The notes: generated from the sequence alone by a model not told the origin. A stretch of DNA of 64,000 nucleotides from an uncultured bacterium (GCA_963825135.1 CAWGRW010000009.1:32001-96000); one strand, 5' to 3'. Counted from the stretch's first letter, positions 1-64,000 are shown. Numbers and translations: made by a program.

Positions 1-39
1 TTATACCGTGTATAATGAATATGGAAGGGGCAATCTTGC

Positions 40-363
40 ATGGCCGAAAAAATATATTATTTCATCCTCTCGATACCCCGGGAGGAGCTGCTGGCGTACT
101 CCACAAAGCTGAGCTCCTACATCTCCAAGTTCTTCCCCGGAAAGATCAACCCTTTCACCCTTAAACCCCTGGCAATACTGGAAAATGAGACCGTAACCAA
201 GATCTCGATAGAGTGCTCGGAGGATGAGATCAGGGCGTTCGCCGGGCGGTTTTTCGACGGCGGGTACGAGCTCGTCGAGCAGGAGGGCGGCGAGGTGGAA
301 ATAGTGCGCACTATGAGCGGCGAGCAGCCCGCGGCCTCCCCCGGCGGCATCACCAAACACTAG
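40..363 (+). CDS. hypothetical protein (107 aa)
   Basis: Clean ORF with GC3-rich codon usage; stop is followed directly by a repeat module. Confidence 0.6.
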   Translation: MAEKIYYFILSIPREELLAYSTKLSSYISKFFPGKINPFTLKPLAILENETVTKISIECSEDEIRAFAGRFFDGGYELVEQEGGEVEIVRTMSGEQPAASPGGITKH

Positions 364-860
364 CACACAATGTGTGCTCATGTACGATTCCTTCCAATCC
401 CTCCGATGACGGGGGTTACCCGTGAACTTTCTTAACACTCGTTTGCCTGCGGATGCTATCCGCCGCGGAACCTGCGCTCGTAAACGAGCGCTTCGATTCT
501 TCTCAGCCCTGACCAACCACGCCGGCAATTCCGACCACCACGGCAGCACCCGGCCATAAAACACACACATTGTGTTTCTACGATTCTCATGCAGCTCCTC
601 TGCCCATTGAGCAACGACAATAAACCCGTTCGTCCTCTAATTTAATTCCCTCCCCCTCTAGGGAGGGGGAACAGTTGCAAGCAAGCGCGCAACCGGTCAC
701 TCTCTCGGCGAAGTCACCGAAGTACATTAACTTCCGGCTTTACGTTGCCTAAGCCAAAACAGCCAGGGTGGGGGTGTACCTTAATCTTCCTGTCATTCCC
801 GATGCATCGGGAATCCACACAAATATGTCGCGGTTCTACCGTTCCGCCTGCACCCCGTCC
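364..860. repeat. intergenic mosaic of palindromic REP-like modules
   Basis: cacacaatgtgtg (364-376), ttccctccccctctagggagggggaa (646-671), gcaagcaagcgcgcaaccggtcac (~677-700), gtcattcccgatgcatcgggaatcc (~792-816); all recur elsewhere in the window. Confidence 0.75.
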
Positions 861-927
861 AACTGTTTATTTTGACACGGCACATTAACAACTGCTGTAT
901 AATTGCTGTATTGACGTCGGGAATCGA

Positions 928-1914
928 GTGATACAGAGTATGACGAAACGGAATCGCAGTACCTTAATTCTATTGATGATTTTGTTCATATCCGCGTTCC
1001 TGACCCTCAATTCTCCCCAAGGGGCTTCCGCGAGAAACGACCCCGGGACCGGGGAACGGGCACTGTCGGAGAAACAGGAAAAAGCGAAACCACGGATAGA
1101 AATCAGCCTGTACCTTAAAAATGTCAGGTCATTCGATCTCGACAACGGTGATTTCACCGCCGATTTCTGGCTTATCCAGGAATGTGACCGTCCCTGCGCC
1201 ATAAATGACGACTTTGTGATTCAAAACGGATGGGCGGACAGCGTTGAGCTCGTGGACCGGCACGAAAACCGTCAAACCTACAATATAAGGGCAAGCCTCA
1301 TCTCGGACCACGATGTGCGGCATTACCCTTTCGATAGCCATAAATTACCCGTCGTTATCAGATTCAGTGAAGATTACGCCGCCGAGTATGCGCCCGGCAT
1401 GAAAAGCGGATTCGGCCCGGATTTGTTTATACCGGGATTCGAGCTCAGCCCGTTTACGGAAACCGAGATCGTCAAATCACGCAACCAGGCAATGGATGAA
1501 ATGCAGAGTCTCTTCCGGTTCTCCGTAGAGGGCCACAGGATATTACAGGCATCGTTGATGCGGCTGCTCCCTCCCCTCCTCTTTGTGCTGGTCGGCCTTG
1601 CGTGCGTGATGATAAGACCCGATATCAGTCTCCTCTCCGGAGTCCTGCTGGGGTCGGTCTTTTATCAGATATTCCTTAACGAGCATGTTCCCCCGATAAG
1701 CAGGCTTACGTTCGCCGAGATCTTTATGAGTATCAATTATCTGACCCTGGCCCTCTGCATTATACTCTCACTGGGACTTGGCAGATATGTCACCGGGGAG
1801 ACACATAAGCGGTTGCTCTTCATCTCCACGCGGGCGCTGCCCCTCGGATGGTTCCTCCTGCAGGGGGTTAACGTCGTCTTTCTTCTACACTCATTATACG
1901 TGGAGCACGCGTAA
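928..1914 (+). CDS. prokaryotic pentameric ligand-gated ion channel (GLIC/ELIC-like)
   Basis: Signal peptide; ISLYLKNVRSFDL..FTADFWL beta strands; Pro-loop YPFDSH; four C-terminal hydrophobic helices with a VPPIS M2-M3 loop. Confidence 0.8.
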   Translation: MIQSMTKRNRSTLILLMILFISAFLTLNSPQGASARNDPGTGERALSEKQEKAKPRIEISLYLKNVRSFDLDNGDFTADFWLIQECDRPCAINDDFVIQNGWADSVELVDRHENRQTYNIRASLISDHDVRHYPFDSHKLPVVIRFSEDYAAEYAPGMKSGFGPDLFIPGFELSPFTETEIVKSRNQAMDEMQSLFRFSVEGHRILQASLMRLLPPLLFVLVGLACVMIRPDISLLSGVLLGSVFYQIFLNEHVPPISRLTFAEIFMSINYLTLALCIILSLGLGRYVTGETHKRLLFISTRALPLGWFLLQGVNVVFLLHSLYVEHA

Positions 1915-2028
1915 GCCCCGGCTGTATGTCCTTCAACCGGCCCGGTTACCTCGATCGCACACGCACGTAGTGTGTTTTATGATTCTTGCGACTCCTCCGC
2001 ACACCCAGCATCATCGACCACAGCAACC

Positions 2029-2394
2029 GTAGGAGCGGCTTCCAGCCGCGATACACACATAGTGTGTTTCTACGATTCTCTTCAGCGCTCTGCATGCTCA
2101 AGCAACCGGAGTCCAACCCGTTCGCCCCTGAGCTCGTCGAAGGGTGATTATTTCCGACATTACAGAATTTGCGTGAAGAAAATCGATTGTTTACAGCGTA
2201 AAGAAATCTTACGCGGGTGGGCGTCCAATTGAAAGATTTTAGCGAGAACATGAGATTTTTAGCAAATTATGTAGTCGGATGATTTTTGCTTCTTTTCATC
2301 AAGGAAAAGAAGGATAAATAAAACAGCCTTTCACCTTTCTTTGTCTTTTCATAAAACCACAGTAAGCGTGTTTCGCGGCGGAAGCCGCTCCTAC
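2029..2394 (+). repeat. composite structured repeat, copy 1 (core 2154-2350), flanked by inverted GTAG-type REPs
   Basis: gtaggagcggcttccagccgcga (2029-2051) and its inverted copy (2373-2394) enclose the ccgacattacagaatttgc...gcaaattatgtagtcgg hairpin and the cttcttttcatcaaggaaaagaag hairpin. Confidence 0.9.
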
Positions 2395-2452
2395 GATAGC
2401 GCAGTTCAGGGGATGCGGAGAATTTACATATGAACACACACCCCTCGCCCCC

Positions 2453-2734
2453 TCAATCCCCCACCGCCTCCATCCCCGGTTCCGGGGCCGCCGTGCAGCA
2501 GTAGAATACGCCGTTTAGAGTGTAGCAGTTCTCGTCGGGGTCGGCGCAGGGCTTGGCGGGGTTGCAGTCGGACAGCGTGCAGACGTCGGATATATCCGGG
2601 TCGTTCGGCGCGAGCGGCAGCTTCTGAACGTCACCCCCGCTTCCGTCGTCGTCCGCGATCGCAAAAGTAACGCCGAGAAATAAAATCAGCGTGATTATAA
2701 GGAAGGCTTTTTTAAGATTACTTATCGCAGGCAT
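2453..2734 (-). CDS. small secreted cysteine-rich protein (93 aa, 6 Cys)
   Basis: AAGGAG RBS before ATG 2734; signal peptide ending TFA-IA; C-x4-C-x5-C-x6-C-x8-CC. Confidence 0.7.
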   Translation of the reverse strand: MPAISNLKKAFLIITLILFLGVTFAIADDDGSGGDVQKLPLAPNDPDISDVCTLSDCNPAKPCADPDENCYTLNGVFYCCTAAPEPGMEAVGD

Positions 2735-2812
2735 GGTCTTTCGCTCCTTTCGGGGATGCGGTCCCGCTCCCCTCGGCAAAATTCTAATGCCTGTCTCAAT
2801 CAAATACAATGA

Positions 2813-3661
2813 TCATTGACTCGCTATGTCTATCTCGTAGTCGATGATCGAGCGAGCGCCCGAGCCCCGGTACGATCCGGTGAGCGGAGCGGCTTCTTCC
2901 GGAATGACACCGGCCGACACCGTGACGTGCTGGTCTGCGACGGCGAGCCCGGAGGACGGGTCGTATCCCCTCCACCCCCCGCCCGGTATGTACACCTCGG
3001 CCCAAGCATGGAGCTGCCTCTCCTCGCCCATCATCTCGTTCTCCCTGTACCCGCTAATGAACCGCGCAGCGATGCCCACGGCCCTGCACGCCTCCATGAA
3101 GAGGACAGTGACGTCCCTGCACGCCCCCCTCTTCGAGCCGAGGGTAATCTCCGCCGGGTAAGGCGGCCCCTCGTGCCTTATGAGCTGCTCGAAGTCGTTG
3201 TATATGCGCTGAGTGAGCGCCAGGATGAAAGGCATGGTCTCGACGCCCGACTCGTATATCACGTCCGTGACGAACTTGTCCACCTGCCCCTCGGGCTCGG
3301 TGTTGCGCATGAAATAGGGCCTCAGCGACGGGACGTAGTATTTAGGGTAGAACACGGGGAGCTTCAGCACCGAAGGCTCCGTGATGATGTAGTCGAACGG
3401 GTTCGTCCGCAGCGTCTCGACCTCCGAGCGGGTCGTGATGGTCAGGTGGTCGTGCTTCCCGGAGAACCAGGCGCACGCGCTGTCGTTCCCCGCGACGTCC
3501 ACAATGTCGGCGACGCCGTCGGGTTTCGGATCGATGTCCATCTCGAAGCTTACGAGACGCTGCGACCCGTCGCTCTTGGGTCTGAGCCTTATCGTCTGCG
3601 GGTCGAGAAACACGCCCTCGGTATATTTGTATCTCGTCGTGTGCCTGATCTTTATATTCAT
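2813..3661 (-). CDS. transglutaminase family protein (bacterial transglutaminase N-domain + core)
   Basis: IRHTTRYKY N-terminus, GACRD catalytic Cys, ARFISGY, HAWAEVY..GW.G.DP. Confidence 0.92.
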   Translation of the reverse strand: MNIKIRHTTRYKYTEGVFLDPQTIRLRPKSDGSQRLVSFEMDIDPKPDGVADIVDVAGNDSACAWFSGKHDHLTITTRSEVETLRTNPFDYIITEPSVLKLPVFYPKYYVPSLRPYFMRNTEPEGQVDKFVTDVIYESGVETMPFILALTQRIYNDFEQLIRHEGPPYPAEITLGSKRGACRDVTVLFMEACRAVGIAARFISGYRENEMMGEERQLHAWAEVYIPGGGWRGYDPSSGLAVADQHVTVSAGVIPEEAAPLTGSYRGSGARSIIDYEIDIASQ

Positions 3662-3681
3662 AGTCTCACTCCCTTCGTATG

Positions 3682-4419
3682 TCATTTCACGCCGTCGCCG
3701 AGCTTCGAGAAAGCCGCCATCACCCAGTCGTGCGGCAGCTCCCTTATCGCCTCTCTTATCCTCTTCTGCCACCACTCGGATATCTGTATCAGCTCCGCCC
3801 TCTCGTACCTGTGCTCCACGATGTCGTACGTATCCGCCCTGTAGAGCACCACGTCGATGGGGAAGTCCACGTCTATCGCGCTCGTCCGGGTCGCGTCGAA
3901 CGCGAGGTAGCCTATCTTGAGCGCGGTCTCCATGTTGAGCTCGTAGGAGAGCGCCCTGTCCATGATGGGCTTCCCGTAGCTCGACTCCCCTATCAGGTAA
4001 TACGGAGTCCCCTGCCCCACCTCCACCCAGTTCCCCTGCGGGTACAGCATGTAGAGCTTATGCTCGGTGTCGTTCTCGAGCTGGCCGCCGATGATGGTCA
4101 GGAGGTCGAAATGGAGCCCCCCCTCTTCGAGCGCCTTCTTGTCCTCTTCCGCGACGCGCCTCACCTGGGCTGCGAACGCGTTCACCGCCTTGTAGAGCTT
4201 GTCGAAGGTGTTGTCGTCCTGCTCCAGCACCTCGCTGAAATACGTGAGCGCCTTGTCCCTCACCGAGCGGAGCCCCGAGGTCATGAGGAAGAGCGAGTGC
4301 CTGCCGTACTGATGGATGGTCACCTTCCTCGCGGTAATGCTCTCGGAGCCCGTCGTTACGAGCGTGTCCGCTATGCCGACGAGACCCTTTCTCACCTTCA
4401 TGCCTACGCAGAACGTCAC
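3682..4419 (-). CDS. proteasome-type protease (Anbu, Ntn-hydrolase)
   Basis: N-terminal Thr nucleophile (M)TFCVG..GLVGIADT; LYPQGNWVE; IGESSYGKPI; operon context. Confidence 0.88.
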   Translation of the reverse strand: MTFCVGMKVRKGLVGIADTLVTTGSESITARKVTIHQYGRHSLFLMTSGLRSVRDKALTYFSEVLEQDDNTFDKLYKAVNAFAAQVRRVAEEDKKALEEGGLHFDLLTIIGGQLENDTEHKLYMLYPQGNWVEVGQGTPYYLIGESSYGKPIMDRALSYELNMETALKIGYLAFDATRTSAIDVDFPIDVVLYRADTYDIVEHRYERAELIQISEWWQKRIREAIRELPHDWVMAAFSKLGDGVK

Positions 4420-5396
4420 TCTTCCATGCCTCCTACCGCATCGGGCGCGGCGGCGGGGCCGAACGCGAAGAACGTATCCCTTATCGAGTCGTCCGCGTTG
4501 TTGATCTCGGTCTGGAACCTGTCCAGGTAATCGTGGAGCCCTTCATTTATGATGTCGTCTATCCTCGCGTAGGTGAGCTCGGCGTGGAGCCTGCCCATGC
4601 GCCTCTCGGCTTCGTTCCGGAACATGCCCGCGGGCGTGCCGGTTATCGAATGGAGCGACGCCTCGGCCATTATCACGCAGTAGAGTATCGCGCGCGGGAA
4701 GTGCCTGTCGAGCAGCAGGAACTGCACGACGGATTCGGGCGTTATCTGCTCGTACTTCCTCCTGTACATGTCGAGCGCGCTCGCCGATTTCAGGAGCGCC
4801 GCCCACTGAATGTTGTCTATCGGCGTGCCCACGTCCTCGGGCTTGGGAAGGAGTATGAAATATTTCACGTCTATGATACGGGACGTCTTGTCGGCCCGCT
4901 CGAGGAGTTTGCCCATGCGGGCGAAGTGCCAGTCCTCGCCGCGGTTCATGGTCGAGTCCGCTATGCCGGCGTAGAGGTGGCTCTCGGTCTTCACCCTCTG
5001 GTAAAAGTCCTGCGGGGTCTCGGCCGCGACGCCGCTCAACGCGGAGTCCCTGACGAAGTAATAGAACTTGTTTATCTGCTCCCACATCTCGGAGGAGATT
5101 ATCTCCCTTATCGACCTCGCGTTCTCCCTCACCATCGTGAGCGTGGAGAGTATGGAGTTAGGGTTCTCCCTGTCGAACGTCAGGAAATCGAGCACGCTCT
5201 CGCGGGTCGCTTCCCCGTAACGCTCCTTGAAAATCTCGAGGTCGCCCGTGGTGCTGACGAGCGGCCCCCACTGCCCCTGCTCGGTCTGCATGTCGAGCAT
5301 GAGGTGGAGGTTCACCTCTATGAACCTCGCCACGTTCTCGGCGCGCTCCATGTATCTCGACATCCAGTATATGGAACTCGCTACCCTGCTAAGCAT
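4416..5396 (-). CDS. alpha-E domain-containing protein
   Basis: MLSRVASSIYWMSRYMERAEN, RENAR..RE.IS.EMWE, LERADKTSR, FPRA motifs. Confidence 0.92.
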   Translation of the reverse strand: MLSRVASSIYWMSRYMERAENVARFIEVNLHLMLDMQTEQGQWGPLVSTTGDLEIFKERYGEATRESVLDFLTFDRENPNSILSTLTMVRENARSIREIISSEMWEQINKFYYFVRDSALSGVAAETPQDFYQRVKTESHLYAGIADSTMNRGEDWHFARMGKLLERADKTSRIIDVKYFILLPKPEDVGTPIDNIQWAALLKSASALDMYRRKYEQITPESVVQFLLLDRHFPRAILYCVIMAEASLHSITGTPAGMFRNEAERRMGRLHAELTYARIDDIINEGLHDYLDRFQTEINNADDSIRDTFFAFGPAAAPDAVGGMEE

Positions 5397-5455
5397 ATCG
5401 GTTAACGCCTGTATTCAAATTTTTAGATTACGGGAGAAAGAGGTCCTCCGCGGTC

Positions 5456-6901
5456 TCAGGGCGTGTCCCTGAGCACCCACGTGTCCTTGCTCCCGCCCCC
5501 CTGAGACGAGTTTACCACCAGTGATCCTTTCTTGAGCGCGACCCTCGTGAGCCCCCCCGGCATCACGTATATGTCCTCTCCGTAAAGCGTGTAGGGCCTG
5601 AAGTCCACGTGCCTGCCCTCGAAGCGGTCTCCCGCGAGTATCGGGACCCTCGAGAGGGACACGGTCGGCTGGGCGATGTAGTTCCTCGGGTCCTCCAGTA
5701 TCTTCCCCCGGAACTCCTCCCTGACGCTGGCGCTCGCCTTGGGCCCTATCATTATCCCGTATCCGCCCGATTCGTTGGCGGGCTTCACGACGAGGCTTTC
5801 CAGGTTCTCGAGCACGTATTTCCTGTCGAGCTCCTCCCAGCACACGTAAGTCGGCACGTTCGGGAGGATCGGGTCCTCCCCGGTGTAGTATTTTATTATC
5901 TCCGGCACGTACGCGTAAATTATCTTGTCGTCCGCTATCCCCGTCCCTATGGCGTTCACGAGCGCCACGTGACCGGACTTGTACACGTCCATTATCCCCG
6001 GCACTCCCAGGAGCGAGTCCTCCCTGAATGCGAGCGGGTCGATGAAATCGTCGTCTATGCGCCTGTAAATGACGTCCACCTTCTGGAGCCCCTTGGTCGT
6101 CTTCATGTAGACGTATCCGTCGGTCACGGCGAGGTCCCCGCCCTCGACGAGCTCTATGCCCATCTGCTGCGCGAGGAACGAGTGCTCGAAGTAAGCCGAG
6201 TTGAATATGCCGGGAGTGAGGAGGACGATTGTCGGAGACTGCGCCCCGCCCGGCGCCATGTACTGGAGCATCTCGCGGAGCCTGTAGGGGTAATCGTCCA
6301 CGGGCCTTATCTTGAGGTCCTCGAATATCCTCGGGAACGTGCGCTTCAGCACCTCCCTGTTCTCGAGCACGTACGACACCCCGGAAGGGCATCTGAGGTT
6401 GTCCTCGAGCACGTAATAAACGCCGTCCCCTCCCCTCACGAGGTCCGTTCCCGAAATGTGGCACCATATGCCGCGGGGAGGCCTGAACCCCTCGCACTGG
6501 GGCCTGTAGCACTTGCTCGTCCTGAGAAGCTCCTCGGGAACTATTCCGTCTTTCAGTATTTTCTTGCCGTTGTATATGTCGTCTATGAAGAGGTTAAGGG
6601 CGTATATCCTCTGCTTGAGCCCCCTTTCGAGCGCTTCCCACTCGCGCCCCTCTATGACACGCGGGATTATGTCGAACGGGAAGATCCTCTCGGTCCCCTC
6701 CTCCTCGCCGTAGACCGTGAACGTCACGCCCATCTGGAAGAGCCTCGCCTCGGTCGCCTTCTGACGCCTCAGGAGCTCTCCCCCGGGGAGCTGTTCCAGC
6801 CGCCGGAGAAGCACGGACGCGCCCTCCCTCGGACTTCCGTCCGCGTGGAAGTACTCGTCGAAAAAACCCTCCGTATCGTAATCCTTGTAATACATGACCA
6901 T
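5456..6901 (-). CDS. circularly permuted type 2 ATP-grasp protein
   Basis: [71 protein letters not shown]. Confidence 0.95.
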
Positions 6902-7080
6902 CCCTCTAGTCTAACATTTTATTTTTATTCCTCTCATTTTTCTCTCGCCTTCCCCCCCCTTTTTTTAGTTCCCCGGGCCAAGAGAGACAGGGGGGATGGC
7001 CCGGGGATAGGCTAAAGGTGTTTTTAGTTCATCGTTTCCGGAAGCCCGGGATTCTGTCATCCCGCGCCGGCATAAAATAG

Positions 7081-7116
7081 CCGGAGACGGGAACACCCGT
7101 ATATTCCCGTCTCCGG
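7081..7116. terminator. GC-rich hairpin after ORF 7163-7555
   Basis: ccggagacgggaa...ttcccgtctccgg inverted repeat. Confidence 0.45.
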
Positions 7117-7162
7117 CCACATAAGGAGGTTTGAAGATATGAGATTGTATTCGTGTTTGACA

Positions 7163-7555
7163 TCAGTTCATGCCCACTGCCTTGGGTTTCGCGTAATATT
7201 CCCCTTCCTCTTTCTCTTCGACCGTACCGTCGTAATCGCCCGGCCGGTCGATGTAGCTCTGGCTCACGAGCTTCTTTTCTATGAGGTACGGTATCCTGTC
7301 CTTTATTTCAGGGTCGTAGGAGCATACGCCCGACATGACGAAGGCGAGGAGGGCTATTTCCGTGAGGTAGCTCACGTTCGCCTCCACGACGTCCTTCGGG
7401 TATTGCCCTTCCTCCGGCTGGCGGAGGTTCAGGTAGATCGTTTCCCTGAGCGAGTGCCCGGCGTCGAAGACGTTCTTTCCGGGTTCGTTCTGCCTCAACC
7501 ACACTCCCAGGTTGAATGCCGCCTTTATCGAGTTTACCGCGCTGTCGTTATTCAT
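7163..7555 (-). CDS. hypothetical protein (130 aa)
   Basis: Strong RBS (AAGGAGGAAGG), GC3-rich codons, lies downstream of a sigma54 promoter. Confidence 0.7.
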   Translation of the reverse strand: MNNDSAVNSIKAAFNLGVWLRQNEPGKNVFDAGHSLRETIYLNLRQPEEGQYPKDVVEANVSYLTEIALLAFVMSGVCSYDPEIKDRIPYLIEKKLVSQSYIDRPGDYDGTVEEKEEGEYYAKPKAVGMN

Positions 7556-7681
7556 CGTCCTTCCTCCTTTAAAGAGTATTTTCAGATGCTCCGACCCGTT
7601 TCCCCCTTAAACCCGCTGCTGCTTCTCTTAACTGTACGCACTTGCGTATGTTTCAACCCGAATGCATACGAGGATATATAT

Positions 7682-7698
7682 GGCAAAATTCGTGCCAA
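7682..7698 (-). promoter_or_regulatory. sigma54 (-24/-12) promoter
   Basis: Minus strand TTGGCACGAATTTTGCC matches TGGCACG-N4-TTGC. Confidence 0.8.
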
Positions 7699-7793
7699 TC
7701 CCGTAAATAAAGGGGAATTGATGGATTTTAATTGGATTTCAAGCCTTTAGAACTATTAGCAGTTGCAAAAGAATTGTGAAGAAACCGTAATTT

Positions 7794-7831
7794 TGCCTAT
7801 ATTCTGTACATAGCGGGCTATTTTATAGGCA
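7794..7831. promoter_or_regulatory. pair of 17-bp NtrC-like enhancer sites
   Basis: TGCCTATATTCTGTACA (7794-7810) and GGGCTATTTTATAGGCA (7815-7831), about 100-135 bp upstream of the -24 element. Confidence 0.5.
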
Positions 7832-7884
7832 ATCCGGCCGGAATTTAAGCCGCGGACTTGAGAAATTACTTTACCTGCGCTGAT

Positions 7885-8125
7885 TAATTTCCCCTCCCCC
7901 TTCACAGGAGGGGGGAGGGCCGGGGTGGGGGTGTACCTTTCATCAATCAAATCAGTCATCCTGAATTTATTTCAGGATCTCATCTTTTATCTTTTTCGTC
8001 ATTTCAATGAACTCGATATTATCTCACTAAAAACACGTTCGGGAGCGCAGCAGGGTGGGAGGATGTACCGAATTGAATATTGTCCATCACCCCCATCCTA
8101 ACCTTCCCCCCTCAAGGGGGAAGGA
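7885..8125. repeat. mosaic of palindromic REP-like modules
   Basis: ccctcccccttcacaggagggggggagggccggggtggggg; gtcatcctgaatttatttcaggatct; cttccccctcaagggggaagg-type hairpins. Confidence 0.7.
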
Positions 8126-8146
8126 AGTAATGCCGCCCCTCCCTTA

Positions 8147-9198
8147 TCAGGGACTGTCTTCCCCGCCGCACCCGATCGCCCTCTCCGCACAGGTCGAGGG
8201 ATCCGGGCCCTCCGCGCAGAGCGTCGTGAAATAGGTGCACATCTTGTGGTCCTCGCTAATGCCGTCAATGTTGTCGATACCGTAGGTCACCACCTGCGCG
8301 CCTATAGTTATGAGATTGCAGTTGTCCGCGCTGAAATCGGGGAGCGCCGGAAGCGCGACGCCGAAAGCTAACTGAAGCACGTTGCTCACGTGCTGGTACA
8401 TGAAATCCGGACAGTCGAGCCCCGTGGGGGGGAGCTTCGGAACGAGGTCGTTCTCGTTCACGACCCTCCAGCTCACGCGGTCAGGTCCGTATTCCGCCTG
8501 GTACATGCTCACGAAATCGCTGTCCCCTACGGCCGGCCCTGCGAAGCTGTACATAAACACGTTCGCGGCGGACGAGTTCTGAGAGAGGTCGGGGAATGCA
8601 AGCGCGGCAATCGCCGCCCCGAGGCTGTGCCCGGTGATATATAGATTGTCATAGTCGCCCGTCATGAGAAGCTGGTCGAGATCGCTCAGTATGTCGGACT
8701 CCACCGGGAAGTCGCCCGAGCCCTCGTACATGCCGAGGAATCCGCCAGAGACCATGCCTCCGTCGGGCACGAGGTCGTAGTCGACCTGTATCGCGAGGGC
8801 GTCGGATATAGCGTCTGCGACGTTGGACGTTCCCCTGAAGGCGAGATAAATGCTGTTGCCCTCCGTGGCGATGAATGCTAGAGGCACGACGCCCTTGTCA
8901 TCGAGGCACGTATCGTTAAATGTGGGGTCGACGGATTCGTAAATTACGTCCTCAAGCGTCCAGGGGGCAGGGACCGTGATCGCGTCCTTTCCGGAGGCTA
9001 CGCACTGCTTAAGCTGCTCGTAAGCGACAAGGCTCAGCTCGCCGAGGTCGATCGCCGCCTCGAGATCGAGTACGGGATCCACCGGCGGGGGCTCCTCGCC
9101 GACGCCTCCGCCCTCCGCCGCCGTTACTGCATCCGCCCGCGAGTCCGAACGATACGGCCAGCAGGAGCGCAGTCGCAATTAAATTCCCTCTTTCTCAT
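8147..9198 (-). CDS. lipase class 3 family lipoprotein, 5' end broken by two apparent indels
   Basis: AFRGT, ITGHSLGAA, RVVNENDLVPKLP; a lipobox LIATALLLAVSFGLAGGC is readable in another frame upstream; ATG at 9198 with GGAGG RBS. Confidence 0.8.
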
Positions 9199-9336
9199 TT
9201 TATCCTCCGGGTTTCTGGTCTGCAGTAAATATTATAACCAATCGAAATCGCATCCCGCTCATCCCGGATAAGAATAAAAAAAAGCCCCTCCGTCCGCCTT
9301 ACCTCCCCCGCTCCCCTCTGGTATGATGTTCGGGCG

Positions 9337-9990
9337 ATGAAGACACTCAGGTTCGGCATATACGCGGGGATAATATGGGCGCTCGTCTCGCTCATACTCA
9401 TCGCGGCGTCGGTATTAGCGGGTCTCAGGCTCGCGTGGGTGGAGCTCGACTTCAGAATCCTCTCGGGCTCGTTCCTCCTCGCGGCCAAGGCGCTCGGCTT
9501 CGGGGACGCCGTGAGCGGCCTCGCGTCCTACGCAGACACCGGGCTGCCCATGACGACTCTCCGCGTAACGGCGTGCGCGGCGCTCACGTTCGCGGACGGA
9601 TTCACGAGCGGCGTGATCATCGCGCTCATATATAACCTCCTCGCCGGGGGCAAGGGAGGGAGCACCCTCGGGAAGACGCTTTCGTTCGGCATAGCGTCGG
9701 GGATAACTCTTGGAATAGCGTCGGGTCTTCTCGCGCTCGCGAGCATGGCGTACGGCCTCAATATCGTGTCGTTCGATTTCACCGTGAGGCCCGTGTGGGT
9801 GACTTTCTATCTGCTGTCCAAAACCGGAATGCCCGGGTTTCTCTTTCCGCTCATGAATTCATACATGTACTTCCCGAACGGCCCCGCGGGGGCGCTCGCG
9901 TGGGCGGCGTGGGGCTTTATCGACGGGCTCGTCGAAGGCGCGGTGCTCGCTTACCTGTTTTTAACGTTTCGCGGAGTTGTTAAAACCTGA
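9337..9990 (+). CDS. hypothetical integral membrane protein with internal duplication
   Basis: Hydrophobic segments; two halves KTLRFGI..DGF.SG and KTLSFGI..DGL.EG. Confidence 0.7.
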   Translation: MKTLRFGIYAGIIWALVSLILIAASVLAGLRLAWVELDFRILSGSFLLAAKALGFGDAVSGLASYADTGLPMTTLRVTACAALTFADGFTSGVIIALIYNLLAGGKGGSTLGKTLSFGIASGITLGIASGLLALASMAYGLNIVSFDFTVRPVWVTFYLLSKTGMPGFLFPLMNSYMYFPNGPAGALAWAAWGFIDGLVEGAVLAYLFLTFRGVVKT

Positions 9991-10023
9991 GCCGAGGTCG
10001 CGCGCACAGTGTGTGTTTGATAT

Positions 10024-10291
10024 GAAAAGAAAATATTAACGTATTTCTTCTTTTCCTTGATGAAAAGAAGCAAAAATCATCCGACTACATAATTTGCTAA
10101 AAATCTCATGTACTCGCTAAATCTTCCGATTCTACCCCATCGGAGCAATAGTTTAGCGATGTCCGTGGCTAACTAACGTCGTGCGGATAGGAGAGGGCGT
10201 CCGAATGCGCGCTCGCTTGCATTCGTTCCACGTAAGATTCTTAACGCTCGTACAATCGATTTTCTTAACGCAAATTCTGTAGAGTTGTCGG
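10024..10291 (-). repeat. structured repeat copy 2 (inverted, ~100-bp insertion in apical loop)
   Basis: Reverse complement of the core: ccgactacataatttgctaaaaatctc (10081) ... gattttcttaacgcaaattctgta; small hairpin at 10047-10070. Confidence 0.88.
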
Positions 10292-10434
10292 AAAGCAAAC
10301 TATGTGTGTGATTTAGCTTCTTTGTATCCGACCAAGCCCAGCACATATGGAATGTTATATCTTAAATCCTCATATCCCCTTTTCAAGGGGAAATCATTAC
10401 ATACCTGCTATGCGCGCGGCGGCTCGCCGCCCTC

Positions 10435-10821
10435 TCAGCAGTCGGGCAGGACGCCCATTTTCTTCTTCATGAGCTCGGCTATAGAGACAGAGCGCTCCTT
10501 AGCCTTCACGGCGGTCGGGCCCTCGAAGAGCTCGTCGATCGATCCGTGGAAGAGGTACAGCCACCTGTCGAAGTGCTGGCTCTTGAAAGGTATTTTTTTA
10601 TTCAGGTCCAGGTGCACGTTCATGGCCTGCGCCCCGCCCTGATAAACGGGGTTCTGGAACAGCACCGTTTCCCAGAAATCGCTTATCGCCGGAAGATGGC
10701 TCTTTAGGTCGATCCTGGCGTAAAAGGTGAAGATATAGCCGATGATCGGGTCATCCATCATGCGCTCGTAAAACGTCTCGACGAGCGTCTCTATGTCCTC
10801 TCTGTTCGTAATATCCTTCAT
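10435..10821 (-). CDS. group III truncated hemoglobin
   Basis: MKDITNREDIETLVETFY..D..IG.IF, HL..ISDFWE.VL, H.DRWL.LF..IDELFEG. Confidence 0.9.
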   Translation of the reverse strand: MKDITNREDIETLVETFYERMMDDPIIGYIFTFYARIDLKSHLPAISDFWETVLFQNPVYQGGAQAMNVHLDLNKKIPFKSQHFDRWLYLFHGSIDELFEGPTAVKAKERSVSIAELMKKKMGVLPDC

Positions 10822-11103
10822 GGCGGACTTAATCCTTCCCGGATGAATTGTACCAGATTCGCACCGCCCTGCACACACACACACATAGTGTGCTCTTACG
10901 ATTCTACCGAACCTTCTCAGTCCTGCCGGCATATCGTTTGTCCCAGGCGGCGCGCCGACTGTTCGCCCCGTATACCGGCTCCCGCATAGTCCCCCCCTCC
11001 CCCTAAAATCACCCTTTATTTCCAATGATCGTTTGTGTTAGACTTTAATCACGGGCTGTTTGGATTAATTGCCCCGTCCGGGCAATGGGGGGCTGGTAAT
11101 TTT

Positions 11104-13044
11104 ATGAGCGAGACATGTCTGGTCAGCATGCGGGAGATAGACGAAGAGTCCGTGCTCCGGAACCTTATGGAATGCACGGCCTCGGCGACGGGCGAGAGGT
11201 TCTTCTACTCGATCGTTGAAGGTCTCAGCAAGGCGCTCGGCACGGAAGGCGCCTGGTGCACCGTCCTCAACAAGGAAAAACACACGCTGCGCGCTCTCGC
11301 CTTCCTGATGCAGGGCGAGTGGTACGAGGACTACGAGTACGACTTCACCGGCAGCATATGCGAGGAAGTGATACTCGCGGACAAGCTCGTCCACCACCCG
11401 GACAACGTGATGGACATCTATCACGAGAGCGAAAAGCTCAAGTCCTTCAAGGCCGTGAGTTTCATGGGAGCGCCGCTCAAGGACAAGGACGGCGTCACGC
11501 TCGGCTATCTTTCGGTGCTCGATACCCGTCCCATCCCTCAGGAAAAGGGTCTCATAGGCATATTCAACATATTCGCCGACAGGGCCGCCGCCGAGCTCGC
11601 GCGGATACGCGCGGAAGCGACGATAAGAGAGCGCGAGGGGAAGCTCTCGAGCCTGTTCGAGTCCGCGATGGACTCGATTATAGAGCTCGACTCCGGCCTC
11701 GGGATAAACCTCGTCAATTCAGCCGCCGAAAAGCTGTTCGGCTTCGGAGCGGGGAGCCTCGCCGGGAACGACTTCACGCGCTTTCTCTCGAGGGAGAGCC
11801 GCGCAAAGCTCACGGAGATAATCAAGGACCTCCACATGCAGCCCGAGGAGAAAAGGTACCTCTGGATACCGGGCGGCCTCGAAGCAGTCACGTCCGGCGG
11901 GGTACGCTTCTCGGCGGAGGCGACCATATCCACATACGAAGCCGACGGCGGAGTCTTCTACACGCTCATACTCCGGAACGTGAACGAGCGCATCGAGGCC
12001 ACGAAGCGCATCCGCTCGCTCATGGACGCGGCGAAATATCTCGAGGAGGAAATAAAGGAGCTCGGGAACTTCGACGACATCATGGGATCGAGCGCCCCGA
12101 TACTCGATGTCATGCGGGACGTAAGTCAGGTGGCCGGGACGGACAGCACGGTGCTCATCCTGGGCGAGACCGGCACGGGAAAGGAAGTGATAGCGAGGGC
12201 GATACATAAATCGAGCAGGAGGGGCGAGAGGCCGCTCATAAAGGTCAACTGCGCCGCGATCCCGGCGCACCTGATAGAGAGCGAGTTCTTCGGGCACGAG
12301 GAGGGCGCGTTCACGGGCGCGACACGGAAGCGCGACGGCAGGTTCACGCTCGCCGACGGCGGCACCATATTCCTCGACGAGGTGGGCGAGCTCACGCTCG
12401 ACCTCCAGGCGAAGCTCCTGCGCGTGCTCCAGGAAGGGGAGTTCGAGCCCGTCGGCAGCTCGAGCACGAAGAAGGTGGACGTCCGGGTGCTCGCCGCCAC
12501 CAACCGCGACCTCAAAAAAAGCGTCGAGAAAGGCGAATTCCGCGAGGACCTCTACTACAGACTGAACGTATTCCCGATAAAGCTCCCGCCGCTCCGCGAA
12601 AGGGGGGACGACATCGCGCTATTCGCCAGGGCGTTCGCCGAGAAATTCGCCCGTAGGATTGGGCGGGAGTTCCACCCGCTGACGGACGACTGCATAAGGC
12701 TGTTGAAATCATACTCCTGGCCCGGAAACGTGAGGGAGCTACAGAACGTGATCGAGAGGGCGGTCATTACGTCCCAGGGAAAGCGCCTCGAGATTGCACG
12801 CGTATTCCCGGAAACTTCCGCGCGCCTCATCGACAAAGTCCCTTCCGCCGAAAAGCCCGCCGGGTCGATATTGACGATGGAAGAGATGATGAGCTTCGAG
12901 CGTGAGAACATACACAGGGCCCTGGCCGCGGCCTGCGGCAAGATATACGGCGAAGACGGCGCGGCCGCACTCCTGGGTATGAACCCCTCCACGCTCCGCT
13001 CCCGCATCAAGGCCCTGGGGATAAGAAAGGTAGACAACGACTGA
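11104..13044 (+). CDS. sigma54-dependent activator (GAF-PAS-AAA+-HTH, FhlA-like)
   Basis: GETGTGKE, ESEFFGHEEGAFTGA, FLDEVGE, WPGNVRELQN, C-terminal HTH AA.LLGMNPSTLRSR. Confidence 0.95.
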   Translation: MSETCLVSMREIDEESVLRNLMECTASATGERFFYSIVEGLSKALGTEGAWCTVLNKEKHTLRALAFLMQGEWYEDYEYDFTGSICEEVILADKLVHHPDNVMDIYHESEKLKSFKAVSFMGAPLKDKDGVTLGYLSVLDTRPIPQEKGLIGIFNIFADRAAAELARIRAEATIREREGKLSSLFESAMDSIIELDSGLGINLVNSAAEKLFGFGAGSLAGNDFTRFLSRESRAKLTEIIKDLHMQPEEKRYLWIPGGLEAVTSGGVRFSAEATISTYEADGGVFYTLILRNVNERIEATKRIRSLMDAAKYLEEEIKELGNFDDIMGSSAPILDVMRDVSQVAGTDSTVLILGETGTGKEVIARAIHKSSRRGERPLIKVNCAAIPAHLIESEFFGHEEGAFTGATRKRDGRFTLADGGTIFLDEVGELTLDLQAKLLRVLQEGEFEPVGSSSTKKVDVRVLAATNRDLKKSVEKGEFREDLYYRLNVFPIKLPPLRERGDDIALFARAFAEKFARRIGREFHPLTDDCIRLLKSYSWPGNVRELQNVIERAVITSQGKRLEIARVFPETSARLIDKVPSAEKPAGSILTMEEMMSFERENIHRALAAACGKIYGEDGAAALLGMNPSTLRSRIKALGIRKVDND

Positions 13045-13056
13045 TGACAGCCGCGT

Positions 13057-13120
13057 AATCTCACGCTTATTCACTGTGAAATCTCACGCACCGCTTAATC
13101 TCACGATGTGCATATCACAC
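13057..13120 (+). promoter_or_regulatory. putative enhancer (UAS) with AATCTCACG repeats
   Basis: Three AATCTCACG copies including quasi-palindrome GTGAAATCTCAC; the same block recurs at 15556-15600. Confidence 0.7.
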
Positions 13121-13173
13121 ACCGATTCGCCTAATTTCCCGTAACGACTACATAAACTCTACAACCGAACGCG

Positions 13174-13188
13174 TGGCACTTTTTATGC
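13174..13188 (+). promoter_or_regulatory. sigma54 promoter
   Basis: TGGCACTTTTTATGC, GG-N10-GC. Confidence 0.75.
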
Positions 13189-13229
13189 GCCTATAACCTT
13201 CAAAATCTATTTTTGAGGAGGTAGTAGCC

Positions 13230-13580
13230 ATGAAAAGATTTAGCTTGTTCGTATTGTCAGTTTTGATATGCGGGATGGTTTTGACAGGGTTTTCAACGGT
13301 TCCCTCTTTTGCCGCCGGTGAGGATGTAATCGTGCAGGGCAATGTCATATGCCTCGTATACGACAAGAAGGGAAACGTCACGCCGATGATCGCTACGGGG
13401 CCCTGTGACGGCTATCCGCCGCACCAGCACATCCTGGTCACCAAAGATGGGACCGTTTATTCACTCCAGGGACTCGAGGACGGTTTGGTGAAGATAGCCA
13501 AGATGCCCCAGAGAACCGATGTGCAGGTTAAAGGCAAGATTCAGGGGAATCAGTACGGCTGGGTTCTCGTAGTTGACTAA
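13230..13580 (+). CDS. secreted hypothetical protein with Cys/His motif
   Basis: GAGGAGG RBS, signal peptide, G.VICL..GPC...PHQH. Confidence 0.8.
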   Translation: MKRFSLFVLSVLICGMVLTGFSTVPSFAAGEDVIVQGNVICLVYDKKGNVTPMIATGPCDGYPPHQHILVTKDGTVYSLQGLEDGLVKIAKMPQRTDVQVKGKIQGNQYGWVLVVD

Positions 13581-13591
13581 ATTAAATTTAT

Positions 13592-13623
13592 AGAGGAGAG
13601 ATCACGCATCTCTCCTCTTTTTT
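13592..13623 (+). terminator. intrinsic terminator
   Basis: agaggagagat-cacgc-atctctcctct followed by a T run. Confidence 0.7.
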
Positions 13624-13692
13624 CAGTAATCTCGTTATTAACATTCCGGCCCTGGCCGGAGAAGTAAAAAACTCAAGAGGAGGTATTAAGAA

Positions 13693-14103
13693 ATGAAGAA
13701 AGTCTATCTATACGGTATTTGTTATGTACTTTTGGTCATCGTCCTCTCCGTCCTTTCTATTTCTTTCTACGCGGCAGCCCGGGAAGGCGCGCTCGACGGC
13801 AAAACATTCGCAGGCGATATGGGAGAAAAGGGTAAGGAAACGGGCGATAAGGACGAGCTGGTTTTCAAAGACGGGAAGTTCCACTCAGTCGCGTGCGAGA
13901 AGTACGGTTTCGGAGACGCTCCTTATACGGCCGCGGTCAGCGGTGACGCGACTACATTCGAGGCCGACACCGTAAGCGCGAAGGAAGGCAAGATGCACTG
14001 GACGGGGACGATGAAGGACGGCGAGCTCGCAGGCTCGGCCGTGTGGACAAAAGAAGGCCAGGCTCCCATCGAGTACTGGTTCACGACGCAGTTGAAGAAA
14101 TGA
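13693..14103 (+). CDS. secreted hypothetical protein
   Basis: GAGGAGG RBS, signal peptide, beta-rich LDGKTF..DEL.FKDGKFHS.ACE.YGF. Confidence 0.8.
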   Translation: MKKVYLYGICYVLLVIVLSVLSISFYAAAREGALDGKTFAGDMGEKGKETGDKDELVFKDGKFHSVACEKYGFGDAPYTAAVSGDATTFEADTVSAKEGKMHWTGTMKDGELAGSAVWTKEGQAPIEYWFTTQLKK

Positions 14104-14163
14104 ACTTGAAATCAGGTCAAAGTAGCTTTGCTTTAGTCGTAAAAAAACATTAGGAGGTGTGTA

Positions 14164-14832
14164 ATGATGTTAGAACTTAAATCGAAGTACGCAGCTTGCG
14201 TATTATTTCTTTCCGTAGTGGTCTTCCTCGGCTGGACCCCGGCCGGTTATTCGGAATCCGAAGAGGCTCAGACCGCCGTTACAGTCAACGGTTTGAATGC
14301 CACCGCGCTCAACGGTCTTATCGATGCCATGAAGAAGAACCCTGACAAGGGACGGGTCACATTTTATTCCAAATCCCGCTGGCAGGACGGCATGAGGAGC
14401 TTTACCGGCTTTACAGGGTATAAGATTGACGGATCGATGGTTCACGAAAAGACCCGTCAATTCGTGCTTCTCGGAGACGAAGCGGTCGAGCTGAGCGGGA
14501 CCGATGCCGCCCCCGGAGCCGTCGAAGAGCTTATGTATGCCGTGTCCACCTGCGTGATCGCGGCAGCCAATATGAACGCCGCTTTGATGGGGGTTAAATT
14601 GACCCGCCTGGACGTGGACATAGAAAGCGACCTGGATCTGCACGGTCTTTTGGGACTCGATCCGAACGTCAGGGCGGGCGTGACGAACATGCGGATGGGA
14701 ATTACAATAGCGGGCGATGCGGATGAAGCGACGCTCAAAAAGATTGCGACTCTCGGCTACCAGTATTCTCCGGTTTCCGAAACCACCCGGAACGGAATTA
14801 AATTCACCCCCGTAATAACAGTGGCCAAGTAG
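14164..14832 (+). CDS. OsmC-like family protein with signal peptide
   Basis: DE..LSGTD.AP..VE.L..A..C; GVKL..L...E.DLDL.G.LGL; SPV. Confidence 0.8.
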   Translation: MMLELKSKYAACVLFLSVVVFLGWTPAGYSESEEAQTAVTVNGLNATALNGLIDAMKKNPDKGRVTFYSKSRWQDGMRSFTGFTGYKIDGSMVHEKTRQFVLLGDEAVELSGTDAAPGAVEELMYAVSTCVIAAANMNAALMGVKLTRLDVDIESDLDLHGLLGLDPNVRAGVTNMRMGITIAGDADEATLKKIATLGYQYSPVSETTRNGIKFTPVITVAK

Positions 14833-14866
14833 TCGGGACGGATCACTCAAGCAACTGGATCGCGGA

Positions 14867-14899
14867 ATTGCACCGGGCCTGTCTCAGGCCCGGTGCAAT
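14867..14899. terminator. hairpin between convergent genes
   Basis: attgcaccgggcctg-tct-caggcccggtgcaat. Confidence 0.6.
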
Positions 14900-15061
14900 C
14901 TATTTTACCGTCATTTCTTTTCCTGTCATTCCCGAGTGCTTAATACGTGTGTGTCTTTTCATCAAGGAAAAGAAGAAAGAATATTCGCCTTTTGCTTAGT
15001 CTTTACGCAATCGGCATATCCGTGTGCGACTATAAAAAAACCCGGAGCGCAGAACCCATAA

Positions 15062-15328
15062 TCACTTCTTCAGAATCTCGGCCATAGTCAGCGAGGAAAC
15101 GGGGGTAATGGACGATGTGCACGTCATCATTCCCGGCTCCAGGAACTTTACGACCTTATCGTAGCTGTCGGTCTCGACGACATAGATAATCGTATGGGAC
15201 CCGTGCTCGACATAGACGTTTTTGAGCGCGAGCCCTTTCACCTTCTCGTTTATCAGCACCTTTCTGAATCCGCCTATGTCCTTGGGACAGTCCTGCGGGT
15301 CGTGCAGCTGTGTAATCATGAATTGCAT
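15062..15328 (-). CDS. small hypothetical protein (H-x4-CP motif, DUF3303/GYD-like fold possible)
   Basis: GGGAGG RBS; MQFMITQLHDPQDCP..H.IIYVVE.DS. Confidence 0.6.
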   Translation of the reverse strand: MQFMITQLHDPQDCPKDIGGFRKVLINEKVKGLALKNVYVEHGSHTIIYVVETDSYDKVVKFLEPGMMTCTSSITPVSSLTMAEILKK

Positions 15329-15555
15329 TCTTAACCTCCCTCGTGCGAGCTTTTAACTGATATTATAGTCTGCATATTTGATGCCATCGAGCTATCCGCC
15401 GCAACTCTCACCGATAATTCATTTTCATCTATATGCACCTAAGCGTAATCGATGAGACTGTCCGCTTCCATGACAATTTTCCGAATGGTATTGCCAGCCC
15501 CTGCCATAATGTTGATACTTGGTAGCCAAAACGTTATATTTCACCGATAAGCGCC

Positions 15556-15669
15556 GTGAAATCTCACGTTCCGCTAAATCTCACGGTGTGCGATATTGCA
15601 CGACAATACTCGTAATCATCCGTCTTCACAGAATAATCTAATGTTCTATTTAACTGGCACGGTTCGTGC
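15556..15669 (+). promoter_or_regulatory. UAS plus sigma54 promoter (duplicate of 13076-13188)
   Basis: GTGAAATCTCACG..CCGCTAAATCTCACG at 15556; TGGCACGGTTCGTGC at 15655-15669; spacing 99 bp vs 98 bp in the first copy. Confidence 0.75.
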
Positions 15670-15713
15670 ACTATACAGATTCAAAATCAATCTTCAACCA
15701 GGAGGTAGTTAAG

Positions 15714-16776
15714 ATGTCGATAGATAACGATAAACTGCACGAGCTGCTTAGTGAAGGCAGTAGTGGATTTCGGGGCCACGTTCCACGCGGCCCTGGTGGT
15801 GATAGGCGACAAGCTCGGGCTTTACAAGGCGCTCGCGGCGAGCCGGGTCCGCTCACCCCCGGCCGAGCTCGCGGAAAAGACCGGCACGTCCGAGCGCTAC
15901 GTGAGGGAATGGCTCTCATGCCAGGCGGCGGGCGGATACGTTACTTACGACCCGGAGACGAAGAAGTTCCATCTCTCCGAAGAGCAGGCGTTCATGCTCG
16001 CCGACGAGACGAGCCCGGCGTTCGTCCCCGGCGCGTTTCAGGTCGCGGTATCGTCGGTCAAGTCGCAATCCGAGATCGAAGAGCGGTTCCGCACCGGGAA
16101 AGGGTTCGGATGGCACGAGCACGATCACGGTCTGTTCGAGGGGACGGAGCGTTTCTTCAGGCCGAATTACGCCGCTAACCTGGTGAGCTCCTGGATACCC
16201 GCGTTAAACGGCACCGAGGCGAAGCTCAAAAGCGGCGCGCTCGTCGCCGACGTAGGGTGCGGGCACGGGGCTTCGACGATTCTCATGGCGAAGACCTATC
16301 CCAACTCCAGGTTCATAGGCTACGACTATCACAAGCCCTCGATAGAGTGGGCGAGGAAGGCGGCTGCCGACGCCGGCGTCGCGGGCAATACGTCCTTCGA
16401 GGTCGCTGCCTCTAAAAACTATCCGGGCACCGACTTCGACCTCGTCACGTCCTTCGACTGCCTGCACGACATGGGCGACCCGGTGGGCGCGTCGGCTCAC
16501 GTGCTGAAGTCCCTCTCGAAGGACGGAGCGTGGATGATCGTCGAGCCCTTCGCCAACGACAAGCTCGAGGACAACCTCAACCCGGTCGGCAGGGCGTACT
16601 ACGGGGCGTCTACACTCATCTGCACCCCGGCTTCGCTCTCTCAGGAGGTAGGCGCGGCGTTAGGCGCGCAGGCCGGAGAGACGCGTCTCAGGGAAGTGGT
16701 CACGAAAGGCGGGTTTAAACAGTTCAGAAGGGCGTCCGAAACGCCGTTTAACCTCATATTCGAAGCCAAGCCGTAA
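15714..16776 (+). CDS. class I SAM methyltransferase with N-terminal winged helix (Rv2258c-like); frameshift near 15750
   Basis: IGDKLGLY, ERYVREWL, VADVGCGHG, DCLHDMGDP; the start MSIDNDKLHELL (GGAGG RBS) is in a different frame. Confidence 0.88.
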
Positions 16777-17084
16777 ACATCGAACACGATAAATATCCCA
16801 TCACCCATACATGAAATTCCCTCCCCTCGTCACGGGGGGAGGGCGCGGGTGGGGGGCACCTTTCTTTTCCCGTCATTGCGAGGAATGGTTCTGAGCAAGC
16901 GTAAGAACCGGTCGCTAATGGCTGATTGCATATGAGGATGTTATCTCTGCGCCACACCGTACTAAACCGGCGACCGCGGCAATCTCCTCTTTTTTCCTTT
17001 CCCCCGACATTACAGAAAAGGGCCCGTCACAGCCCCCTAAATCCCCTCTTCCCCTCCGTACTTTATCCATTACACTATTACCTT

Positions 17085-17783
17085 ATGCAGGAGAAATTCG
17101 ATCCGGTCAAGCGTTTCAACGAAAGGGCGACCGTATACGACGCGGATATATTGAACATAATCCCCGGATACGAGGCGCTGCACACGAACGCGCTCCATCT
17201 GCTCGAAACCTCGCTGCCCGAGGACGCGTTTCTCCTCGTGGCGGGCGTGGGAACGGGGAACGAGACGGCTGCCGCCGCGCTCCGCAATCCGGAGTGGCGT
17301 ATAACGGGGTTCGACATCGCGGAGAACATGATAAAGACCGCCTCCGATAAGATTAAGAGGCACGGCCTCGAGGACAGGGTCGAGCTCATACACGGCACGC
17401 TCGACGACGTCCTCCAGGAGTCTTTCGACGGGGCGACCGCGCTCCTCATAATGCACTTCATCCCCTACGAGGAGAAGCTCGATTTCCTGAGGGGGATAAA
17501 CCTCAGGCTCAGGCCGGGCGGCATGCTCATAACGGCCGACTTCACGTGCGACAGGGAATCCTACGAGTTCGAAACCTTCGCGACAGCGTGGGAGGCGTTC
17601 ATGCTCACGACGACGGAAAAGAAGGACGTCGAGGAGAGGCTTGGGCACACCCGCCGCGACCTCGACATACTCTCTCACGAAGAGACCCTGGAGCTGCTCG
17701 ACAGGGCCGGGTTCACGGACGCGCGCCTGTTCTGGAAATCCCTCATCTTCAGCGCATATATATCGGAAAAGGCGGATTTATAA
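17085..17783 (+). CDS. class I SAM-dependent methyltransferase (CmoA-like)
   Basis: YD..I...IPGY, LVAGVGTG, FDGATALLIMHF, LRPGG. Confidence 0.85.
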   Translation: MQEKFDPVKRFNERATVYDADILNIIPGYEALHTNALHLLETSLPEDAFLLVAGVGTGNETAAAALRNPEWRITGFDIAENMIKTASDKIKRHGLEDRVELIHGTLDDVLQESFDGATALLIMHFIPYEEKLDFLRGINLRLRPGGMLITADFTCDRESYEFETFATAWEAFMLTTTEKKDVEERLGHTRRDLDILSHEETLELLDRAGFTDARLFWKSLIFSAYISEKADL

Positions 17784-17921
17784 AATAATTGCGACCCGTC
17801 ATATCCTTTGCCGCTCCCGTGTGCCTTCATCGGGAATCCGGTTCTTTGTATCGTCATTGCAACTATCGTGAACAAGTGATTAATCGTTTCGGGAACGATA
17901 AGCTCAGGCCAATTCCGCGCC

Positions 17922-18620
17922 TCAGAACTCGTACCCCAGGAGCTCTATCTCCCGGCTGAAGAGCTTCCCGACGGCGTCTCTCCGGGCGGGGGTATAGACC
18001 TCTCTGTAGGGCCTCCGGTCCTGCCTGTAGTGCGATTTCTCGGTCGCCCCGAGCGAGCCCCCGAACGGCACGCCCAGCATGCCGAACACGTCCGCCAGCT
18101 CTTCATTCAGGTTTTCGTACCTGAGCACGCGGTCTACGATTATCCTGCCGTCGAGGTCCGTGTATTTCGTATAGTTATACGGAAGGTCGGCGACTTCGAG
18201 GTATTTCTCGAACGATATATTCTCGTCGTACTTTTTATAACGCTGCCTCACGAAGTGATAGTGGGACAGCGCCTTGTCCCAGGGGTTTCTCTCTACGGTG
18301 AATTTGAAGTAGCTGTCCCAGATTTCGCGGGGGATCCTGTCTCTCACCTCGCGCGCCTTTATGTGCGACTGGAATTTTTTGAGCGTGAAGAAGCGCCCGA
18401 GCGTCCTGAGCGCCTGGGGGAGGTTCTTCCTCTCGGAAAGCTCCGGGAGCGGGTTGAAGAGCCCCCTGTAATTACGGGGCGTGTACGGCTGCTCCGGCCT
18501 GTCTATGGGCGAGAGAATGTCCTTCTCGCCGCAGAGATGGGAGAGGTATATCTGTATGCTCGACCCGGCCGTCTTTCTCGTCTTGATGAATATGAATTTA
18601 TATTTATGGGAAAGTACCAT
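17922..18620 (-). CDS. sulfotransferase family 2 protein
   Basis: SHKYKFIFIKTRKTAGSS PAPS loop; FTVERNPWD.ALSHY; RYENL. Confidence 0.88.
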   Translation of the reverse strand: MVLSHKYKFIFIKTRKTAGSSIQIYLSHLCGEKDILSPIDRPEQPYTPRNYRGLFNPLPELSERKNLPQALRTLGRFFTLKKFQSHIKAREVRDRIPREIWDSYFKFTVERNPWDKALSHYHFVRQRYKKYDENISFEKYLEVADLPYNYTKYTDLDGRIIVDRVLRYENLNEELADVFGMLGVPFGGSLGATEKSHYRQDRRPYREVYTPARRDAVGKLFSREIELLGYEF

Positions 18621-18690
18621 ATGCCGCCCATCGAAATTCTACCACGAGGAAGAATATTCCGCGACTGCGGCAATCTCGCCTTTTCTTCCC

Positions 18691-19160
18691 CCGACATTAC
18701 AGAATTTGCGGCGGGCACACACAATGTGTGCTCATATACGATCCTCCCGTAACTCCTCGGCCATCGCCAGGGAATGAGCCCAACCCGTTCGTGCTGAGCT
18801 AGTCGAAGGGTGATTATTTCCGACATTACAGAATTTGCGTGAAGAAAATCGCGTGTTTAAGCGTAAAGAAATCTTTGAGCAGTCCAATTGAAAGATTTTA
18901 GCTTAAACATAAGATTTTTAGCACAATTCTGTAGTCGGATGATTTTTGCTTCTTTTCATCAAGGAAAAGAAGGATAAATAAAACAGCCTTTCACCTTTCT
19001 TTGTCTTTTCGAAAGACCACACTATGTGTGTGGTTTTTTGTATCAAAATAATATTCTCCGATGGATGACGGAGATGCGGGAGTTTATCACCCCCACCTAT
19101 ATCCTCCCCCCTCAAGGGGGAGGAAAATAATACGGATCGCGGCTGGAAGCCGCTCCTGCA
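18691..19160 (+). repeat. composite structured repeat, copy 3 (core 18820-19010)
   Basis: 5' fragment at 18691, cacacaatgtgtg, aacccgttcgtgctgagctagtcgaaggg, full core, cacactatgtgtg, REP cgcggctggaagccgctcctgc. Confidence 0.9.
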
Positions 19161-19229
19161 TGTAATGGGGATGGTCGTGTGACGAGCGGCAGCCTTAGAA
19201 TAAACTCAATGCGGCAACCCCGCCCTGCC

Positions 19230-19610
19230 TCAGCTGCTGTAAACCCTGCCCCTGTCCCCTATGATCAGCGGGACGGGCTTCGCTTCGGGGTATGAGGCGA
19301 GCTCCGCCTCGTCGTAGCTCGAGTGGAGGTTAACGAACGAGAGCACATCTCCGGGGCCCCATTCGCTCGAGCACCAGAGCGTGTCGCCCCCCGAGTAGCC
19401 CGATACGTCTTCGGGCTCTATGTGGAGCTTCCTCGGAGACTGGTTCCTGAACGCCTCCGCCTTTTTCCTCTCGAAAAATACGGCGGTGAGGACCCTATTG
19501 GAGAACCTGTCGATATGAAGGACACAGTAAAATGTCGCCGTGCCGCGCCCCTTGCGGGGCTTCTGCGCGGGATCGCCCGCGCTTAACGTGTGTTTTTTTG
19601 TTTCTATCAT
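19230..19610 (-). CDS. hypothetical protein
   Basis: 126-aa ORF with GC3-rich codon usage. Confidence 0.5.
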   Translation of the reverse strand: MIETKKHTLSAGDPAQKPRKGRGTATFYCVLHIDRFSNRVLTAVFFERKKAEAFRNQSPRKLHIEPEDVSGYSGGDTLWCSSEWGPGDVLSFVNLHSSYDEAELASYPEAKPVPLIIGDRGRVYSS

Positions 19611-20196
19611 ACGTGAGAGTATAGCCGACGCCTGTTAAGAAAATATTAAGACGGGGTGAGTTTTTGGTCATACCCGTTGCATGCGGATACATCCCTCCCA
19701 GCGGAACATTCATTTCAATTTACTACGCCTTTGAAGGGGAACGAATGTGAGGAATTGGTCGCCCCCTGGTTGATTACAAATTAAGTCACTGTATCGTTGC
19801 GCTTCCGCAACACAAGTCAAAATGAATCGGGAACCCATTTCTCTGTCCCTCTTGCTCTCCTTATCAAAGACAAAGACTAAATCCCCCTGAATTTGGTTTT
19901 AATAACTTTGCCGCTTCAATTAAGCGACTTCTTTGCTATCACCCAACTCCAACCAATTCCTCACACGTTCGGATTTGTTCCCCTTTTTCTAAGGGGGAAA
20001 TTGTAATCTACGCTTTCTCCTTTAATTCCCTCCTTAGGAAAAGGAGGGTTAGGGAGGATTTTATTGATTGTCCTTCTTCGACGCCTTGTCTTTCCCGGCC
20101 TTCCCGGCCCGAACCAGCCTCAGGATGGTTATTTGCGTAAATTCCTGTAAAATATCTGTCTGAAATTCCTGACTAGCGGGTGGCGTAAGACCGGAT

Positions 20197-23100
20197 ATGG
20201 AAGTTAAATCAGCTCAATACGGCCTCTTCAGCTTTTTAAGCCGCAAGGGTAAGGCTGCCCCCACGGCCGAGGACTGGCACATAAAGGGGAACGAGCTCAC
20301 GGTGCACCGTGATTTCCCGGGGGCCCTCGCCGCGTACGAGAAAGCCATAGGGCAGAGGCCCGATTACTTCTCGGCGTGGATCGGGAAAGGGAACGTGCTC
20401 GCGTCGCTCGACAGGCACAACGAGGCGCTCGCCGCATACGACAAGGCTGGGAAGCTCAAGCCCGAGCACCTGAAGGCCGTCGAGGGCAACGGATTCGTCC
20501 CCTATTACATGCGCAAGCGCGCGGAGTACGTCGAAACGTCGGCGAAGTCCCGTATGTTCGAGTTCGATTTCCACATGGCGTGGGTCGGCAGGGGCGTCGT
20601 GCTTACCGCGCTCGGCAGGCACGGGGACGCGGCCCTGGCTTATGAAGAGGCGGTGAAAGTCGATCCCGGATCCCACGCGGCCCGGATAGGCAGGGCGGAC
20701 GCTCTCTACGCCGTGGGCGCGCACGGCGAGGCGGCGGACGCTTACGACCGCGCTAACGCGCTCGTCCCCGACTTCCACCATTCGTGGAGGAGGAAAGGGA
20801 AATCCCTCTCAGAGCTCGGCAACTATTACGCCGCCATAGAGGCCTTCGACCGCGCCATCGGCATTAAACCCGACTACGAAAACGACTGGTACAGCAGGGG
20901 GTGCGCCCTCGCCGGTCTCGGCAAATACGCGGACGCCATAGAGGACTTCGACAGGGCGCTCGGTCTCAACCCCGGTTACGCGGACGCTATGTTCCGGAAA
21001 GCCCTCGCCCTCGCCGCCCTCGGCAGAAACGAGGACGCGCTAAAAGCGTTCGACGAGACCGTAAGATCAAAACCCGGACGCACGAACGCCTACATAGAAA
21101 AGGGCAGGACGCTCGCCCGCCTCTCGAGATTCGACGAGGCATTCGACGCATACGACAAGGCTATAAAGAGCAACCCGTACTCGCACCTCGCGTGGATAGG
21201 CAAGGGGGACGCGCTCGCCGGGGTCGGGAAATTCGAAGACGCCGCGAACGCCTTCGAGCTGGCACTGAAATTAAATCCGGACGATCCCGTCCCGTACGCG
21301 AGGAAAGGGGACGCGCTCTCCGGCATGAGAGAATATGAAGAAGCGGTCAAATCATACGACCGGGCGGAGGCGCTCGCGCCCGACGATGCGGACATACTCA
21401 CGCGGAAGGGAGACGCACTCACGGGTCTCGGAAACCTCGCCGGGGCTCTGACGATATTCGAGAGGGCCATCGCCGTCAGGCCCGGACACCCGGGCGCGTG
21501 GAGGGGCGAAGGGGACGCGCTCGCAAGGCAGGGGAAACACGGGGACGCGCTCGTGTCGTACCGCAGGGCAATCGAGCTCGACCGCGCCGAATACCGCGCG
21601 TGGACCGGCACGGGAGACGCGCTTCGGGCGATGGGGAATTATAGGGACGCCGTAACGGCCTACGACCGCGCGATCGAGGCCAACCCCGGATACGAGCCCG
21701 CCAGGCGCGGGAGAGGGGACGCATTACTAAAATCGGGACACTTCACCGAGGCGCTCGGTTCACTCGACGACGCGGTCGGGCTCGATCCCGCGTCCGAAGG
21801 GGCGTGGCGGGGCAGAGCCGAAGCGCTCGCGGAGCTCGGCGAACACGGCGCGGCCGCCGAGGCATACTCCCGCGCTTCGGGGATAAACCCCGGAAACTCG
21901 GATCATCTCCTCGGCATGGGCGGAGCGCTCAGCTCGGCCGGGAGGTACGGCGAGGCGGCGGGGGCCTTCGACAGGGCGCTCGCCATAGACCCCGCTAACG
22001 CCGCGGCGTGGAGCGGCAGGGGGATCGCGCTCGCATATTCCGGTAAATACGCAGAGGCTTCCGAATCGTTCGACAGGTCGCTCGCGCTCGATCCCGGAGA
22101 CGCCGCCTCCTGGAACGGAAAGGGCGGTGCGCTATTCGGCATGAACAAATACGGGGAGTCGCTCGCGGCGTACGATAAAGCCATAGAGCTCAGTCCCGCG
22201 AACGCGGCCGCCTGGAACAACAAGGCGCACGCGCTGTTCGGGCTCGGGGATTACAGGGCGGCCGAGGCGGCCTTCGTAAGGGCTTCTCACATCGAGGGAT
22301 GGTGGAGCGAGCCGCGCATTGGGAAGGCGAGCATGTACCTCGCTCTCGGCAATACGGCGAACGCATACGGGGCCGCCGAAGAGGCGCTTTCAGAGCTCGG
22401 CAGAAACGCGGAGCTCCTAGCGGCGAGAGGCTTCTCGGAGCTTTCCATGCGGGAGTACGGGAGCGCGGTCGAGTCCTTCCGCGGGGCGTCCGAATCGGAC
22501 CCCGGCAACCCCGCGCTTCTCCTGTGGCGGGCATACGCCTCGTACCTCTCTGCCGAAAAGAATTCCGGCTCCGGCGCGAGCATATACAGGGACAATATAG
22601 CGTCCGTGCTCGAAACGCTCGACAAGGCGCACCGGATGATCGCGCCCGAAGAGAAAGACGGGACGCTTCCTCCCTGGATCCCTCAGGAAAAGAAGAAGCC
22701 CGACGAAAAGGAGCTCGGCATAATGTCGGACATCCTGTATTTCAAAGCGCGCTGCTATTTCAAGCTCGGGGATTACGACAAAACCGTCAAAGCGCTTAAC
22801 GAATGCGCGCGCCTCGGCGCCGGGGACGAGAGAGACGTAAAGCGCGTCCTTAAAATCATATGGAAGAATTATTCGGCGCCTTCTCTCTGGAGGTGGTGGC
22901 TCGCCTCGCCGGTGAACCCATGGCCGAAGAGGATTTTATTCTTCTCCGTATCCCTCCTCGCCTCAGGCCTCCTGCTGGCCCATCCGCTCCTGGTCGAGCT
23001 GATCAAGCCTTACGCCTTAAACACGGCCGTATATATCTCCCTCGTCGCCGTCCTCATAGGGATACTCTTCATGCCGCTCACGGAGAGGACCAGGGAGACG

Positions 23101-23205
23101 GAGTACGAATTCAGCCTCGCGCCCGATCTGAGGAGAGACCCCGTACTCACTCCCGTCACCCTCGACGGCCACATCAAACGGATACGCCGAAAACTCCCGG
23201 CTTAA
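20197..23205 (+). CDS. large tetratricopeptide repeat protein with C-terminal membrane anchor
   Basis: Many 34-aa repeats W..KG.AL..LG.Y.EA..AYD.A..L.P; two hydrophobic helices near the C-terminus. Confidence 0.92.
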   Translation: MEVKSAQYGLFSFLSRKGKAAPTAEDWHIKGNELTVHRDFPGALAAYEKAIGQRPDYFSAWIGKGNVLASLDRHNEALAAYDKAGKLKPEHLKAVEGNGFVPYYMRKRAEYVETSAKSRMFEFDFHMAWVGRGVVLTALGRHGDAALAYEEAVKVDPGSHAARIGRADALYAVGAHGEAADAYDRANALVPDFHHSWRRKGKSLSELGNYYAAIEAFDRAIGIKPDYENDWYSRGCALAGLGKYADAIEDFDRALGLNPGYADAMFRKALALAALGRNEDALKAFDETVRSKPGRTNAYIEKGRTLARLSRFDEAFDAYDKAIKSNPYSHLAWIGKGDALAGVGKFEDAANAFELALKLNPDDPVPYARKGDALSGMREYEEAVKSYDRAEALAPDDADILTRKGDALTGLGNLAGALTIFERAIAVRPGHPGAWRGEGDALARQGKHGDALVSYRRAIELDRAEYRAWTGTGDALRAMGNYRDAVTAYDRAIEANPGYEPARRGRGDALLKSGHFTEALGSLDDAVGLDPASEGAWRGRAEALAELGEHGAAAEAYSRASGINPGNSDHLLGMGGALSSAGRYGEAAGAFDRALAIDPANAAAWSGRGIALAYSGKYAEASESFDRSLALDPGDAASWNGKGGALFGMNKYGESLAAYDKAIELSPANAAAWNNKAHALFGLGDYRAAEAAFVRASHIEGWWSEPRIGKASMYLALGNTANAYGAAEEALSELGRNAELLAARGFSELSMREYGSAVESFRGASESDPGNPALLLWRAYASYLSAEKNSGSGASIYRDNIASVLETLDKAHRMIAPEEKDGTLPPWIPQEKKKPDEKELGIMSDILYFKARCYFKLGDYDKTVKALNECARLGAGDERDVKRVLKIIWKNYSAPSLWRWWLASPVNPWPKRILFFSVSLLASGLLLAHPLLVELIKPYALNTAVYISLVAVLIGILFMPLTERTRETEYEFSLAPDLRRDPVLTPVTLDGHIKRIRRKLPA

Positions 23206-23513
23206 ATTCCTTATATTATTTCTCTTTAATCCGTCATCCTGAACTACGTTTCCGAGCGTGCGCAAGAACCGGTCGCCATTGCCAATATAGCACTTCCTCG
23301 ATTAACCCCGGCTACATACTTATTAAAATTCCAGTTGTGAGAAATCTATCTTTACCCGTTCTTCCCGGGCTCGCCCGTCCCGAGCCCGTCGAAGGGTCTG
23401 CATTATTCTTCCCCTCACTGCGAGTGCAGCTAACGAAGTTAGCGGGACGCGGCAATCCCCTTCCCTCTTCTTTCCCTAATATTGCGAGCCGCGCAAGAGG
23501 CGAAGCAATAGTG

Positions 23514-23667
23514 GGGACATTACGGGATTTGCGTTAAGAAAATCGCCGTGTTTAAGCGTGAAAATCTTTCAGCTTCCCATTCGAAAGATTTTAGCTTCAA
23601 CACAAGATTTTTAGCACAATCCCGTAGTCCCGAAAGATTTTTGCTACTTTTGATCTCCCAAAAGTAG
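23514..23667 (+). repeat. structured repeat copy 4 (divergent, compensatory changes)
   Basis: gggacattacgggatttgc...gcacaatcccgtagtccc and ctacttttg-atctcc-caaaagtag. Confidence 0.88.
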
Positions 23668-24005
23668 AGAGAACTCCTGCCATTCGATAATCGCGCGAGC
23701 ATCATGCGCCCGCCCCTATCGCCGCCCCGTTCACCCCGAGCGCACACGTGCATGCAGTCGACGGATCGAAGGACGCATGCAGTAGCGGCTTAGAGCCGCG
23801 ATAATGCGCAATTTCAACTCCCGTCCGTAAATTTCCCGATATCCGTGAACCTTTTTTCTCAATCACCCCGTATTAATAGACGTTAATGGACATTGCTGCG
23901 GGTATTTCGCCGGAATCGTTACATGAAAATATTTCGCGTCCCTGAATCCATCCTCGTTGCAATAACAACTAAATAGACAAATACATTTTTTAAGGAGGCA
24001 GTAAA

Positions 24006-24281
24006 ATGAAGAAGTTAATAGTTGCAGGTACATTAGTAGCGGCCCTCGCGTTCCCGCTCGTCTCGCACGCGGAGGTAAACGCGTTCGGAGTGCAGCTCCC
24101 CGTGGGCGGGTACGAAGCGGGCGGCGGCGCAAAAGGCGGCTACGTGGCAGAGGACCTGAGCGACACGTTCCACGTCCAGACCCTCTCCGGCAAGAGCGAA
24201 ACCGCGCAGCCGGAAGAGACGGCGCGCGAGAACGTCTACACGGTGTCAGGCATTCATCTGAGCGGTGAAGATGCCATATAG
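24006..24281 (+). CDS. small secreted hypothetical protein
   Basis: TAAGGAGG RBS; signal peptide ending SHA. Confidence 0.75.
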   Translation: MKKLIVAGTLVAALAFPLVSHAEVNAFGVQLPVGGYEAGGGAKGGYVAEDLSDTFHVQTLSGKSETAQPEETARENVYTVSGIHLSGEDAI

Positions 24282-24322
24282 TCCGTGCGCGGAGCGCGCG
24301 CAGACAGAATACAAATCGAAAC

Positions 24323-24354
24323 GGAAGCCCGGCCCCGACCGGGCTTCTGCTTTT
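24323..24354. terminator. hairpin terminator between convergent genes
   Basis: gaagcccgg-ccccga-ccgggcttc followed by tgctttt. Confidence 0.55.
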
Positions 24355-24385
24355 ATGATGTGCGGGTGCGCTATCGAGCTTACTG

Positions 24386-27034
24386 TTATTTAGCCTTGTG
24401 GATCCTTACGCGCCCGGCGTTATCGGCGCGGACGACTGAATCCGGACCCTCTCCGGGAGCGCCCCGCCTCCGTCCGAACCCTGACATCAGAAGACCGGCA
24501 GCCGCGAGCACCGCGCCCGCCTTCACTGCGGCCACGTTGGCGACCACGAGGAAATCGAGGTGCGTCGAGAACCCGAGCACGCGCGAGACCATGACGGGCA
24601 TCATCAGTATCTCGTCGTTCAGCCTGCCGAGCGTCCGGTCGAGCCCGAACACGACGAACACGAGCCCGTAGAGCACGGCGAGCGACCCGGTGAGGAAAAG
24701 AATCCTGCCCGTGAGCCTCCTTATGCCGAGCGTCCCGCACGCGAAGGAATAAACGAGGTAAAAGTGCGCGAGCAGCAGTATCACGGCTGAGGACGCGAGC
24801 ACCGTGCGGAAACCGCCGCTCGTCCAGACGTTATACCAGAAGTAATATGGCCCCCTCACCGAAAGCACGGCGAGCACTATGCCTAGGAGCGCGAGCGCAG
24901 GGAGGAGCGAATACGCGAACCCCCCCTGTCCCCGGGAGCCGAACACCGTGAACCTGAGCCCGAGGAAATAAATGAGCGCGGGCACGCCGGTCGTCAGGAC
25001 GAAGAGCGGCGCCCCGAAAGACGTGAACGCCTCCAGCATCCCGAACGTGAACACCGAGAGGAAAAGCGGGGTCCCGATCCCCGAGCCCGCGTCCCTGCCC
25101 TTCAATACTACGAGCGCCGCGAATAGGGCCAGCACCAGGAGTAGCGCCCTCGACGTCCAGACCGTGTAATCGGTCCTCCCGGCCTGCGCCACACCGTTGT
25201 CGGCCATCTCGAAGTTATACGCGGGGAAATCGAGGTTCCCCCGGTACTTTTCCATGTGCTCCGCCTTCGCTTTCTTATATTCCATCGCCGAGGCCTTCCA
25301 TTCCCTCTCCCTCTCGTCTCCCCCCTTGTCGAGCCACTCGTAGAACCCGAGCGTGAACTTCTTGTGCCAGGCGAGCGTCGAGAACAGGTTCTCCTCGTAA
25401 TCGAGCGACGCCTCCATGCCCGGTATCCATTCCCTCCCCTTTTCCATTCCGCCCTCGACGGAGCGGAGTATGTCCCTCATCCTCCTCACCTCGGAGACGG
25501 CGGCGAAGCCGTCCCTGACCGCGTCGCCGAGCTCGCCGCGCGAGGCCTCGTACACGAGGCTCATCACCGAGGTCGAGCTCTCCATGAGGTCCCAGTAGCT
25601 GTATATCACGGGGGGGATCTCCATGCCGACCCCGGTCACCTCTTTCCTCGCGAACTGCGGGATGGTAAGCCCCTTCACGGCGGTGCCGTGGGACATCTCC
25701 AGAAGCTCGGTGAGGCCGTCCTCGACCTCCTTGCCGCCGCCGAACGTATTCCGCACCCACTCCCGCGTCCATTTCTCTACGGGCTCGCCCGGGTGCGCAG
25801 CGATCATCGCGGACGCGTAGACGTTGGCGTCGGTCCAGAGCCAGTGGCCGTGGAACGGGTATATCATCATCGGCCCCTGACGTATCGGCCCCCCCGCCTG
25901 CGTCCACACCCACACGCCGACGATGTTAGGGTTGCGCTCCAGGAACCCGCGCATCGCGTCCCCGTAATCGGGCCCCACGTAGTTGGGTATGACGTTGAAC
26001 GCCTCGAACTCCCTACGCGCCTGAAGCTCGACGATGCGCTTTTGCCTTCCGGAATAGAGCGTGGGGTTATAGGGGACGCTGTTCCAGAAGTCCCCCTTCG
26101 TCAGCTTCGTCGAGATAATAAGATTATCGGAATCAATATCGCCCAGTATGCGCTCGTAAACGGCGGGGTCGGTGTGCATGCTCCCGACCTCGCCCACCCC
26201 TACCGACCATGTGCGGAATATTATGTACTTGCCGTGGGCCTCGGCAGTCTTTGTAAACGACCTGAGCATCTCCTTCACGGATGTGACGCTCCTCACCATG
26301 AGCTCGCTCGTATAGTCCCATCCTATGCGGTTATAGAGCGGCCCCGCCTCGCCTATACGTATCATGAGCCCGTCGACGAGCGGCATGGTCTCGAAGAGCT
26401 CCGAAAGCCCCTCCGAGTAAACGCCCCAGAACCGGGCGCTCTCGACGTCTATACCTCCGGGCAGGCCCGCGAGATAGTGCTTGAGGGCGGGCGTGAGGGC
26501 GACCATGTCGGTGCTCAGTATGACGCGGAGGCCTTTTGCGTGCGCGTAGTCAAAGAACCGCGAGTAGAATTTCCGGAGCGCCTCGTGCCGCTTCCTCTCG
26601 ACGCTCCCTGCGGGATATACGTCCGTGCCGCTCCCGAGCCTGTCGAAGTCGACCAGCTCGAGGAACGCCTGGAACTCTATGGCGTTGAACCCGAGCGCCG
26701 ACATCCTGTCCGCGTATTCGCGGAACTGTGCGAACACGCGGTCGGCCTCCGCCGGGTCGACGAACGGCTCTCCCGAAAGGAATACTTTGTCGAAACGCCT
26801 CGTGTTATGAGAATAGTCCTTGCCCCAGCCCTCCGCGTCCGCCTCTATCCCCACCCCGCCCAGGTCGACCATCCTGAAAGGGAGCGGCGGCAGGTCTTTC
26901 GATGAGGCGGGCGCGGAATCCCCGAGGTCCTTGTCCTTTATGGATATGGCAAGGAATGCGTTTATCCTGCCGCCCAGGAACAGGCCCACTATAAGGGCCG
27001 CCGCCAGAAAGAAGAGCGTACGCGCTCGCATCAT
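24386..27034 (-). CDS. glycoside hydrolase-like (GH67-related) protein with C-terminal multi-pass membrane domain
   Basis: N-terminal signal; GFNAI, VDGLMIRIGE.G, IIFRTW.VG.G, K.T.GDF, ELQARREFE; several C-terminal TM segments. Confidence 0.6.
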   Translation of the reverse strand: MMRARTLFFLAAALIVGLFLGGRINAFLAISIKDKDLGDSAPASSKDLPPLPFRMVDLGGVGIEADAEGWGKDYSHNTRRFDKVFLSGEPFVDPAEADRVFAQFREYADRMSALGFNAIEFQAFLELVDFDRLGSGTDVYPAGSVERKRHEALRKFYSRFFDYAHAKGLRVILSTDMVALTPALKHYLAGLPGGIDVESARFWGVYSEGLSELFETMPLVDGLMIRIGEAGPLYNRIGWDYTSELMVRSVTSVKEMLRSFTKTAEAHGKYIIFRTWSVGVGEVGSMHTDPAVYERILGDIDSDNLIISTKLTKGDFWNSVPYNPTLYSGRQKRIVELQARREFEAFNVIPNYVGPDYGDAMRGFLERNPNIVGVWVWTQAGGPIRQGPMMIYPFHGHWLWTDANVYASAMIAAHPGEPVEKWTREWVRNTFGGGKEVEDGLTELLEMSHGTAVKGLTIPQFARKEVTGVGMEIPPVIYSYWDLMESSTSVMSLVYEASRGELGDAVRDGFAAVSEVRRMRDILRSVEGGMEKGREWIPGMEASLDYEENLFSTLAWHKKFTLGFYEWLDKGGDEREREWKASAMEYKKAKAEHMEKYRGNLDFPAYNFEMADNGVAQAGRTDYTVWTSRALLLVLALFAALVVLKGRDAGSGIGTPLFLSVFTFGMLEAFTSFGAPLFVLTTGVPALIYFLGLRFTVFGSRGQGGFAYSLLPALALLGIVLAVLSVRGPYYFWYNVWTSGGFRTVLASSAVILLLAHFYLVYSFACGTLGIRRLTGRILFLTGSLAVLYGLVFVVFGLDRTLGRLNDEILMMPVMVSRVLGFSTHLDFLVVANVAAVKAGAVLAAAGLLMSGFGRRRGAPGEGPDSVVRADNAGRVRIHKAK

Positions 27035-27293
27035 CAGGTCTCCCCGTCCGAACTTCCCCCCGCGGGACTGCGTATTTATTAAGGCCGGGTTAACCGGCCG
27101 TTAAGCGGAAATGAATTCGGAGCAGGGATTAATTATACAGAGGATTGGAGGGGATGATAAAAATCTTAACAATCGGAGAGTGCCGCACACGCCCTTGGGG
27201 GAGCGGACCATGCTCCGGTCCGCTCCGTTTTCAGGGCCGTGATTTCTTCATTTACGCGTTTCCCGAAATCAGGAGAACGCGGTTCGGAACACT

Positions 27294-27797
27294 TTACTCG
27301 GCGTTTTGATCCTCGGCGCTGCTATCGTCGGAAGCCGGGGGTGCGGCGCTATTATTTTCGGGTTTGCTGCCCGTGTAACTCTCGGGCGGTGCGCCTTTAT
27401 CCTTGAAAGCCTCGGGCGGCGCTTGTTTCTCGCTGACCCTCGGTTTCGGCATGCACGCGAGTATGCCGGTGGTCGTCTTCATGCAGGAGCCCGCTATAAC
27501 CGCGCCGCCTGTTATAGTCACGCTGCAGTCGTCCCCTTTATTGAGACCGTTGCAGGGCTCGGTTATCTCGGGCGGCGGTCCGTGGCTCTTGGTGACCTTG
27601 CTCTCGACGGCCTCCGGCGCCTGATTGGACGAAGGCTCCGCCGGAGTCTTGACCTCGGTTGTCTCCGTTTTCTCGACGGTCTCCTTCTTCTCCCCCTTAT
27701 CGGAGGAGCATGCCCCGAAATACAGTCCGGCGGCGATGAGAAATACCGCTATGGCCGCAGCCGGCACCTTTAAACCGGAAAAATAAGATTTGAACAT
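27294..27797 (-). CDS. lipoprotein with a 4-Cys domain and PPE repeats
   Basis: Lipobox FGAC; PPPE..C.G..GD.C...G.C....LAC.P. Confidence 0.75.
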   Translation of the reverse strand: MFKSYFSGLKVPAAAIAVFLIAAGLYFGACSSDKGEKKETVEKTETTEVKTPAEPSSNQAPEAVESKVTKSHGPPPEITEPCNGLNKGDDCSVTITGGAVIAGSCMKTTTGILACMPKPRVSEKQAPPEAFKDKGAPPESYTGSKPENNSAAPPASDDSSAEDQNAE

Positions 27798-28082
27798 ATT
27801 TAAACCTCCTGTTGCGCTGGTGCTGAAATTTTACCTGTTCGTACGGAATCTATACCGGAGTATTGCAGTATTGCTCGAAACTCACAGGACACGCCAGACA
27901 CAACGCTTATAGTCTATAGGGTTTTATCGCACTTTTCTTCATAAATTTTTTGATCCGGGGGAAAAATTATCCGCCCCGGCGTCACCCGTGCTCATTCGGT
28001 CAGAGGACGTTCCGGGCCCGCGGCATACGCAGGAACCCCGCTAACTTACCGGGATGCCGAGTAATTTTTAGGGCGGCCACCC

Positions 28083-29606
28083 TCACGCGTCTTCGCTCTG
28101 CCTCCCGGTGCGCATGAATACGAGCGCGAGGAAGAAGGCGGCCAGCACGACAGAGCCCGCGAAGTAGTATCCGACGGAAATGCTCCTTGCGACCGCCGAG
28201 TGGAGGTCCTCGACGAGGGCGGGCGATATGGAGGAAAGCTCCCTCAAGGCGTCCCCCTGGCCCTTGAGCGCGCTGTCTATGAGGGGCGCGAGCCTTTCCC
28301 TTACGCCGTCTGAGCCTCCGAACCCGTTAATGATCTTCGAGACCTCGCCCTTTTGAACAGTCGCCACGAGACCGCCTATGGAGGCGAGCCCGACCGTAGC
28401 CCCTATCTGCCTCATCGTCTGGACGACCCCGGAGGCCTGCCCCCTGTACTCGCTCGGGGCGCGGTTGAGCGCGTCCGTGCTCGTCGGGACCATCACGAAC
28501 CCTATACCGAACCCGAGCACTATCATGCCGGGCAGTATCAGGAGGAACTCGCCCCTTTCGAGAAACGGCGCCTGCGAGAAGAAGCCGAGCGCGATGAGGA
28601 AGGCGCCCGTGAGCGCCGGTATCTTCACCCCTACCCTGTCGAAGAGCCTCCCCGAGACCTGGGACATCGCGACCACGGAGAGTATGATGGGCATGATCGC
28701 GAGCCCCGCCTTGAGCGGGCTGAAGCGGAGGTTCGTCTGGAGGTATATCGCCCCGAACACGATGAGGCTTATCATCGCGAACTGGATGCAGAAGAGGAGC
28801 ACGTTGTCCATGGCGAAAGCGGTGTTCCTGAAGAGCCTCAGCTGTATGAGCGGGTCTTCGCTCTTTACCTGTATGAAGCAGAATATTTCGAGCAGCACGA
28901 GCCCCGCCGCGAGAAAGCCGAGCGTGAGCGGCGAGGACCATCCCCATTCGTACCCCTGCTGGAGCCCGAATACGAATGCGAACATGCCCAGCACGAGGAG
29001 GAGGGCGTAGACCGGGCGCACTCTTCCGCCGCCGGGGGCCCTGCCCGCGGGTTTCGAGATATAGGTCATGAGTATGGCAAGCGCCCCTACGGGGAGGTTT
29101 ATCCAGAACACCCACCTCCACGAAAGGTACTCGGTCAGGAACCCTCCCAGGAGCGGGCCCAGCGCGAGGAAGGCCTGCGCGACGCCGACGTATATCGCCA
29201 TCGCCTTGCCCCTCTCCCTTATGTCGAACGACTCTATCACTATGGCGGCCGAGGAGGGGAGCATGAGGGCCGCGCCCAGGCCCTGGAACACGCGCGCGGC
29301 TATGATCACCCCTTGATTGGGGGCGAGCCCGCAGAGAGCTGAGGCGGCTGCGAAGACGACGATGCCGGCGACGAACGCGCGCACCCTCCCGAACATGTCC
29401 CCCAGCTTTCCGCCGAAGGCGACCGTCACGGCGAGCGCGAGCACGTACGCGTTCACTATCCACTGGAGCCCCGCCTGCGACACTGCGAGGTCGGACTGTA
29501 TCCTCGGAAGGGCGACGCTCACGACCGTCTGGTCGACGAATATCATGGAGAGCGACCCCGTCATCGCGATGAGTGTGAGCCACTTGTGGGAATGTTCGCT
29601 TCTCAT
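28083..29606 (-). CDS. MFS transporter, DHA2 (EmrB/QacA-like)
   Basis: D.TVV.VALP.I, GKLGDMFGR, RVFQGLGAA, GPLLGG.L....WRWVFWINLP. Confidence 0.92.
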   Translation of the reverse strand: MRSEHSHKWLTLIAMTGSLSMIFVDQTVVSVALPRIQSDLAVSQAGLQWIVNAYVLALAVTVAFGGKLGDMFGRVRAFVAGIVVFAAASALCGLAPNQGVIIAARVFQGLGAALMLPSSAAIVIESFDIRERGKAMAIYVGVAQAFLALGPLLGGFLTEYLSWRWVFWINLPVGALAILMTYISKPAGRAPGGGRVRPVYALLLVLGMFAFVFGLQQGYEWGWSSPLTLGFLAAGLVLLEIFCFIQVKSEDPLIQLRLFRNTAFAMDNVLLFCIQFAMISLIVFGAIYLQTNLRFSPLKAGLAIMPIILSVVAMSQVSGRLFDRVGVKIPALTGAFLIALGFFSQAPFLERGEFLLILPGMIVLGFGIGFVMVPTSTDALNRAPSEYRGQASGVVQTMRQIGATVGLASIGGLVATVQKGEVSKIINGFGGSDGVRERLAPLIDSALKGQGDALRELSSISPALVEDLHSAVARSISVGYYFAGSVVLAAFFLALVFMRTGRQSEDA

Positions 29607-29851
29607 GGGACCTGGGGGTAACGAGCCGGGTTTCAGAGGACTTAGGCCCGGTAAATGTAATTACGGCGCGTAAAAAGTCAACACGCACATATGCCCGCCG
29701 CCGGGGCGAAAATGCGGTTGTGCGACGCGCGGACGGGGAGCGATTTTTTTGAAATACCGCCCCGGTTTCTTGAATTTACCGGCGCATTGCTTTATAACTA
29801 GTGAAACATCGGCGGCAATCGCAAGCGGCGCCCGCCGCCGGGAGGTGCGAT

Positions 29852-30616
29852 TTGAAAGCAGTAGTCCTCAGTCTCATCATATTTACGTGCATAATCGGAG
29901 GAGCTGTTATCGGCATATTCCTCCGGGCGATACTGCCCGCGCGTCACCTGACCGACGAATCGAGGAACATGGTCACGCTCGGCATGGGAATAGTCGCGAC
30001 CATGGGGGCGATCGCCGTCGGGCTTATGATCCAGGGAGCGCAGATCTCATTCAGCGCCCAGCGCAGCGATCTCATAGATATGTCGGCCAAGATAGTCTTC
30101 CTCGACAAGCTTCTCGCCGATTACGGACCCGGGGCGGAAGGGGCCCGCGAGACGCTCCGCGGCTCCCTCGAACGCACGATAAACCAGCTCTGGCCGAAGG
30201 GCGGCTCGGGAGGCGCGATGATCGAGCCGCCCGAATCCAAATCCGAAACCCTGTATTATCAAATCCTGTCTCTTAAACCGGATGACGATGCCCGGCACGC
30301 GATACGCGACGAGGCGCTTTCGCTTACATACGACCTCGCGCTGGCGCGAGACTCGCTCGTAATGGGACAGAGCAGGTCTATTCCCGGGGTATTCCTTGTC
30401 GTGCTCGGAGTAATCCTCTTCTGGTTCGTCTCCATATTCTTCAGCTTCGGGCTCTACGCCCCGACGAACGGAACGGTCGTTGCGACGCTCATATTATCCG
30501 CGTTGGCAGTCACGCTTGCGCTCTTTATGATAATGGAGCTCAACAAGCCCTTCGACGGACTGCTGCGCATGCCGAGCGAGCCCCTCGTGGAGGCGCTGCA
30601 GCATATAGGGAAATAA
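29852..30616 (+). CDS. DUF4239 (bestrophin-like) membrane protein
   Basis: TTG start after GGAGGTG; TM-loop-TM layout ending I.EL..PF.G. Confidence 0.75.
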   Translation: MKAVVLSLIIFTCIIGGAVIGIFLRAILPARHLTDESRNMVTLGMGIVATMGAIAVGLMIQGAQISFSAQRSDLIDMSAKIVFLDKLLADYGPGAEGARETLRGSLERTINQLWPKGGSGGAMIEPPESKSETLYYQILSLKPDDDARHAIRDEALSLTYDLALARDSLVMGQSRSIPGVFLVVLGVILFWFVSIFFSFGLYAPTNGTVVATLILSALAVTLALFMIMELNKPFDGLLRMPSEPLVEALQHIGK

Positions 30617-30645
30617 AAATCCCGGAACGGGAACCCCGCGCGGGG

Positions 30646-31227
30646 TTATTCGGAGGACTTTCCGTCCCCGGAGAATATGAGGAGCAGAAGCTCCGTCCCT
30701 TCTATTCTCATGTAGGATAGCTCGATGACGGACGACGGGAACACCCACTTACGCTCGGCCGAGGTGCCGGGGTCGTTCGAGGTCTCCTCCTTATCAGGGT
30801 CCCCGTATCTGGAGGCCAGGTCCTCGTCTACCTTTATAAACGTCTCCGCCCATTCGAACCCCTTGGGCTCCCCCGTCGGAACGAAAACTATCTTCCTCAG
30901 CCTCTTTGTGCCGTTGTCCATCCAGAGGCTCGCCCTGAACCCCTTTCCCCCGATTGTGAGCCCCGTGAGCTCGAGGTCGCTGTACGCCCCCTCGCCCTTG
31001 TCCTCTTTGGGCTTATGCACGACTACGCTCTTTCCGAATGCGGCTTTGATCTCGTCCCCGGTCATGCCCCATTTCAGGTTCTCCCAGCCGTAAACGTCCC
31101 GGGGCTTCTGAGCGGCCCGAAGCCCGCCTGAGGGAATCAACACCGCCATGATCAACAGAATGGAGATTGATATTTTTATCAAGATTGCCTCCGGGTCCGG
31201 TCTTGTAATCGAAACATCCTCGTACAA
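30646..31227 (-). CDS. secreted hypothetical protein
   Basis: Hydrophobic leader; GW..LKWGM..L..RYG.P motif; start uncertain. Confidence 0.65.
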   Translation of the reverse strand: MYEDVSITRPDPEAILIKISISILLIMAVLIPSGGLRAAQKPRDVYGWENLKWGMTGDEIKAAFGKSVVVHKPKEDKGEGAYSDLELTGLTIGGKGFRASLWMDNGTKRLRKIVFVPTGEPKGFEWAETFIKVDEDLASRYGDPDKEETSNDPGTSAERKWVFPSSVIELSYMRIEGTELLLLIFSGDGKSSE

Positions 31228-31289
31228 GAACTATAAAATAAGGGAGAGGAAAATGGAAACGGTTTTTCTATCCGCCATGCGGGACACGC

Positions 31290-31712
31290 ACACACACAAT
31301 GCGTGCTCATATACGATCCTTCCGAAACTCCTACGCTCAAACCAGCGACGTAGCCAAACCCGTTCGTGCTGAGCTGGTCGAAGGGTGTCACTTCACCCGC
31401 GGGCATACGATCTCTAACATCCCCCTCAGCTCAATCCAACCCGTTCACCCTGAGCTTGTCGAAGGGTGATTATTCCCGACATTACAGAATTTGCGTATAG
31501 AAAATCGATTGTACGAGCGTTAAAAATCTTACGGGGGCCGGGGCGGGATCGGAAGATTTAGCGAGTGCATGAGATTTTTAGCACAATTCTGTAGTCGGAT
31601 GATTTTTGCTTCTTTTCATCAAGGAAAAGAAGGATAAAAAAAATATCCTTTCACCTTTCTTTGTCTTTTCATAAAACACACTGTCTGTTTCGCGGCTGGA
31701 AGCCGCTCCTGC
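31290..31712 (+). repeat. composite structured repeat, copy 5 (core 31476-31670)
   Basis: cacacacaatgcgtg, two gttc..ctgagc..gtcgaaggg modules, full core, terminal REP tcgcggctggaagccgctcctgc. Confidence 0.9.
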
Positions 31713-31761
31713 GCGGGGGTAGATTGGGCCTGATACGTGCGGGTTCCGGCGGCCGCGCCCC

Positions 31762-32313
31762 CTATCCGCAGGACGCGCGCGGACGCTCCCTGCATTCACC
31801 CTCCAGGCACAGGGCGTGCGCACTCGACCTGTGTAGCAGGCCGAAGTCGAACACCCCCCTCTCCCCCATGAGCACGAGCCTTATGACGGAGCGCCCCGTC
31901 ATCCACTCGGTGAGATAGATGAGGGATTGAGCGCTCCGGACCGCGTCCCCGCACCGGCACGCCTTGCCGCAGAGGCCGCACCCGGAGCATATGTCTTCGT
32001 CTATGGCGGGGTTTCCGTAGGAGCCCGAGAGAATTCCCTTCACCTTCGCGTACTCCCTTACGTACGTGCTCTCCCCGCCGAGCGGCTCGCGGAACGCGTA
32101 ACCCGCCTCCACGAGAGAGTCCCCGCGGAAATGGAAGCCCACCACCGCGTCGAGTCCCATTACGCTCTCCCCGTAGGTGACGTAGCCCTCTCCGTGGCTC
32201 AGGGGCGGGACGCCTTCCGAGCGCATTACCTCCTTCTTCGACATTCCCCAGGACGCTCTTCTGAAATCATGGGCGGCGTCCGTAAACCCCGAACGAACAT
32301 GGTTGAGTTTCAT
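31762..32313 (-). CDS. hypothetical protein (similar motif to 30646-31227; Cys cluster)
   Basis: GGAGG RBS; FR.ASWGMS..L..SYG.P; CSGCGLC..C.C. Confidence 0.65.
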   Translation of the reverse strand: MKLNHVRSGFTDAAHDFRRASWGMSKKEVMRSEGVPPLSHGEGYVTYGESVMGLDAVVGFHFRGDSLVEAGYAFREPLGGESTYVREYAKVKGILSGSYGNPAIDEDICSGCGLCGKACRCGDAVRSAQSLIYLTEWMTGRSVIRLVLMGERGVFDFGLLHRSSAHALCLEGECRERPRASCG

Positions 32314-32426
32314 CTCGCTTCCTCCTTTCAGCCTCGTTGTGCTCATATTCCTTATTATGTCGTACGACCGTCTGCCGGATACGGTTAGATCCTTAAAATA
32401 TCAGTGAATATCGCGGCCGCAGCCCT

Positions 32427-32840
32427 TCACCTGAACACGTTCATCACGCTGCAGAACACCTTCCCCACGACCATGTCGGGGTCGAACTCCTTCCAGCCCA
32501 GCAGCGAGACAGGGTAGTTCCTGTTATACGGCCTCAGCAAAAGCCCGTCCGGCTCCGAGAGGCACTCCCTGATAATGCACCCCTCCCCCGGCACGCTGAG
32601 CGCGTAGACCGAGCCTGAGACGATCTCCCTCGACGATACGTCTATGACCACGCTCGCCCCGTCCATGATGAGTTTCTCCATGGAGTCCCCCCTGTTCCGG
32701 ATCACGATGAAACCGTCCCGGTAAAGCTCGTTCGGAATCACTATCGCCTGATCGGCATCGAATTTCGCAAGCTCCGTCAATGACCCTCTCCTTACGCGCC
32801 GCATTGGAAACGGACGGTGACGCCCGTCCTGTCTCCCCAT
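32427..32840 (-). CDS. S24 (LexA/CI-like) peptidase-domain protein; N-terminus uncertain, possibly frameshifted
   Basis: F.VIRNRGDSME.LI.DG..VVID, L.P.N..YP, VVGKV. Confidence 0.65.
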   Translation of the reverse strand: MGRQDGRHRPFPMRRVRRGSLTELAKFDADQAIVIPNELYRDGFIVIRNRGDSMEKLIMDGASVVIDVSSREIVSGSVYALSVPGEGCIIRECLSEPDGLLLRPYNRNYPVSLLGWKEFDPDMVVGKVFCSVMNVFR

Positions 32841-33219
32841 ACCCGTTTCCGGATTCCCCGGAGGATAAATGTCCGCGCATCAACGCCCCGGTCCTGCGGG
32901 ATTCGAAAGCGCCCCCGCCGTGCGGAAGCCCCACGATTGAAGATGTTTATTTACCGCCGCTGATGCTGGAGAGTCCCCCTCTCGAAATCGCGGTCTTATT
33001 CATATGCTCAATTCCATTATCCGAAATCGGCAGAGCCATTTCAATCGGGTGATACCTGTATTTTATATAGGGTGTTTATGTAGGAACGGCGCGCAAGCGG
33101 CCGTCGTTACGGAACAATACGGTTCGAAAAAAAATTTTTGCGGATGCGCGTGAACTTGAAAAAACAGTGAAATTCGCGGGGAAGAACGAGGCCCTTCGTA
33201 AAGCGCCCGCCGGAAAAGC

Positions 33220-34224
33220 CTATTTTTTCTCTTCCGCTCCGCTCTTTTTGCCCTTCGGATACCCGACCCCGCCGACGCGCGCCCTGACGAGCGTATACGA
33301 GGCGTGACCCTTCGCCGATTTCTGCTCGTGCGATATGAGCCCGACGCCCTTCGCGTAAACGTCCCTGAACCAGAACGCCCCGCCCTCGGGCATCGTGACT
33401 ACCATCACCTTCCCGAACTTCCCGGCCGGGGTTTCGGATCCAGTCTCCGGGAACGCGGTCGATACGTCCGGGCTGTAGAACGTCTCTACCCCGCCCCTCG
33501 AGGCTACGAAAATTTCTCCGCCCGGCGATATCTTCATGCCCACGCCGGGGATTCCGAAGAACGTGTCGAAGACCGACCACCCGTCGGACTCCGAGACTAC
33601 GGAATTCGTGACCTCGGACACGCCCTTGCTCGTTTCCGCCCTGTAAGTCCAGCTGTTCCCCTTGTCGAGCGGAAGGAATTCCGCGAATGAAATTTTCTCG
33701 CCGCCCGAGAGCACGTTCGTGTATTCCTTGAACTGTCCGAGGCCGGTTCCCGAAGCGAGCGCGTTCAGCCTGTCCTCATCGACGAACCTCACCGCGGCGG
33801 GCGCGGGACTCAGCCTGGCAATGAGATATGTATAAGAGGGCTTGCCGGAAGCCCCCGCGACCGGGCCCGGCGCATCCATCCCGTACATCACCTCAAGGGC
33901 TCCCCCCTCCCCGCTCTCGGCGCCCCTGATTTTTAATACTCCGCCCTCGGCGCTGTCCGATACGATGACGGCGAGCGCGTCCTTTCCGAAATCGACCGGG
34001 GGCAGGGGGCCGGATATGCCTAGCGCCTCTTTCGCCTTCCCGAGCTCTTCCGGGCTCCTTACGAGCGCGCTCTTCATATCGGGCTTCCTGTCGAGAGAGC
34101 CGCTGTAGTATGTGCTTAGCGAGACCTCGCCCGCAGCCGCGGAAATCACAAGGAGCGATGCCAGGGCAAGAACGGTCAAGGCGAGCGGAGCGTATTTGCG
34201 GGGCTTTGTCAGGTTATGTCCCAT
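33220..34224 (-). CDS. secreted hypothetical protein (PrcB-C-like N part; PL..GN.W.Y / TPAG.F / YAKGVGLI C part)
   Basis: Signal peptide; P.VDF.K; FLPLDKGNSWTY; ETPAGKF; YAKGVGLI. Confidence 0.7.
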   Translation of the reverse strand: MGHNLTKPRKYAPLALTVLALASLLVISAAAGEVSLSTYYSGSLDRKPDMKSALVRSPEELGKAKEALGISGPLPPVDFGKDALAVIVSDSAEGGVLKIRGAESGEGGALEVMYGMDAPGPVAGASGKPSYTYLIARLSPAPAAVRFVDEDRLNALASGTGLGQFKEYTNVLSGGEKISFAEFLPLDKGNSWTYRAETSKGVSEVTNSVVSESDGWSVFDTFFGIPGVGMKISPGGEIFVASRGGVETFYSPDVSTAFPETGSETPAGKFGKVMVVTMPEGGAFWFRDVYAKGVGLISHEQKSAKGHASYTLVRARVGGVGYPKGKKSGAEEKK

Positions 34225-34281
34225 ATAGACATAATTATACTTACAATCACGGAGTGCAGGGGAAGGTCGATGCATCTTGGG

Positions 34282-36507
34282 TCAGGGCCGTTCGAATTCG
34301 TTTATAGCCTCTCTGAACTCGTCGATCTTGAACGGCTTCGCGAGGAACCTGTTGCCGGTGCCGTATATGAAATCGACCGTCTCCGCGCTCGGGTCCCCCG
34401 TCATGAAGAGCATCTTTCCGGCCAGCACGGGGTCAGTCTCCATGACCCGCCTGTAGAACTCTTTCCCGTTCATCTGCGGCATCTTGATGTCGCAAACGAT
34501 GAAGCTGTACCCCCCGGTTTGTATCATCGAGAGCGCTTCCTCTCCGTTCGAGGCGAAATCGACGCTGTATCCGTCGCCCTCGAGTATCCCGCTTATGAGC
34601 ATGGTAACGAGCTCCTCGTCGTCGACTATAAGTACGGTCTTTCCATTCCCGGAAGCGTCCTCGTCCTCGCGCCCGCCGCCCTCTTCCTCTTCGAAGAGGA
34701 GGTAGTCCGTATAATCGCGGACGGGGAGCTTCACGGTGAAGGCCGCCCCTTCTCCGGGCACGCTCTCGACGGAGATTTCCCCGTCGTGCTCCTTTATTAT
34801 CCCGTAAGAGACCGAGAGCCCCAGGCCCGTCCCGACCCCCGTGGGCTTGGTCGTGAAGAACGGGTCGAATATCTTGTGCTTTATATCCTCTCTGATGCCG
34901 GGGCCCGTGTCCGATATAACCGCTTCGATGTCCCCTTTCTCTCCGGTCATCGTCGTAATAGTGACGACTCCGCCTCCAGGCGAGTACCCGTTAATCGCGT
35001 GGCAGGCGTTCAATATGATATTTGTAAATACCTGGTCTATCTGGGTCGAGTCCGCCATGGTCTTCGGCAGACCGCCGTCGAGGCGCATGACGACGTTGAT
35101 GTTATCGAGCTCGAACTGGTATTGCCTGAACTCAACTGCCTTTCTCAGTATCTCGTTTACGTCCACGTATTCCCTTCTGGGCTTGTCCTTCCTCGCGAAC
35201 GACAGGAGGTTCTCCACTATCTTCCTCACCTTGTCCGCCGAATTGTGAATAACCTCGATGTATCTTTGCCTCTTGTCTTCCTCCGTTTCGGGCGCCGCGA
35301 TGAGCATCTGCGAGTAGCCGAGTATCGGCGTGAGGGGGTTATTTATCTCGTGCGCGATGCTCGACACGAGCTGGCCCAGGGAGGCGAGCTTCTCGCTCTG
35401 AATGAGCTGGTCCTGCGCAGTTTTCAGTTCCTGGTAGAGCCTTTCGAGCTCCTTCGCGCGCTCACCCGACTCCTCGAACATCTTCGCCTTGGAGACCGCG
35501 GTCCCGATCTGGTTGCCGAGCGAGTGGAGTATGTCGAGCTGGTATTTCTCGAACGCCCCGCTCTCCGCTCTCGTGAAATGGATGACGCCTATCGTCTGTC
35601 CCCTGTGCTTGAGCGGAAGCGAGAGGACTACCTTGGAGTCAAACGCGATTCCGAGCGGTTCAACCGGGTCAGGCCCGGCCGAAAGCCCGTTGTAATAATA
35701 CGTCTCGCCGGAGTCTATCACCTTCCAGGTAATGCCCCGGGGATAGGGTATCCTCCCTGCCTTTTCGACGCATTCTTCAGGAAGGCCCCTCTGGACACGG
35801 AGGACCGCTTCCCTCGAATCGCCCTCCCCTTCCACGAGGTATACGCAGACAATGTCTATCAGCTTCATTCCCTCGACCATGTCGAGGAACGTCTCGAATA
35901 TCAGCCTCAGGTCGGCGGAGCCGTGGACCTTCTCCACGATCGCGCCCAGTACGGAAAGGTTCTCGTTTCGCTCCTCGAGCTCGCTCGTCTGCTTCGCCCT
36001 CGCGATGGCTATGGCTATCTGGTTCCCTATCGTCGTGAGGAGCTCGACCTCGCTCCTGGTGAATTTTTCCTCCTCGTATCTCGCGAACCAGATTACGCCT
36101 ATGGCCTTGCCTTCGAGGAGTATCGGCACCCCAAGTATGCCGTGGAATCCCGCCTTCCTTCCGGCGGGCCCGATTTCCTTTACCTTGTTTATGTCGTCGA
36201 TGTTGAGGATCTCGCCCGACATTATTACCTTCCAGGTAATCCCGACGGGATAAGGGATAACGGAAGCCTTTTTTATATAGCCGGGCGGGAAATTCCTGTG
36301 CGCCTGCAGCACCGCCGTGCCCGACGCTTCGTCCTCGAGGTATATGGCCGCCATGTCCACTTTTTCGAGCTCCACGACGAGGTCGAGCGCCGTGTCGTAG
36401 ATACTCTTCAGGTCCGAGGACTTGTGCACGGCCTCGACGACCTTGATCAATACCCTGAGATTGTCGGCTATTCTTCGGGGCAGTCTTAGAGACTGTTTAA
36501 TTTCCAT
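34282..36507 (-). CDS. hybrid sensor histidine kinase (2 GAF, HisKA, HATPase, REC)
   Basis: QSEKLASLGQL...AHEINNPL, DTGPGI, FDPFFTTK, GTGLGL, LIVDDE, D.KMP.MNG, KPF. Confidence 0.95.
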   Translation of the reverse strand: MEIKQSLRLPRRIADNLRVLIKVVEAVHKSSDLKSIYDTALDLVVELEKVDMAAIYLEDEASGTAVLQAHRNFPPGYIKKASVIPYPVGITWKVIMSGEILNIDDINKVKEIGPAGRKAGFHGILGVPILLEGKAIGVIWFARYEEEKFTRSEVELLTTIGNQIAIAIARAKQTSELEERNENLSVLGAIVEKVHGSADLRLIFETFLDMVEGMKLIDIVCVYLVEGEGDSREAVLRVQRGLPEECVEKAGRIPYPRGITWKVIDSGETYYYNGLSAGPDPVEPLGIAFDSKVVLSLPLKHRGQTIGVIHFTRAESGAFEKYQLDILHSLGNQIGTAVSKAKMFEESGERAKELERLYQELKTAQDQLIQSEKLASLGQLVSSIAHEINNPLTPILGYSQMLIAAPETEEDKRQRYIEVIHNSADKVRKIVENLLSFARKDKPRREYVDVNEILRKAVEFRQYQFELDNINVVMRLDGGLPKTMADSTQIDQVFTNIILNACHAINGYSPGGGVVTITTMTGEKGDIEAVISDTGPGIREDIKHKIFDPFFTTKPTGVGTGLGLSVSYGIIKEHDGEISVESVPGEGAAFTVKLPVRDYTDYLLFEEEEGGGREDEDASGNGKTVLIVDDEELVTMLISGILEGDGYSVDFASNGEEALSMIQTGGYSFIVCDIKMPQMNGKEFYRRVMETDPVLAGKMLFMTGDPSAETVDFIYGTGNRFLAKPFKIDEFREAINEFERP

Positions 36508-36793
36508 TGGCGAGCATTCCGATAGTGCTAATTATATCTACAGTTGATTTGATTGCGCAAGTACCCGGGGAGGAGTTCATTACATCGGCCGGAATCAGGG
36601 AAACGCGCCGCATGACAGTCCGACTGCGCGGGGCTCAGGCACATGGCCATCGAGACCGGGAGCGCCGAGGAGATTACGAGGCTCCGCGACGCGATCATCG
36701 AAAACGGCCGTGGCCTCGCGATGACGGACATAGAGAATTTCACTGCGGGCTGCGGCGGAAGGGCGGGATCGCAGACGAGCGCACAATGCGCCG

Positions 36794-37625
36794 TCACTCA
36801 CGCCCTTTGAGAAGCCCCGGCCTGTCGAGCGTCATCCCGTCGACTCCCTTCCACGAGAGGAACCGGGCGACGTAGTAATTGTCGATATTCCACGCCCAGA
36901 CGGTATGGCCCCCGCGCTTGAGCCTCCACGCGAGAGACGGGTCGAGGACGTAGGCGGGCCAGAACGCGCACACGTATTTCACTTCGACCGGGCGGGGGAG
37001 TGCCGAACGGATATACGTAGAGGGCTCCGAGGGCCGTGCCCGGCATGAGCTTCCCGAACCGCTCCGCCCACGCAGCGTCGAACGATATGACGACGACCCT
37101 CTTCTCCATCCCGTATCTTTTTAAATACTCTGCGAGGGTATCGCCTATCGCGGGGTTCCCGGCCGGGTCCTTGACCTCTATCAGGAGCGTGGAGGACGCC
37201 CCTTTCATGTATTCGAGCACCGTGCCCAGGTGAGGGACGTGCTCGGCTTTGAATTCTTCGGAAAAGCTGCTCCCCGCGTCGAGGGAATTCACGTATTCCC
37301 ACGTGCGCTCCCTCACCCGTCCCGTGCCGTCCGTAGTCCTGTCGAGAGAGGCGTCGTGCATGAGGACGGGCACTCCGTCCGAGGTGAGGCGGATGTCTAT
37401 CTCTATGAACGGCGCGCCCGCGCTGACCCCCGCCCTGACAGCGGCGAGCGTGTTTTCGGGCGCGAGGGCGGCGGCCCCCCTGTGAGAGAGCGCGTACGTC
37501 TCCCCCTTTTCCGTCATCGACGCGAACACAAGCTCAAGCGCGGCGTTGAGTGCGATGAGCGCGGCCAGGATTATCAGGACCCGCTTTCCGGTCGAACGCC
37601 TTTTGTTCTCGGGAATTTCAGCCAC
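36794..37625 (-). CDS. glycerophosphodiester phosphodiesterase; frameshift near 36990
   Basis: SHRG....APENT, EID..LT.DG.PV.MHD, EVK, ISFD; the C-terminal VWAW..GVDG..DRP is in another frame. Confidence 0.88.
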
Positions 37626-37666
37626 GGATGAATGATATAAAAGAAGCCGCGTTTAGTAAAGCCGCG

Positions 37667-39628
37667 TCAGAGAGCGCTCCAGACGTTGAACACGACGAAG
37701 GCGAGCACCCACGCGATAACGAAGCTCCCGCCCAGGAATATGAGCGAATATTTCCTCCCCAGCTCCTTTATCATTATCGCGACCGTCGCGACGCAGGAGT
37801 TATACAGCAGGAGCAGTATCATGAACGAGTACGACGAGGCCGGCGTGAAAGACTGCTTGATCGAATTCCTGAGGCCGTTTTCCTCCGCCGTCTGCCCGAC
37901 GTCGAACGAAGAGAACCCGAGGGTGGCGACCGCGAGGAACGAGTCCTTCACGCTCGTGAGAAGCCCTATGCCCTGCTCCTTCGCGAGCACGAGGAGGTCC
38001 GGACTTGCGGCGCCGGGGGCGGGCACCGGCTCGGACGTCTTATAGATTACCGCCATCGAGCTCAGCACCACCTCCCTCGCGAGAAACGCCGGAATGAGTG
38101 AAGTCGTCGCCCTCCAGTCGTCAAGCCCGATGGGCTTGAACACCGGGGTTATGGCCTTGCCTATAGAGGCCGCGAGGCTCTCGTCCGGGCCCTTGATGCC
38201 GGGCGGGAGGTTCAAGAGCCCCCACACGATCATCGATATGATGAATATCACCGTCCCCGCCCTCCAGAGGAACCTCTTCGTGTGCGCCCAGACTATAATC
38301 GCGACGGTGCGGGACGAGGGGAGCCTGTAAGGGGGCATTTCGAGGACGAAATTGGCCTTCTTTCCCTTCAGGTAAGTCCGCCTCAGCACGAGCGCCATAA
38401 GCAGCGCGACGACAATGCCGATTAGATAGAGCGATATGATTATGACGGCCGGGTGGTCAAAGAAAATGAACGAGAAGAACGCGAACACGACGAGCCTCGC
38501 CGGGCAGCTCATGAACGGTATCATCATGCCCACGAGTATCTTGTCCGTCCTGTTTTCGAGGTTCTTCGTCGCCATTATCGCGGGCACGTTGCAGCCGAAG
38601 CTCAGCAAAAGCGGCGTCATCATGTTCCCGTGGAGCCCGAGCCTGTGCATGAACCTGTCCATGAGGAACACGATCCTGGGCAGATAGCCCGACATCTCGA
38701 AGAACGTGATGAAGAAATAGAGTATCGCGACCAGCGGCACGAATGTCACGACGAACCCCACGCCCCCGATGATCGCCTCGTTCACGAACTTGATAAAAAT
38801 CGCGGGCAGGCCGATATTCGTCCCGAGCGCAGTAAAGCCCGCCGAGAGAAAATTGTTCATGAAGCCGTCTATCCAGTCCATGTACGGGCCCGAGAAATCG
38901 AACGAGATCTTGAACATCAGGTAAAAGAGAACGACGTATATGGCGATGCCGATAAACGGATGCAGCAAAACGTTGTCGAGCCTGTGAGTGAGGCTGCTCG
39001 GCTTCCTCTTCGAAAAGTTGGTCGCCTCCTTCTCCACCCTGTCGGCGAGCTTCCACCTCTCCTCCCCCGCCTCCTCCGAATCCCCGCCCGGCAGCCGGAG
39101 ACTCGCGGCGCCCGCCCCCGCGGGGGCGGGCTTGCCGATTCCGTCGCATAATTCCTGTATGTATTTGAGGAGGGTGTCTATGCCCTCGCCCGACTTTCCG
39201 ACCGTAAAACACGCCTTTGAGCCGAGCATGCCCTCGACCCTGGGGATATCCACGTTGATCCCGCTCTTCCTCGACTCGTCCGCCATGTTGAGCGCGAGCA
39301 CGACGGGCTTTCCGATTTCCAGGAGCTCGAGCGTGAGCAGGAGGTTTCTCTTGAAGTTGGAGAGGTCTATCACGTCGACGATGATGTCAATGTCGTCGCT
39401 CTTGACGAAATTCACGGCGACCTTCTCCGCGTCGGTCGATGCCTTGAGGTCGTAAATGCCCGGCAGGTCGATTAAGTGCAGGTTATGTTTGCCGAGCGTG
39501 AAATAGACTTCGGACTTCTCAACGGTAACCCCGGCCCAGTTCCCCACCTTGAGGTTCTTTCCGGCGATCTTGTTGAGGATTGTGGTTTTGCCTACATTCG
39601 GGTTCCCAGCGAGCCCTACGGTAATCAG
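37667..39628 (-). CDS. feoB: ferrous iron transport protein B
   Basis: G1 GNPNVGKT, VGNWAGVTVE, DLPG, NMAD, SFGCNVPA, PFMSC.AR, EMPPYRLP; only CTG (39628) is available as a start before G1. Confidence 0.95.
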   Translation of the reverse strand: MITVGLAGNPNVGKTTILNKIAGKNLKVGNWAGVTVEKSEVYFTLGKHNLHLIDLPGIYDLKASTDAEKVAVNFVKSDDIDIIVDVIDLSNFKRNLLLTLELLEIGKPVVLALNMADESRKSGINVDIPRVEGMLGSKACFTVGKSGEGIDTLLKYIQELCDGIGKPAPAGAGAASLRLPGGDSEEAGEERWKLADRVEKEATNFSKRKPSSLTHRLDNVLLHPFIGIAIYVVLFYLMFKISFDFSGPYMDWIDGFMNNFLSAGFTALGTNIGLPAIFIKFVNEAIIGGVGFVVTFVPLVAILYFFITFFEMSGYLPRIVFLMDRFMHRLGLHGNMMTPLLLSFGCNVPAIMATKNLENRTDKILVGMMIPFMSCPARLVVFAFFSFIFFDHPAVIIISLYLIGIVVALLMALVLRRTYLKGKKANFVLEMPPYRLPSSRTVAIIVWAHTKRFLWRAGTVIFIISMIVWGLLNLPPGIKGPDESLAASIGKAITPVFKPIGLDDWRATTSLIPAFLAREVVLSSMAVIYKTSEPVPAPGAASPDLLVLAKEQGIGLLTSVKDSFLAVATLGFSSFDVGQTAEENGLRNSIKQSFTPASSYSFMILLLLYNSCVATVAIMIKELGRKYSLIFLGGSFVIAWVLAFVVFNVWSAL

Positions 39629-39630
39629 AG

Positions 39631-39849
39631 TTAAGAGACCTCCATTACTCCCGCCAGGTCCTTATCGATGACAAGCTCGACACCGAGGTCGAGTATATTG
39701 AGGATGATGTTTCTGCCCTGAATCCTTTTAACCCTTATCCTGGTCCCCTTCTGGAGTCCCATGGAGCGGAGTTTTTTATAGGCGTGATGGTAATCGCGGG
39801 CTCCGGTAAATACCGCTTCCGAGTTATGGTTCAGATCGAGTATGGTCAT
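39631..39849 (-). CDS. feoA: ferrous iron transport protein A
   Basis: 72 aa, KLRSMGL..GT.I.V SH3-like motif, directly upstream of feoB. Confidence 0.85.
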   Translation of the reverse strand: MTILDLNHNSEAVFTGARDYHHAYKKLRSMGLQKGTRIRVKRIQGRNIILNILDLGVELVIDKDLAGVMEVS

Positions 39850-39892
39850 CTTGCCTTGATTACCCCTTGATATGATTAGGATTCGGCGTTCA

Positions 39893-39911
39893 AATGAAAT
39901 TCAATGTCAAA
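39893..39911. promoter_or_regulatory. possible Fur box upstream of feoA
   Basis: AATGAAATTCAATGTCAAA, an AT-rich quasi-palindrome overlapping a minus-strand TTGACA. Confidence 0.45.
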
Positions 39912-40063
39912 ATCAATATATACTATTCCGGTGAAGTGTCAAGGATAATTTTCCGGTTATCGGGGGCCGGGTTATAAGAGTCCCTCAATACATCAGAAAC
40001 CCCGGGCCGATACCGCCTGTATATAATGTATCAGTATATCCGGAAGAGCATGCGGGAGCACTC

Positions 40064-40367
40064 ATGATAGTCACTATATTCCGCCCGCGCCTGAGACCCG
40101 AGCGTGAGCGCGAGTACCGCGAATGGGCGGACAGGATGGAGGCGCTCGCCCGCGCCATGCCCGGGTTCGTGTCCATAAAGACCTTCTACGCGAGAGACGG
40201 CGAACGTGTCTCGATAGTCGAGTTCGAATCGAAGGAGGCCCACGAGGCGTGGAGGAGGACACCCGGAGCACATGGAGGCGCAGCGTCTCGGGCGCGAAAA
40301 ATTCTACTCCGAATTCAAAATCCAGGTGCTCGAAGATCCGAGGGAGTATGAGTTAAAGAAGGGATGA
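40064..40367 (+). CDS. antibiotic biosynthesis monooxygenase (ABM) family protein; frameshift near 40260
   Basis: MIVTIFR..A..MPGF.S....DGE....F...AWR then HPEH.EAQ..GR..FY in the shifted frame. Confidence 0.82.
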
Positions 40368-40722
40368 AGAGACAAATGATGATATCGTCACGGCCGCAAC
40401 ATGCTTTATCCGTACGTTCCATTGTGCAGGGCTCGATTGCCTTATGTGCAAGGCGTCCCTTCGTTCGCTTGCTCGCAATCGCCGGAGCATCGCGATGACA
40501 GAAAGTGGTGTCATTTCGACCACAGGGAGAAATCTGCCTTTTATCAACTACGCTTAACCATTTGCCCTCCCGGAACTTCAAGTCCTTTAAAACCTGGTCC
40601 CTCGCCCCAATCCTTATAATCCCACCCATTCTACTATGCCCGCCCCGGCTGAAAACACCGGTTGAAAAGTACCTGACTACCGATTATTATACAGATAAAA
40701 TTATTAATTATGAGGTTAACCG

Positions 40723-41145
40723 ATGTCGAATAGACTGGTTGTCGTATGTTTACTGTTAATAATCACGGTCAATTACGGATGCATGAGCGCGGCCGAGCAC
40801 CAGAGCAGCCTGCCCTCCACACAAGCAGAGGAGATGACCGTAGGCGTCGTGCAGAAGGAAATACGCGTCGGGATGTCGGGGGCCGACGTCGCGGAGGCGC
40901 TGGGCTCGCCCAATATAGTCACGAAAGACAGCGCGGGTAACGAGACGTGGGTGTACGACAAGATCGCCTCCGAGGTGTCCTATTCGAAGGACTCCGGAGG
41001 AACGGGATTGATAATCAACCTGTTCGGCGGATACAACAGGGAGGCCGGGGCGACGAGCACCACGCAGAAAACGCTGACCGTCGTCATCAAATACGACGCG
41101 AAGGGACTCGTCGAATCGTTCTCATATCACGCGAGTAAATTTTAA
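40723..41145 (+). CDS. lipoprotein, SmpA/BamE-like domain
   Basis: Lipobox YGC; I.VGMS..DV..ALGSP....E.WVY. Confidence 0.75.
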   Translation: MSNRLVVVCLLLIITVNYGCMSAAEHQSSLPSTQAEEMTVGVVQKEIRVGMSGADVAEALGSPNIVTKDSAGNETWVYDKIASEVSYSKDSGGTGLIINLFGGYNREAGATSTTQKTLTVVIKYDAKGLVESFSYHASKF

Positions 41146-41189
41146 CACGGACCGGGCATTCTGATTTTCGTTTCACCGAGGGGGATATC

Positions 41190-41693
41190 ATGAGAACCGT
41201 ATTAGCGTCATTATCGCTTCTGTTCGTATTCGCGCTGTCCTGCGCTCCTGCGGCGAACGTCGCGCCTGAAAAAACTCAATTACAGATACGCGAGTTTCAA
41301 ACCAGGACGTTCGACGTCGACAACGAGCTCATGGTGATGAAGACCGTCGCGAGCGTGCTGCTCGACGATGGGTTCATCATCAAGGACGCGGAAACCGAAT
41401 TGGGGATCATAAGCGCCACCAAGGAAGTCGATATCGAAAACGGCAGCGAGAAGTTTTTTTCTATACTCTTCTTCGGCGCGAACGCGAGGTGGGCGAAAAA
41501 CAGCGTCATCGAATCCACCGTCAACGTAAGCAAGTTCGGCAAGCAGGTAAAGGTACGCGTAATCTTTCAGGTGAAGTCCATGAATAACCGCGGCGAGGTA
41601 ATGCTCGTCCAGCAGGTGGACGACGAGCAGTATTACCAGGACTTCTTCTCGAAAGTGGACAAGGGTATATTCATACAGAAAGAAGGGATCTGA
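41190..41693 (+). CDS. hypothetical lipoprotein
   Basis: Lipobox LSC; R.FQTR.F, D.GF.I..A...G.I.A, YQ.FF..DK. Confidence 0.75.
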   Translation: MRTVLASLSLLFVFALSCAPAANVAPEKTQLQIREFQTRTFDVDNELMVMKTVASVLLDDGFIIKDAETELGIISATKEVDIENGSEKFFSILFFGANARWAKNSVIESTVNVSKFGKQVKVRVIFQVKSMNNRGEVMLVQQVDDEQYYQDFFSKVDKGIFIQKEGI

Positions 41694-41887
41694 GACTGGC
41701 GGCTCCGGAACTCGCCGGGAACTGACGGCGTCTACCGAACCGTAACTCCCACGTTCCCGAAACCCGGGCCCCCTCGGGCGAAAGACCTGCTTCCGGCCCG
41801 CGATACCTGTTACATTTTTTATTCTGTGCGTATTGACCATACAGCTGTAATTATGCTATAATTCCGAGGTTTAAAGGAGGATCGGAA

Positions 41888-42710
41888 ATGAAAAAAATTA
41901 TTCTGAGTTTGTTTCTGTTTGCTGTTACTCTTATCCGTATCCGGCCCGTCATACGCCATCGATTTCATTAAATTCGGGACCGGTCACGACAGCGGTTTCT
42001 GGGGCACGCCGGATATCGCATTCGGCACTTTCCCCAGCACGGTTCAGTATCTTGCGGAACATGGAAAGAACGAGATAACGTCCATCGATCTTAATGATGT
42101 AAACGTGCAGAACGTTTTCAACGGGGATTTCGGCCATTTTGACGCTATCGTCGTATCCGAAACTATTGTGCCCCTATCGCCCGAATCTTACGAATTGTTC
42201 AGTCGATACGTGAGCGAGGGCGGATGCTTTGTTTTAACTGCCAGTCACGGGGATGAAGACGATTTCCTCAATAACGCGTTCGGATTTAGCGTAATTTCTA
42301 CAGACGCAAGTGACGGGGTAGATACATATCCGCTTCAATCATCCGCGAACGGCACCGCGTTTGCCGGCGGTCCCGGCGGCTTGATCGCGGCTGATCATAC
42401 ATTAGCCTTCAGTAACATTCCGGGTACGGAAATATATAGCGGTCCTACCGGTACGGCAGTATTTACGGATCAATTTGGCATAGGTACGATTAGCGCTCTG
42501 GGTTGGGACTATTGCTGCACGCCCCCGAGTGATCCTAACGCGATCCTCGACTGGTACGAAGCAGTCAACAGGGCGTTTGATCAGTGCGGGCCGCTGCCGT
42601 CGCCGTCTCGTCCTATACCCACAATGTCCGAATGGGGACTCATAGCCATGGCGGGGGTTCTGGGCCTGTTCGGATTGCTGGCGGCGAGAAGAAGAAGGGC
42701 GGCTGCGTAA
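41888..42710 (+). CDS. secreted protein with IPTL-CTERM sorting domain; frameshift in signal peptide near 41918
   Basis: C-terminal IPTMSEWGLIAMAGVLGLFGLLAARRR; ATG 41888 after AAGGAGG is out of frame with the main ORF. Confidence 0.85.
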
Positions 42711-42739
42711 GATTGGACTAATACAACAACGACGATAAG

Positions 42740-42766
42740 AAAAAGGGAGCTTCGGCTCCCTTTTTT
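42740..42766. terminator. bidirectional intrinsic terminator
   Basis: aaaaagggagc-ttcg-gctccctttttt. Confidence 0.85.
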
Positions 42767-42984
42767 GTTTATACATGAGACCTGAGAGGAAATATCCTCT
42801 CCTTGCGCGCCCATGTGCGCATCCCCTTCAATCCGCAGCATCAGTACAGCAACGGCCGGGAATGCGTTCTGCAGGGAATTAATTCAATGTGTGCATCGCG
42901 GATGCGGTTTGACTTGGAAACAATACGCCCGCAAGCGGCATAATTCGCGCCGTTCATAACCACGGTAACAGTCGCGGGATGCCC

Positions 42985-43410
42985 TCAGCCGTTTCTGTTG
43001 GGCGTGCCCAGGATGTGTGACTTGGGCGGCATCATCACGTTGTCGAAGTCCTGTGTGAACATAGCGGCCGCGAAGAACGCCACTGCCCGGAGCGTTTCCT
43101 TGCCGACGTTGGCGAGGTCATGCTTTATGCCCGTAGGAAGAACGAAGACGCTTCCCGGACCCACCGGGTATGTGGCGCCGTCTTCCATGAAGAGCTTGCC
43201 GCTGCCGGCCAGAATGTACTGAGTCTCCTCCGTCGCGTCGGTATGCCAGCCGAGTCTATGACCGGGCTCGATCTCGTACACGATCGTGGAGGACTGCGTC
43301 GTACCGTGGCCTCCGTAGACCGCGAACGCGCCTGCCCAGCGGACTGTCGGATCGTCTTCGGCCCATACCTCGCCGCGCTCTAGTTTGTTTGATGGAACGA
43401 CTGGATTCAT
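42985..43410 (-). CDS. cupin domain protein
   Basis: PG...WHTD..EE...L.G.G; G....P....H...N.G. Confidence 0.88.
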   Translation of the reverse strand: MNPVVPSNKLERGEVWAEDDPTVRWAGAFAVYGGHGTTQSSTIVYEIEPGHRLGWHTDATEETQYILAGSGKLFMEDGATYPVGPGSVFVLPTGIKHDLANVGKETLRAVAFFAAAMFTQDFDNVMMPPKSHILGTPNRNG

Positions 43411-43695
43411 GAGCTTCTCCTTTGCGGACGCCCGGCGCCCGGCTTTGTTGGAAACTGATCCTGCCTTCGAATGTGATGCGGAATAACCCCTGTGCCTTCT
43501 CCCGAAATATATGGTCGACGGCCGCGCAAGTCAACAGGTTTTCTTGTATACGCAAATGTCTTTGGCGTCAGGGAAATAACGATTGTTACGGGAGGCATCC
43601 CGGGGCCCCGCGGTACATGCTAAGAATCACACGCGGGTCTATCCCGCATACGCACGTCGGATGCGAAGAATCCACGCGCGGCTTCCGACGTCGGG

Positions 43696-44352
43696 TTAAT
43701 AAATCCCCTTCTCGAATTTTTCTATGAACTCTTCCTCGCGCCCGCCGTCATTAATCCATTCGCAGACGTATTCGTCCGAGAGGACTGTTTCCATGTACCC
43801 CTTCGAGAGACCCCCGGCCTCTATCCCGTAGGTGTTGAACCTCAGCGTGACGGGGGCGTACATCGCGTCCGCGGCGGTGAACCGCCCGAAGAGCCACGGG
43901 CCGTCCTTCCCGTACTCGCTCCTGCAGGCCTCCCATATATCGAGGACCCTCTCCGCGTCGGCCACGGCGTCCCCGCCGAGCTCGACCCACCTGTCCCCCG
44001 CCCTCGCGTTCATGGGGAGCGTCGATCTCAAGGCCCCGAACCCGGAGTGCATCTCGGCCGAGACGGACCGCGCGCGAGCCCTGGCCGCGGCGTCCGCGGG
44101 CCAGAGCGAGGGGTGCTTCTCCGCGAGGTATTCGAGTATAGAGAGCGTGTCCCATACCCTGACGACGCCGTCGATATAGACGGGCACCTTACCCGAGGGA
44201 GAGTACTTCCTTATCTCCTCGGAAGAGCCCTCGACGTAGAGCGGTATGCGCACCTCGTCGAAATCGATCCCGAGATGCCTTAACGCGAGCCACGCCCTCA
44301 TCGACCAGCTAGAATAGTTCTTGTTCCCGATTACAAGCACGGGCTTCGCCAT
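43696..44352 (-). CDS. glutathione S-transferase family protein
   Basis: GNKNYSSWSMR.WL, SP.GKVP, SAEMHSGF, AADAMYAPV. Confidence 0.92.
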   Translation of the reverse strand: MAKPVLVIGNKNYSSWSMRAWLALRHLGIDFDEVRIPLYVEGSSEEIRKYSPSGKVPVYIDGVVRVWDTLSILEYLAEKHPSLWPADAAARARARSVSAEMHSGFGALRSTLPMNARAGDRWVELGGDAVADAERVLDIWEACRSEYGKDGPWLFGRFTAADAMYAPVTLRFNTYGIEAGGLSKGYMETVLSDEYVCEWINDGGREEEFIEKFEKGIY

Positions 44353-44486
44353 GGTTGTATCTCCTTGCTAATCGCTCACAATGTGCGATTCCGCGATTCT
44401 GCGATACTCGCCAATTTCCTCAGCCAAAACCGGCAACCTCGGCGCCTGCGCCCGTCGCGGCGCCGAAGCAGGCCGAGGGCCCGCCT

Positions 44487-44897
44487 CTAGAGCTGCTCCA
44501 CGGTCATCGTGTGGAAATAGTGAATATTGTACACATCGTTGTGCCTCAGTATCCCGAGCGCGCTCTCCTTCATCTCTTCGGTCTCCGCGAGCACCGTGAC
44601 GAAGAAGCTGCCCCTGCGCAAATTCTTTTCTATCGTCTTTACGCCTTCCACCGCCTCTCTCGGAAGGTCCTTCCGCAGCGCCCGCAGGATTTTGATGAGC
44701 AGTCCGTGCCTGCCCCCGTCGAGGTCGAGTATCCTGAGTCCCTTCTTTCCGTGAAAATAGTAAACACGCTCGTTGTCGAACCCGGCCTCTTCGAGCTCGG
44801 CCAGCGCGGCTTCGAGGTCGGATTCACTGTCTATTAAGCCTATGAGTTTTTCATACGGATATAATTCGAAACATCCGTCAGGATTTTTTCTTGCCAT
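44487..44897 (-). CDS. hypothetical protein
   Basis: GAGAGG RBS; A..L..AGF...G..G...LD..G..HG motif. Confidence 0.65.
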   Translation of the reverse strand: MARKNPDGCFELYPYEKLIGLIDSESDLEAALAELEEAGFDNERVYYFHGKKGLRILDLDGGRHGLLIKILRALRKDLPREAVEGVKTIEKNLRRGSFFVTVLAETEEMKESALGILRHNDVYNIHYFHTMTVEQL

Positions 44898-45335
44898 ATT
44901 GTACCTCTCTCTAATGATTTTGTTTAGGAAATAAAAGCAGGTTGTCAAAGAAACGGCTCCGCCCCCGGCGGCCGCTTGAGAGAATCAGGCGGGGCGATAA
45001 CCGCGGCCGGGGCTGATAGCGTCAGAACGCATTAGGGGTCCCGGTTAAGTAAAAGTCTAACGATGAATCCCGCGTGTCAAAGTAAAATTTTCCGAAGAGT
45101 TATACTCCCGGAATTTATTTTTTGAATTTGAGAGGGTTATGCGAAAAAAAAATTGAAAAATTTTTCATCCTCCGCCCGCTCGGCAGGTCCCGGGGCGAAA
45201 GCACTCAAAAAACGGTTTACGGCTGCCGGAGCATTCGGCCCGTTTTAACCATCCCCCCCGAAGGGTTTTCCCCCGCCCGCACGTATATACATGCAAAGCA
45301 TGCTTGAACACAAAATTTCACACAGGAGGCTTTAA

Positions 45336-45761
45336 ATGAAAAGGAATTTCGTACTTACTGCTGTACTGGGATTGTTAATGACCGGAGCGTTGGCGGCGGT
45401 TGCATTCGCCCATGGCGGCGGCCCGTTCGGGATAGAAAGGCTCGAGGCCTTCTCGAAGCTCCCGCCTGACAAACAGGCGCTCGTTATCAGCACCCTTAAC
45501 GCGGCGAAGGAAGAGAACAAGGGGCTCAGGGACGAGATGGAAGCGACCCACGACAAATTGAAAGAGATACTCACGGCGGAGCAGTTCGACGCGCAGGCGT
45601 TTAAGGAGAACGCGGAGAAGCTCCAGACGCTGATGGCCCGGGGCTTTACTTCGTTTACGAACGCGATAGCAGAGCTCGCCCCTCAGCTCACTCAGGAAGA
45701 AAGGGGGATACTCGCCGAGCTCGGCCCCGGCGGACATCACGGGAAGCACGAGGCGGATTAA
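45336..45761 (+). CDS. periplasmic Spy/CpxP-like (heavy-metal sensor) protein
   Basis: Signal peptide, helical, FD motif, LTQEER. Confidence 0.75.
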   Translation: MKRNFVLTAVLGLLMTGALAAVAFAHGGGPFGIERLEAFSKLPPDKQALVISTLNAAKEENKGLRDEMEATHDKLKEILTAEQFDAQAFKENAEKLQTLMARGFTSFTNAIAELAPQLTQEERGILAELGPGGHHGKHEAD

Positions 45762-45781
45762 GGGCAATCAACATCCTCTCT

Positions 45782-45829
45782 AACCTGAGCGGGCGGATTA
45801 TTCACTTTACTAATCCGCCCGCTCAGGTT
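45782..45829. terminator. long hairpin
   Basis: aacctgagcgggcggatta...taatccgcccgctcaggtt followed by T-rich sequence. Confidence 0.6.
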
Positions 45830-45849
45830 TTAATATTTTAAGGTATACG

Positions 45850-46461
45850 ATGGACACGACTGCCGCACTTCCGCTCGGACAAATGGGCATAGAGACGAAA
45901 GAATTCACCGACGAGGAGCTTATGGGGCTGATAAGGAACGGGGACAGGGACGCGTTCTCATTGCTCGTAACGCGCCACATGAAGAGGTATTACGGCCTCG
46001 CCTACAGGATGCTGTCGAGCAGGGAGGAGGCGGAGGACATAGTGCAGGAATCGTTCCTTACCGTATGGACCAGTCCCGCGAGCTGGGACGGAGGGAGGAA
46101 TACGAAATTCACGACCTGGTTTTACAGGGTTGTAGCCAACGCGTGCATAGACAGGAAGAGGAAGCATGCGCCGCTCCCGATGGAAGACGGCTTCGACCCT
46201 CCCGACGAGTCGCGAGGGGCCGAGGAAACGCTCGAAATGAAAAGGAAAAAGGAAAGCATGGACGCGTATATCGGGGAGCTGCCGGCCTCGCAGCGGACGG
46301 CGCTCGAGCTATGCTTCTTCGAGGGAGTGAGCAACAGGGAGGCCGCGGAGATAATGGGCGTGAGCGTGAAGGCGGTCGAGTCGCTTCTCATGCGCGCGAA
46401 AGCTTCTCTAAGGAGCAGGCTCTCGGGAGATAATGGGACGGAGGACGCCGAAAATGGATAG
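45850..46461 (+). CDS. ECF RNA polymerase sigma-70 factor
   Basis: GD..AF..L..RH, AEDIVQE.F, F.TW.YR...N.C.D, LP..QR, S..EAAE.MG.SV.AVESLL.RA. Confidence 0.92.
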   Translation: MDTTAALPLGQMGIETKEFTDEELMGLIRNGDRDAFSLLVTRHMKRYYGLAYRMLSSREEAEDIVQESFLTVWTSPASWDGGRNTKFTTWFYRVVANACIDRKRKHAPLPMEDGFDPPDESRGAEETLEMKRKKESMDAYIGELPASQRTALELCFFEGVSNREAAEIMGVSVKAVESLLMRAKASLRSRLSGDNGTEDAENG

Positions 46462-46888
46462 AAACGCATTCCTGAAGTATCTGGAGCTATACGGCGGGGA
46501 CCTCGGCAGGTGGCCCTCGGGCCTCGGGGAAGAGGCGGAGGCCGCGTGCGCGGAATCCCCCGAGCTGAGAGAGGCGCTCGAAAATGAGAGACGGTTCGAG
46601 GAGGCCCTCATGGAGAGGGCGTTCGAAGAGCCCTCGCCCGGACTCGAAGCCAGGATAATAAGCGCGGCCGCCGGGGTCAAGCGGCCCGAGGCCCGCGGAA
46701 GTTCGATGCCCGGTCTCCTGGGCGCCCTGTTCTCGGCCATACCGCTCCCGCGCCCGGCGATAGCGCTCCCGCTGCTGCTCGTCATGGGGATGGCCGCGGG
46801 TTACCTCTATGCCAATTACGCGGAGCAGGACACGGACAATTCGCAGTACGCCGAAGCGCTCTATTTCGGGGAGGGATACTATGAGTAA
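46454..46888 (+). CDS. putative anti-sigma factor (membrane anchored)
   Basis: Overlaps the sigma stop; YG.DL.RWP motif; one TM helix. Confidence 0.75.
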   Translation: MDRNAFLKYLELYGGDLGRWPSGLGEEAEAACAESPELREALENERRFEEALMERAFEEPSPGLEARIISAAAGVKRPEARGSSMPGLLGALFSAIPLPRPAIALPLLLVMGMAAGYLYANYAEQDTDNSQYAEALYFGEGYYE

Positions 46889-47423
46889 GGGTCTTAAAAT
46901 TTTTCTGACTGTATCCGTGCTCCTGAACGTGCTCCTCGTCGGGATAGTGATAGGGACGTTCTCGCACACATTCGTCGGACGCATGGAGAGGGGGAAGCGG
47001 GCGCTCATGCTCCTGAAAGACCTGCCTCCCGAGAAACGCGAGATGGTCCTCGAAACCATGAAAGACATGAGAAAGCATTCCCGTGAAACGAAGAAGAAGA
47101 TCTGGAAAATGAGGGACGAGATCATAGACGTATTTGCCGCCCCCGAGTTCGACGCCGGGCTTTTCGACCAAAAAGTCGCCGAGTTGCACGCGCTCATGGG
47201 CGAGATCACGGGCGAAATGGCCGACGAGACCAAAAAGATCGCCGCTGAGCTCAATTACGAAGAGAGAAAAGCCATAGCGGAGATGATAAGGAGAGGGCCG
47301 GGGCCGCCTTTCCCCCGCTTCCTCATGGAAGGGTTCCCGGGCCCGGACGGTCCCCCGCCGCACCACCCCGGCATGGATGACTGGCACGACGGGCCGGGAG
47401 GAGAGCCGCGTGAAGAGAATTAA
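46881..47423 (+). CDS. periplasmic heavy metal sensor-like protein
   Basis: SVLLNVLLVG..G, helical, PEFD, L..EER. Confidence 0.75.
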   Translation: MSKGLKIFLTVSVLLNVLLVGIVIGTFSHTFVGRMERGKRALMLLKDLPPEKREMVLETMKDMRKHSRETKKKIWKMRDEIIDVFAAPEFDAGLFDQKVAELHALMGEITGEMADETKKIAAELNYEERKAIAEMIRRGPGPPFPRFLMEGFPGPDGPPPHHPGMDDWHDGPGGEPREEN

Positions 47424-47904
47424 GAGGGTCCGCAAGGTAATTCCGGCCGGCGACTACCCCAAAGTTTTAACGCCCCCGCCGGTTATAGTCCTGATCGTTA
47501 TCGCCGCGGGCAGCGCCGTCGGACTGATACAGCCTCTCCGCTTCATAGACGGCCCCGCGAGATACATAGCGGGCGGGGCGCTCGTGCTGGTCACGGCGGT
47601 CATCACGTTAACCGCATACTTTAAAATGAGGGGCGCGGGTACGAACGTCGATGTGAGGAAGCCCGCAACGACTGTGGTCACGGACGGTATTTACTCATAC
47701 ACGAGGAACCCCATGTACGTATCCATGGTCGTTTTTCTCGTCGCCATGTCGGTGCTCCTCAACAACCTCTGGATAATGATCCTCATTCCGGCCTTTATAT
47801 TTATATTGCGGAAGGGAGTGATAGAGAGGGAAGAGCTCTACCTCGAAGGAAAGTTCGGAGACGAATACAGGGAGTACAAAAACCGCGTCCGCAGATGGCT
47901 CTAG
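47410..47904 (+). CDS. isoprenylcysteine carboxyl methyltransferase (Ste14/PEMT) family protein
   Basis: VTDGIYSYTRNPMY, EE.YL..KFG.EY..YK..V.RWL. Confidence 0.88.
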   Translation: MKRIKRVRKVIPAGDYPKVLTPPPVIVLIVIAAGSAVGLIQPLRFIDGPARYIAGGALVLVTAVITLTAYFKMRGAGTNVDVRKPATTVVTDGIYSYTRNPMYVSMVVFLVAMSVLLNNLWIMILIPAFIFILRKGVIEREELYLEGKFGDEYREYKNRVRRWL

Positions 47905-48370
47905 CACACAATGTGTGTATATACGAATCCTTCGTAACTCCTCTGCCACGCCATGGAATTTGCCCATCACGTTCACCCTGAGCTTGCCGAAGGGTATCAC
48001 TTCGCCCGCGGGCATAGCTATCTCTAACATCCGCCTCTGCTCAATCAACTCCCGAAGCCAAACCCGTTCGTGCTGAGCGGCACACGAAGTGTGCCGTCGA
48101 AGCACGTTACCGACATTACAGAATTTGCGTTAAGAAAATCGCGTGTTTAAGCGTAAAGAAATCTTTGAGCAGTCCAATTGAAAGATTTTAGCTTAAACAC
48201 AAGATTTTTAGCGTAATTCTGTAGTCGGATGATTTTTGCTTCTTTTCATCAAGGAAAAGAAGGATAAAAAAACAGTCTTTCACCTTATCTTTTGTCTTTT
48301 CGAAAGACCACACTACGTGTGTTCATCAAGGAAAAGAAGGAATTAAATTAGCCTTTGTTTTTGTCTTTCC
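47905..48370 (+). repeat. composite structured repeat, copy 6 (core 48110-48301)
   Basis: Starts right after TAG with cacacaatgtgtg; near-identical to copies 3 and 5. Confidence 0.9.
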
Positions 48371-48679
48371 GAAAAGCGGAAAGCAATGCATTGCTTAAAA
48401 TCCTCCCTAACCCTCCTTTACGAAATGAGGGAATTAAAATCTCTACGGCAATCCCGCCATTACTTTTAATACCGCCATCCCGGAAAATACGGAATACAGG
48501 CCGGATCCCGCATGGAAAATCGAACGTTTCCCGGACAGACCCCGAACGCGTCCCGAATGTACACCAAAAACAAGGCCCTGACGCACCCGTAGCAATCCCG
48601 TGCTCTCGCCCTAACCCACTGTGAAGACGTGAGATTAGTGTTATCCGGCAGTATTTTTCCCGCTTAATAAAATACCATA

Positions 48680-48708
48680 TTGACATCATTACGTAATGAT
48701 GTAATAAT
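48680..48708 (+). promoter_or_regulatory. sigma70 promoter with a perfect 20-bp palindromic operator
   Basis: TTGACA (48680) -17 nt- AATAAT (48703); ACATCATTACGTAATGATGT at 48683-48702. Confidence 0.75.
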
Positions 48709-48714
48709 GAGTGC

Positions 48715-48936
48715 ATGACAGCGGCAACCATACAGCAGCGGGCAAATCCGGAGAAGATGCACAGAGGTTCGCTATACATCCCGGCGATCCTCTACGAGAG
48801 ACTGAGGCTCTTCTCGTTCGTCTCCAGAACAAGCCAGTCCAAGATAATCGAGGAGGCCATCGCCGAGTACCTCGAGAACCGCATGACCGGCAAGGAGTTC
48901 GATAACGTGCTGATGTACAGGAAGGAAGAACAATAA
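48715..48936 (+). CDS. small ribbon-helix-helix-type DNA-binding protein
   Basis: SLYIP..LYERL......SQSKIIEEAI.EYL pattern. Confidence 0.7.
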   Translation: MTAATIQQRANPEKMHRGSLYIPAILYERLRLFSFVSRTSQSKIIEEAIAEYLENRMTGKEFDNVLMYRKEEQ

Positions 48937-48964
48937 GGCGTCGCAAAAAATACCTAGCGAGAGG

Positions 48965-49396
48965 ATGGGTGAGATGAAAGTGAGAGAAGTGATAAAGTTT
49001 CTGGTGGAAAACAACGGATGGTATCTCGTGAGGATTTGCGGAAGTCACCGTCAGTTCAAGCTCAGAAGCAAGAAGTCGAGGCTCACTATAAACTGCAAGA
49101 TGGATAAGGAGCTTCCGGAAGGCGCTCTCTACTACTCACTCAAGCACTGTTTCGATTCGCAGGAAGTAATACATAAAGAACACTATGAAATTACAATAGA
49201 GCAGTCCAATGACTGTTATTCGGCTTACTGCCCGGACCTCCCCGGCTGCGTCGCCGTAGGGGACACGCTCGAAGAGACGAAAGAGCTCATGCTCGACTCC
49301 GTACGCCTTCACCTGGAAGGGCTCAAGCAGGACGGCGTACTGGTATCGGAACCGGGTAATACATCGGCATTTTTCGAAATCAGGCAAGCCTCCTGA
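48965..49396 (+). CDS. HicA-HicB fusion ORF (type II toxin-antitoxin domains in one frame)
   Basis: N half KVREVIK.L..NGW.L.R..GSH.QF (HicA); C half Y.I.IEQ...YSAYCPDLPGCVA.GDT.EE (HicB). Confidence 0.8.
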   Translation: MGEMKVREVIKFLVENNGWYLVRICGSHRQFKLRSKKSRLTINCKMDKELPEGALYYSLKHCFDSQEVIHKEHYEITIEQSNDCYSAYCPDLPGCVAVGDTLEETKELMLDSVRLHLEGLKQDGVLVSEPGNTSAFFEIRQAS

Positions 49397-49559
49397 TGTC
49401 GGCAGCTTAACCGAATTAAACGGGCTGCCGACATCAGGGCCGTAAAACCCTGACAAGAGAAGCAGGCATTACGGCATCAATAACGACATAACCCCATACC
49501 CCCCCTTAGAGCGTCAGGAATCGGTTCTCACGAGAACAAGATTCCTGGCGCTCCCTTTT

Positions 49560-49820
49560 TGCACACAATGTGTGATTCTATGATCCTTCCCTACTTCTTC
49601 CGCCCACCTATTTTGCATTTCGAACGAACGTGAGAAATCTATCTTTTTCTTCCCGACATTACAGAATTTGCGTCAAGAAAATCGAGTGTCGAAGCGTATA
49701 AAAATCTTTCAGCTTTCTAATTGAAAGATTTTAGCTTCAACATTTGCCGTTCCAAAAAACACACTATGTGTGTCTTTTCATCAAGGAAAAGAAGAAAACC
49801 ATCTTTGTCTTGTCTTTGTC
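49560..49820 (+). repeat. structured repeat copy 7 (core from 49653; outer 3' arm missing)
   Basis: ccgacattacagaatttgc..tgtcgaagc..gcttcaaca then cacactatgtgtg and the tcttttcatcaaggaaaaga hairpin. Confidence 0.85.
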
Positions 49821-49928
49821 ATCCCGAAGGGCGCCGTCCCCCTCCGTTTCGTTGACACCGCACCCCCCTTTGGTTACTTTATATGTTCTCAATAAAGAAG
49901 CGATGTTACTTCATCGGATATGCAACGA

Positions 49929-50022
49929 GGAGAGGTGGCCGAGTGGTCGAAGGCGCTCGCCTGCTAAGCGAGTAAGGGGGCATAAACCTCCTTCGAGGGT
50001 TCAAATCCCTCCCTCTCCGCCA
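49929..50022 (+). tRNA. tRNA-Ser(GCT)
   Basis: GGAGAGG/CCTCTCC acceptor stem, anticodon arm ctcgc-ctGCTaa-gcgag, long variable arm, GGTTCAAATCC, encoded CCA. Confidence 0.95.
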
Positions 50023-50534
50023 CACACACATAGTGTGTTTTTACGATTCCTCCCTAACCATCGCTCATTACCCACAATTGAGGCCCACCCGTTCACTCTG
50101 GTTTGTCGAAGCATGTATTTACATTCTTCCCGAATTACAGAACTTGCGGCGGGTGAGCCCCGCACGTTTAAATCTCCCTCCCTCCTTTTTCAAAGTGAGG
50201 GAGGATATGAGTCGGGGGTCAGCATTTCATTCCAATCAATCGAGAATCTTCTCTTCCCCCGACATTACAGAATTTGCGTCAAGAAAATCGATTGTACGAG
50301 CGTTAAGAATCTTCCACGGGGTGGGGTTGAATTGGAAGATTTAGCGAGTACATGAGATTTTTAGCAAATTATGTAGAGTCTTTTCGGAAACCACACTACG
50401 TGTGTGATTTTTGCTTCTTTTCATCAAGGAAAAGAAGGATAAGAAGCAGCCTTTCTCCCTTCTTTGTCTTTTCATAGCAGTGCGTGGCAATCCATCACTA
50501 ATAGGTGTGTCACGACTGGAAGCTCGCTCCTACA
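50023..50534 (+). repeat. composite structured repeat, copy 8 (core 50259-50473)
   Basis: Begins at the tRNA CCA with cacacacatagtgtg; full core; terminal degenerate REP ending gctcctac. Confidence 0.88.
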
Positions 50535-50603
50535 GATATAGGACTATCACTAACCGCAAATTCTTATTGCCTTTCCCCGCCTCTGTGGGTATAAATCTCA
50601 GGT

Positions 50604-51041
50604 ATGGCAAAAGAGCTCGTCGTAAAAAGGTCCTTGAATATAAAAGCCCCGGCGTCGAGGGTCTGGGAAATACTCACCGATCCCGGGCATACGACGAAAT
50701 ACATGTTCGGATGCGAGGTCGTCTCGGACTGGAAGATCGGAAGCCCCCTCTTATGGAAAGGCGCGGCCGACGGGGTAATTTACGTAAAGGGGAACCTGCT
50801 CGCGCTCGACAGGGAGAAGCTCTTTGAGTTTACCACGTTCGATCCGAACTCGGGCATGGAGGACGTACCGTCCAATTACTCGACGGTGACGATAGAACTG
50901 ACCCCCGTGGACGGCGGGGCGGCGCTCTCGGTAACACAGGGCGATTTCGCGGGAATGGCGGACGGAAAAAACCGTTTCATGAGCGCCGAGGCGGGCTGGG
51001 ATATGGTGCTGCCGAAAGTAAAAGAGATGGCTGAGCTGTAA
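50604..51041 (+). CDS. SRPBCC (AHSA1-like) domain protein
   Basis: I.AP..RVW..LTDP, SDW..GS, GW...L..KE. Confidence 0.88.
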   Translation: MAKELVVKRSLNIKAPASRVWEILTDPGHTTKYMFGCEVVSDWKIGSPLLWKGAADGVIYVKGNLLALDREKLFEFTTFDPNSGMEDVPSNYSTVTIELTPVDGGAALSVTQGDFAGMADGKNRFMSAEAGWDMVLPKVKEMAEL

Positions 51042-51080
51042 ATTTAACCGTTTGAAGTTTGTATGGAGCTAGCGGAATTA

Positions 51081-51726
51081 TCACGGAACCGAATAAATCT
51101 TCAACTCCCCAAACTCTCGGAACACTCTCAAAAATAACACTCCGCTCGCGCGCAGCGAACCCGACGATCTCGTGTTTCTGATTCCCGTCGAGCTCGGGCT
51201 CGATCTTCCGCACGGTCTTTTTTATCGCGATAGAATGCCCCGGGTCCTCCTTCGCATGCACCTCGATGAACCCGGACGGGTAAGGCGGCTTCACGTATCC
51301 CGGGAACATTATCCCGGACGCGTTCTCGAACAGGTACGAATGCCCCAGGATACCGAGCGGGTGTCTCTCGGCCTCGTCGAGAAGGAATTTGTCGTATTCC
51401 CCGGCTAGCGGCAGCCGGGAAATATCCACTCCCCCGGCGTCCATTCCCGCGAGGTCGTCGAGCGCGATCTCTGCGTGCCCTTCTTCCCCGCGTGCGCACG
51501 AAATGAACCGCGAGGACAGATAAGGGTTCGTTTCCTCCATACGTTCGGCCGCCCTCAGCACGGCCTTACGGCTGATATATTCGATAATGTAGAAGGACGT
51601 GAGAAACTTTATATAGTCCTCCCGCGAAATCCCGCCCGAGAGTAGCGCCTTCACCTCTTCCATCCCCCGCACCTTTCCCAGGTATTCGCCGACCTCTTGA
51701 TCCAGCATCTCTTCGAGCTTTTCCAT
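51081..51726 (-). CDS. heme oxygenase-like (iron-containing redox enzyme) protein; frameshift near 51150
   Basis: E.GH..AL.DL, G.SY.FE, F..H..ED..H; the C-terminus restores in another frame. Confidence 0.7.
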
Positions 51727-52045
51727 GGCAGGAGAATATCATATCCGACTTTCCCGGAATTTCACGCGCGGCGTAGTAGTGTCCTTTTACTGTTTCTTCC
51801 TCTCGGCACCGCATCTTACTGATCCCTCCCCTTCGAGGGTTCCAAACAACGGTCCCGTTCTCACCGCATAAAATCCGGACCAGGATGGGATGATATCGTC
51901 ATTTCGAAAACAAGAAAGTATTACGATAGTCCGAATAGCTTATCAATAAATTGGGACTTTTTATGGCCTTTATTTTGACCACTCTCCATGATATTGAACT
52001 TAGTATAAATACCGTTTAACGCCGAATCAGGAGATCGAAATTTAA

Positions 52046-52963
52046 ATGAGAATAGGAAACAAACAATACGGCATGGGATGGCTGCCGGACTATCCGGATT
52101 TTAGAGACTATTCGATTAACTATGACCGAGTATCCAAATTTAAAAAGTCATTGGGGCAGGAGAAGTCAATAAAGCAAATGCTTAAGGAAGTGGGCATCTT
52201 AAATAAATCCGGCAAAAAATTAGCTAGTTCAGCCGACCTTCGCCCGTGGTGCCCGCCAATCGAGGATCAGGAAAACCTCGGCTCATGTACCGCCCACGCG
52301 GGGGTGGGTATTGTTGAATATTTCGAAAGACGCGCATTCGGGAGGCACATCGACGCATCGAGATTGTTTCTCTACAAAGTTACGAGAAGGCTCGCAAATT
52401 TGTCAGGCGACAGCGGGGCATTTTTACGGTCCACGATGGGCGCTCTTGCACTATTCGGAGTACCGCCCGAGGAATATTGGCCATACAATATATCCGATTT
52501 TGAAGTCGAGCCCACCGCATTCTGCTACTCATTCGCTCAGAACTATCAAGCTGTAAGTTACTATCGCCTCGACAGCCGTGATGTAAGTACGGACGATCTG
52601 CTGAAAAGGATTAAATTATTCTTATCCGCAGGTCTTCCATCCATGTTTGGTTTCACGGTCTATCGATCCATAGATCAGGGCTATATCTCGGGGAAAATCC
52701 CCTATCCGTCTGAAAATGATATTGAAGATGGGGGGCACGCCGTTATTGCTGTCGGATACGACGACGCCATGAAGATCAAAAATAACAATCCGGGCTCGAA
52801 AGAAACAACCGGCGCCATATTGATAAGGAATTCCTGGGGAACCGGATGGGGCGAGAACGGATACGGCTGGATGCCATATGATTATATCCTGAACGGATTA
52901 GCAGACGATTGGTGGTCGCTTCTGAAAAACGAATGGGTAGATACGGGGAATTTCCAAGTTTGA
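52046..52963 (+). CDS. papain-like cysteine protease (C1A)
   Basis: DLR....I.DQ..LGSCTAHA, SRLFLY, GGHAV.AVGYDD, RNSWG..WG..GYG. Confidence 0.93.
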   Translation: MRIGNKQYGMGWLPDYPDFRDYSINYDRVSKFKKSLGQEKSIKQMLKEVGILNKSGKKLASSADLRPWCPPIEDQENLGSCTAHAGVGIVEYFERRAFGRHIDASRLFLYKVTRRLANLSGDSGAFLRSTMGALALFGVPPEEYWPYNISDFEVEPTAFCYSFAQNYQAVSYYRLDSRDVSTDDLLKRIKLFLSAGLPSMFGFTVYRSIDQGYISGKIPYPSENDIEDGGHAVIAVGYDDAMKIKNNNPGSKETTGAILIRNSWGTGWGENGYGWMPYDYILNGLADDWWSLLKNEWVDTGNFQV

Positions 52964-53073
52964 TGATTCTCGCTATTTCATGGCCGAATTTCTTTAGCAA
53001 AGCGCAAGGTCAATTGGAGAACATTTACAATTCAGATCCAACAAGAACAAGATATGTAAAACAATCCTAAACA

Positions 53074-53775
53074 ATGGAGGTAAGCAAAATGGTCTATATT
53101 CCAGAACCCGATATCATATACCGTCCCTCAGCGGATATTGAAAACCTGCGCATGTTCAATGCTATGCCAAAAAGAGCCGCAATGGCTTTAGAAGCAATAA
53201 AAGTGGACCCGAACATCACGGATATAGAAATGCGTTTGAAAAATGTATTCATTATCGATAATCGTGATCCGGGGAAGGGAGATATTTACATTGTTACTTT
53301 GGTAACTGACAATGTATCAAAAGAGCCTTTTTCTTTGAATATTAAGACATTCGAAGATATCCATGATAACGAAGCACTTCAGATTGCACCAGGTGGACTT
53401 ACGATATACAGAAATCCGGCCAACACTCTTCCTAGGTACCTGGATTTTAGAATTCTAGTTATGGAATCCGACCAGGAAATGAGGGATGCAGGAAGTCTTA
53501 TTTCAGAAATCACGAGCAGTGAACAATTTAAATCAGTTAGAGATGGGATTATCGGAATGGTGGTCAGTACCAACCCCGCAACTGCTCTTATAACAGCAGG
53601 AGCGGATATTGTGATAGGTTTGATAAGTACCATATTAAAAATGAATAGGGATGATCAAATAATATATATTGTCGGATCCTTCAATGATAAGATCGACCAT
53701 TGGGGGGTAGATTACGGACCGATCAACCAAAAGAATACCTATTCTAAGGTATCGTATCAAGTTCTTGTTGTTTAA
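53074..53775 (+). CDS. hypothetical protein (AT-rich; start may be 53089)
   Basis: 233-aa ORF; GGAGG RBS before ATG 53089; V.ESD motif. Confidence 0.7.
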   Translation: MEVSKMVYIPEPDIIYRPSADIENLRMFNAMPKRAAMALEAIKVDPNITDIEMRLKNVFIIDNRDPGKGDIYIVTLVTDNVSKEPFSLNIKTFEDIHDNEALQIAPGGLTIYRNPANTLPRYLDFRILVMESDQEMRDAGSLISEITSSEQFKSVRDGIIGMVVSTNPATALITAGADIVIGLISTILKMNRDDQIIYIVGSFNDKIDHWGVDYGPINQKNTYSKVSYQVLVV

Positions 53776-54261
53776 GATATATATCTATCGAACTTTAATA
53801 CTTAAGAATGAAGGAGTCGTATGCTTTCGGTGACTTTGTCCAACATCTTCCGATATCGCAAATTCTCGGCAGGCGCATAACGCATAATAAGCACACGGAC
53901 CCCCCTTTTTAAACCAAGAGGTTGGGTGATACGATTGCGAACAAGTAACGTTTTCGACCAACAGTTCTGAGCAAGCGCAAGAACTGGTCGCTGACGGCTG
54001 ATTGCTATTAGATAACTGTATTATGTACTAAGCATATCAAAACAAATTAGAGAAATCGGACTCCCCCGGCTGACTGCAATATTGAAAGTATATCTCGCCG
54101 ACCATCCGAAACCAAAATGAATCGGTCGCCCTAGCTGACCTGGCTCGTCATAAATTAACCTCGGCAAAGAACCTCCCCTCGTCAGGCGCGCAATGAGCGC
54201 ACCCTCCCCTATTGATGAACCCGGCAATTTCGGTAAACTAATCTACTCTTTAAATAAATAC

Positions 54262-54338
54262 GCGCCCGTAGCTCAATTGGACAGAGTGCTTGACTACGGA
54301 TCAAGAGGTTGGGGGTTCAACTCCCTCCGGGCGCGCCA
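54262..54338 (+). tRNA. tRNA-Arg(ACG)
   Basis: GCGCCCG/CGGGCGC acceptor stem, cttga-ctACGga-tcaag anticodon arm, GGTTCAACTCC, CCA; 77 nt. Confidence 0.95.
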
Positions 54339-54752
54339 CTTTCCCGAAGAATAGTGACAGGGTTGCCATTTACCACCAGCGACCGGTTCTTGCGCACGCT
54401 CAGAACCGTTCCTCCGGGCGCGCCACTTTCCCGAAGAATAGTAACTATCTTGCACTTAGCCACTAGTGACCGGTTCCTTTGGTTTCATTGGATTTCCCAG
54501 AAACATCCGCATTCTCGCACTCATCCAAGGGCGTCCGAATTCTCTTATCCATCGATTCCTCCTATTCGTCGAAACCGTTTCCGGGCGCGCACTTCTTTCC
54601 CGAAGCACAGCGGCAGTGTTGCCATTTACCACCAGTGACCGATTCCTCCTGTTCGCGAAACCGTTCCTCCGGGCGCGCCACACTTTCCCGAAGCATAGTT
54701 ACAAGGTTGCCATTTGCCGCCAGCGACCGATTCCTCTTATTCATCGGAAAAC
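54324..54752 (+). repeat. tandem ~87-bp repeats, each starting with the tRNA-Arg 3' end
   Basis: cctccgggcgcgcca-ctttcccgaag at 54324, 54411, ~54580 and 54666. Confidence 0.85.
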
Positions 54753-54934
54753 GGTGACGGCGTGCTCGACGATTCCCTCGACACGGACGGGGACGGGCTC
54801 GCGGACATCGTTCAATCGAGCTCCGGGGGCCGTGTCTGATTCGGGATATCGAGTCCCTCCGGGCCGACGGAGCTCAGGGGAATTTCCGTTGGCGAATGCC
54901 GTGAATGCGGTATAAACTCTTCCTGAGCATCCAT

Positions 54935-55669
54935 ATGGAAATCGAGAACAAAATCGCTCTCGTAACGGGCGCGTCTTCGGGGATAGGCCGCGCCCTCGCA
55001 AGGCTCCTTTCCGAAAAGGGCGCCAGGGTCGCTCTCGTGGCCAGGTCCGGGGAGAAGCTCGAAGCCCTCTCGAAAGAACTCCCGCAGTCGCTCGCCATCC
55101 CGGCCGATATGACCGTCAGGGCCGACATAGAAAGGGCCGTCAATAAAACGATGGATCGTTTCGGGGGAATCGACATACTCGTCAATAACGCCGGCAGGGG
55201 GTACGACTCGCCCATCGAAAAAATAGACCTCGGCACGTTCCGGAGCATACTGGAATTAAACGTGCTCGGCCCCGTAACCGCCATGCAGCTCGTCATCCCG
55301 GTCATGAGAAGCCGCGGCGGCGGGATGATCGTCAACGTGACCTCGGGCACGGCGTTAATGTATCTGCCTAACATGAGCCCCTACTCTTCCTCGAAACGGG
55401 CCCTGGCCGGCATCACCCTTACGGCGCGGGAAGAGCTGAAAAAGGACAATATCAGGGTCTCGGTCGTTTACCCGTTTATCACGGACACGGAGTTCGAAAA
55501 AAATACGATCAGGGAAATTGTCGAGGAAGAGGACGCGGCGGCAGATGAGCGGCTCAGGCCCGATACGGCCGAATACATAGCGCAAAGAATATGCGAAGGC
55601 ATCGAGAAAGAAGAGGCCGAAATCTTCGCACACGACTGGATGAAGAACCTTCCGGTCAGGCCGGAATAG
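54935..55669 (+). CDS. short-chain dehydrogenase/reductase
   Basis: VTGASSGIG, DILVNNAG, YSSSK. Confidence 0.93.
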   Translation: MEIENKIALVTGASSGIGRALARLLSEKGARVALVARSGEKLEALSKELPQSLAIPADMTVRADIERAVNKTMDRFGGIDILVNNAGRGYDSPIEKIDLGTFRSILELNVLGPVTAMQLVIPVMRSRGGGMIVNVTSGTALMYLPNMSPYSSSKRALAGITLTAREELKKDNIRVSVVYPFITDTEFEKNTIREIVEEEDAAADERLRPDTAEYIAQRICEGIEKEEAEIFAHDWMKNLPVRPE

Positions 55670-55762
55670 AACCGCCCGCCGTCCGGCGCCGCTTCCGTTT
55701 CCCCTCATCAAATTGTAGACTTGTATGCCGGCGCGTTTAACCGGAGGGAAGGAGAGAGCGGA

Positions 55763-56530
55763 GTGACGACGTCCGAGCCATCGAGAACGAGCAGGGAATC
55801 GCTTGCAGTCTGCCTCGCCGCCGTTGCGGGGTACGTGGACGCCTACGGATTCCTCACGTTCAGCACGTTCGTATCTTTCATGAGCGGGAACACGACGCAC
55901 GCGGGCATTAAGCTCGGGCTCGGGACGTATGACGCCGCGCTCCCGGCCGCGGCGGCGATACTGTCCTTCGTCGCGGGCGTATTCGCCGGGACGCTCCTGA
56001 CCTTCTCCCGCTCGCGCCAATCGCGCCGCCTGCTCTACCTGTGTATCGCCGCCCTACTCGCGCTCAATATCGACGCCTCGCGCCTGGCCTCATCATTTAT
56101 ATACCTCGGCATCGCGATGCTCAGCTTTACGATGGGGATGATGAACACGGCGCTCTCACGCGTGGGGAATATCATGGTGAACCTCACATTCGTGACGGGC
56201 ACTCTGAGCCAGATAGGGAGTTACCTTGCCCTAGCCGCAAACCGCGCGCCTGTTCAGGACGGAGAGGGCGTATGGGACACGCACCTGCGCCGCGCTGTAA
56301 TACTCATACTCGTATGGCTGGGGTTCATCGCGGGCGCGATACTCGGGGGGATCGCCACGCCGCGCTTCGGAGTGCGGCTGCTCCTGCTCCCGCTCGTGAT
56401 AATGCTCAGCGCTCGCCGTATTGAGCCCGGCCCGGGACGCGGGCGACTGATCCCGGTTGCGGATGCGGCCGGCCCTCCGTCGACGGATGCGCGGACGAGG
56501 GGAAGAAATCTCTTTTCTCCTATCGATTAG
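55763..56530 (+). CDS. YoaK/DUF1275 membrane protein (C-terminus probably frameshifted)
   Basis: AG.VDA.GF, F.SFMSGNTT, MG.MN, TFVTGTL. Confidence 0.85.
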   Translation: MTTSEPSRTSRESLAVCLAAVAGYVDAYGFLTFSTFVSFMSGNTTHAGIKLGLGTYDAALPAAAAILSFVAGVFAGTLLTFSRSRQSRRLLYLCIAALLALNIDASRLASSFIYLGIAMLSFTMGMMNTALSRVGNIMVNLTFVTGTLSQIGSYLALAANRAPVQDGEGVWDTHLRRAVILILVWLGFIAGAILGGIATPRFGVRLLLLPLVIMLSARRIEPGPGRGRLIPVADAAGPPSTDARTRGRNLFSPID

Positions 56531-56626
56531 AAATTGCATCCGTCGTAAAGATAATAGACTCTAATTGCAATATTAAACAGGAAGGCGGTTTGCGGCCCGG
56601 TTATCAACCGGGGCAAGGAGACAACG

Positions 56627-57424
56627 ATGGCCGACACGATTATCGATGAGTTTTTTGCCGCGCTCGTCTCTGGAGGAGCGGAGGCGGCCCTGAAGCTTGT
56701 TACGCCCGACGCAACATTCGAGGCGCAGGGGCCTGCGAGCGTTCCGATCTACGGGCGGTTTGAAGGACACGACGGCGTCCGCCGCTTCATCGCCACACTG
56801 GGCGAATTGTTCGACACCGAGCGGTTCGAGATCCGCCAATCCACCCAGAGCGGCGAAATCGCATTCGCGTACGGGTACATGCAGCACCGCGTGCGGAGGG
56901 CCGGCCAGGTGTTCCGTTCGGAGTGGGCGCTCTACTGTGAAGTGCGCGGCGGCCGCATCCGTACCTACAAGATGTTCGAGGACACCGCCGCGCTGACCGC
57001 GGCTTACGGCGGAACGACTGAGGTCACAGAAAGCGACAGGTTTACGAGCGGGCTCGCGAAGTTAAAGGAAATCGACGGCGAAGCCGGCGAGCAGGTCATC
57101 GACGCACTCAAAGACATAGCACCCGACCTCGCCCGATACACCGTCGAGTTTCCGTTCGGCGACATTTACCGGCGGCCCGGTTTGGACCTGCGGTCGAGAG
57201 AGATTGCAACAGTTGCCGCCCTTACCACGCTTGGCACCGCACAGCCTCAGCTCAAAGTGCATATTCACGGTGCCCTCAACGTCGGATGCACGCGCACCGA
57301 AATCGTCGAGGTCATCATTCAGATGGCCGTATACGCGGGGTTTCCAGCCGCGCTCAACGGCATGTTCACCGCCAGGGAGGTTTTTGCGGAGCGCGACGCC
57401 GGAGGGAATACGGACAAGCCTTGA
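56627..57424 (+). CDS. SnoaL/NTF2-like domain fused to a carboxymuconolactone decarboxylase-family domain
   Basis: N: P..G.F.G..GV..F, GRI....FEDT; C: FGDIY.RPGL..RE, QL..H...ALN.G....EI.E......YAGFP. Confidence 0.85.
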
Positions 57425-57505
57425 CGGCTGCCGCGGCTCAATCACCCGGCGACTGATCCGGATTAGAGATCGACAAAGGGCGAGGGCCCGGCAAGCGCCC
57501 CGGCC

Positions 57506-58610
57506 CTAGCGCCCGTGTTCAGGACGTTCAGCGGCGATGACCCCGTCATATGCCGCGCGGGCGTACGCGTTATACCCCGCTTCGAGCGGATGGCCGTCGT
57601 CGGTCGTCGAATAGACGCTTGAAGAGCCCGCGAGCTCCCTCTCGACGTACGGACGGGCGTCCGCGAACCTGATGTCCTGCTCTTTGAAGAACCGCGACAA
57701 CGCCGCCGTGACCTCGTTTTCATTCTCGACGAGCCCCGCGTAATCGGCCGGGAGCTTGTAGTCCCGCTTCTTCAGATAGTCGAAGAACACCGCCTCTTTC
57801 GAGGGGATGAGCACGACGCTGAACTCTATGCCCAGGGCGTCGGCTTTCTTCTTCATCTCGCGCAGGAGGTCTTCCGTCACCGCGAGGCCGAGCGATATGC
57901 GCTTGCGCGAGAGGTCCATCTTCTTCATGTGAGAATTTATCGTCGCGTATTTGATTATGGTCGGGTTCTTCGCGTCCCTGACCTCGAGCGCGTCCCCGAA
58001 ATTGACGCTCTCGTTCACGCGCTTTACCGCCGAGGCCGCCATCCAGTACACGTGGAGCCCGGACAGGGTCCGGTTAACGCGGCCGAGCCAGTCAGAGGAA
58101 CCGGCGCAGACACCTGCGTCGTAGCCGCGCGCCTGTGCCCACTCCCTCCAGTACTCCGACTCGTCGATCATCTTGCATACGTCGCTCAGGTCGTTGGCCG
58201 GGTATAGACCCAGAATTATGCGTTTCGGTTTTAACGCGGTCGCTCTGTCGAAGAGATAATAATATTGAAGAGGGCCGTACCCGCCGACGCCGAGGTTGTA
58301 AACGGTCATGCCGGACATGACCGCGAGCTGCCGGGGCCACGACTTCTCCGACTTCACGTTCACGCCGTACGTCTGCGAATCCCCGAGAACGGCTATATCC
58401 GCCGTCTCCGGGAACCTCGGGGTTCCTGAACCCGTTCTCGTCTATCCCGGGCAGGGACGGGTCGATCCTCCGCCCGAGCCTTTCGTCATAGACCTGGCTG
58501 TTTTTGGGCGAATATATGAGGAAGGTCGAAAGTACTCTCAGCCCGAGCTCGAGAATTATGAGCGAAAACACAATGGCGCCCGCGAGGACGACTATTTTTT
58601 TTGCATTCAT
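57506..58610 (-). CDS. SGNH/GDSL-like hydrolase family protein; frameshift near 58410
   Basis: N-terminal TM ELGLR, NGFRN, LGDS.TYG (frame-shifted), NLG..GYG, DGH. Confidence 0.8.
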
Positions 58611-58865
58611 GGGGCCGTGCTCCTGCGCAGGGTTGAAAGATAGCATTATATTCGGCCGCTTTCCAATCGGGCGGGATACGGGCGGACCCGCTCATAAAGC
58701 CGCTGTCTCTCCGTTGACTCGCGAGAGCGGTTAGCGTATAATTCGGGAGACTTAATTATTTACCACGGTATGCACATAACTAGCTGAGAACACTAATACG
58801 AGCAGGCCTCGCATCGCATAAACCGACGCGGTGACGGCAGACTGAATCTCTTACAGGAGGCGGAT

Positions 58866-60683
58866 ATGGGACGGAGCAGCAGGCGGGAATTCTTAAGGCG
58901 GGTGGGACAGGCCGGTATTGCGCTTGGCATCGGATCGAACCTGGGATCGCTCGCAGGGTGCGACAGCGTGAACAGCGCGTCGGGCCGGTACGATGTAATC
59001 ATAATCGGCGGCGGGACTGCGGGGACTATTGTGGCCGCAAAGCTCCAGGCTGCGAGCGGCGGGCGTAAGCGCATCCTGATAATCGAAGCGGGCGGCCCTA
59101 CCGCGGCCTCCATAGGCGGGACCGACTATCCCGTGTGGCTGCCGCCCGACAGAAACGACCTCACCATCTTCGACGTGCCGGGGCAATACTCGCAGATCCC
59201 TTTCACGCCGGCGGGCGCACCGTATCAGCTGACAGAAACGCCGTTCACGTATCAGGGCATCGGGCTCGGGGGCAATTCCCAGTTCAACGGGATGCTCTTC
59301 CAGACTAACCCTCCGCTCGTGTTCAACCGCTCATGGCCCGGGGGATGGGGCTGGAAAGACATGGCCCCATACTTCAAACGCATCCGGCAGAATATTCCCA
59401 TAACCAATACACCGTCCACGAACGGGATACCGCAAAATACCGGCCCTGCAGAGATCGTGCATCCGCTCTACGAAAGCATGGGCTGGGTGCAGGGCGATAC
59501 GAGCAGGCCTTTCCCTGAGGATGGCGTGTACAGCAGACCCTACGTCGCGGCCGAGGACGGGAGGCGCGCGGGCCCGGTCAGCGCGTATTTCGAGGAGGTC
59601 GATCCGGGGGGCGTTCCCGTCGAGGGTCTCGAGATACTGGAATTCACGAAAGCGGACCTTATAGAATTCGACGACAACGGCAGGGCCGCGGCCGTGCACT
59701 ACACGAGCCGCGGCGCGCTCGACCAGAAGCTGCCCGGAGAGCCCGGAACGGCGAGGCTGAAAAAGAACGGGCTCCTCATTATGGCCGCCGGGGGGCTCGT
59801 AACCCCGAGGCTGTTATTGCTGAGCGGCGTCGGCCCCAGGGGGCGCGAGGCGGAGATATTCCCCGGACAGTCGCCCGCTCCTTTCACCATAGATAATCAG
59901 CATGTGGGCGTGGGGCTGTTCGACCACGTTCTGACAATGGTCACTTACGGCTACGACGGTCCCGTCCCGTATCAGGCGTACAACTACGGCGACTACGCCG
60001 GGAACGAGGCCGACCTCGAGGCTTACCTGGAAAACGGCCGCGGGCCATACGCGCAGTACCAGCCCGTGTCCATACTCAATTACAGGTACAACTCCGATGT
60101 GCCGAACGTCGAGGTGTTCCTGAACCCGAACGGGGCGGGAACGCCAGGAGGCCCTTATTACGGGCCGAATACGTTCTCCGCGTTCATGATGCTGTTAAAT
60201 CCCAAGTCGCGCGGGCTCGTCACGCTCGATGAAAACGGGAACGTGAGGTTCCCGAACATCTACATGCCTCCCGACACCCCCGAAGGACAGGAGGACATAG
60301 AGATCATGACGCAGGCGACGTTCGATATCATACAGCTTTTCAAGGAAGACAAGGGGCTGGGCATCGTATTCGGACCCGGAAGCGCGGGCTTTCCCGACCT
60401 CGACCCCGATATTATTGACGACATACGCACGTATGTGACGAGCCCGTCTCCCGTGGACGGCGTGTATTTCAGCAGGCTCACGGTCAATCACTGGGGCGGC
60501 ACGGCGCGTCTTACGGACGGCCCGGGAGGCGTCGATCCCGGGACCCTCATACTCAGGGGCACGGAGAACGTGGCGGTGGTGGACGCGTCGCTGATACCGA
60601 CGGTAGTCCCGGCGCATCCGGTCGGCACGATAATGGCCGTCGCCGACAGGGCGGGCGATATCCTCGCCGCCCGCATCGGTTGA
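58866..60683 (+). CDS. GMC oxidoreductase with Tat/lipoprotein signal, cellobiose dehydrogenase flavodomain-like
   Basis: SRREFL twin-Arg, LAGC, YDVIIIGGGTAG, LT.FDVPG, GGNS..NG, NHW.GT, VVDASL.P. Confidence 0.85.
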   Translation: MGRSSRREFLRRVGQAGIALGIGSNLGSLAGCDSVNSASGRYDVIIIGGGTAGTIVAAKLQAASGGRKRILIIEAGGPTAASIGGTDYPVWLPPDRNDLTIFDVPGQYSQIPFTPAGAPYQLTETPFTYQGIGLGGNSQFNGMLFQTNPPLVFNRSWPGGWGWKDMAPYFKRIRQNIPITNTPSTNGIPQNTGPAEIVHPLYESMGWVQGDTSRPFPEDGVYSRPYVAAEDGRRAGPVSAYFEEVDPGGVPVEGLEILEFTKADLIEFDDNGRAAAVHYTSRGALDQKLPGEPGTARLKKNGLLIMAAGGLVTPRLLLLSGVGPRGREAEIFPGQSPAPFTIDNQHVGVGLFDHVLTMVTYGYDGPVPYQAYNYGDYAGNEADLEAYLENGRGPYAQYQPVSILNYRYNSDVPNVEVFLNPNGAGTPGGPYYGPNTFSAFMMLLNPKSRGLVTLDENGNVRFPNIYMPPDTPEGQEDIEIMTQATFDIIQLFKEDKGLGIVFGPGSAGFPDLDPDIIDDIRTYVTSPSPVDGVYFSRLTVNHWGGTARLTDGPGGVDPGTLILRGTENVAVVDASLIPTVVPAHPVGTIMAVADRAGDILAARIG

Positions 60684-60762
60684 GGGAGACACATTCGTTC
60701 ACTGACTATTTCGTCACATTATATGGTAAACGTACTACGTGCAAACATATTGACGACGTTCT

Positions 60763-62002
60763 TCACCCCGGCAACACATCATCCGCGGTCTCGCCCTTTC
60801 TTATTATCCTCGCCTTGCCTTCTTCTATAATTACTATCGGCGGGCGGGGGAATATGAACGCGGTCGATTGCGGGATGTTGTAGGCGCCGACGTTTTTTAC
60901 CACGAGCCTGTCGCCGGCTTTTAATTCGGGGAGCTCACATTTTCCGATTATGTCCGTCTGAAGACAGAGCGGCCCGTAAACCGTCGCCTCTCGCAAACCC
61001 CCTCCCCTTTCGTCAACGCACTCAACATCCTGAAACCTCCAGAAAGAAGTGGGAAGGATGTTTATGCCGCTATCGACGACTACGGCCCTGACCCCGCCCG
61101 CAAGCTCCTTCACGGCGACGACAGTAGTGACCAGGTGCACGGCGTCGCTTACGATCGCCCTCCCCGGCTCTAGTATCAGGAGCGGCGGGTCCTCTTTCCC
61201 GAATCCCTCCAATATAGGCCCGGTCACGGCTTCGACGTAGGGCGCGATCGAGCCGACCGTCGGGAACCCGCCTCCCATGTCGATGTACTTCATCACGGAC
61301 GCCGAACCGCTCCCTCATCTCGATCGAGAAGCGCGTCATCTCTTCTGCAGCCTTACGGTACGCGCGCGGGTCTTTCGGCCATATGAGTCTCACGTGCCTA
61401 GCCGGCATGCCCCCTTCCCCGTGGGGCTCGACTATGTAGCTCGTCAGGTGGACGTGTAGCCCGGCGATCCTGATCAGCTTATTCCGTGAAGCGCTCTCCA
61501 CGGCGCGCTCCGCCTCCCCCGATTCGATATTGAAGCCGAACCTGTCGGGCATCTGGTCTATGCCCGTCTCCATGCTCACTCTTAAGCCTATATCGACAGG
61601 GCCGCCATCTTCACGGGCGATCTCTTCGAGAAGTTCTATTTCCACCATATGGTCGGCGTTTATAAGGGCGCCTTCTTTTACGGACTTCCTCAGCTCTTCC
61701 TTCTTCTTATACGGCCCGTTCAAAACGATAGAGCTCCCGGGCACGCCCATCCTCCGCGCGATCTCGTATTCGAATCCCGAGGCGGCCTCCGCCCATAGGC
61801 CCTCGCAGTGTATGATCCCGAGTATGGCGGGGACGGAGTTTACCTTGTACGAGTATGCGGTTTCGATATGGGGATAGACGGAAGAAAACGCGGCCGTGAA
61901 CGCCCGGCAGTTATTGATTATCACCGAAGCCGAAGCGATGAAAATGGGCGAGCCGAATTCGCTTGCCAGATCGTCGATCGAAACACCGTCTATTTTATTC
62001 AT
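60763..62002 (-). CDS. diaminopimelate decarboxylase-like PLP enzyme (fold III); frameshift near 61298
   Basis: YSYKVN, EAASGFE, RFG, GLHVH, DMGGG, EPGR, GPLC..D, GAY. Confidence 0.85.
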
Positions 62003-62008
62003 CGCGTA

Positions 62009-62953
62009 TCAGGCAAACGTCATGAATTTCGATAAATATTTGAGACCCGAATCGGGGAGTATAACGACTATGCGCTCGCCCCTCCCGCGTGTGCGCGCAT
62101 ACTCTATCGCGCCCGCCATCACCGCGCCGCTCGAATCGCCCGCGAGTATGCCTTCTGACTTCACGAGGGCTTCAACCATTTTTAACGCCTCGTCCTCGTA
62201 AACCTGAATCACGTCGTCGATGTAATTGAAGTCGATAACGCCCGGAATGAAGTTCTTCCCTATGCCCTCTATGCTGAACTCCCCACCCTCGACCAGCACG
62301 CGCTTTTCGAGATAGTCCTTGAACACCGAGCCTCGCGGCTCGACGCCGATGATCCTCACGCCCCTGTTCATTTCCTTCAGATACCTGCCTATGCCCGTAA
62401 TCGTCCCCCCGGTCCCTATGCCGCAGACGACGGCGTCCACTTTCCCTTCCGTGTCCCTCCATATCTCCGGGCCCGTGGTCTTGTAATGGGCTTCGGGGTT
62501 GAGCGTGTTGAAATACTGGTTCACGTAGAACCCGCCCCTCTCGCGCGCTATCTTTTGAGCCACCTTGTAGCAGCTCCTCTCGTCGGAGGGCGGCAGCCCC
62601 CTCGGCGTAAGCACGACCTCCGCCCCGAAGAGCTTTATCGCGAGTATCTTCTCCTTGCTTATCGTCTCGGGCAGGGTGAATATGCACCTGTAACCCCTCA
62701 CCGCGCCCACGAGCGCGAACGCGACGCCCATGTTGCCCGACGTGGCCTCGACGATGAGGTCGCCCGGCTTTATGAGCCCCCTCGCCTCCGCGTCGTCGAT
62801 TATGTATTTCGCCACCCTGTCCTTGAAGCTCCCGCTCGGGTTATAGAACTCGAGCTTCGCGTAAACTTCGCTTCCGAGACCGCGGGCGAGCTTGTTCACC
62901 CGGACGAGCGGCGTGTTGCCGATGAGGCTTAAGACGTCCTCTGTTACGTTCAT
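62009..62953 (-). CDS. cysteine synthase / cystathionine beta-synthase family PLP enzyme (fold II)
   Basis: IGNTPLV, KLE..NP.GS.KDR, EATSGN, GIGTGGT, IEGIG. Confidence 0.9.
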   Translation of the reverse strand: MNVTEDVLSLIGNTPLVRVNKLARGLGSEVYAKLEFYNPSGSFKDRVAKYIIDDAEARGLIKPGDLIVEATSGNMGVAFALVGAVRGYRCIFTLPETISKEKILAIKLFGAEVVLTPRGLPPSDERSCYKVAQKIARERGGFYVNQYFNTLNPEAHYKTTGPEIWRDTEGKVDAVVCGIGTGGTITGIGRYLKEMNRGVRIIGVEPRGSVFKDYLEKRVLVEGGEFSIEGIGKNFIPGVIDFNYIDDVIQVYEDEALKMVEALVKSEGILAGDSSGAVMAGAIEYARTRGRGERIVVILPDSGLKYLSKFMTFA

Positions 62954-64000
62954 CCTTTCCCCTTTATCCTCCGCACTATGTCGCGCGCGCGGTCGTTATT
63001 CCTGCTCTCGAAAAACTTTACGACTGCCTCCCTGTACATGCCCGACCGCGCCTCGGCAATCGCCTTCGGCAGAGAGTCCCCGAGGTGCTCGAACGCCCAC
63101 GTGTCGGGCCTCGATATGTTGAGCCTTATGTAGCCGGTCGCCCCCACGTCGCCCAGCCCGTCGCCCGGATAAACGGCGACCCTCCGCTTGAAGAGCGCGA
63201 CGGTCAGCTCCTGCGCCGTGACCCCCGCGCCCGAGACGTCCAGCACCATCGAGAAACCGTAGTCGGGCCCGACCGGGATAGACACGCCGGGGTTCCCGGC
63301 GGCTATCTTTTTTACGAGTCCGTAATTGCGCCTGATTATGGCTTCCGACTCTCTGGCGTACGCCGTGTCTTTTATCGCCGCAAGCGCGCCGTGCTGAGCG
63401 ATGAGGTTCGTGTTTATACGCGTTAGCGCGACCTTCGACACGAGGCATGCCCTCATCACTTCCGGGTGTCCGGCGAGAAACCCTATCCTCACCCCGGCCA
63501 TGCCGTACCCGTGCGAGACGCTGAACGTCGAGACGACGTTGTCAGTATTCGTCTCCCCGTAAAGGGAGCTCATCGGGATGTGCAGGGAATCGGGGTTCAC
63601 CCTGTGCGTGCCGTGCGTGATGTCGTTTATTATCACTATCCCTTTAGCGCGCGCGGTCTCGATGAGCGCCAGGAGCTCTTCCTTCTTCTGCACCGTGCCG
63701 AAAGGGTTCAAGGGATCGCAGACGATCACCGCCTTCGTCCGCGCCGTGATTTGTTTCTCCACTTCATCAGGCATCATCCTGTAGCCGTTTCCGGGCCCTA
63801 GCGGAATCCTCACGGGCACGCCGCCCGCCATGAGTATCGACGAGGTGAAGTGAAAGTATCCGGGGTCGGTGATTATCACCTCGTCGCCGGGATTGATAAA
63901 AGTCTCGAGTGTGTAGGATATCGCGGCCTGGCTTCCCTCGACCCCTATCACCTCGAAAGAGCCCCCTCTCGGCCGTCCGAACTTTATTCCCGCGGCGGCT
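62950..64000 (-). CDS. class I/II aminotransferase-like PLP protein (5' end outside window); His replaces the Schiff-base Lys
   Basis: GSQ.A, PGDEVI..DP.Y, P.NP.G, ND..H, FSVSHGYGMAG.RIG, V.PG, YIRL. Confidence 0.85.
   Translation of the reverse strand, partial: AAAGIKFGRPRGGSFEVIGVEGSQAAISYTLETFINPGDEVIITDPGYFHFTSSILMAGGVPVRIPLGPGNGYRMMPDEVEKQITARTKAVIVCDPLNPFGTVQKKEELLALIETARAKGIVIINDITHGTHRVNPDSLHIPMSSLYGETNTDNVVSTFSVSHGYGMAGVRIGFLAGHPEVMRACLVSKVALTRINTNLIAQHGALAAIKDTAYARESEAIIRRNYGLVKKIAAGNPGVSIPVGPDYGFSMVLDVSGAGVTAQELTVALFKRRVAVYPGDGLGDVGATGYIRLNISRPDTWAFEHLGDSLPKAIAEARSGMYREAVVKFFESRNNDRARDIVRRIKGKG

Follow-up and report, generated by a model that had tools for sequence, protein, structure and literature searches.

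A hairpin-forming mosaic repeat of Candidatus Dadabacteria with likeness to REPINs and BIMEs

A stretch of 64 kb from an uncultured bacterium (hereafter the window) contains several copies of a long imperfect hairpin in which base changes in one arm are often matched in the other. Is this repeat a structured RNA or a small mobile DNA? The initial annotation proposed either a multicopy non-coding RNA or 3'-UTR element, or the substrate of a mobiliser acting in trans. We addressed the question through the number and range of the copies, their modular composition, the distribution of the compensatory changes, and the behaviour of the copies at orthologous sites.

Copies, modules and host range

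We searched the window with a degenerate pattern of 24 nt derived from the 5' arm. It matched at 2162, 10257 (minus strand), 18828, 23522, 31484, 48118, 49661, and 50267, i.e., eight copies where none was expected, and gave no match among 100 shuffles. A covariance model trained on 109 relatives recovered the same eight copies and none besides (E-values of 7.6e-40 to 1.3e-14); the other 14 of its 22 matches in the window are reverse-strand echoes of the palindrome or fragments of the small hairpin. Both searches thus confirm the eight cores that had been annotated. At least 144 further unique matches to the pattern were found in seven related MAGs of Candidatus Dadabacteria/Thermodesulfobacteriota, whose titles, among the matches listed, give Dadabacteria, Thermodesulfobacteriota, or 'delta proteobacterium'. 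The comparison with Rfam, which the initial annotation had named as a possible refutation, returned only two tRNAs for the whole window at gathering thresholds and nothing for the repeat; with two copies in the E-value mode of Rfam 15, the top match had 25.4 bits for a threshold of 70. We also found no published description of this hairpin repeat family in the literature. Jointly with the explanation developed below, we give slightly better than even chances to a lineage-specific, non-coding, modular, hairpin-forming, interspersed repeat whose hosts form a narrow clade of Candidatus Dadabacteria.

The unit spans ~200–215 nt. It begins with a pyrimidine tract and a 20-nt leader, continues with one long imperfect hairpin and a small one (D), and ends in an A-run and a pyrimidine tail. 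The main hairpin has ~120 nt, or ~215 nt in the 20 copies that share a branched apical domain (the long form). Its feet are CCGAC, preceded by the pyrimidine tract, and GTCGG. The 3' foot is the leader inverted, and between leader and inverted leader lie interiors of subtype T1, T2, T4, or the long form.

All these parts are present at 2143–2350 (+; model match at 2152–2331, 177 bits), from a short pyrimidine stretch and the leader CCGACATTACAGAATTTGCG through the main hairpin, D, and the A-run to the pyrimidine tail. The full units at 18818–19011 (+; the top-scoring copy, 185 bits) and 48108–48302 (+; 183.5 bits) are of subtype T1, and those at 31474–31671 (+; 175 bits) and 50257–50478 (+; 165.7 bits, downstream of tRNA-Ser) are of subtype T2. 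The unit at 23512–23686 (+; 144.9 bits), in which compensatory changes affect three stems and the pyrimidine tail is missing, belongs to a GGGAC/GTCCC subfamily. Upstream of tRNA-Ser, the copy at 49651–49813 (+; 73 bits) lacks the 3' arm, which is missing in 10 of 139 copies of the family. Two of the annotated cores stand with an amended description. The minus-strand copy annotated at 10081 is a full unit of the long form (10047–10295; model matches at 10070–10293, 90 bits, and 10048–10069), with a structured insert of ~100 nt in the apical loop, which forms the branched domain, and a small insertion within the leader (CCGACAACTCTACAG). In the copy annotated at 50259, the 3' half of the basal stem was lost to a rearrangement common to many copies and is replaced by a CACACTACGTGTG module. 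A rearranged 3' foot is identical in at least 14 copies at separate loci. The family has a high copy number and a subfamily structure, with such derived rearrangements common to many loci.

Other parts of the unit also occur alone. Three sequences initially annotated as 5'-only fragments are rather occurrences of a separate, recurring leader module: a truncated solo leader CGACATTACAGAA preceded by a pyrimidine tract (17005–17017, +); a leader followed by a short CACACAATGTGTG palindrome in place of the long hairpin (18692–18731, +), which forms a composite with the unit at 18818 and is its upstream half; and a diverged leader ahead of a short G+C-rich hairpin (50129–50163, +), whose type, S1, is found behind the leader at many loci. 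The leader lies within 300 nt upstream of 95 out of 95 3' feet. The conservation of its sequence is partly ascertained, because the search pattern set the leader. Evidence independent of the pattern comes from 51 occurrences of the leader before other short hairpins (e.g., GCGGGTGAGCACCCGC or GCACACAATGTGTGC), where its sequence is conserved without a 3' partner. Likewise, the supposed 3'-only fragments at 14953–15010 (+; weak model match at 14921–14994) and 48317–48374 (+; downstream of the unit at 48108–48302) are solo small hairpins D with their tails (family D9), not 3' arms of the main hairpin. Companion modules often precede the unit: at 18716–18812 (+), a CACACA..TGTGTG palindrome with TACGAT is followed by CCAACCCGTTCG..CTGAGCTnGTCGAAGGGTG (families D6, D8, and D12), with relatives at 2053–2150, 31291–31468, and 47904–48016. 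These modules share the orientation of the core (38:0, 47:4, and 29:0). Separate canonical-looking hairpins ending in CTAC lie nearby, at 2374–2394 and 31691–31712.

Fold and compensatory changes

The imperfect hairpin is real: the region 18818–19010 folds at −57.9 kcal/mol as RNA (z −6.3) and at −34.9 kcal/mol as DNA (z −6.7). Paired cells make up 91.6% of the alignment, compared with 47–55% in slid controls. Changes on both sides affect 15 of the 53 pairs (199 cells), and none of 500 shuffles reached the observed values. The apical domain of the long form covaries too (2 pairs, with 7 and 6 sequences). The double substitutions reported for the copy at 23514 are as described (GGGAC/GTCCC, ACGGGA/TCCCGT, and CTACTTTTG/CAAAAGTAG). 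This variant recurs at two places in another MAG (loci L078 and L092), with flanks that have no long match to the window, and one genome has it alongside the main type. The compensatory changes are real and well beyond controls. They divide a few subfamilies that travel as blocks.

The initial annotation concluded from these changes that selection acts on the fold rather than on the sequence, which is unsupported as written. The covariation lies between few subfamilies; within them, we looked for selection for pairing and saw none. Stems were not less variable than bulges there, and the only well-sampled polymorphic stem pair showed no association (Fisher p 0.73). At one stem position a G.A mismatch is the commonest state (72 out of 109 copies), and the sequence of the leader was kept in all 51 occurrences without a 3' partner. 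The plus strand folds better in 102 of the 109 copies with RNA parameters and in 99 with DNA parameters; the former reflects one G.U pair retained in 101 copies and an excess of sporadic G.U over A.C (47 vs 32). The strand that folds more stably is the C-rich one.

Orientation and turnover

Gene context was available for 75 copies; of these, 28 lie in convergent, 19 in +E+, 17 in -E-, and 7 in divergent settings. Regions downstream of genes are thus preferred (28 convergent vs 7 divergent), and the orientation of the repeat is independent of the direction of flanking genes (19 vs 17). The distance to the upstream gene ranges from 66 to more than 1000 nt. Orientation follows strand composition, not transcription. 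The GC3 skew of the element strand is negative in 58 of 70 loci, which share contigs and are therefore not independent, and its mean is negative in each of five genomes. It is negative for genes co-oriented with the repeat (−0.148) and for opposite genes (−0.073), and its sign reverses with the orientation of the copy: it is negative in 47 of 53 loci with plus-strand copies and positive in 11 of 17 loci with minus-strand copies. None of the 70 loci contains both orientations. The signal is weak within the window itself.

Comparison of orthologous sites between close species indicates gain, loss, and exchange of copies. Of four orthologous intergenic regions compared between the window and the genome CAVWAZ, two are filled in both and two only in CAVWAZ. 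Occupancy thus differs between the two. We found no clean junction between empty and filled sites and no target-site signature; three junctions were messy and obscured by other modules, and one otherwise empty site has a truncated leader common to both genomes. Copies nevertheless persist at orthologous sites between species that are 87–96% identical, and there the interior may be exchanged while the position stays. The subtype was unlike in 4 out of 6 orthologous comparisons. For example, in locus L044 the ortholog of the T2 copy at 50257–50478 is of subtype T1, and that of the copy at 49651–49813 decayed by a different route. The truncated leader at 17005 has an orthologous counterpart of the same truncated form in L058, where a full unit lies upstream of it. 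In one orthologous pair, the units are ~98% identical and the adjoining genes 88–90%. The repeat litters intergenic DNA and behaves less like a functional RNA gene than like a new small DNA repeat, parasitic or domesticated.

Candidate mode of spread and related systems

Between the two possibilities raised initially, the substrate of a mobiliser fits better than a non-coding RNA or 3'-UTR element, since orientation ignores genes and tracks strand composition and since copies are gained, lost, and swapped. A non-autonomous, REPIN/BIME-like mosaic repeat moved in trans is the explanation that we favour, with a little more confidence than doubt. The unit would be copied to new intergenic sites, and the copies would often recombine with one another. 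During copying, the DNA would at some stage be single-stranded and the hairpin would fold. An enzyme whose gene lies elsewhere in the genome would recognise leader and hairpin; the leading candidate is an HUH Y1 transposase (RAYT/IS200-IS605 type). The compensatory changes would then reflect the need for a hairpin, or arm-to-arm correction within it, and not an RNA function. We think that the repeats are probably processed as single-stranded hairpins by a trans-acting enzyme. The genes proposed for this role, RAYT and IS200-TnpA, were not found among the ORFs covered near the copies: the ORFs of the window (61 + 22) encode no Y1/HUH, RAYT, or other transposase, those of the loci (136 + 97) no mobiliser candidate except a DDE integrase-core fragment (rve_3) that interrupts a repeat copy in L010, and Y1_Tnp, tnpA, tnpB, and integron integrases had no match in these 83 and 233 ORFs (~325 kb of these genomes). 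In the DNA covered we found no HUH, RAYT, or other candidate mobiliser gene, so the role of a mobiliser is inferential. Counting against this explanation are also the hairpin without the canonical REP foot GT[AG]G, the position of the better-folding strand on the C-rich strand, which by the usual rule is not the lagging-strand template used by IS200/IS605, a branched and covarying apical domain more elaborate than a transposase hairpin requires, and the lack of a clean junction or target-site signature.

The strong fold, the greater stability of the plus strand, the compensated apical domain of the long form, the preference for regions downstream of genes, and the one orthologous copy better conserved than its adjoining genes would all suit a multicopy structured RNA. 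This could be a small RNA with transcription of its own or an element that acts in cis within transcripts, e.g., a 3'-end hairpin that protects the mRNA or serves as a cleavage site for a double-strand-specific RNase; being nearly palindromic, it could work in either orientation. We nonetheless consider it unlikely: orientation shows no preference relative to flanking genes and tracks strand composition instead, promoter and terminator signals were not above chance in the one copy scanned, Rfam gave no match, there is no sign of pairing selection inside subfamilies, the leader is conserved where it is unpaired, the 3' arm is sometimes lost, and the distance to the upstream gene is variable.

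Two further readings are DNA-based and, to our mind, both quite improbable. The repeat could be a classical MITE, i.e., a deletion derivative of a DDE-type IS, with the hairpin arms serving as terminal inverted repeats to which a transposase encoded elsewhere binds in double-stranded form. Inverted arms, high copy number, intergenic location, subfamilies, and the presence of DDE elements in these genomes (the rve_3 fragment) agree with it. Yet the hairpin feet lack the direct repeat of a target-site duplication, given that nearly all copies have the upstream consensus ..cTtCC but ATGATTTTTG on the downstream side; the outer ends of the whole unit are fuzzy. Only one side of the conserved unit has the small hairpin and the tail, which makes it asymmetric, the strong orientation bias with strand composition is unexpected for a symmetric TIR-bound element, and the co-change of both arms in the GGGAC subfamily, which one genome has alongside the main type, would call for a second transposase to match. 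Alternatively, the host might maintain the repeat as a structural or architectural DNA element polar to replication, such as a signal for single-strand initiation or a site to which a nucleoid protein, a topoisomerase, or a recombination protein binds, homogenised by gene conversion instead of transposition. Orientation tracking strand composition in all five genomes tested, persistence at orthologous sites, interiors swapped with position kept, and a stably folding strand that is the C-rich one would fit, whereas differences in occupancy between close species, common decayed and truncated copies, and an avoidance of divergent regions like that of selfish repeats would not. No protein partner was identified, and we know of no host-maintained system that uses a 200-nt mosaic unit.

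In the favoured reading, which we think somewhat more likely than not, the family is a new REPIN/BIME-like and non-autonomous mosaic DNA repeat. REPINs, BIMEs, and other miniature non-autonomous elements are the closest known analogues. In REPINs, a variable spacer separates two ends that are conserved and inverted, and compensatory changes are common (PMC3116915); like our repeat, they are extragenic and of high copy number (PMC3116915, PMC8266576). Further likenesses are the inverted ends (leader and inverted copy) around a variable spacer with a hairpin kept by compensatory changes, singlet forms (leader and short palindrome), clusters in which other modules form a mosaic, the coexistence of several subfamilies per genome, persistence at orthologous sites, and the absence of a transposase gene inside the element. 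The Dadabacteria repeat thus has the inverted units, spacer, and compensated hairpin of a REP/REPIN (15 of 53 pairs). It differs from canonical REPs, defined by a GT[AG]G tetranucleotide 0–2 nt 5' of the hairpin foot (PMC8266576, PMC6006769), in that its 5' foot is CCGAC after a pyrimidine tract and that GTAG occurs only within the 3' arm (..TCTGTAGTCGG). REP units are themselves short palindromes; by inspection, the arms of the long hairpin here show no self-complementarity, and in the 51 solo forms the leader is followed by a short palindrome of its own. The unit is asymmetric, since the pyrimidine tract flanks the main hairpin on one side and the small hairpin, A-run, and pyrimidine tail flank it on the other. 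Some copies have the ~100-nt branched apical domain, and no RAYT gene, which for REPINs would be a cognate single-copy gene flanked by the repeats, was seen in the ORFs of window and loci.

IS200/IS605 elements transpose by single-strand 'peel and paste'. They act on the lagging-strand template (PMC6006769). In likeness to their ends and miniature derivatives, hairpin-based recognition is plausible for our repeat, which has a conserved linear segment 5' of the hairpin, an orientation tied to the replication strand (here judged by GC3 skew as a proxy), and no evident target duplication at the hairpin feet. No tnpA or tnpB was found in the ORFs of window and loci, and no fixed target tetra- or pentanucleotide, 3' of which such elements insert, is defined. 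The Dadabacteria repeat has one long hairpin instead of two subterminal ones and folds better on the C-rich strand, not on the presumed lagging-strand template; its polarity may oppose the one reported for IS608.

Integron attC sites, e.g., the repeats of Vibrio chromosomal integrons, are likewise imperfect hairpins of ~120 nt whose bulges lie at conserved positions and whose apical structure varies; they also fold in a strand-specific manner and keep one orientation along tens of kilobases. Their core sites have the consensus RYYYAAC and GTTRRRY. The feet CCGAC/GTCGG have no such conserved sites, the sole GTT-like site (GCGTTAAG) differs from copy to copy (TTAAG, TCAAG, TGAAG, TATAG), and the intervening genes run both ways and are syntenic chromosomal genes, not cassettes. 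No integrase gene was found in the window or loci, and the repeat does not qualify as an attC site. Long imperfect palindromes are also known from other repeat families of bacteria, such as ERIC/IRU and the bcr repeats of the Bacillus cereus group. They too are intergenic, of ~120 nt, with larger variants carrying an insert at a fixed internal site and with compensatory changes that conserve the fold; their function as mobile or as RNA elements is debated, and they are reported in both orientations within transcripts. The Dadabacteria repeat is unrelated to them in sequence and host, and has in addition a shared leader module and a strand-composition bias.

The repeat unit, its modules, and its fold

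The eight repeat cores that the initial annotation had placed in the window were borne out by several searches. A 24-nt degenerate pattern of the 5' arm matches eight sites (2162, 10257 on the minus strand, 18828, 23522, 31484, 48118, 49661, and 50267) and has no match in dinucleotide-preserving shuffles of the window. The same copies and fragments were recovered by a repeat scan and by BLASTN of one copy against the window. A covariance model trained on 109 relatives retrieved exactly the eight known copies, each with E ≤ 1e-14, its remaining matches in the window being reverse-strand echoes of palindromes or small-hairpin fragments. The copy at 18818-19010 has a predicted RNA folding energy of -57.9 kcal/mol (z -6.3), its opposite strand one of -48.0 kcal/mol (z -4.2), and its DNA fold one of -34.9 kcal/mol (z -6.7). 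The initial annotation had not recognised the unit as a described family, and Rfam agrees: at gathering thresholds, the whole window gave two tRNAs and nothing else, and two copies searched in permissive E-value mode gave no score near threshold. ORFs of 100-200 aa without a Pfam match cross the units (1946-2251 on the minus strand, 49744-50355 and 50033-50344 on the plus strand, and others alike); they would be false gene calls if annotated automatically.

We established the anatomy of the unit from 137 copies anchored at the 5' end and 105 anchored at the small hairpin, among the matches listed in related genomes. About 12 nt of pyrimidines precede the leader, CCGACATTACAGAATTTGCG, which is followed by a long imperfect hairpin; at its 3' foot, this hairpin repeats the leader in inverted form. 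Then come ATGATTTTTG, a small hairpin of 9 bp, GGAT with a run of A, and about 25 nt of pyrimidines; beyond these parts, neither side is conserved in sequence. Among the matches listed, 139 unique copies comprise 110 with a short apical loop, 19 with an apical insert of about 100 nt (the long form), and 10 without the 3' arm. The interiors sort into the subtypes T1, T2, and T4 and a GGGAC/GTCCC variant (window copy 23514 and the loci L078 and L092 of relatives), and every sampled genome carries all subtypes side by side. Among the matches listed, the 5' half has the subtype of the 3' half in 108 copies and a different one in 2, the others being unclassified. Inspection ruled out a flip/flop inversion as the source of T1 and T2, which are not reverse complements of each other. 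It also led us to reject a coding function: a short minus-strand ORF runs through the small hairpin, and its frame is not kept because the length of the A-run varies between copies.

The leader is itself an independent module. Among the matches listed, 143 of 202 unique leaders run into the long hairpin, 51 are followed by a short G+C-rich hairpin or a CACACAATGTGTG palindrome, and 8 by some other sequence; a leader lies upstream of all 95 of the 3' feet (95/95). Units are mostly surrounded by other repeat modules, one of which is a canonical-looking hairpin ending in CTAC. Three modules point the same way as the core (38:0, 47:4, and 29:0); the one exception is the CTAC hairpin, which is found in both orientations (25:14). 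At 2374-2394 and 31691-31712 of the window and at many loci, TCCTAC or TCCTGC comes after a short G+C-rich hairpin (CGCGGCnGGAAGCCGC); the opposite strand of such a site shows GTAG and then a hairpin, resembling a canonical REP. A sigma-54 promoter in the leader was ruled out by inspection, as the spacing puts no GG at -24, and sigma-70 promoter and intrinsic terminator signals were at chance level in the single copy scanned. One copy has a terminator-like CCACAC..GTGTGG module with a T-run, an arrangement that is not general.

We analysed covariation in 109 of the 128 unique copies among the matches listed, leaving out 19 long-loop copies. RNAalifold recovered the structure only partly from the MAFFT alignment, and the reference fold was mapped onto the alignment instead. 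Standard pairs fill 91.6% of the cells of the 109 aligned copies, and two-sided changes affect 15 of the 53 pairs (199 cells), values equalled in none of 500 shuffles. When partners are slid by 1-3 columns, pairing falls to 47-55%. In the long form, the apical domain forms a closing helix and a helix of its own, the latter with two compensatory positions (in 7 and 6 of 19 sequences). The covariation, the shuffle and slide controls, and the apical helix thus show that the hairpin fold is real. The plus strand folds more stably than the minus strand in 102 of 109 copies under RNA parameters and in 99 of 109 under DNA parameters, mainly because one G.U is kept in 101 of 109 copies; sporadic G.U outnumber A.C by just 47 to 32.

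The initial annotation had taken the compensatory changes as a sign of selection on the fold. The changes themselves stand, but the selection does not follow from the diversity within subtypes. Neither in T1 (0.083 vs 0.068) nor in T2 (0.052 vs 0.034) is diversity lower in stems than in bulges and linkers, and at the single stem pair that is both polymorphic and well sampled, the two positions are not associated (p 0.73). A G.A mismatch occupies one stem position in 72 of 109 copies. The compensatory differences lie between a few subfamilies that move as blocks, and therefore represent few independent events.

Distribution, orientation, and turnover

Scanning a species-representative genome collection with the 24-nt pattern matched at least 136 stretches. 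All the matches listed fall in MAGs titled Candidatus Dadabacteria, Thermodesulfobacteriota, or 'uncultured delta proteobacterium', Dadabacteria being a class of Thermodesulfobacteriota in the NCBI taxonomy. Among these matches, seven MAGs have at least 89, 23, 12, 10, 8, 1, and 1 unique ones; because an exact 24-nt match in the 5' arm was needed, the taxonomic range and copy numbers are lower bounds, and the conservation of that arm is partly ascertained. Syntenic genes have 87-96% identity among the MAGs, and those of the window share 81-92% identity with their counterparts in the CAVWAZ MAG. Judged by gene sequence, the MAGs with the unit are close relatives, and the window therefore comes from a further member of the same clade. 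BLASTN gave no match for a short copy in a plasmid collection or for a long copy in a phage collection. Among the papers listed, titles and opening lines of abstracts revealed none on the repeat content of Dadabacteria, and a 17-nt string of the leader had no occurrence that we found in the literature.

We studied the gene context of 75 copies with flanks, calling genes with a purpose-made GC3-based ORF picker. The neighbours are convergent in 28 cases, both co-oriented with the unit in 19, both opposite in 17, divergent in 7, and incomplete in 4. The similar numbers of co-oriented and opposite cases indicate that orientation is unrelated to transcription, and the excess of convergent over divergent ones that copies favour regions downstream of genes.

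The orientation of the unit tracks strand composition. On average, the GC3 skew of the element strand is -0.124, with negative values in 56 of 67 loci; co-oriented genes (-0.148) and opposite genes (-0.073) alike have a negative skew on that strand. Raw skew is negative at 47 of 53 loci with plus-strand copies and positive at 11 of 17 with minus-strand copies, and none of 70 loci has both orientations. The mean GC3 skew is negative in all five genomes tested, and the skew is negative in 58 of 70 loci in total, loci that share a contig not being independent in these counts. Leading strands are usually G-rich, and by this rule the plus strand of the element is presumed to be the lagging strand. 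Inside the window, the GC3 signal is weak; 7 of its 8 copies lie on the plus strand, and its bulk GC skew declines along the sequence.

The comparison of the window with the CAVWAZ MAG covered four orthologous intergenic regions. After a sigma-54 activator gene (window ~13045), a unit is present in CAVWAZ and absent from the window. The region between two methyltransferase genes holds a full composite in CAVWAZ and, in the window, only a truncated leader, which is also present at the same edge in CAVWAZ. Copies lie on either side of tRNA-Ser in both genomes. Of six orthologous pairs with both sites filled, four have different interior subtypes (window/L044, L033/L056, L051/L061, and L030/L063) and two have the same one (L020/L048 and L001/L014). 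In L020/L048, the units are ~98% identical, the flanking genes 88-90%, and the rest of the intergenic region is unalignable. Derived rearrangements are common to many loci: at least 14 copies have a replaced 3' foot, 20 have the long apical domain, and several have a nested insert within the small hairpin. These differences in occupancy and subtype, together with the shared rearrangements, point to copying of variant masters with frequent exchange between copies. No precise empty-versus-filled junction was obtained, as all three window-CAVWAZ comparisons (3/3) were confounded by other modules. The family turns over faster than the neighbouring genes and, with its companion modules, makes up the bulk of many intergenic regions in the clade.

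Nature of the repeat family

The family fits best as a new mosaic repeat that is non-autonomous and specific to the clade. We ruled against a DDE-type MITE, there being no target duplication at the hairpin feet, and a comparison with the attC consensus ruled out an integron attC site or cassette array. ERIC and bcr repeats were compared with the unit as well. Pfam found no transposase in 83 window ORFs (61 + 22) and, in 233 locus ORFs (136 + 97), none save one rve_3 integrase-core fragment; NCBIfam added nothing further for 21 unannotated window ORFs. The fragment (L010, 1057-1332, minus strand, 91 aa) follows a breakpoint in the 3' arm of one long-form copy, into which a DDE-type IS seems to have inserted. 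The closest analogues of the unit are REPINs and BIMEs, with which it shares two inverted conserved ends, a variable spacer that keeps the hairpin, singlets, clusters, coexisting subfamilies, and long persistence (PMC3116915, PMC8266576). Unlike REPINs, it has no GT[AG]G foot, their defining feature; in addition, its leader serves more than one type of hairpin, its apical domain can be branched, and its orientation is strongly biased with strand composition.

The leading candidate mechanism would be single-stranded and hairpin-dependent, driven in trans by a Y1 HUH enzyme, because systems of this type use a linear motif 5' of the hairpin and are tied to replication (PMC6006769); the polarity of the unit may even be opposite to that of IS608. 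A multicopy structured RNA seems unlikely to us. The near-palindrome would fold in transcripts of both directions, and the branched apical domain is suggestive; yet a requirement for a DNA hairpin or arm-to-arm correction can also produce compensatory changes, and since either suffices, these changes alone do not demonstrate RNA function. We hold it quite improbable that the unit is more than selfish DNA and represents a novel class of polar structured ssDNA or RNA element, with a three-way-junction apical domain and a replication-fixed orientation, homogenised over hundreds of intergenic sites and with a function for the host or in host-parasite relations. Were this so, it could be the substrate or guide of a new hairpin-specific enzyme outside the known HUH families, or a multicopy regulatory RNA. 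For a mosaic repeat moved in trans, identifying the mobiliser may define a new repeat-enzyme pairing.

Dadabacteria are uncultured, and the family bears on the assembly, binning, and annotation of the clade's genomes, where spurious ORFs span the repeats. Its copies are markers for strain typing, and it offers a natural case for how hairpin repeats persist.

Other repeats and loci of the window

A small repeat family around a CCCCCCTCAAGGGGG hairpin occurs at 8086-8131, 19086-19131, and, inverted, 7883-7933. A dispersed repeat containing TTCTGAGCAAGCGnAAGAACnGGTCGC lies at 16876-16929, 23237-23290, and 53952-54005; the copy at 16876 is nested inside a repeat of the GTCATTGCGAG...GCGGCAATCTC type, giving repeats within repeats. 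Two similar 54-nt stretches (13058-13111 and 15538-15591), each with three spaced AATCTCACG, may be regulator binding sites; that at 13058-13111 is directly downstream of the sigma-54 activator gene (11035-13044) and is kept in the CAVWAZ orthologue. HicA toxin and HicB-like antitoxin domains share one ORF at 48965-49396 of the window and at 2541-3023 of L044, kept in the CAVWAZ MAG, which may be a fusion or two genes merged by ORF calling. Four repeat copies of 75-88 nt (54324-54742) begin within the 3' end of tRNA-Arg (54262-54338) and adjoin a stretch low in G+C (52-54 kb, G+C 0.40-0.46), in which a papain-like protease is encoded; the region may be an integration hotspot or carry island scars. 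A repeat of 102-nt period in 13 copies (20373-22262), within the gene of a 1002-aa TPR protein (20197-23205), corresponds to ordinary TPR units.
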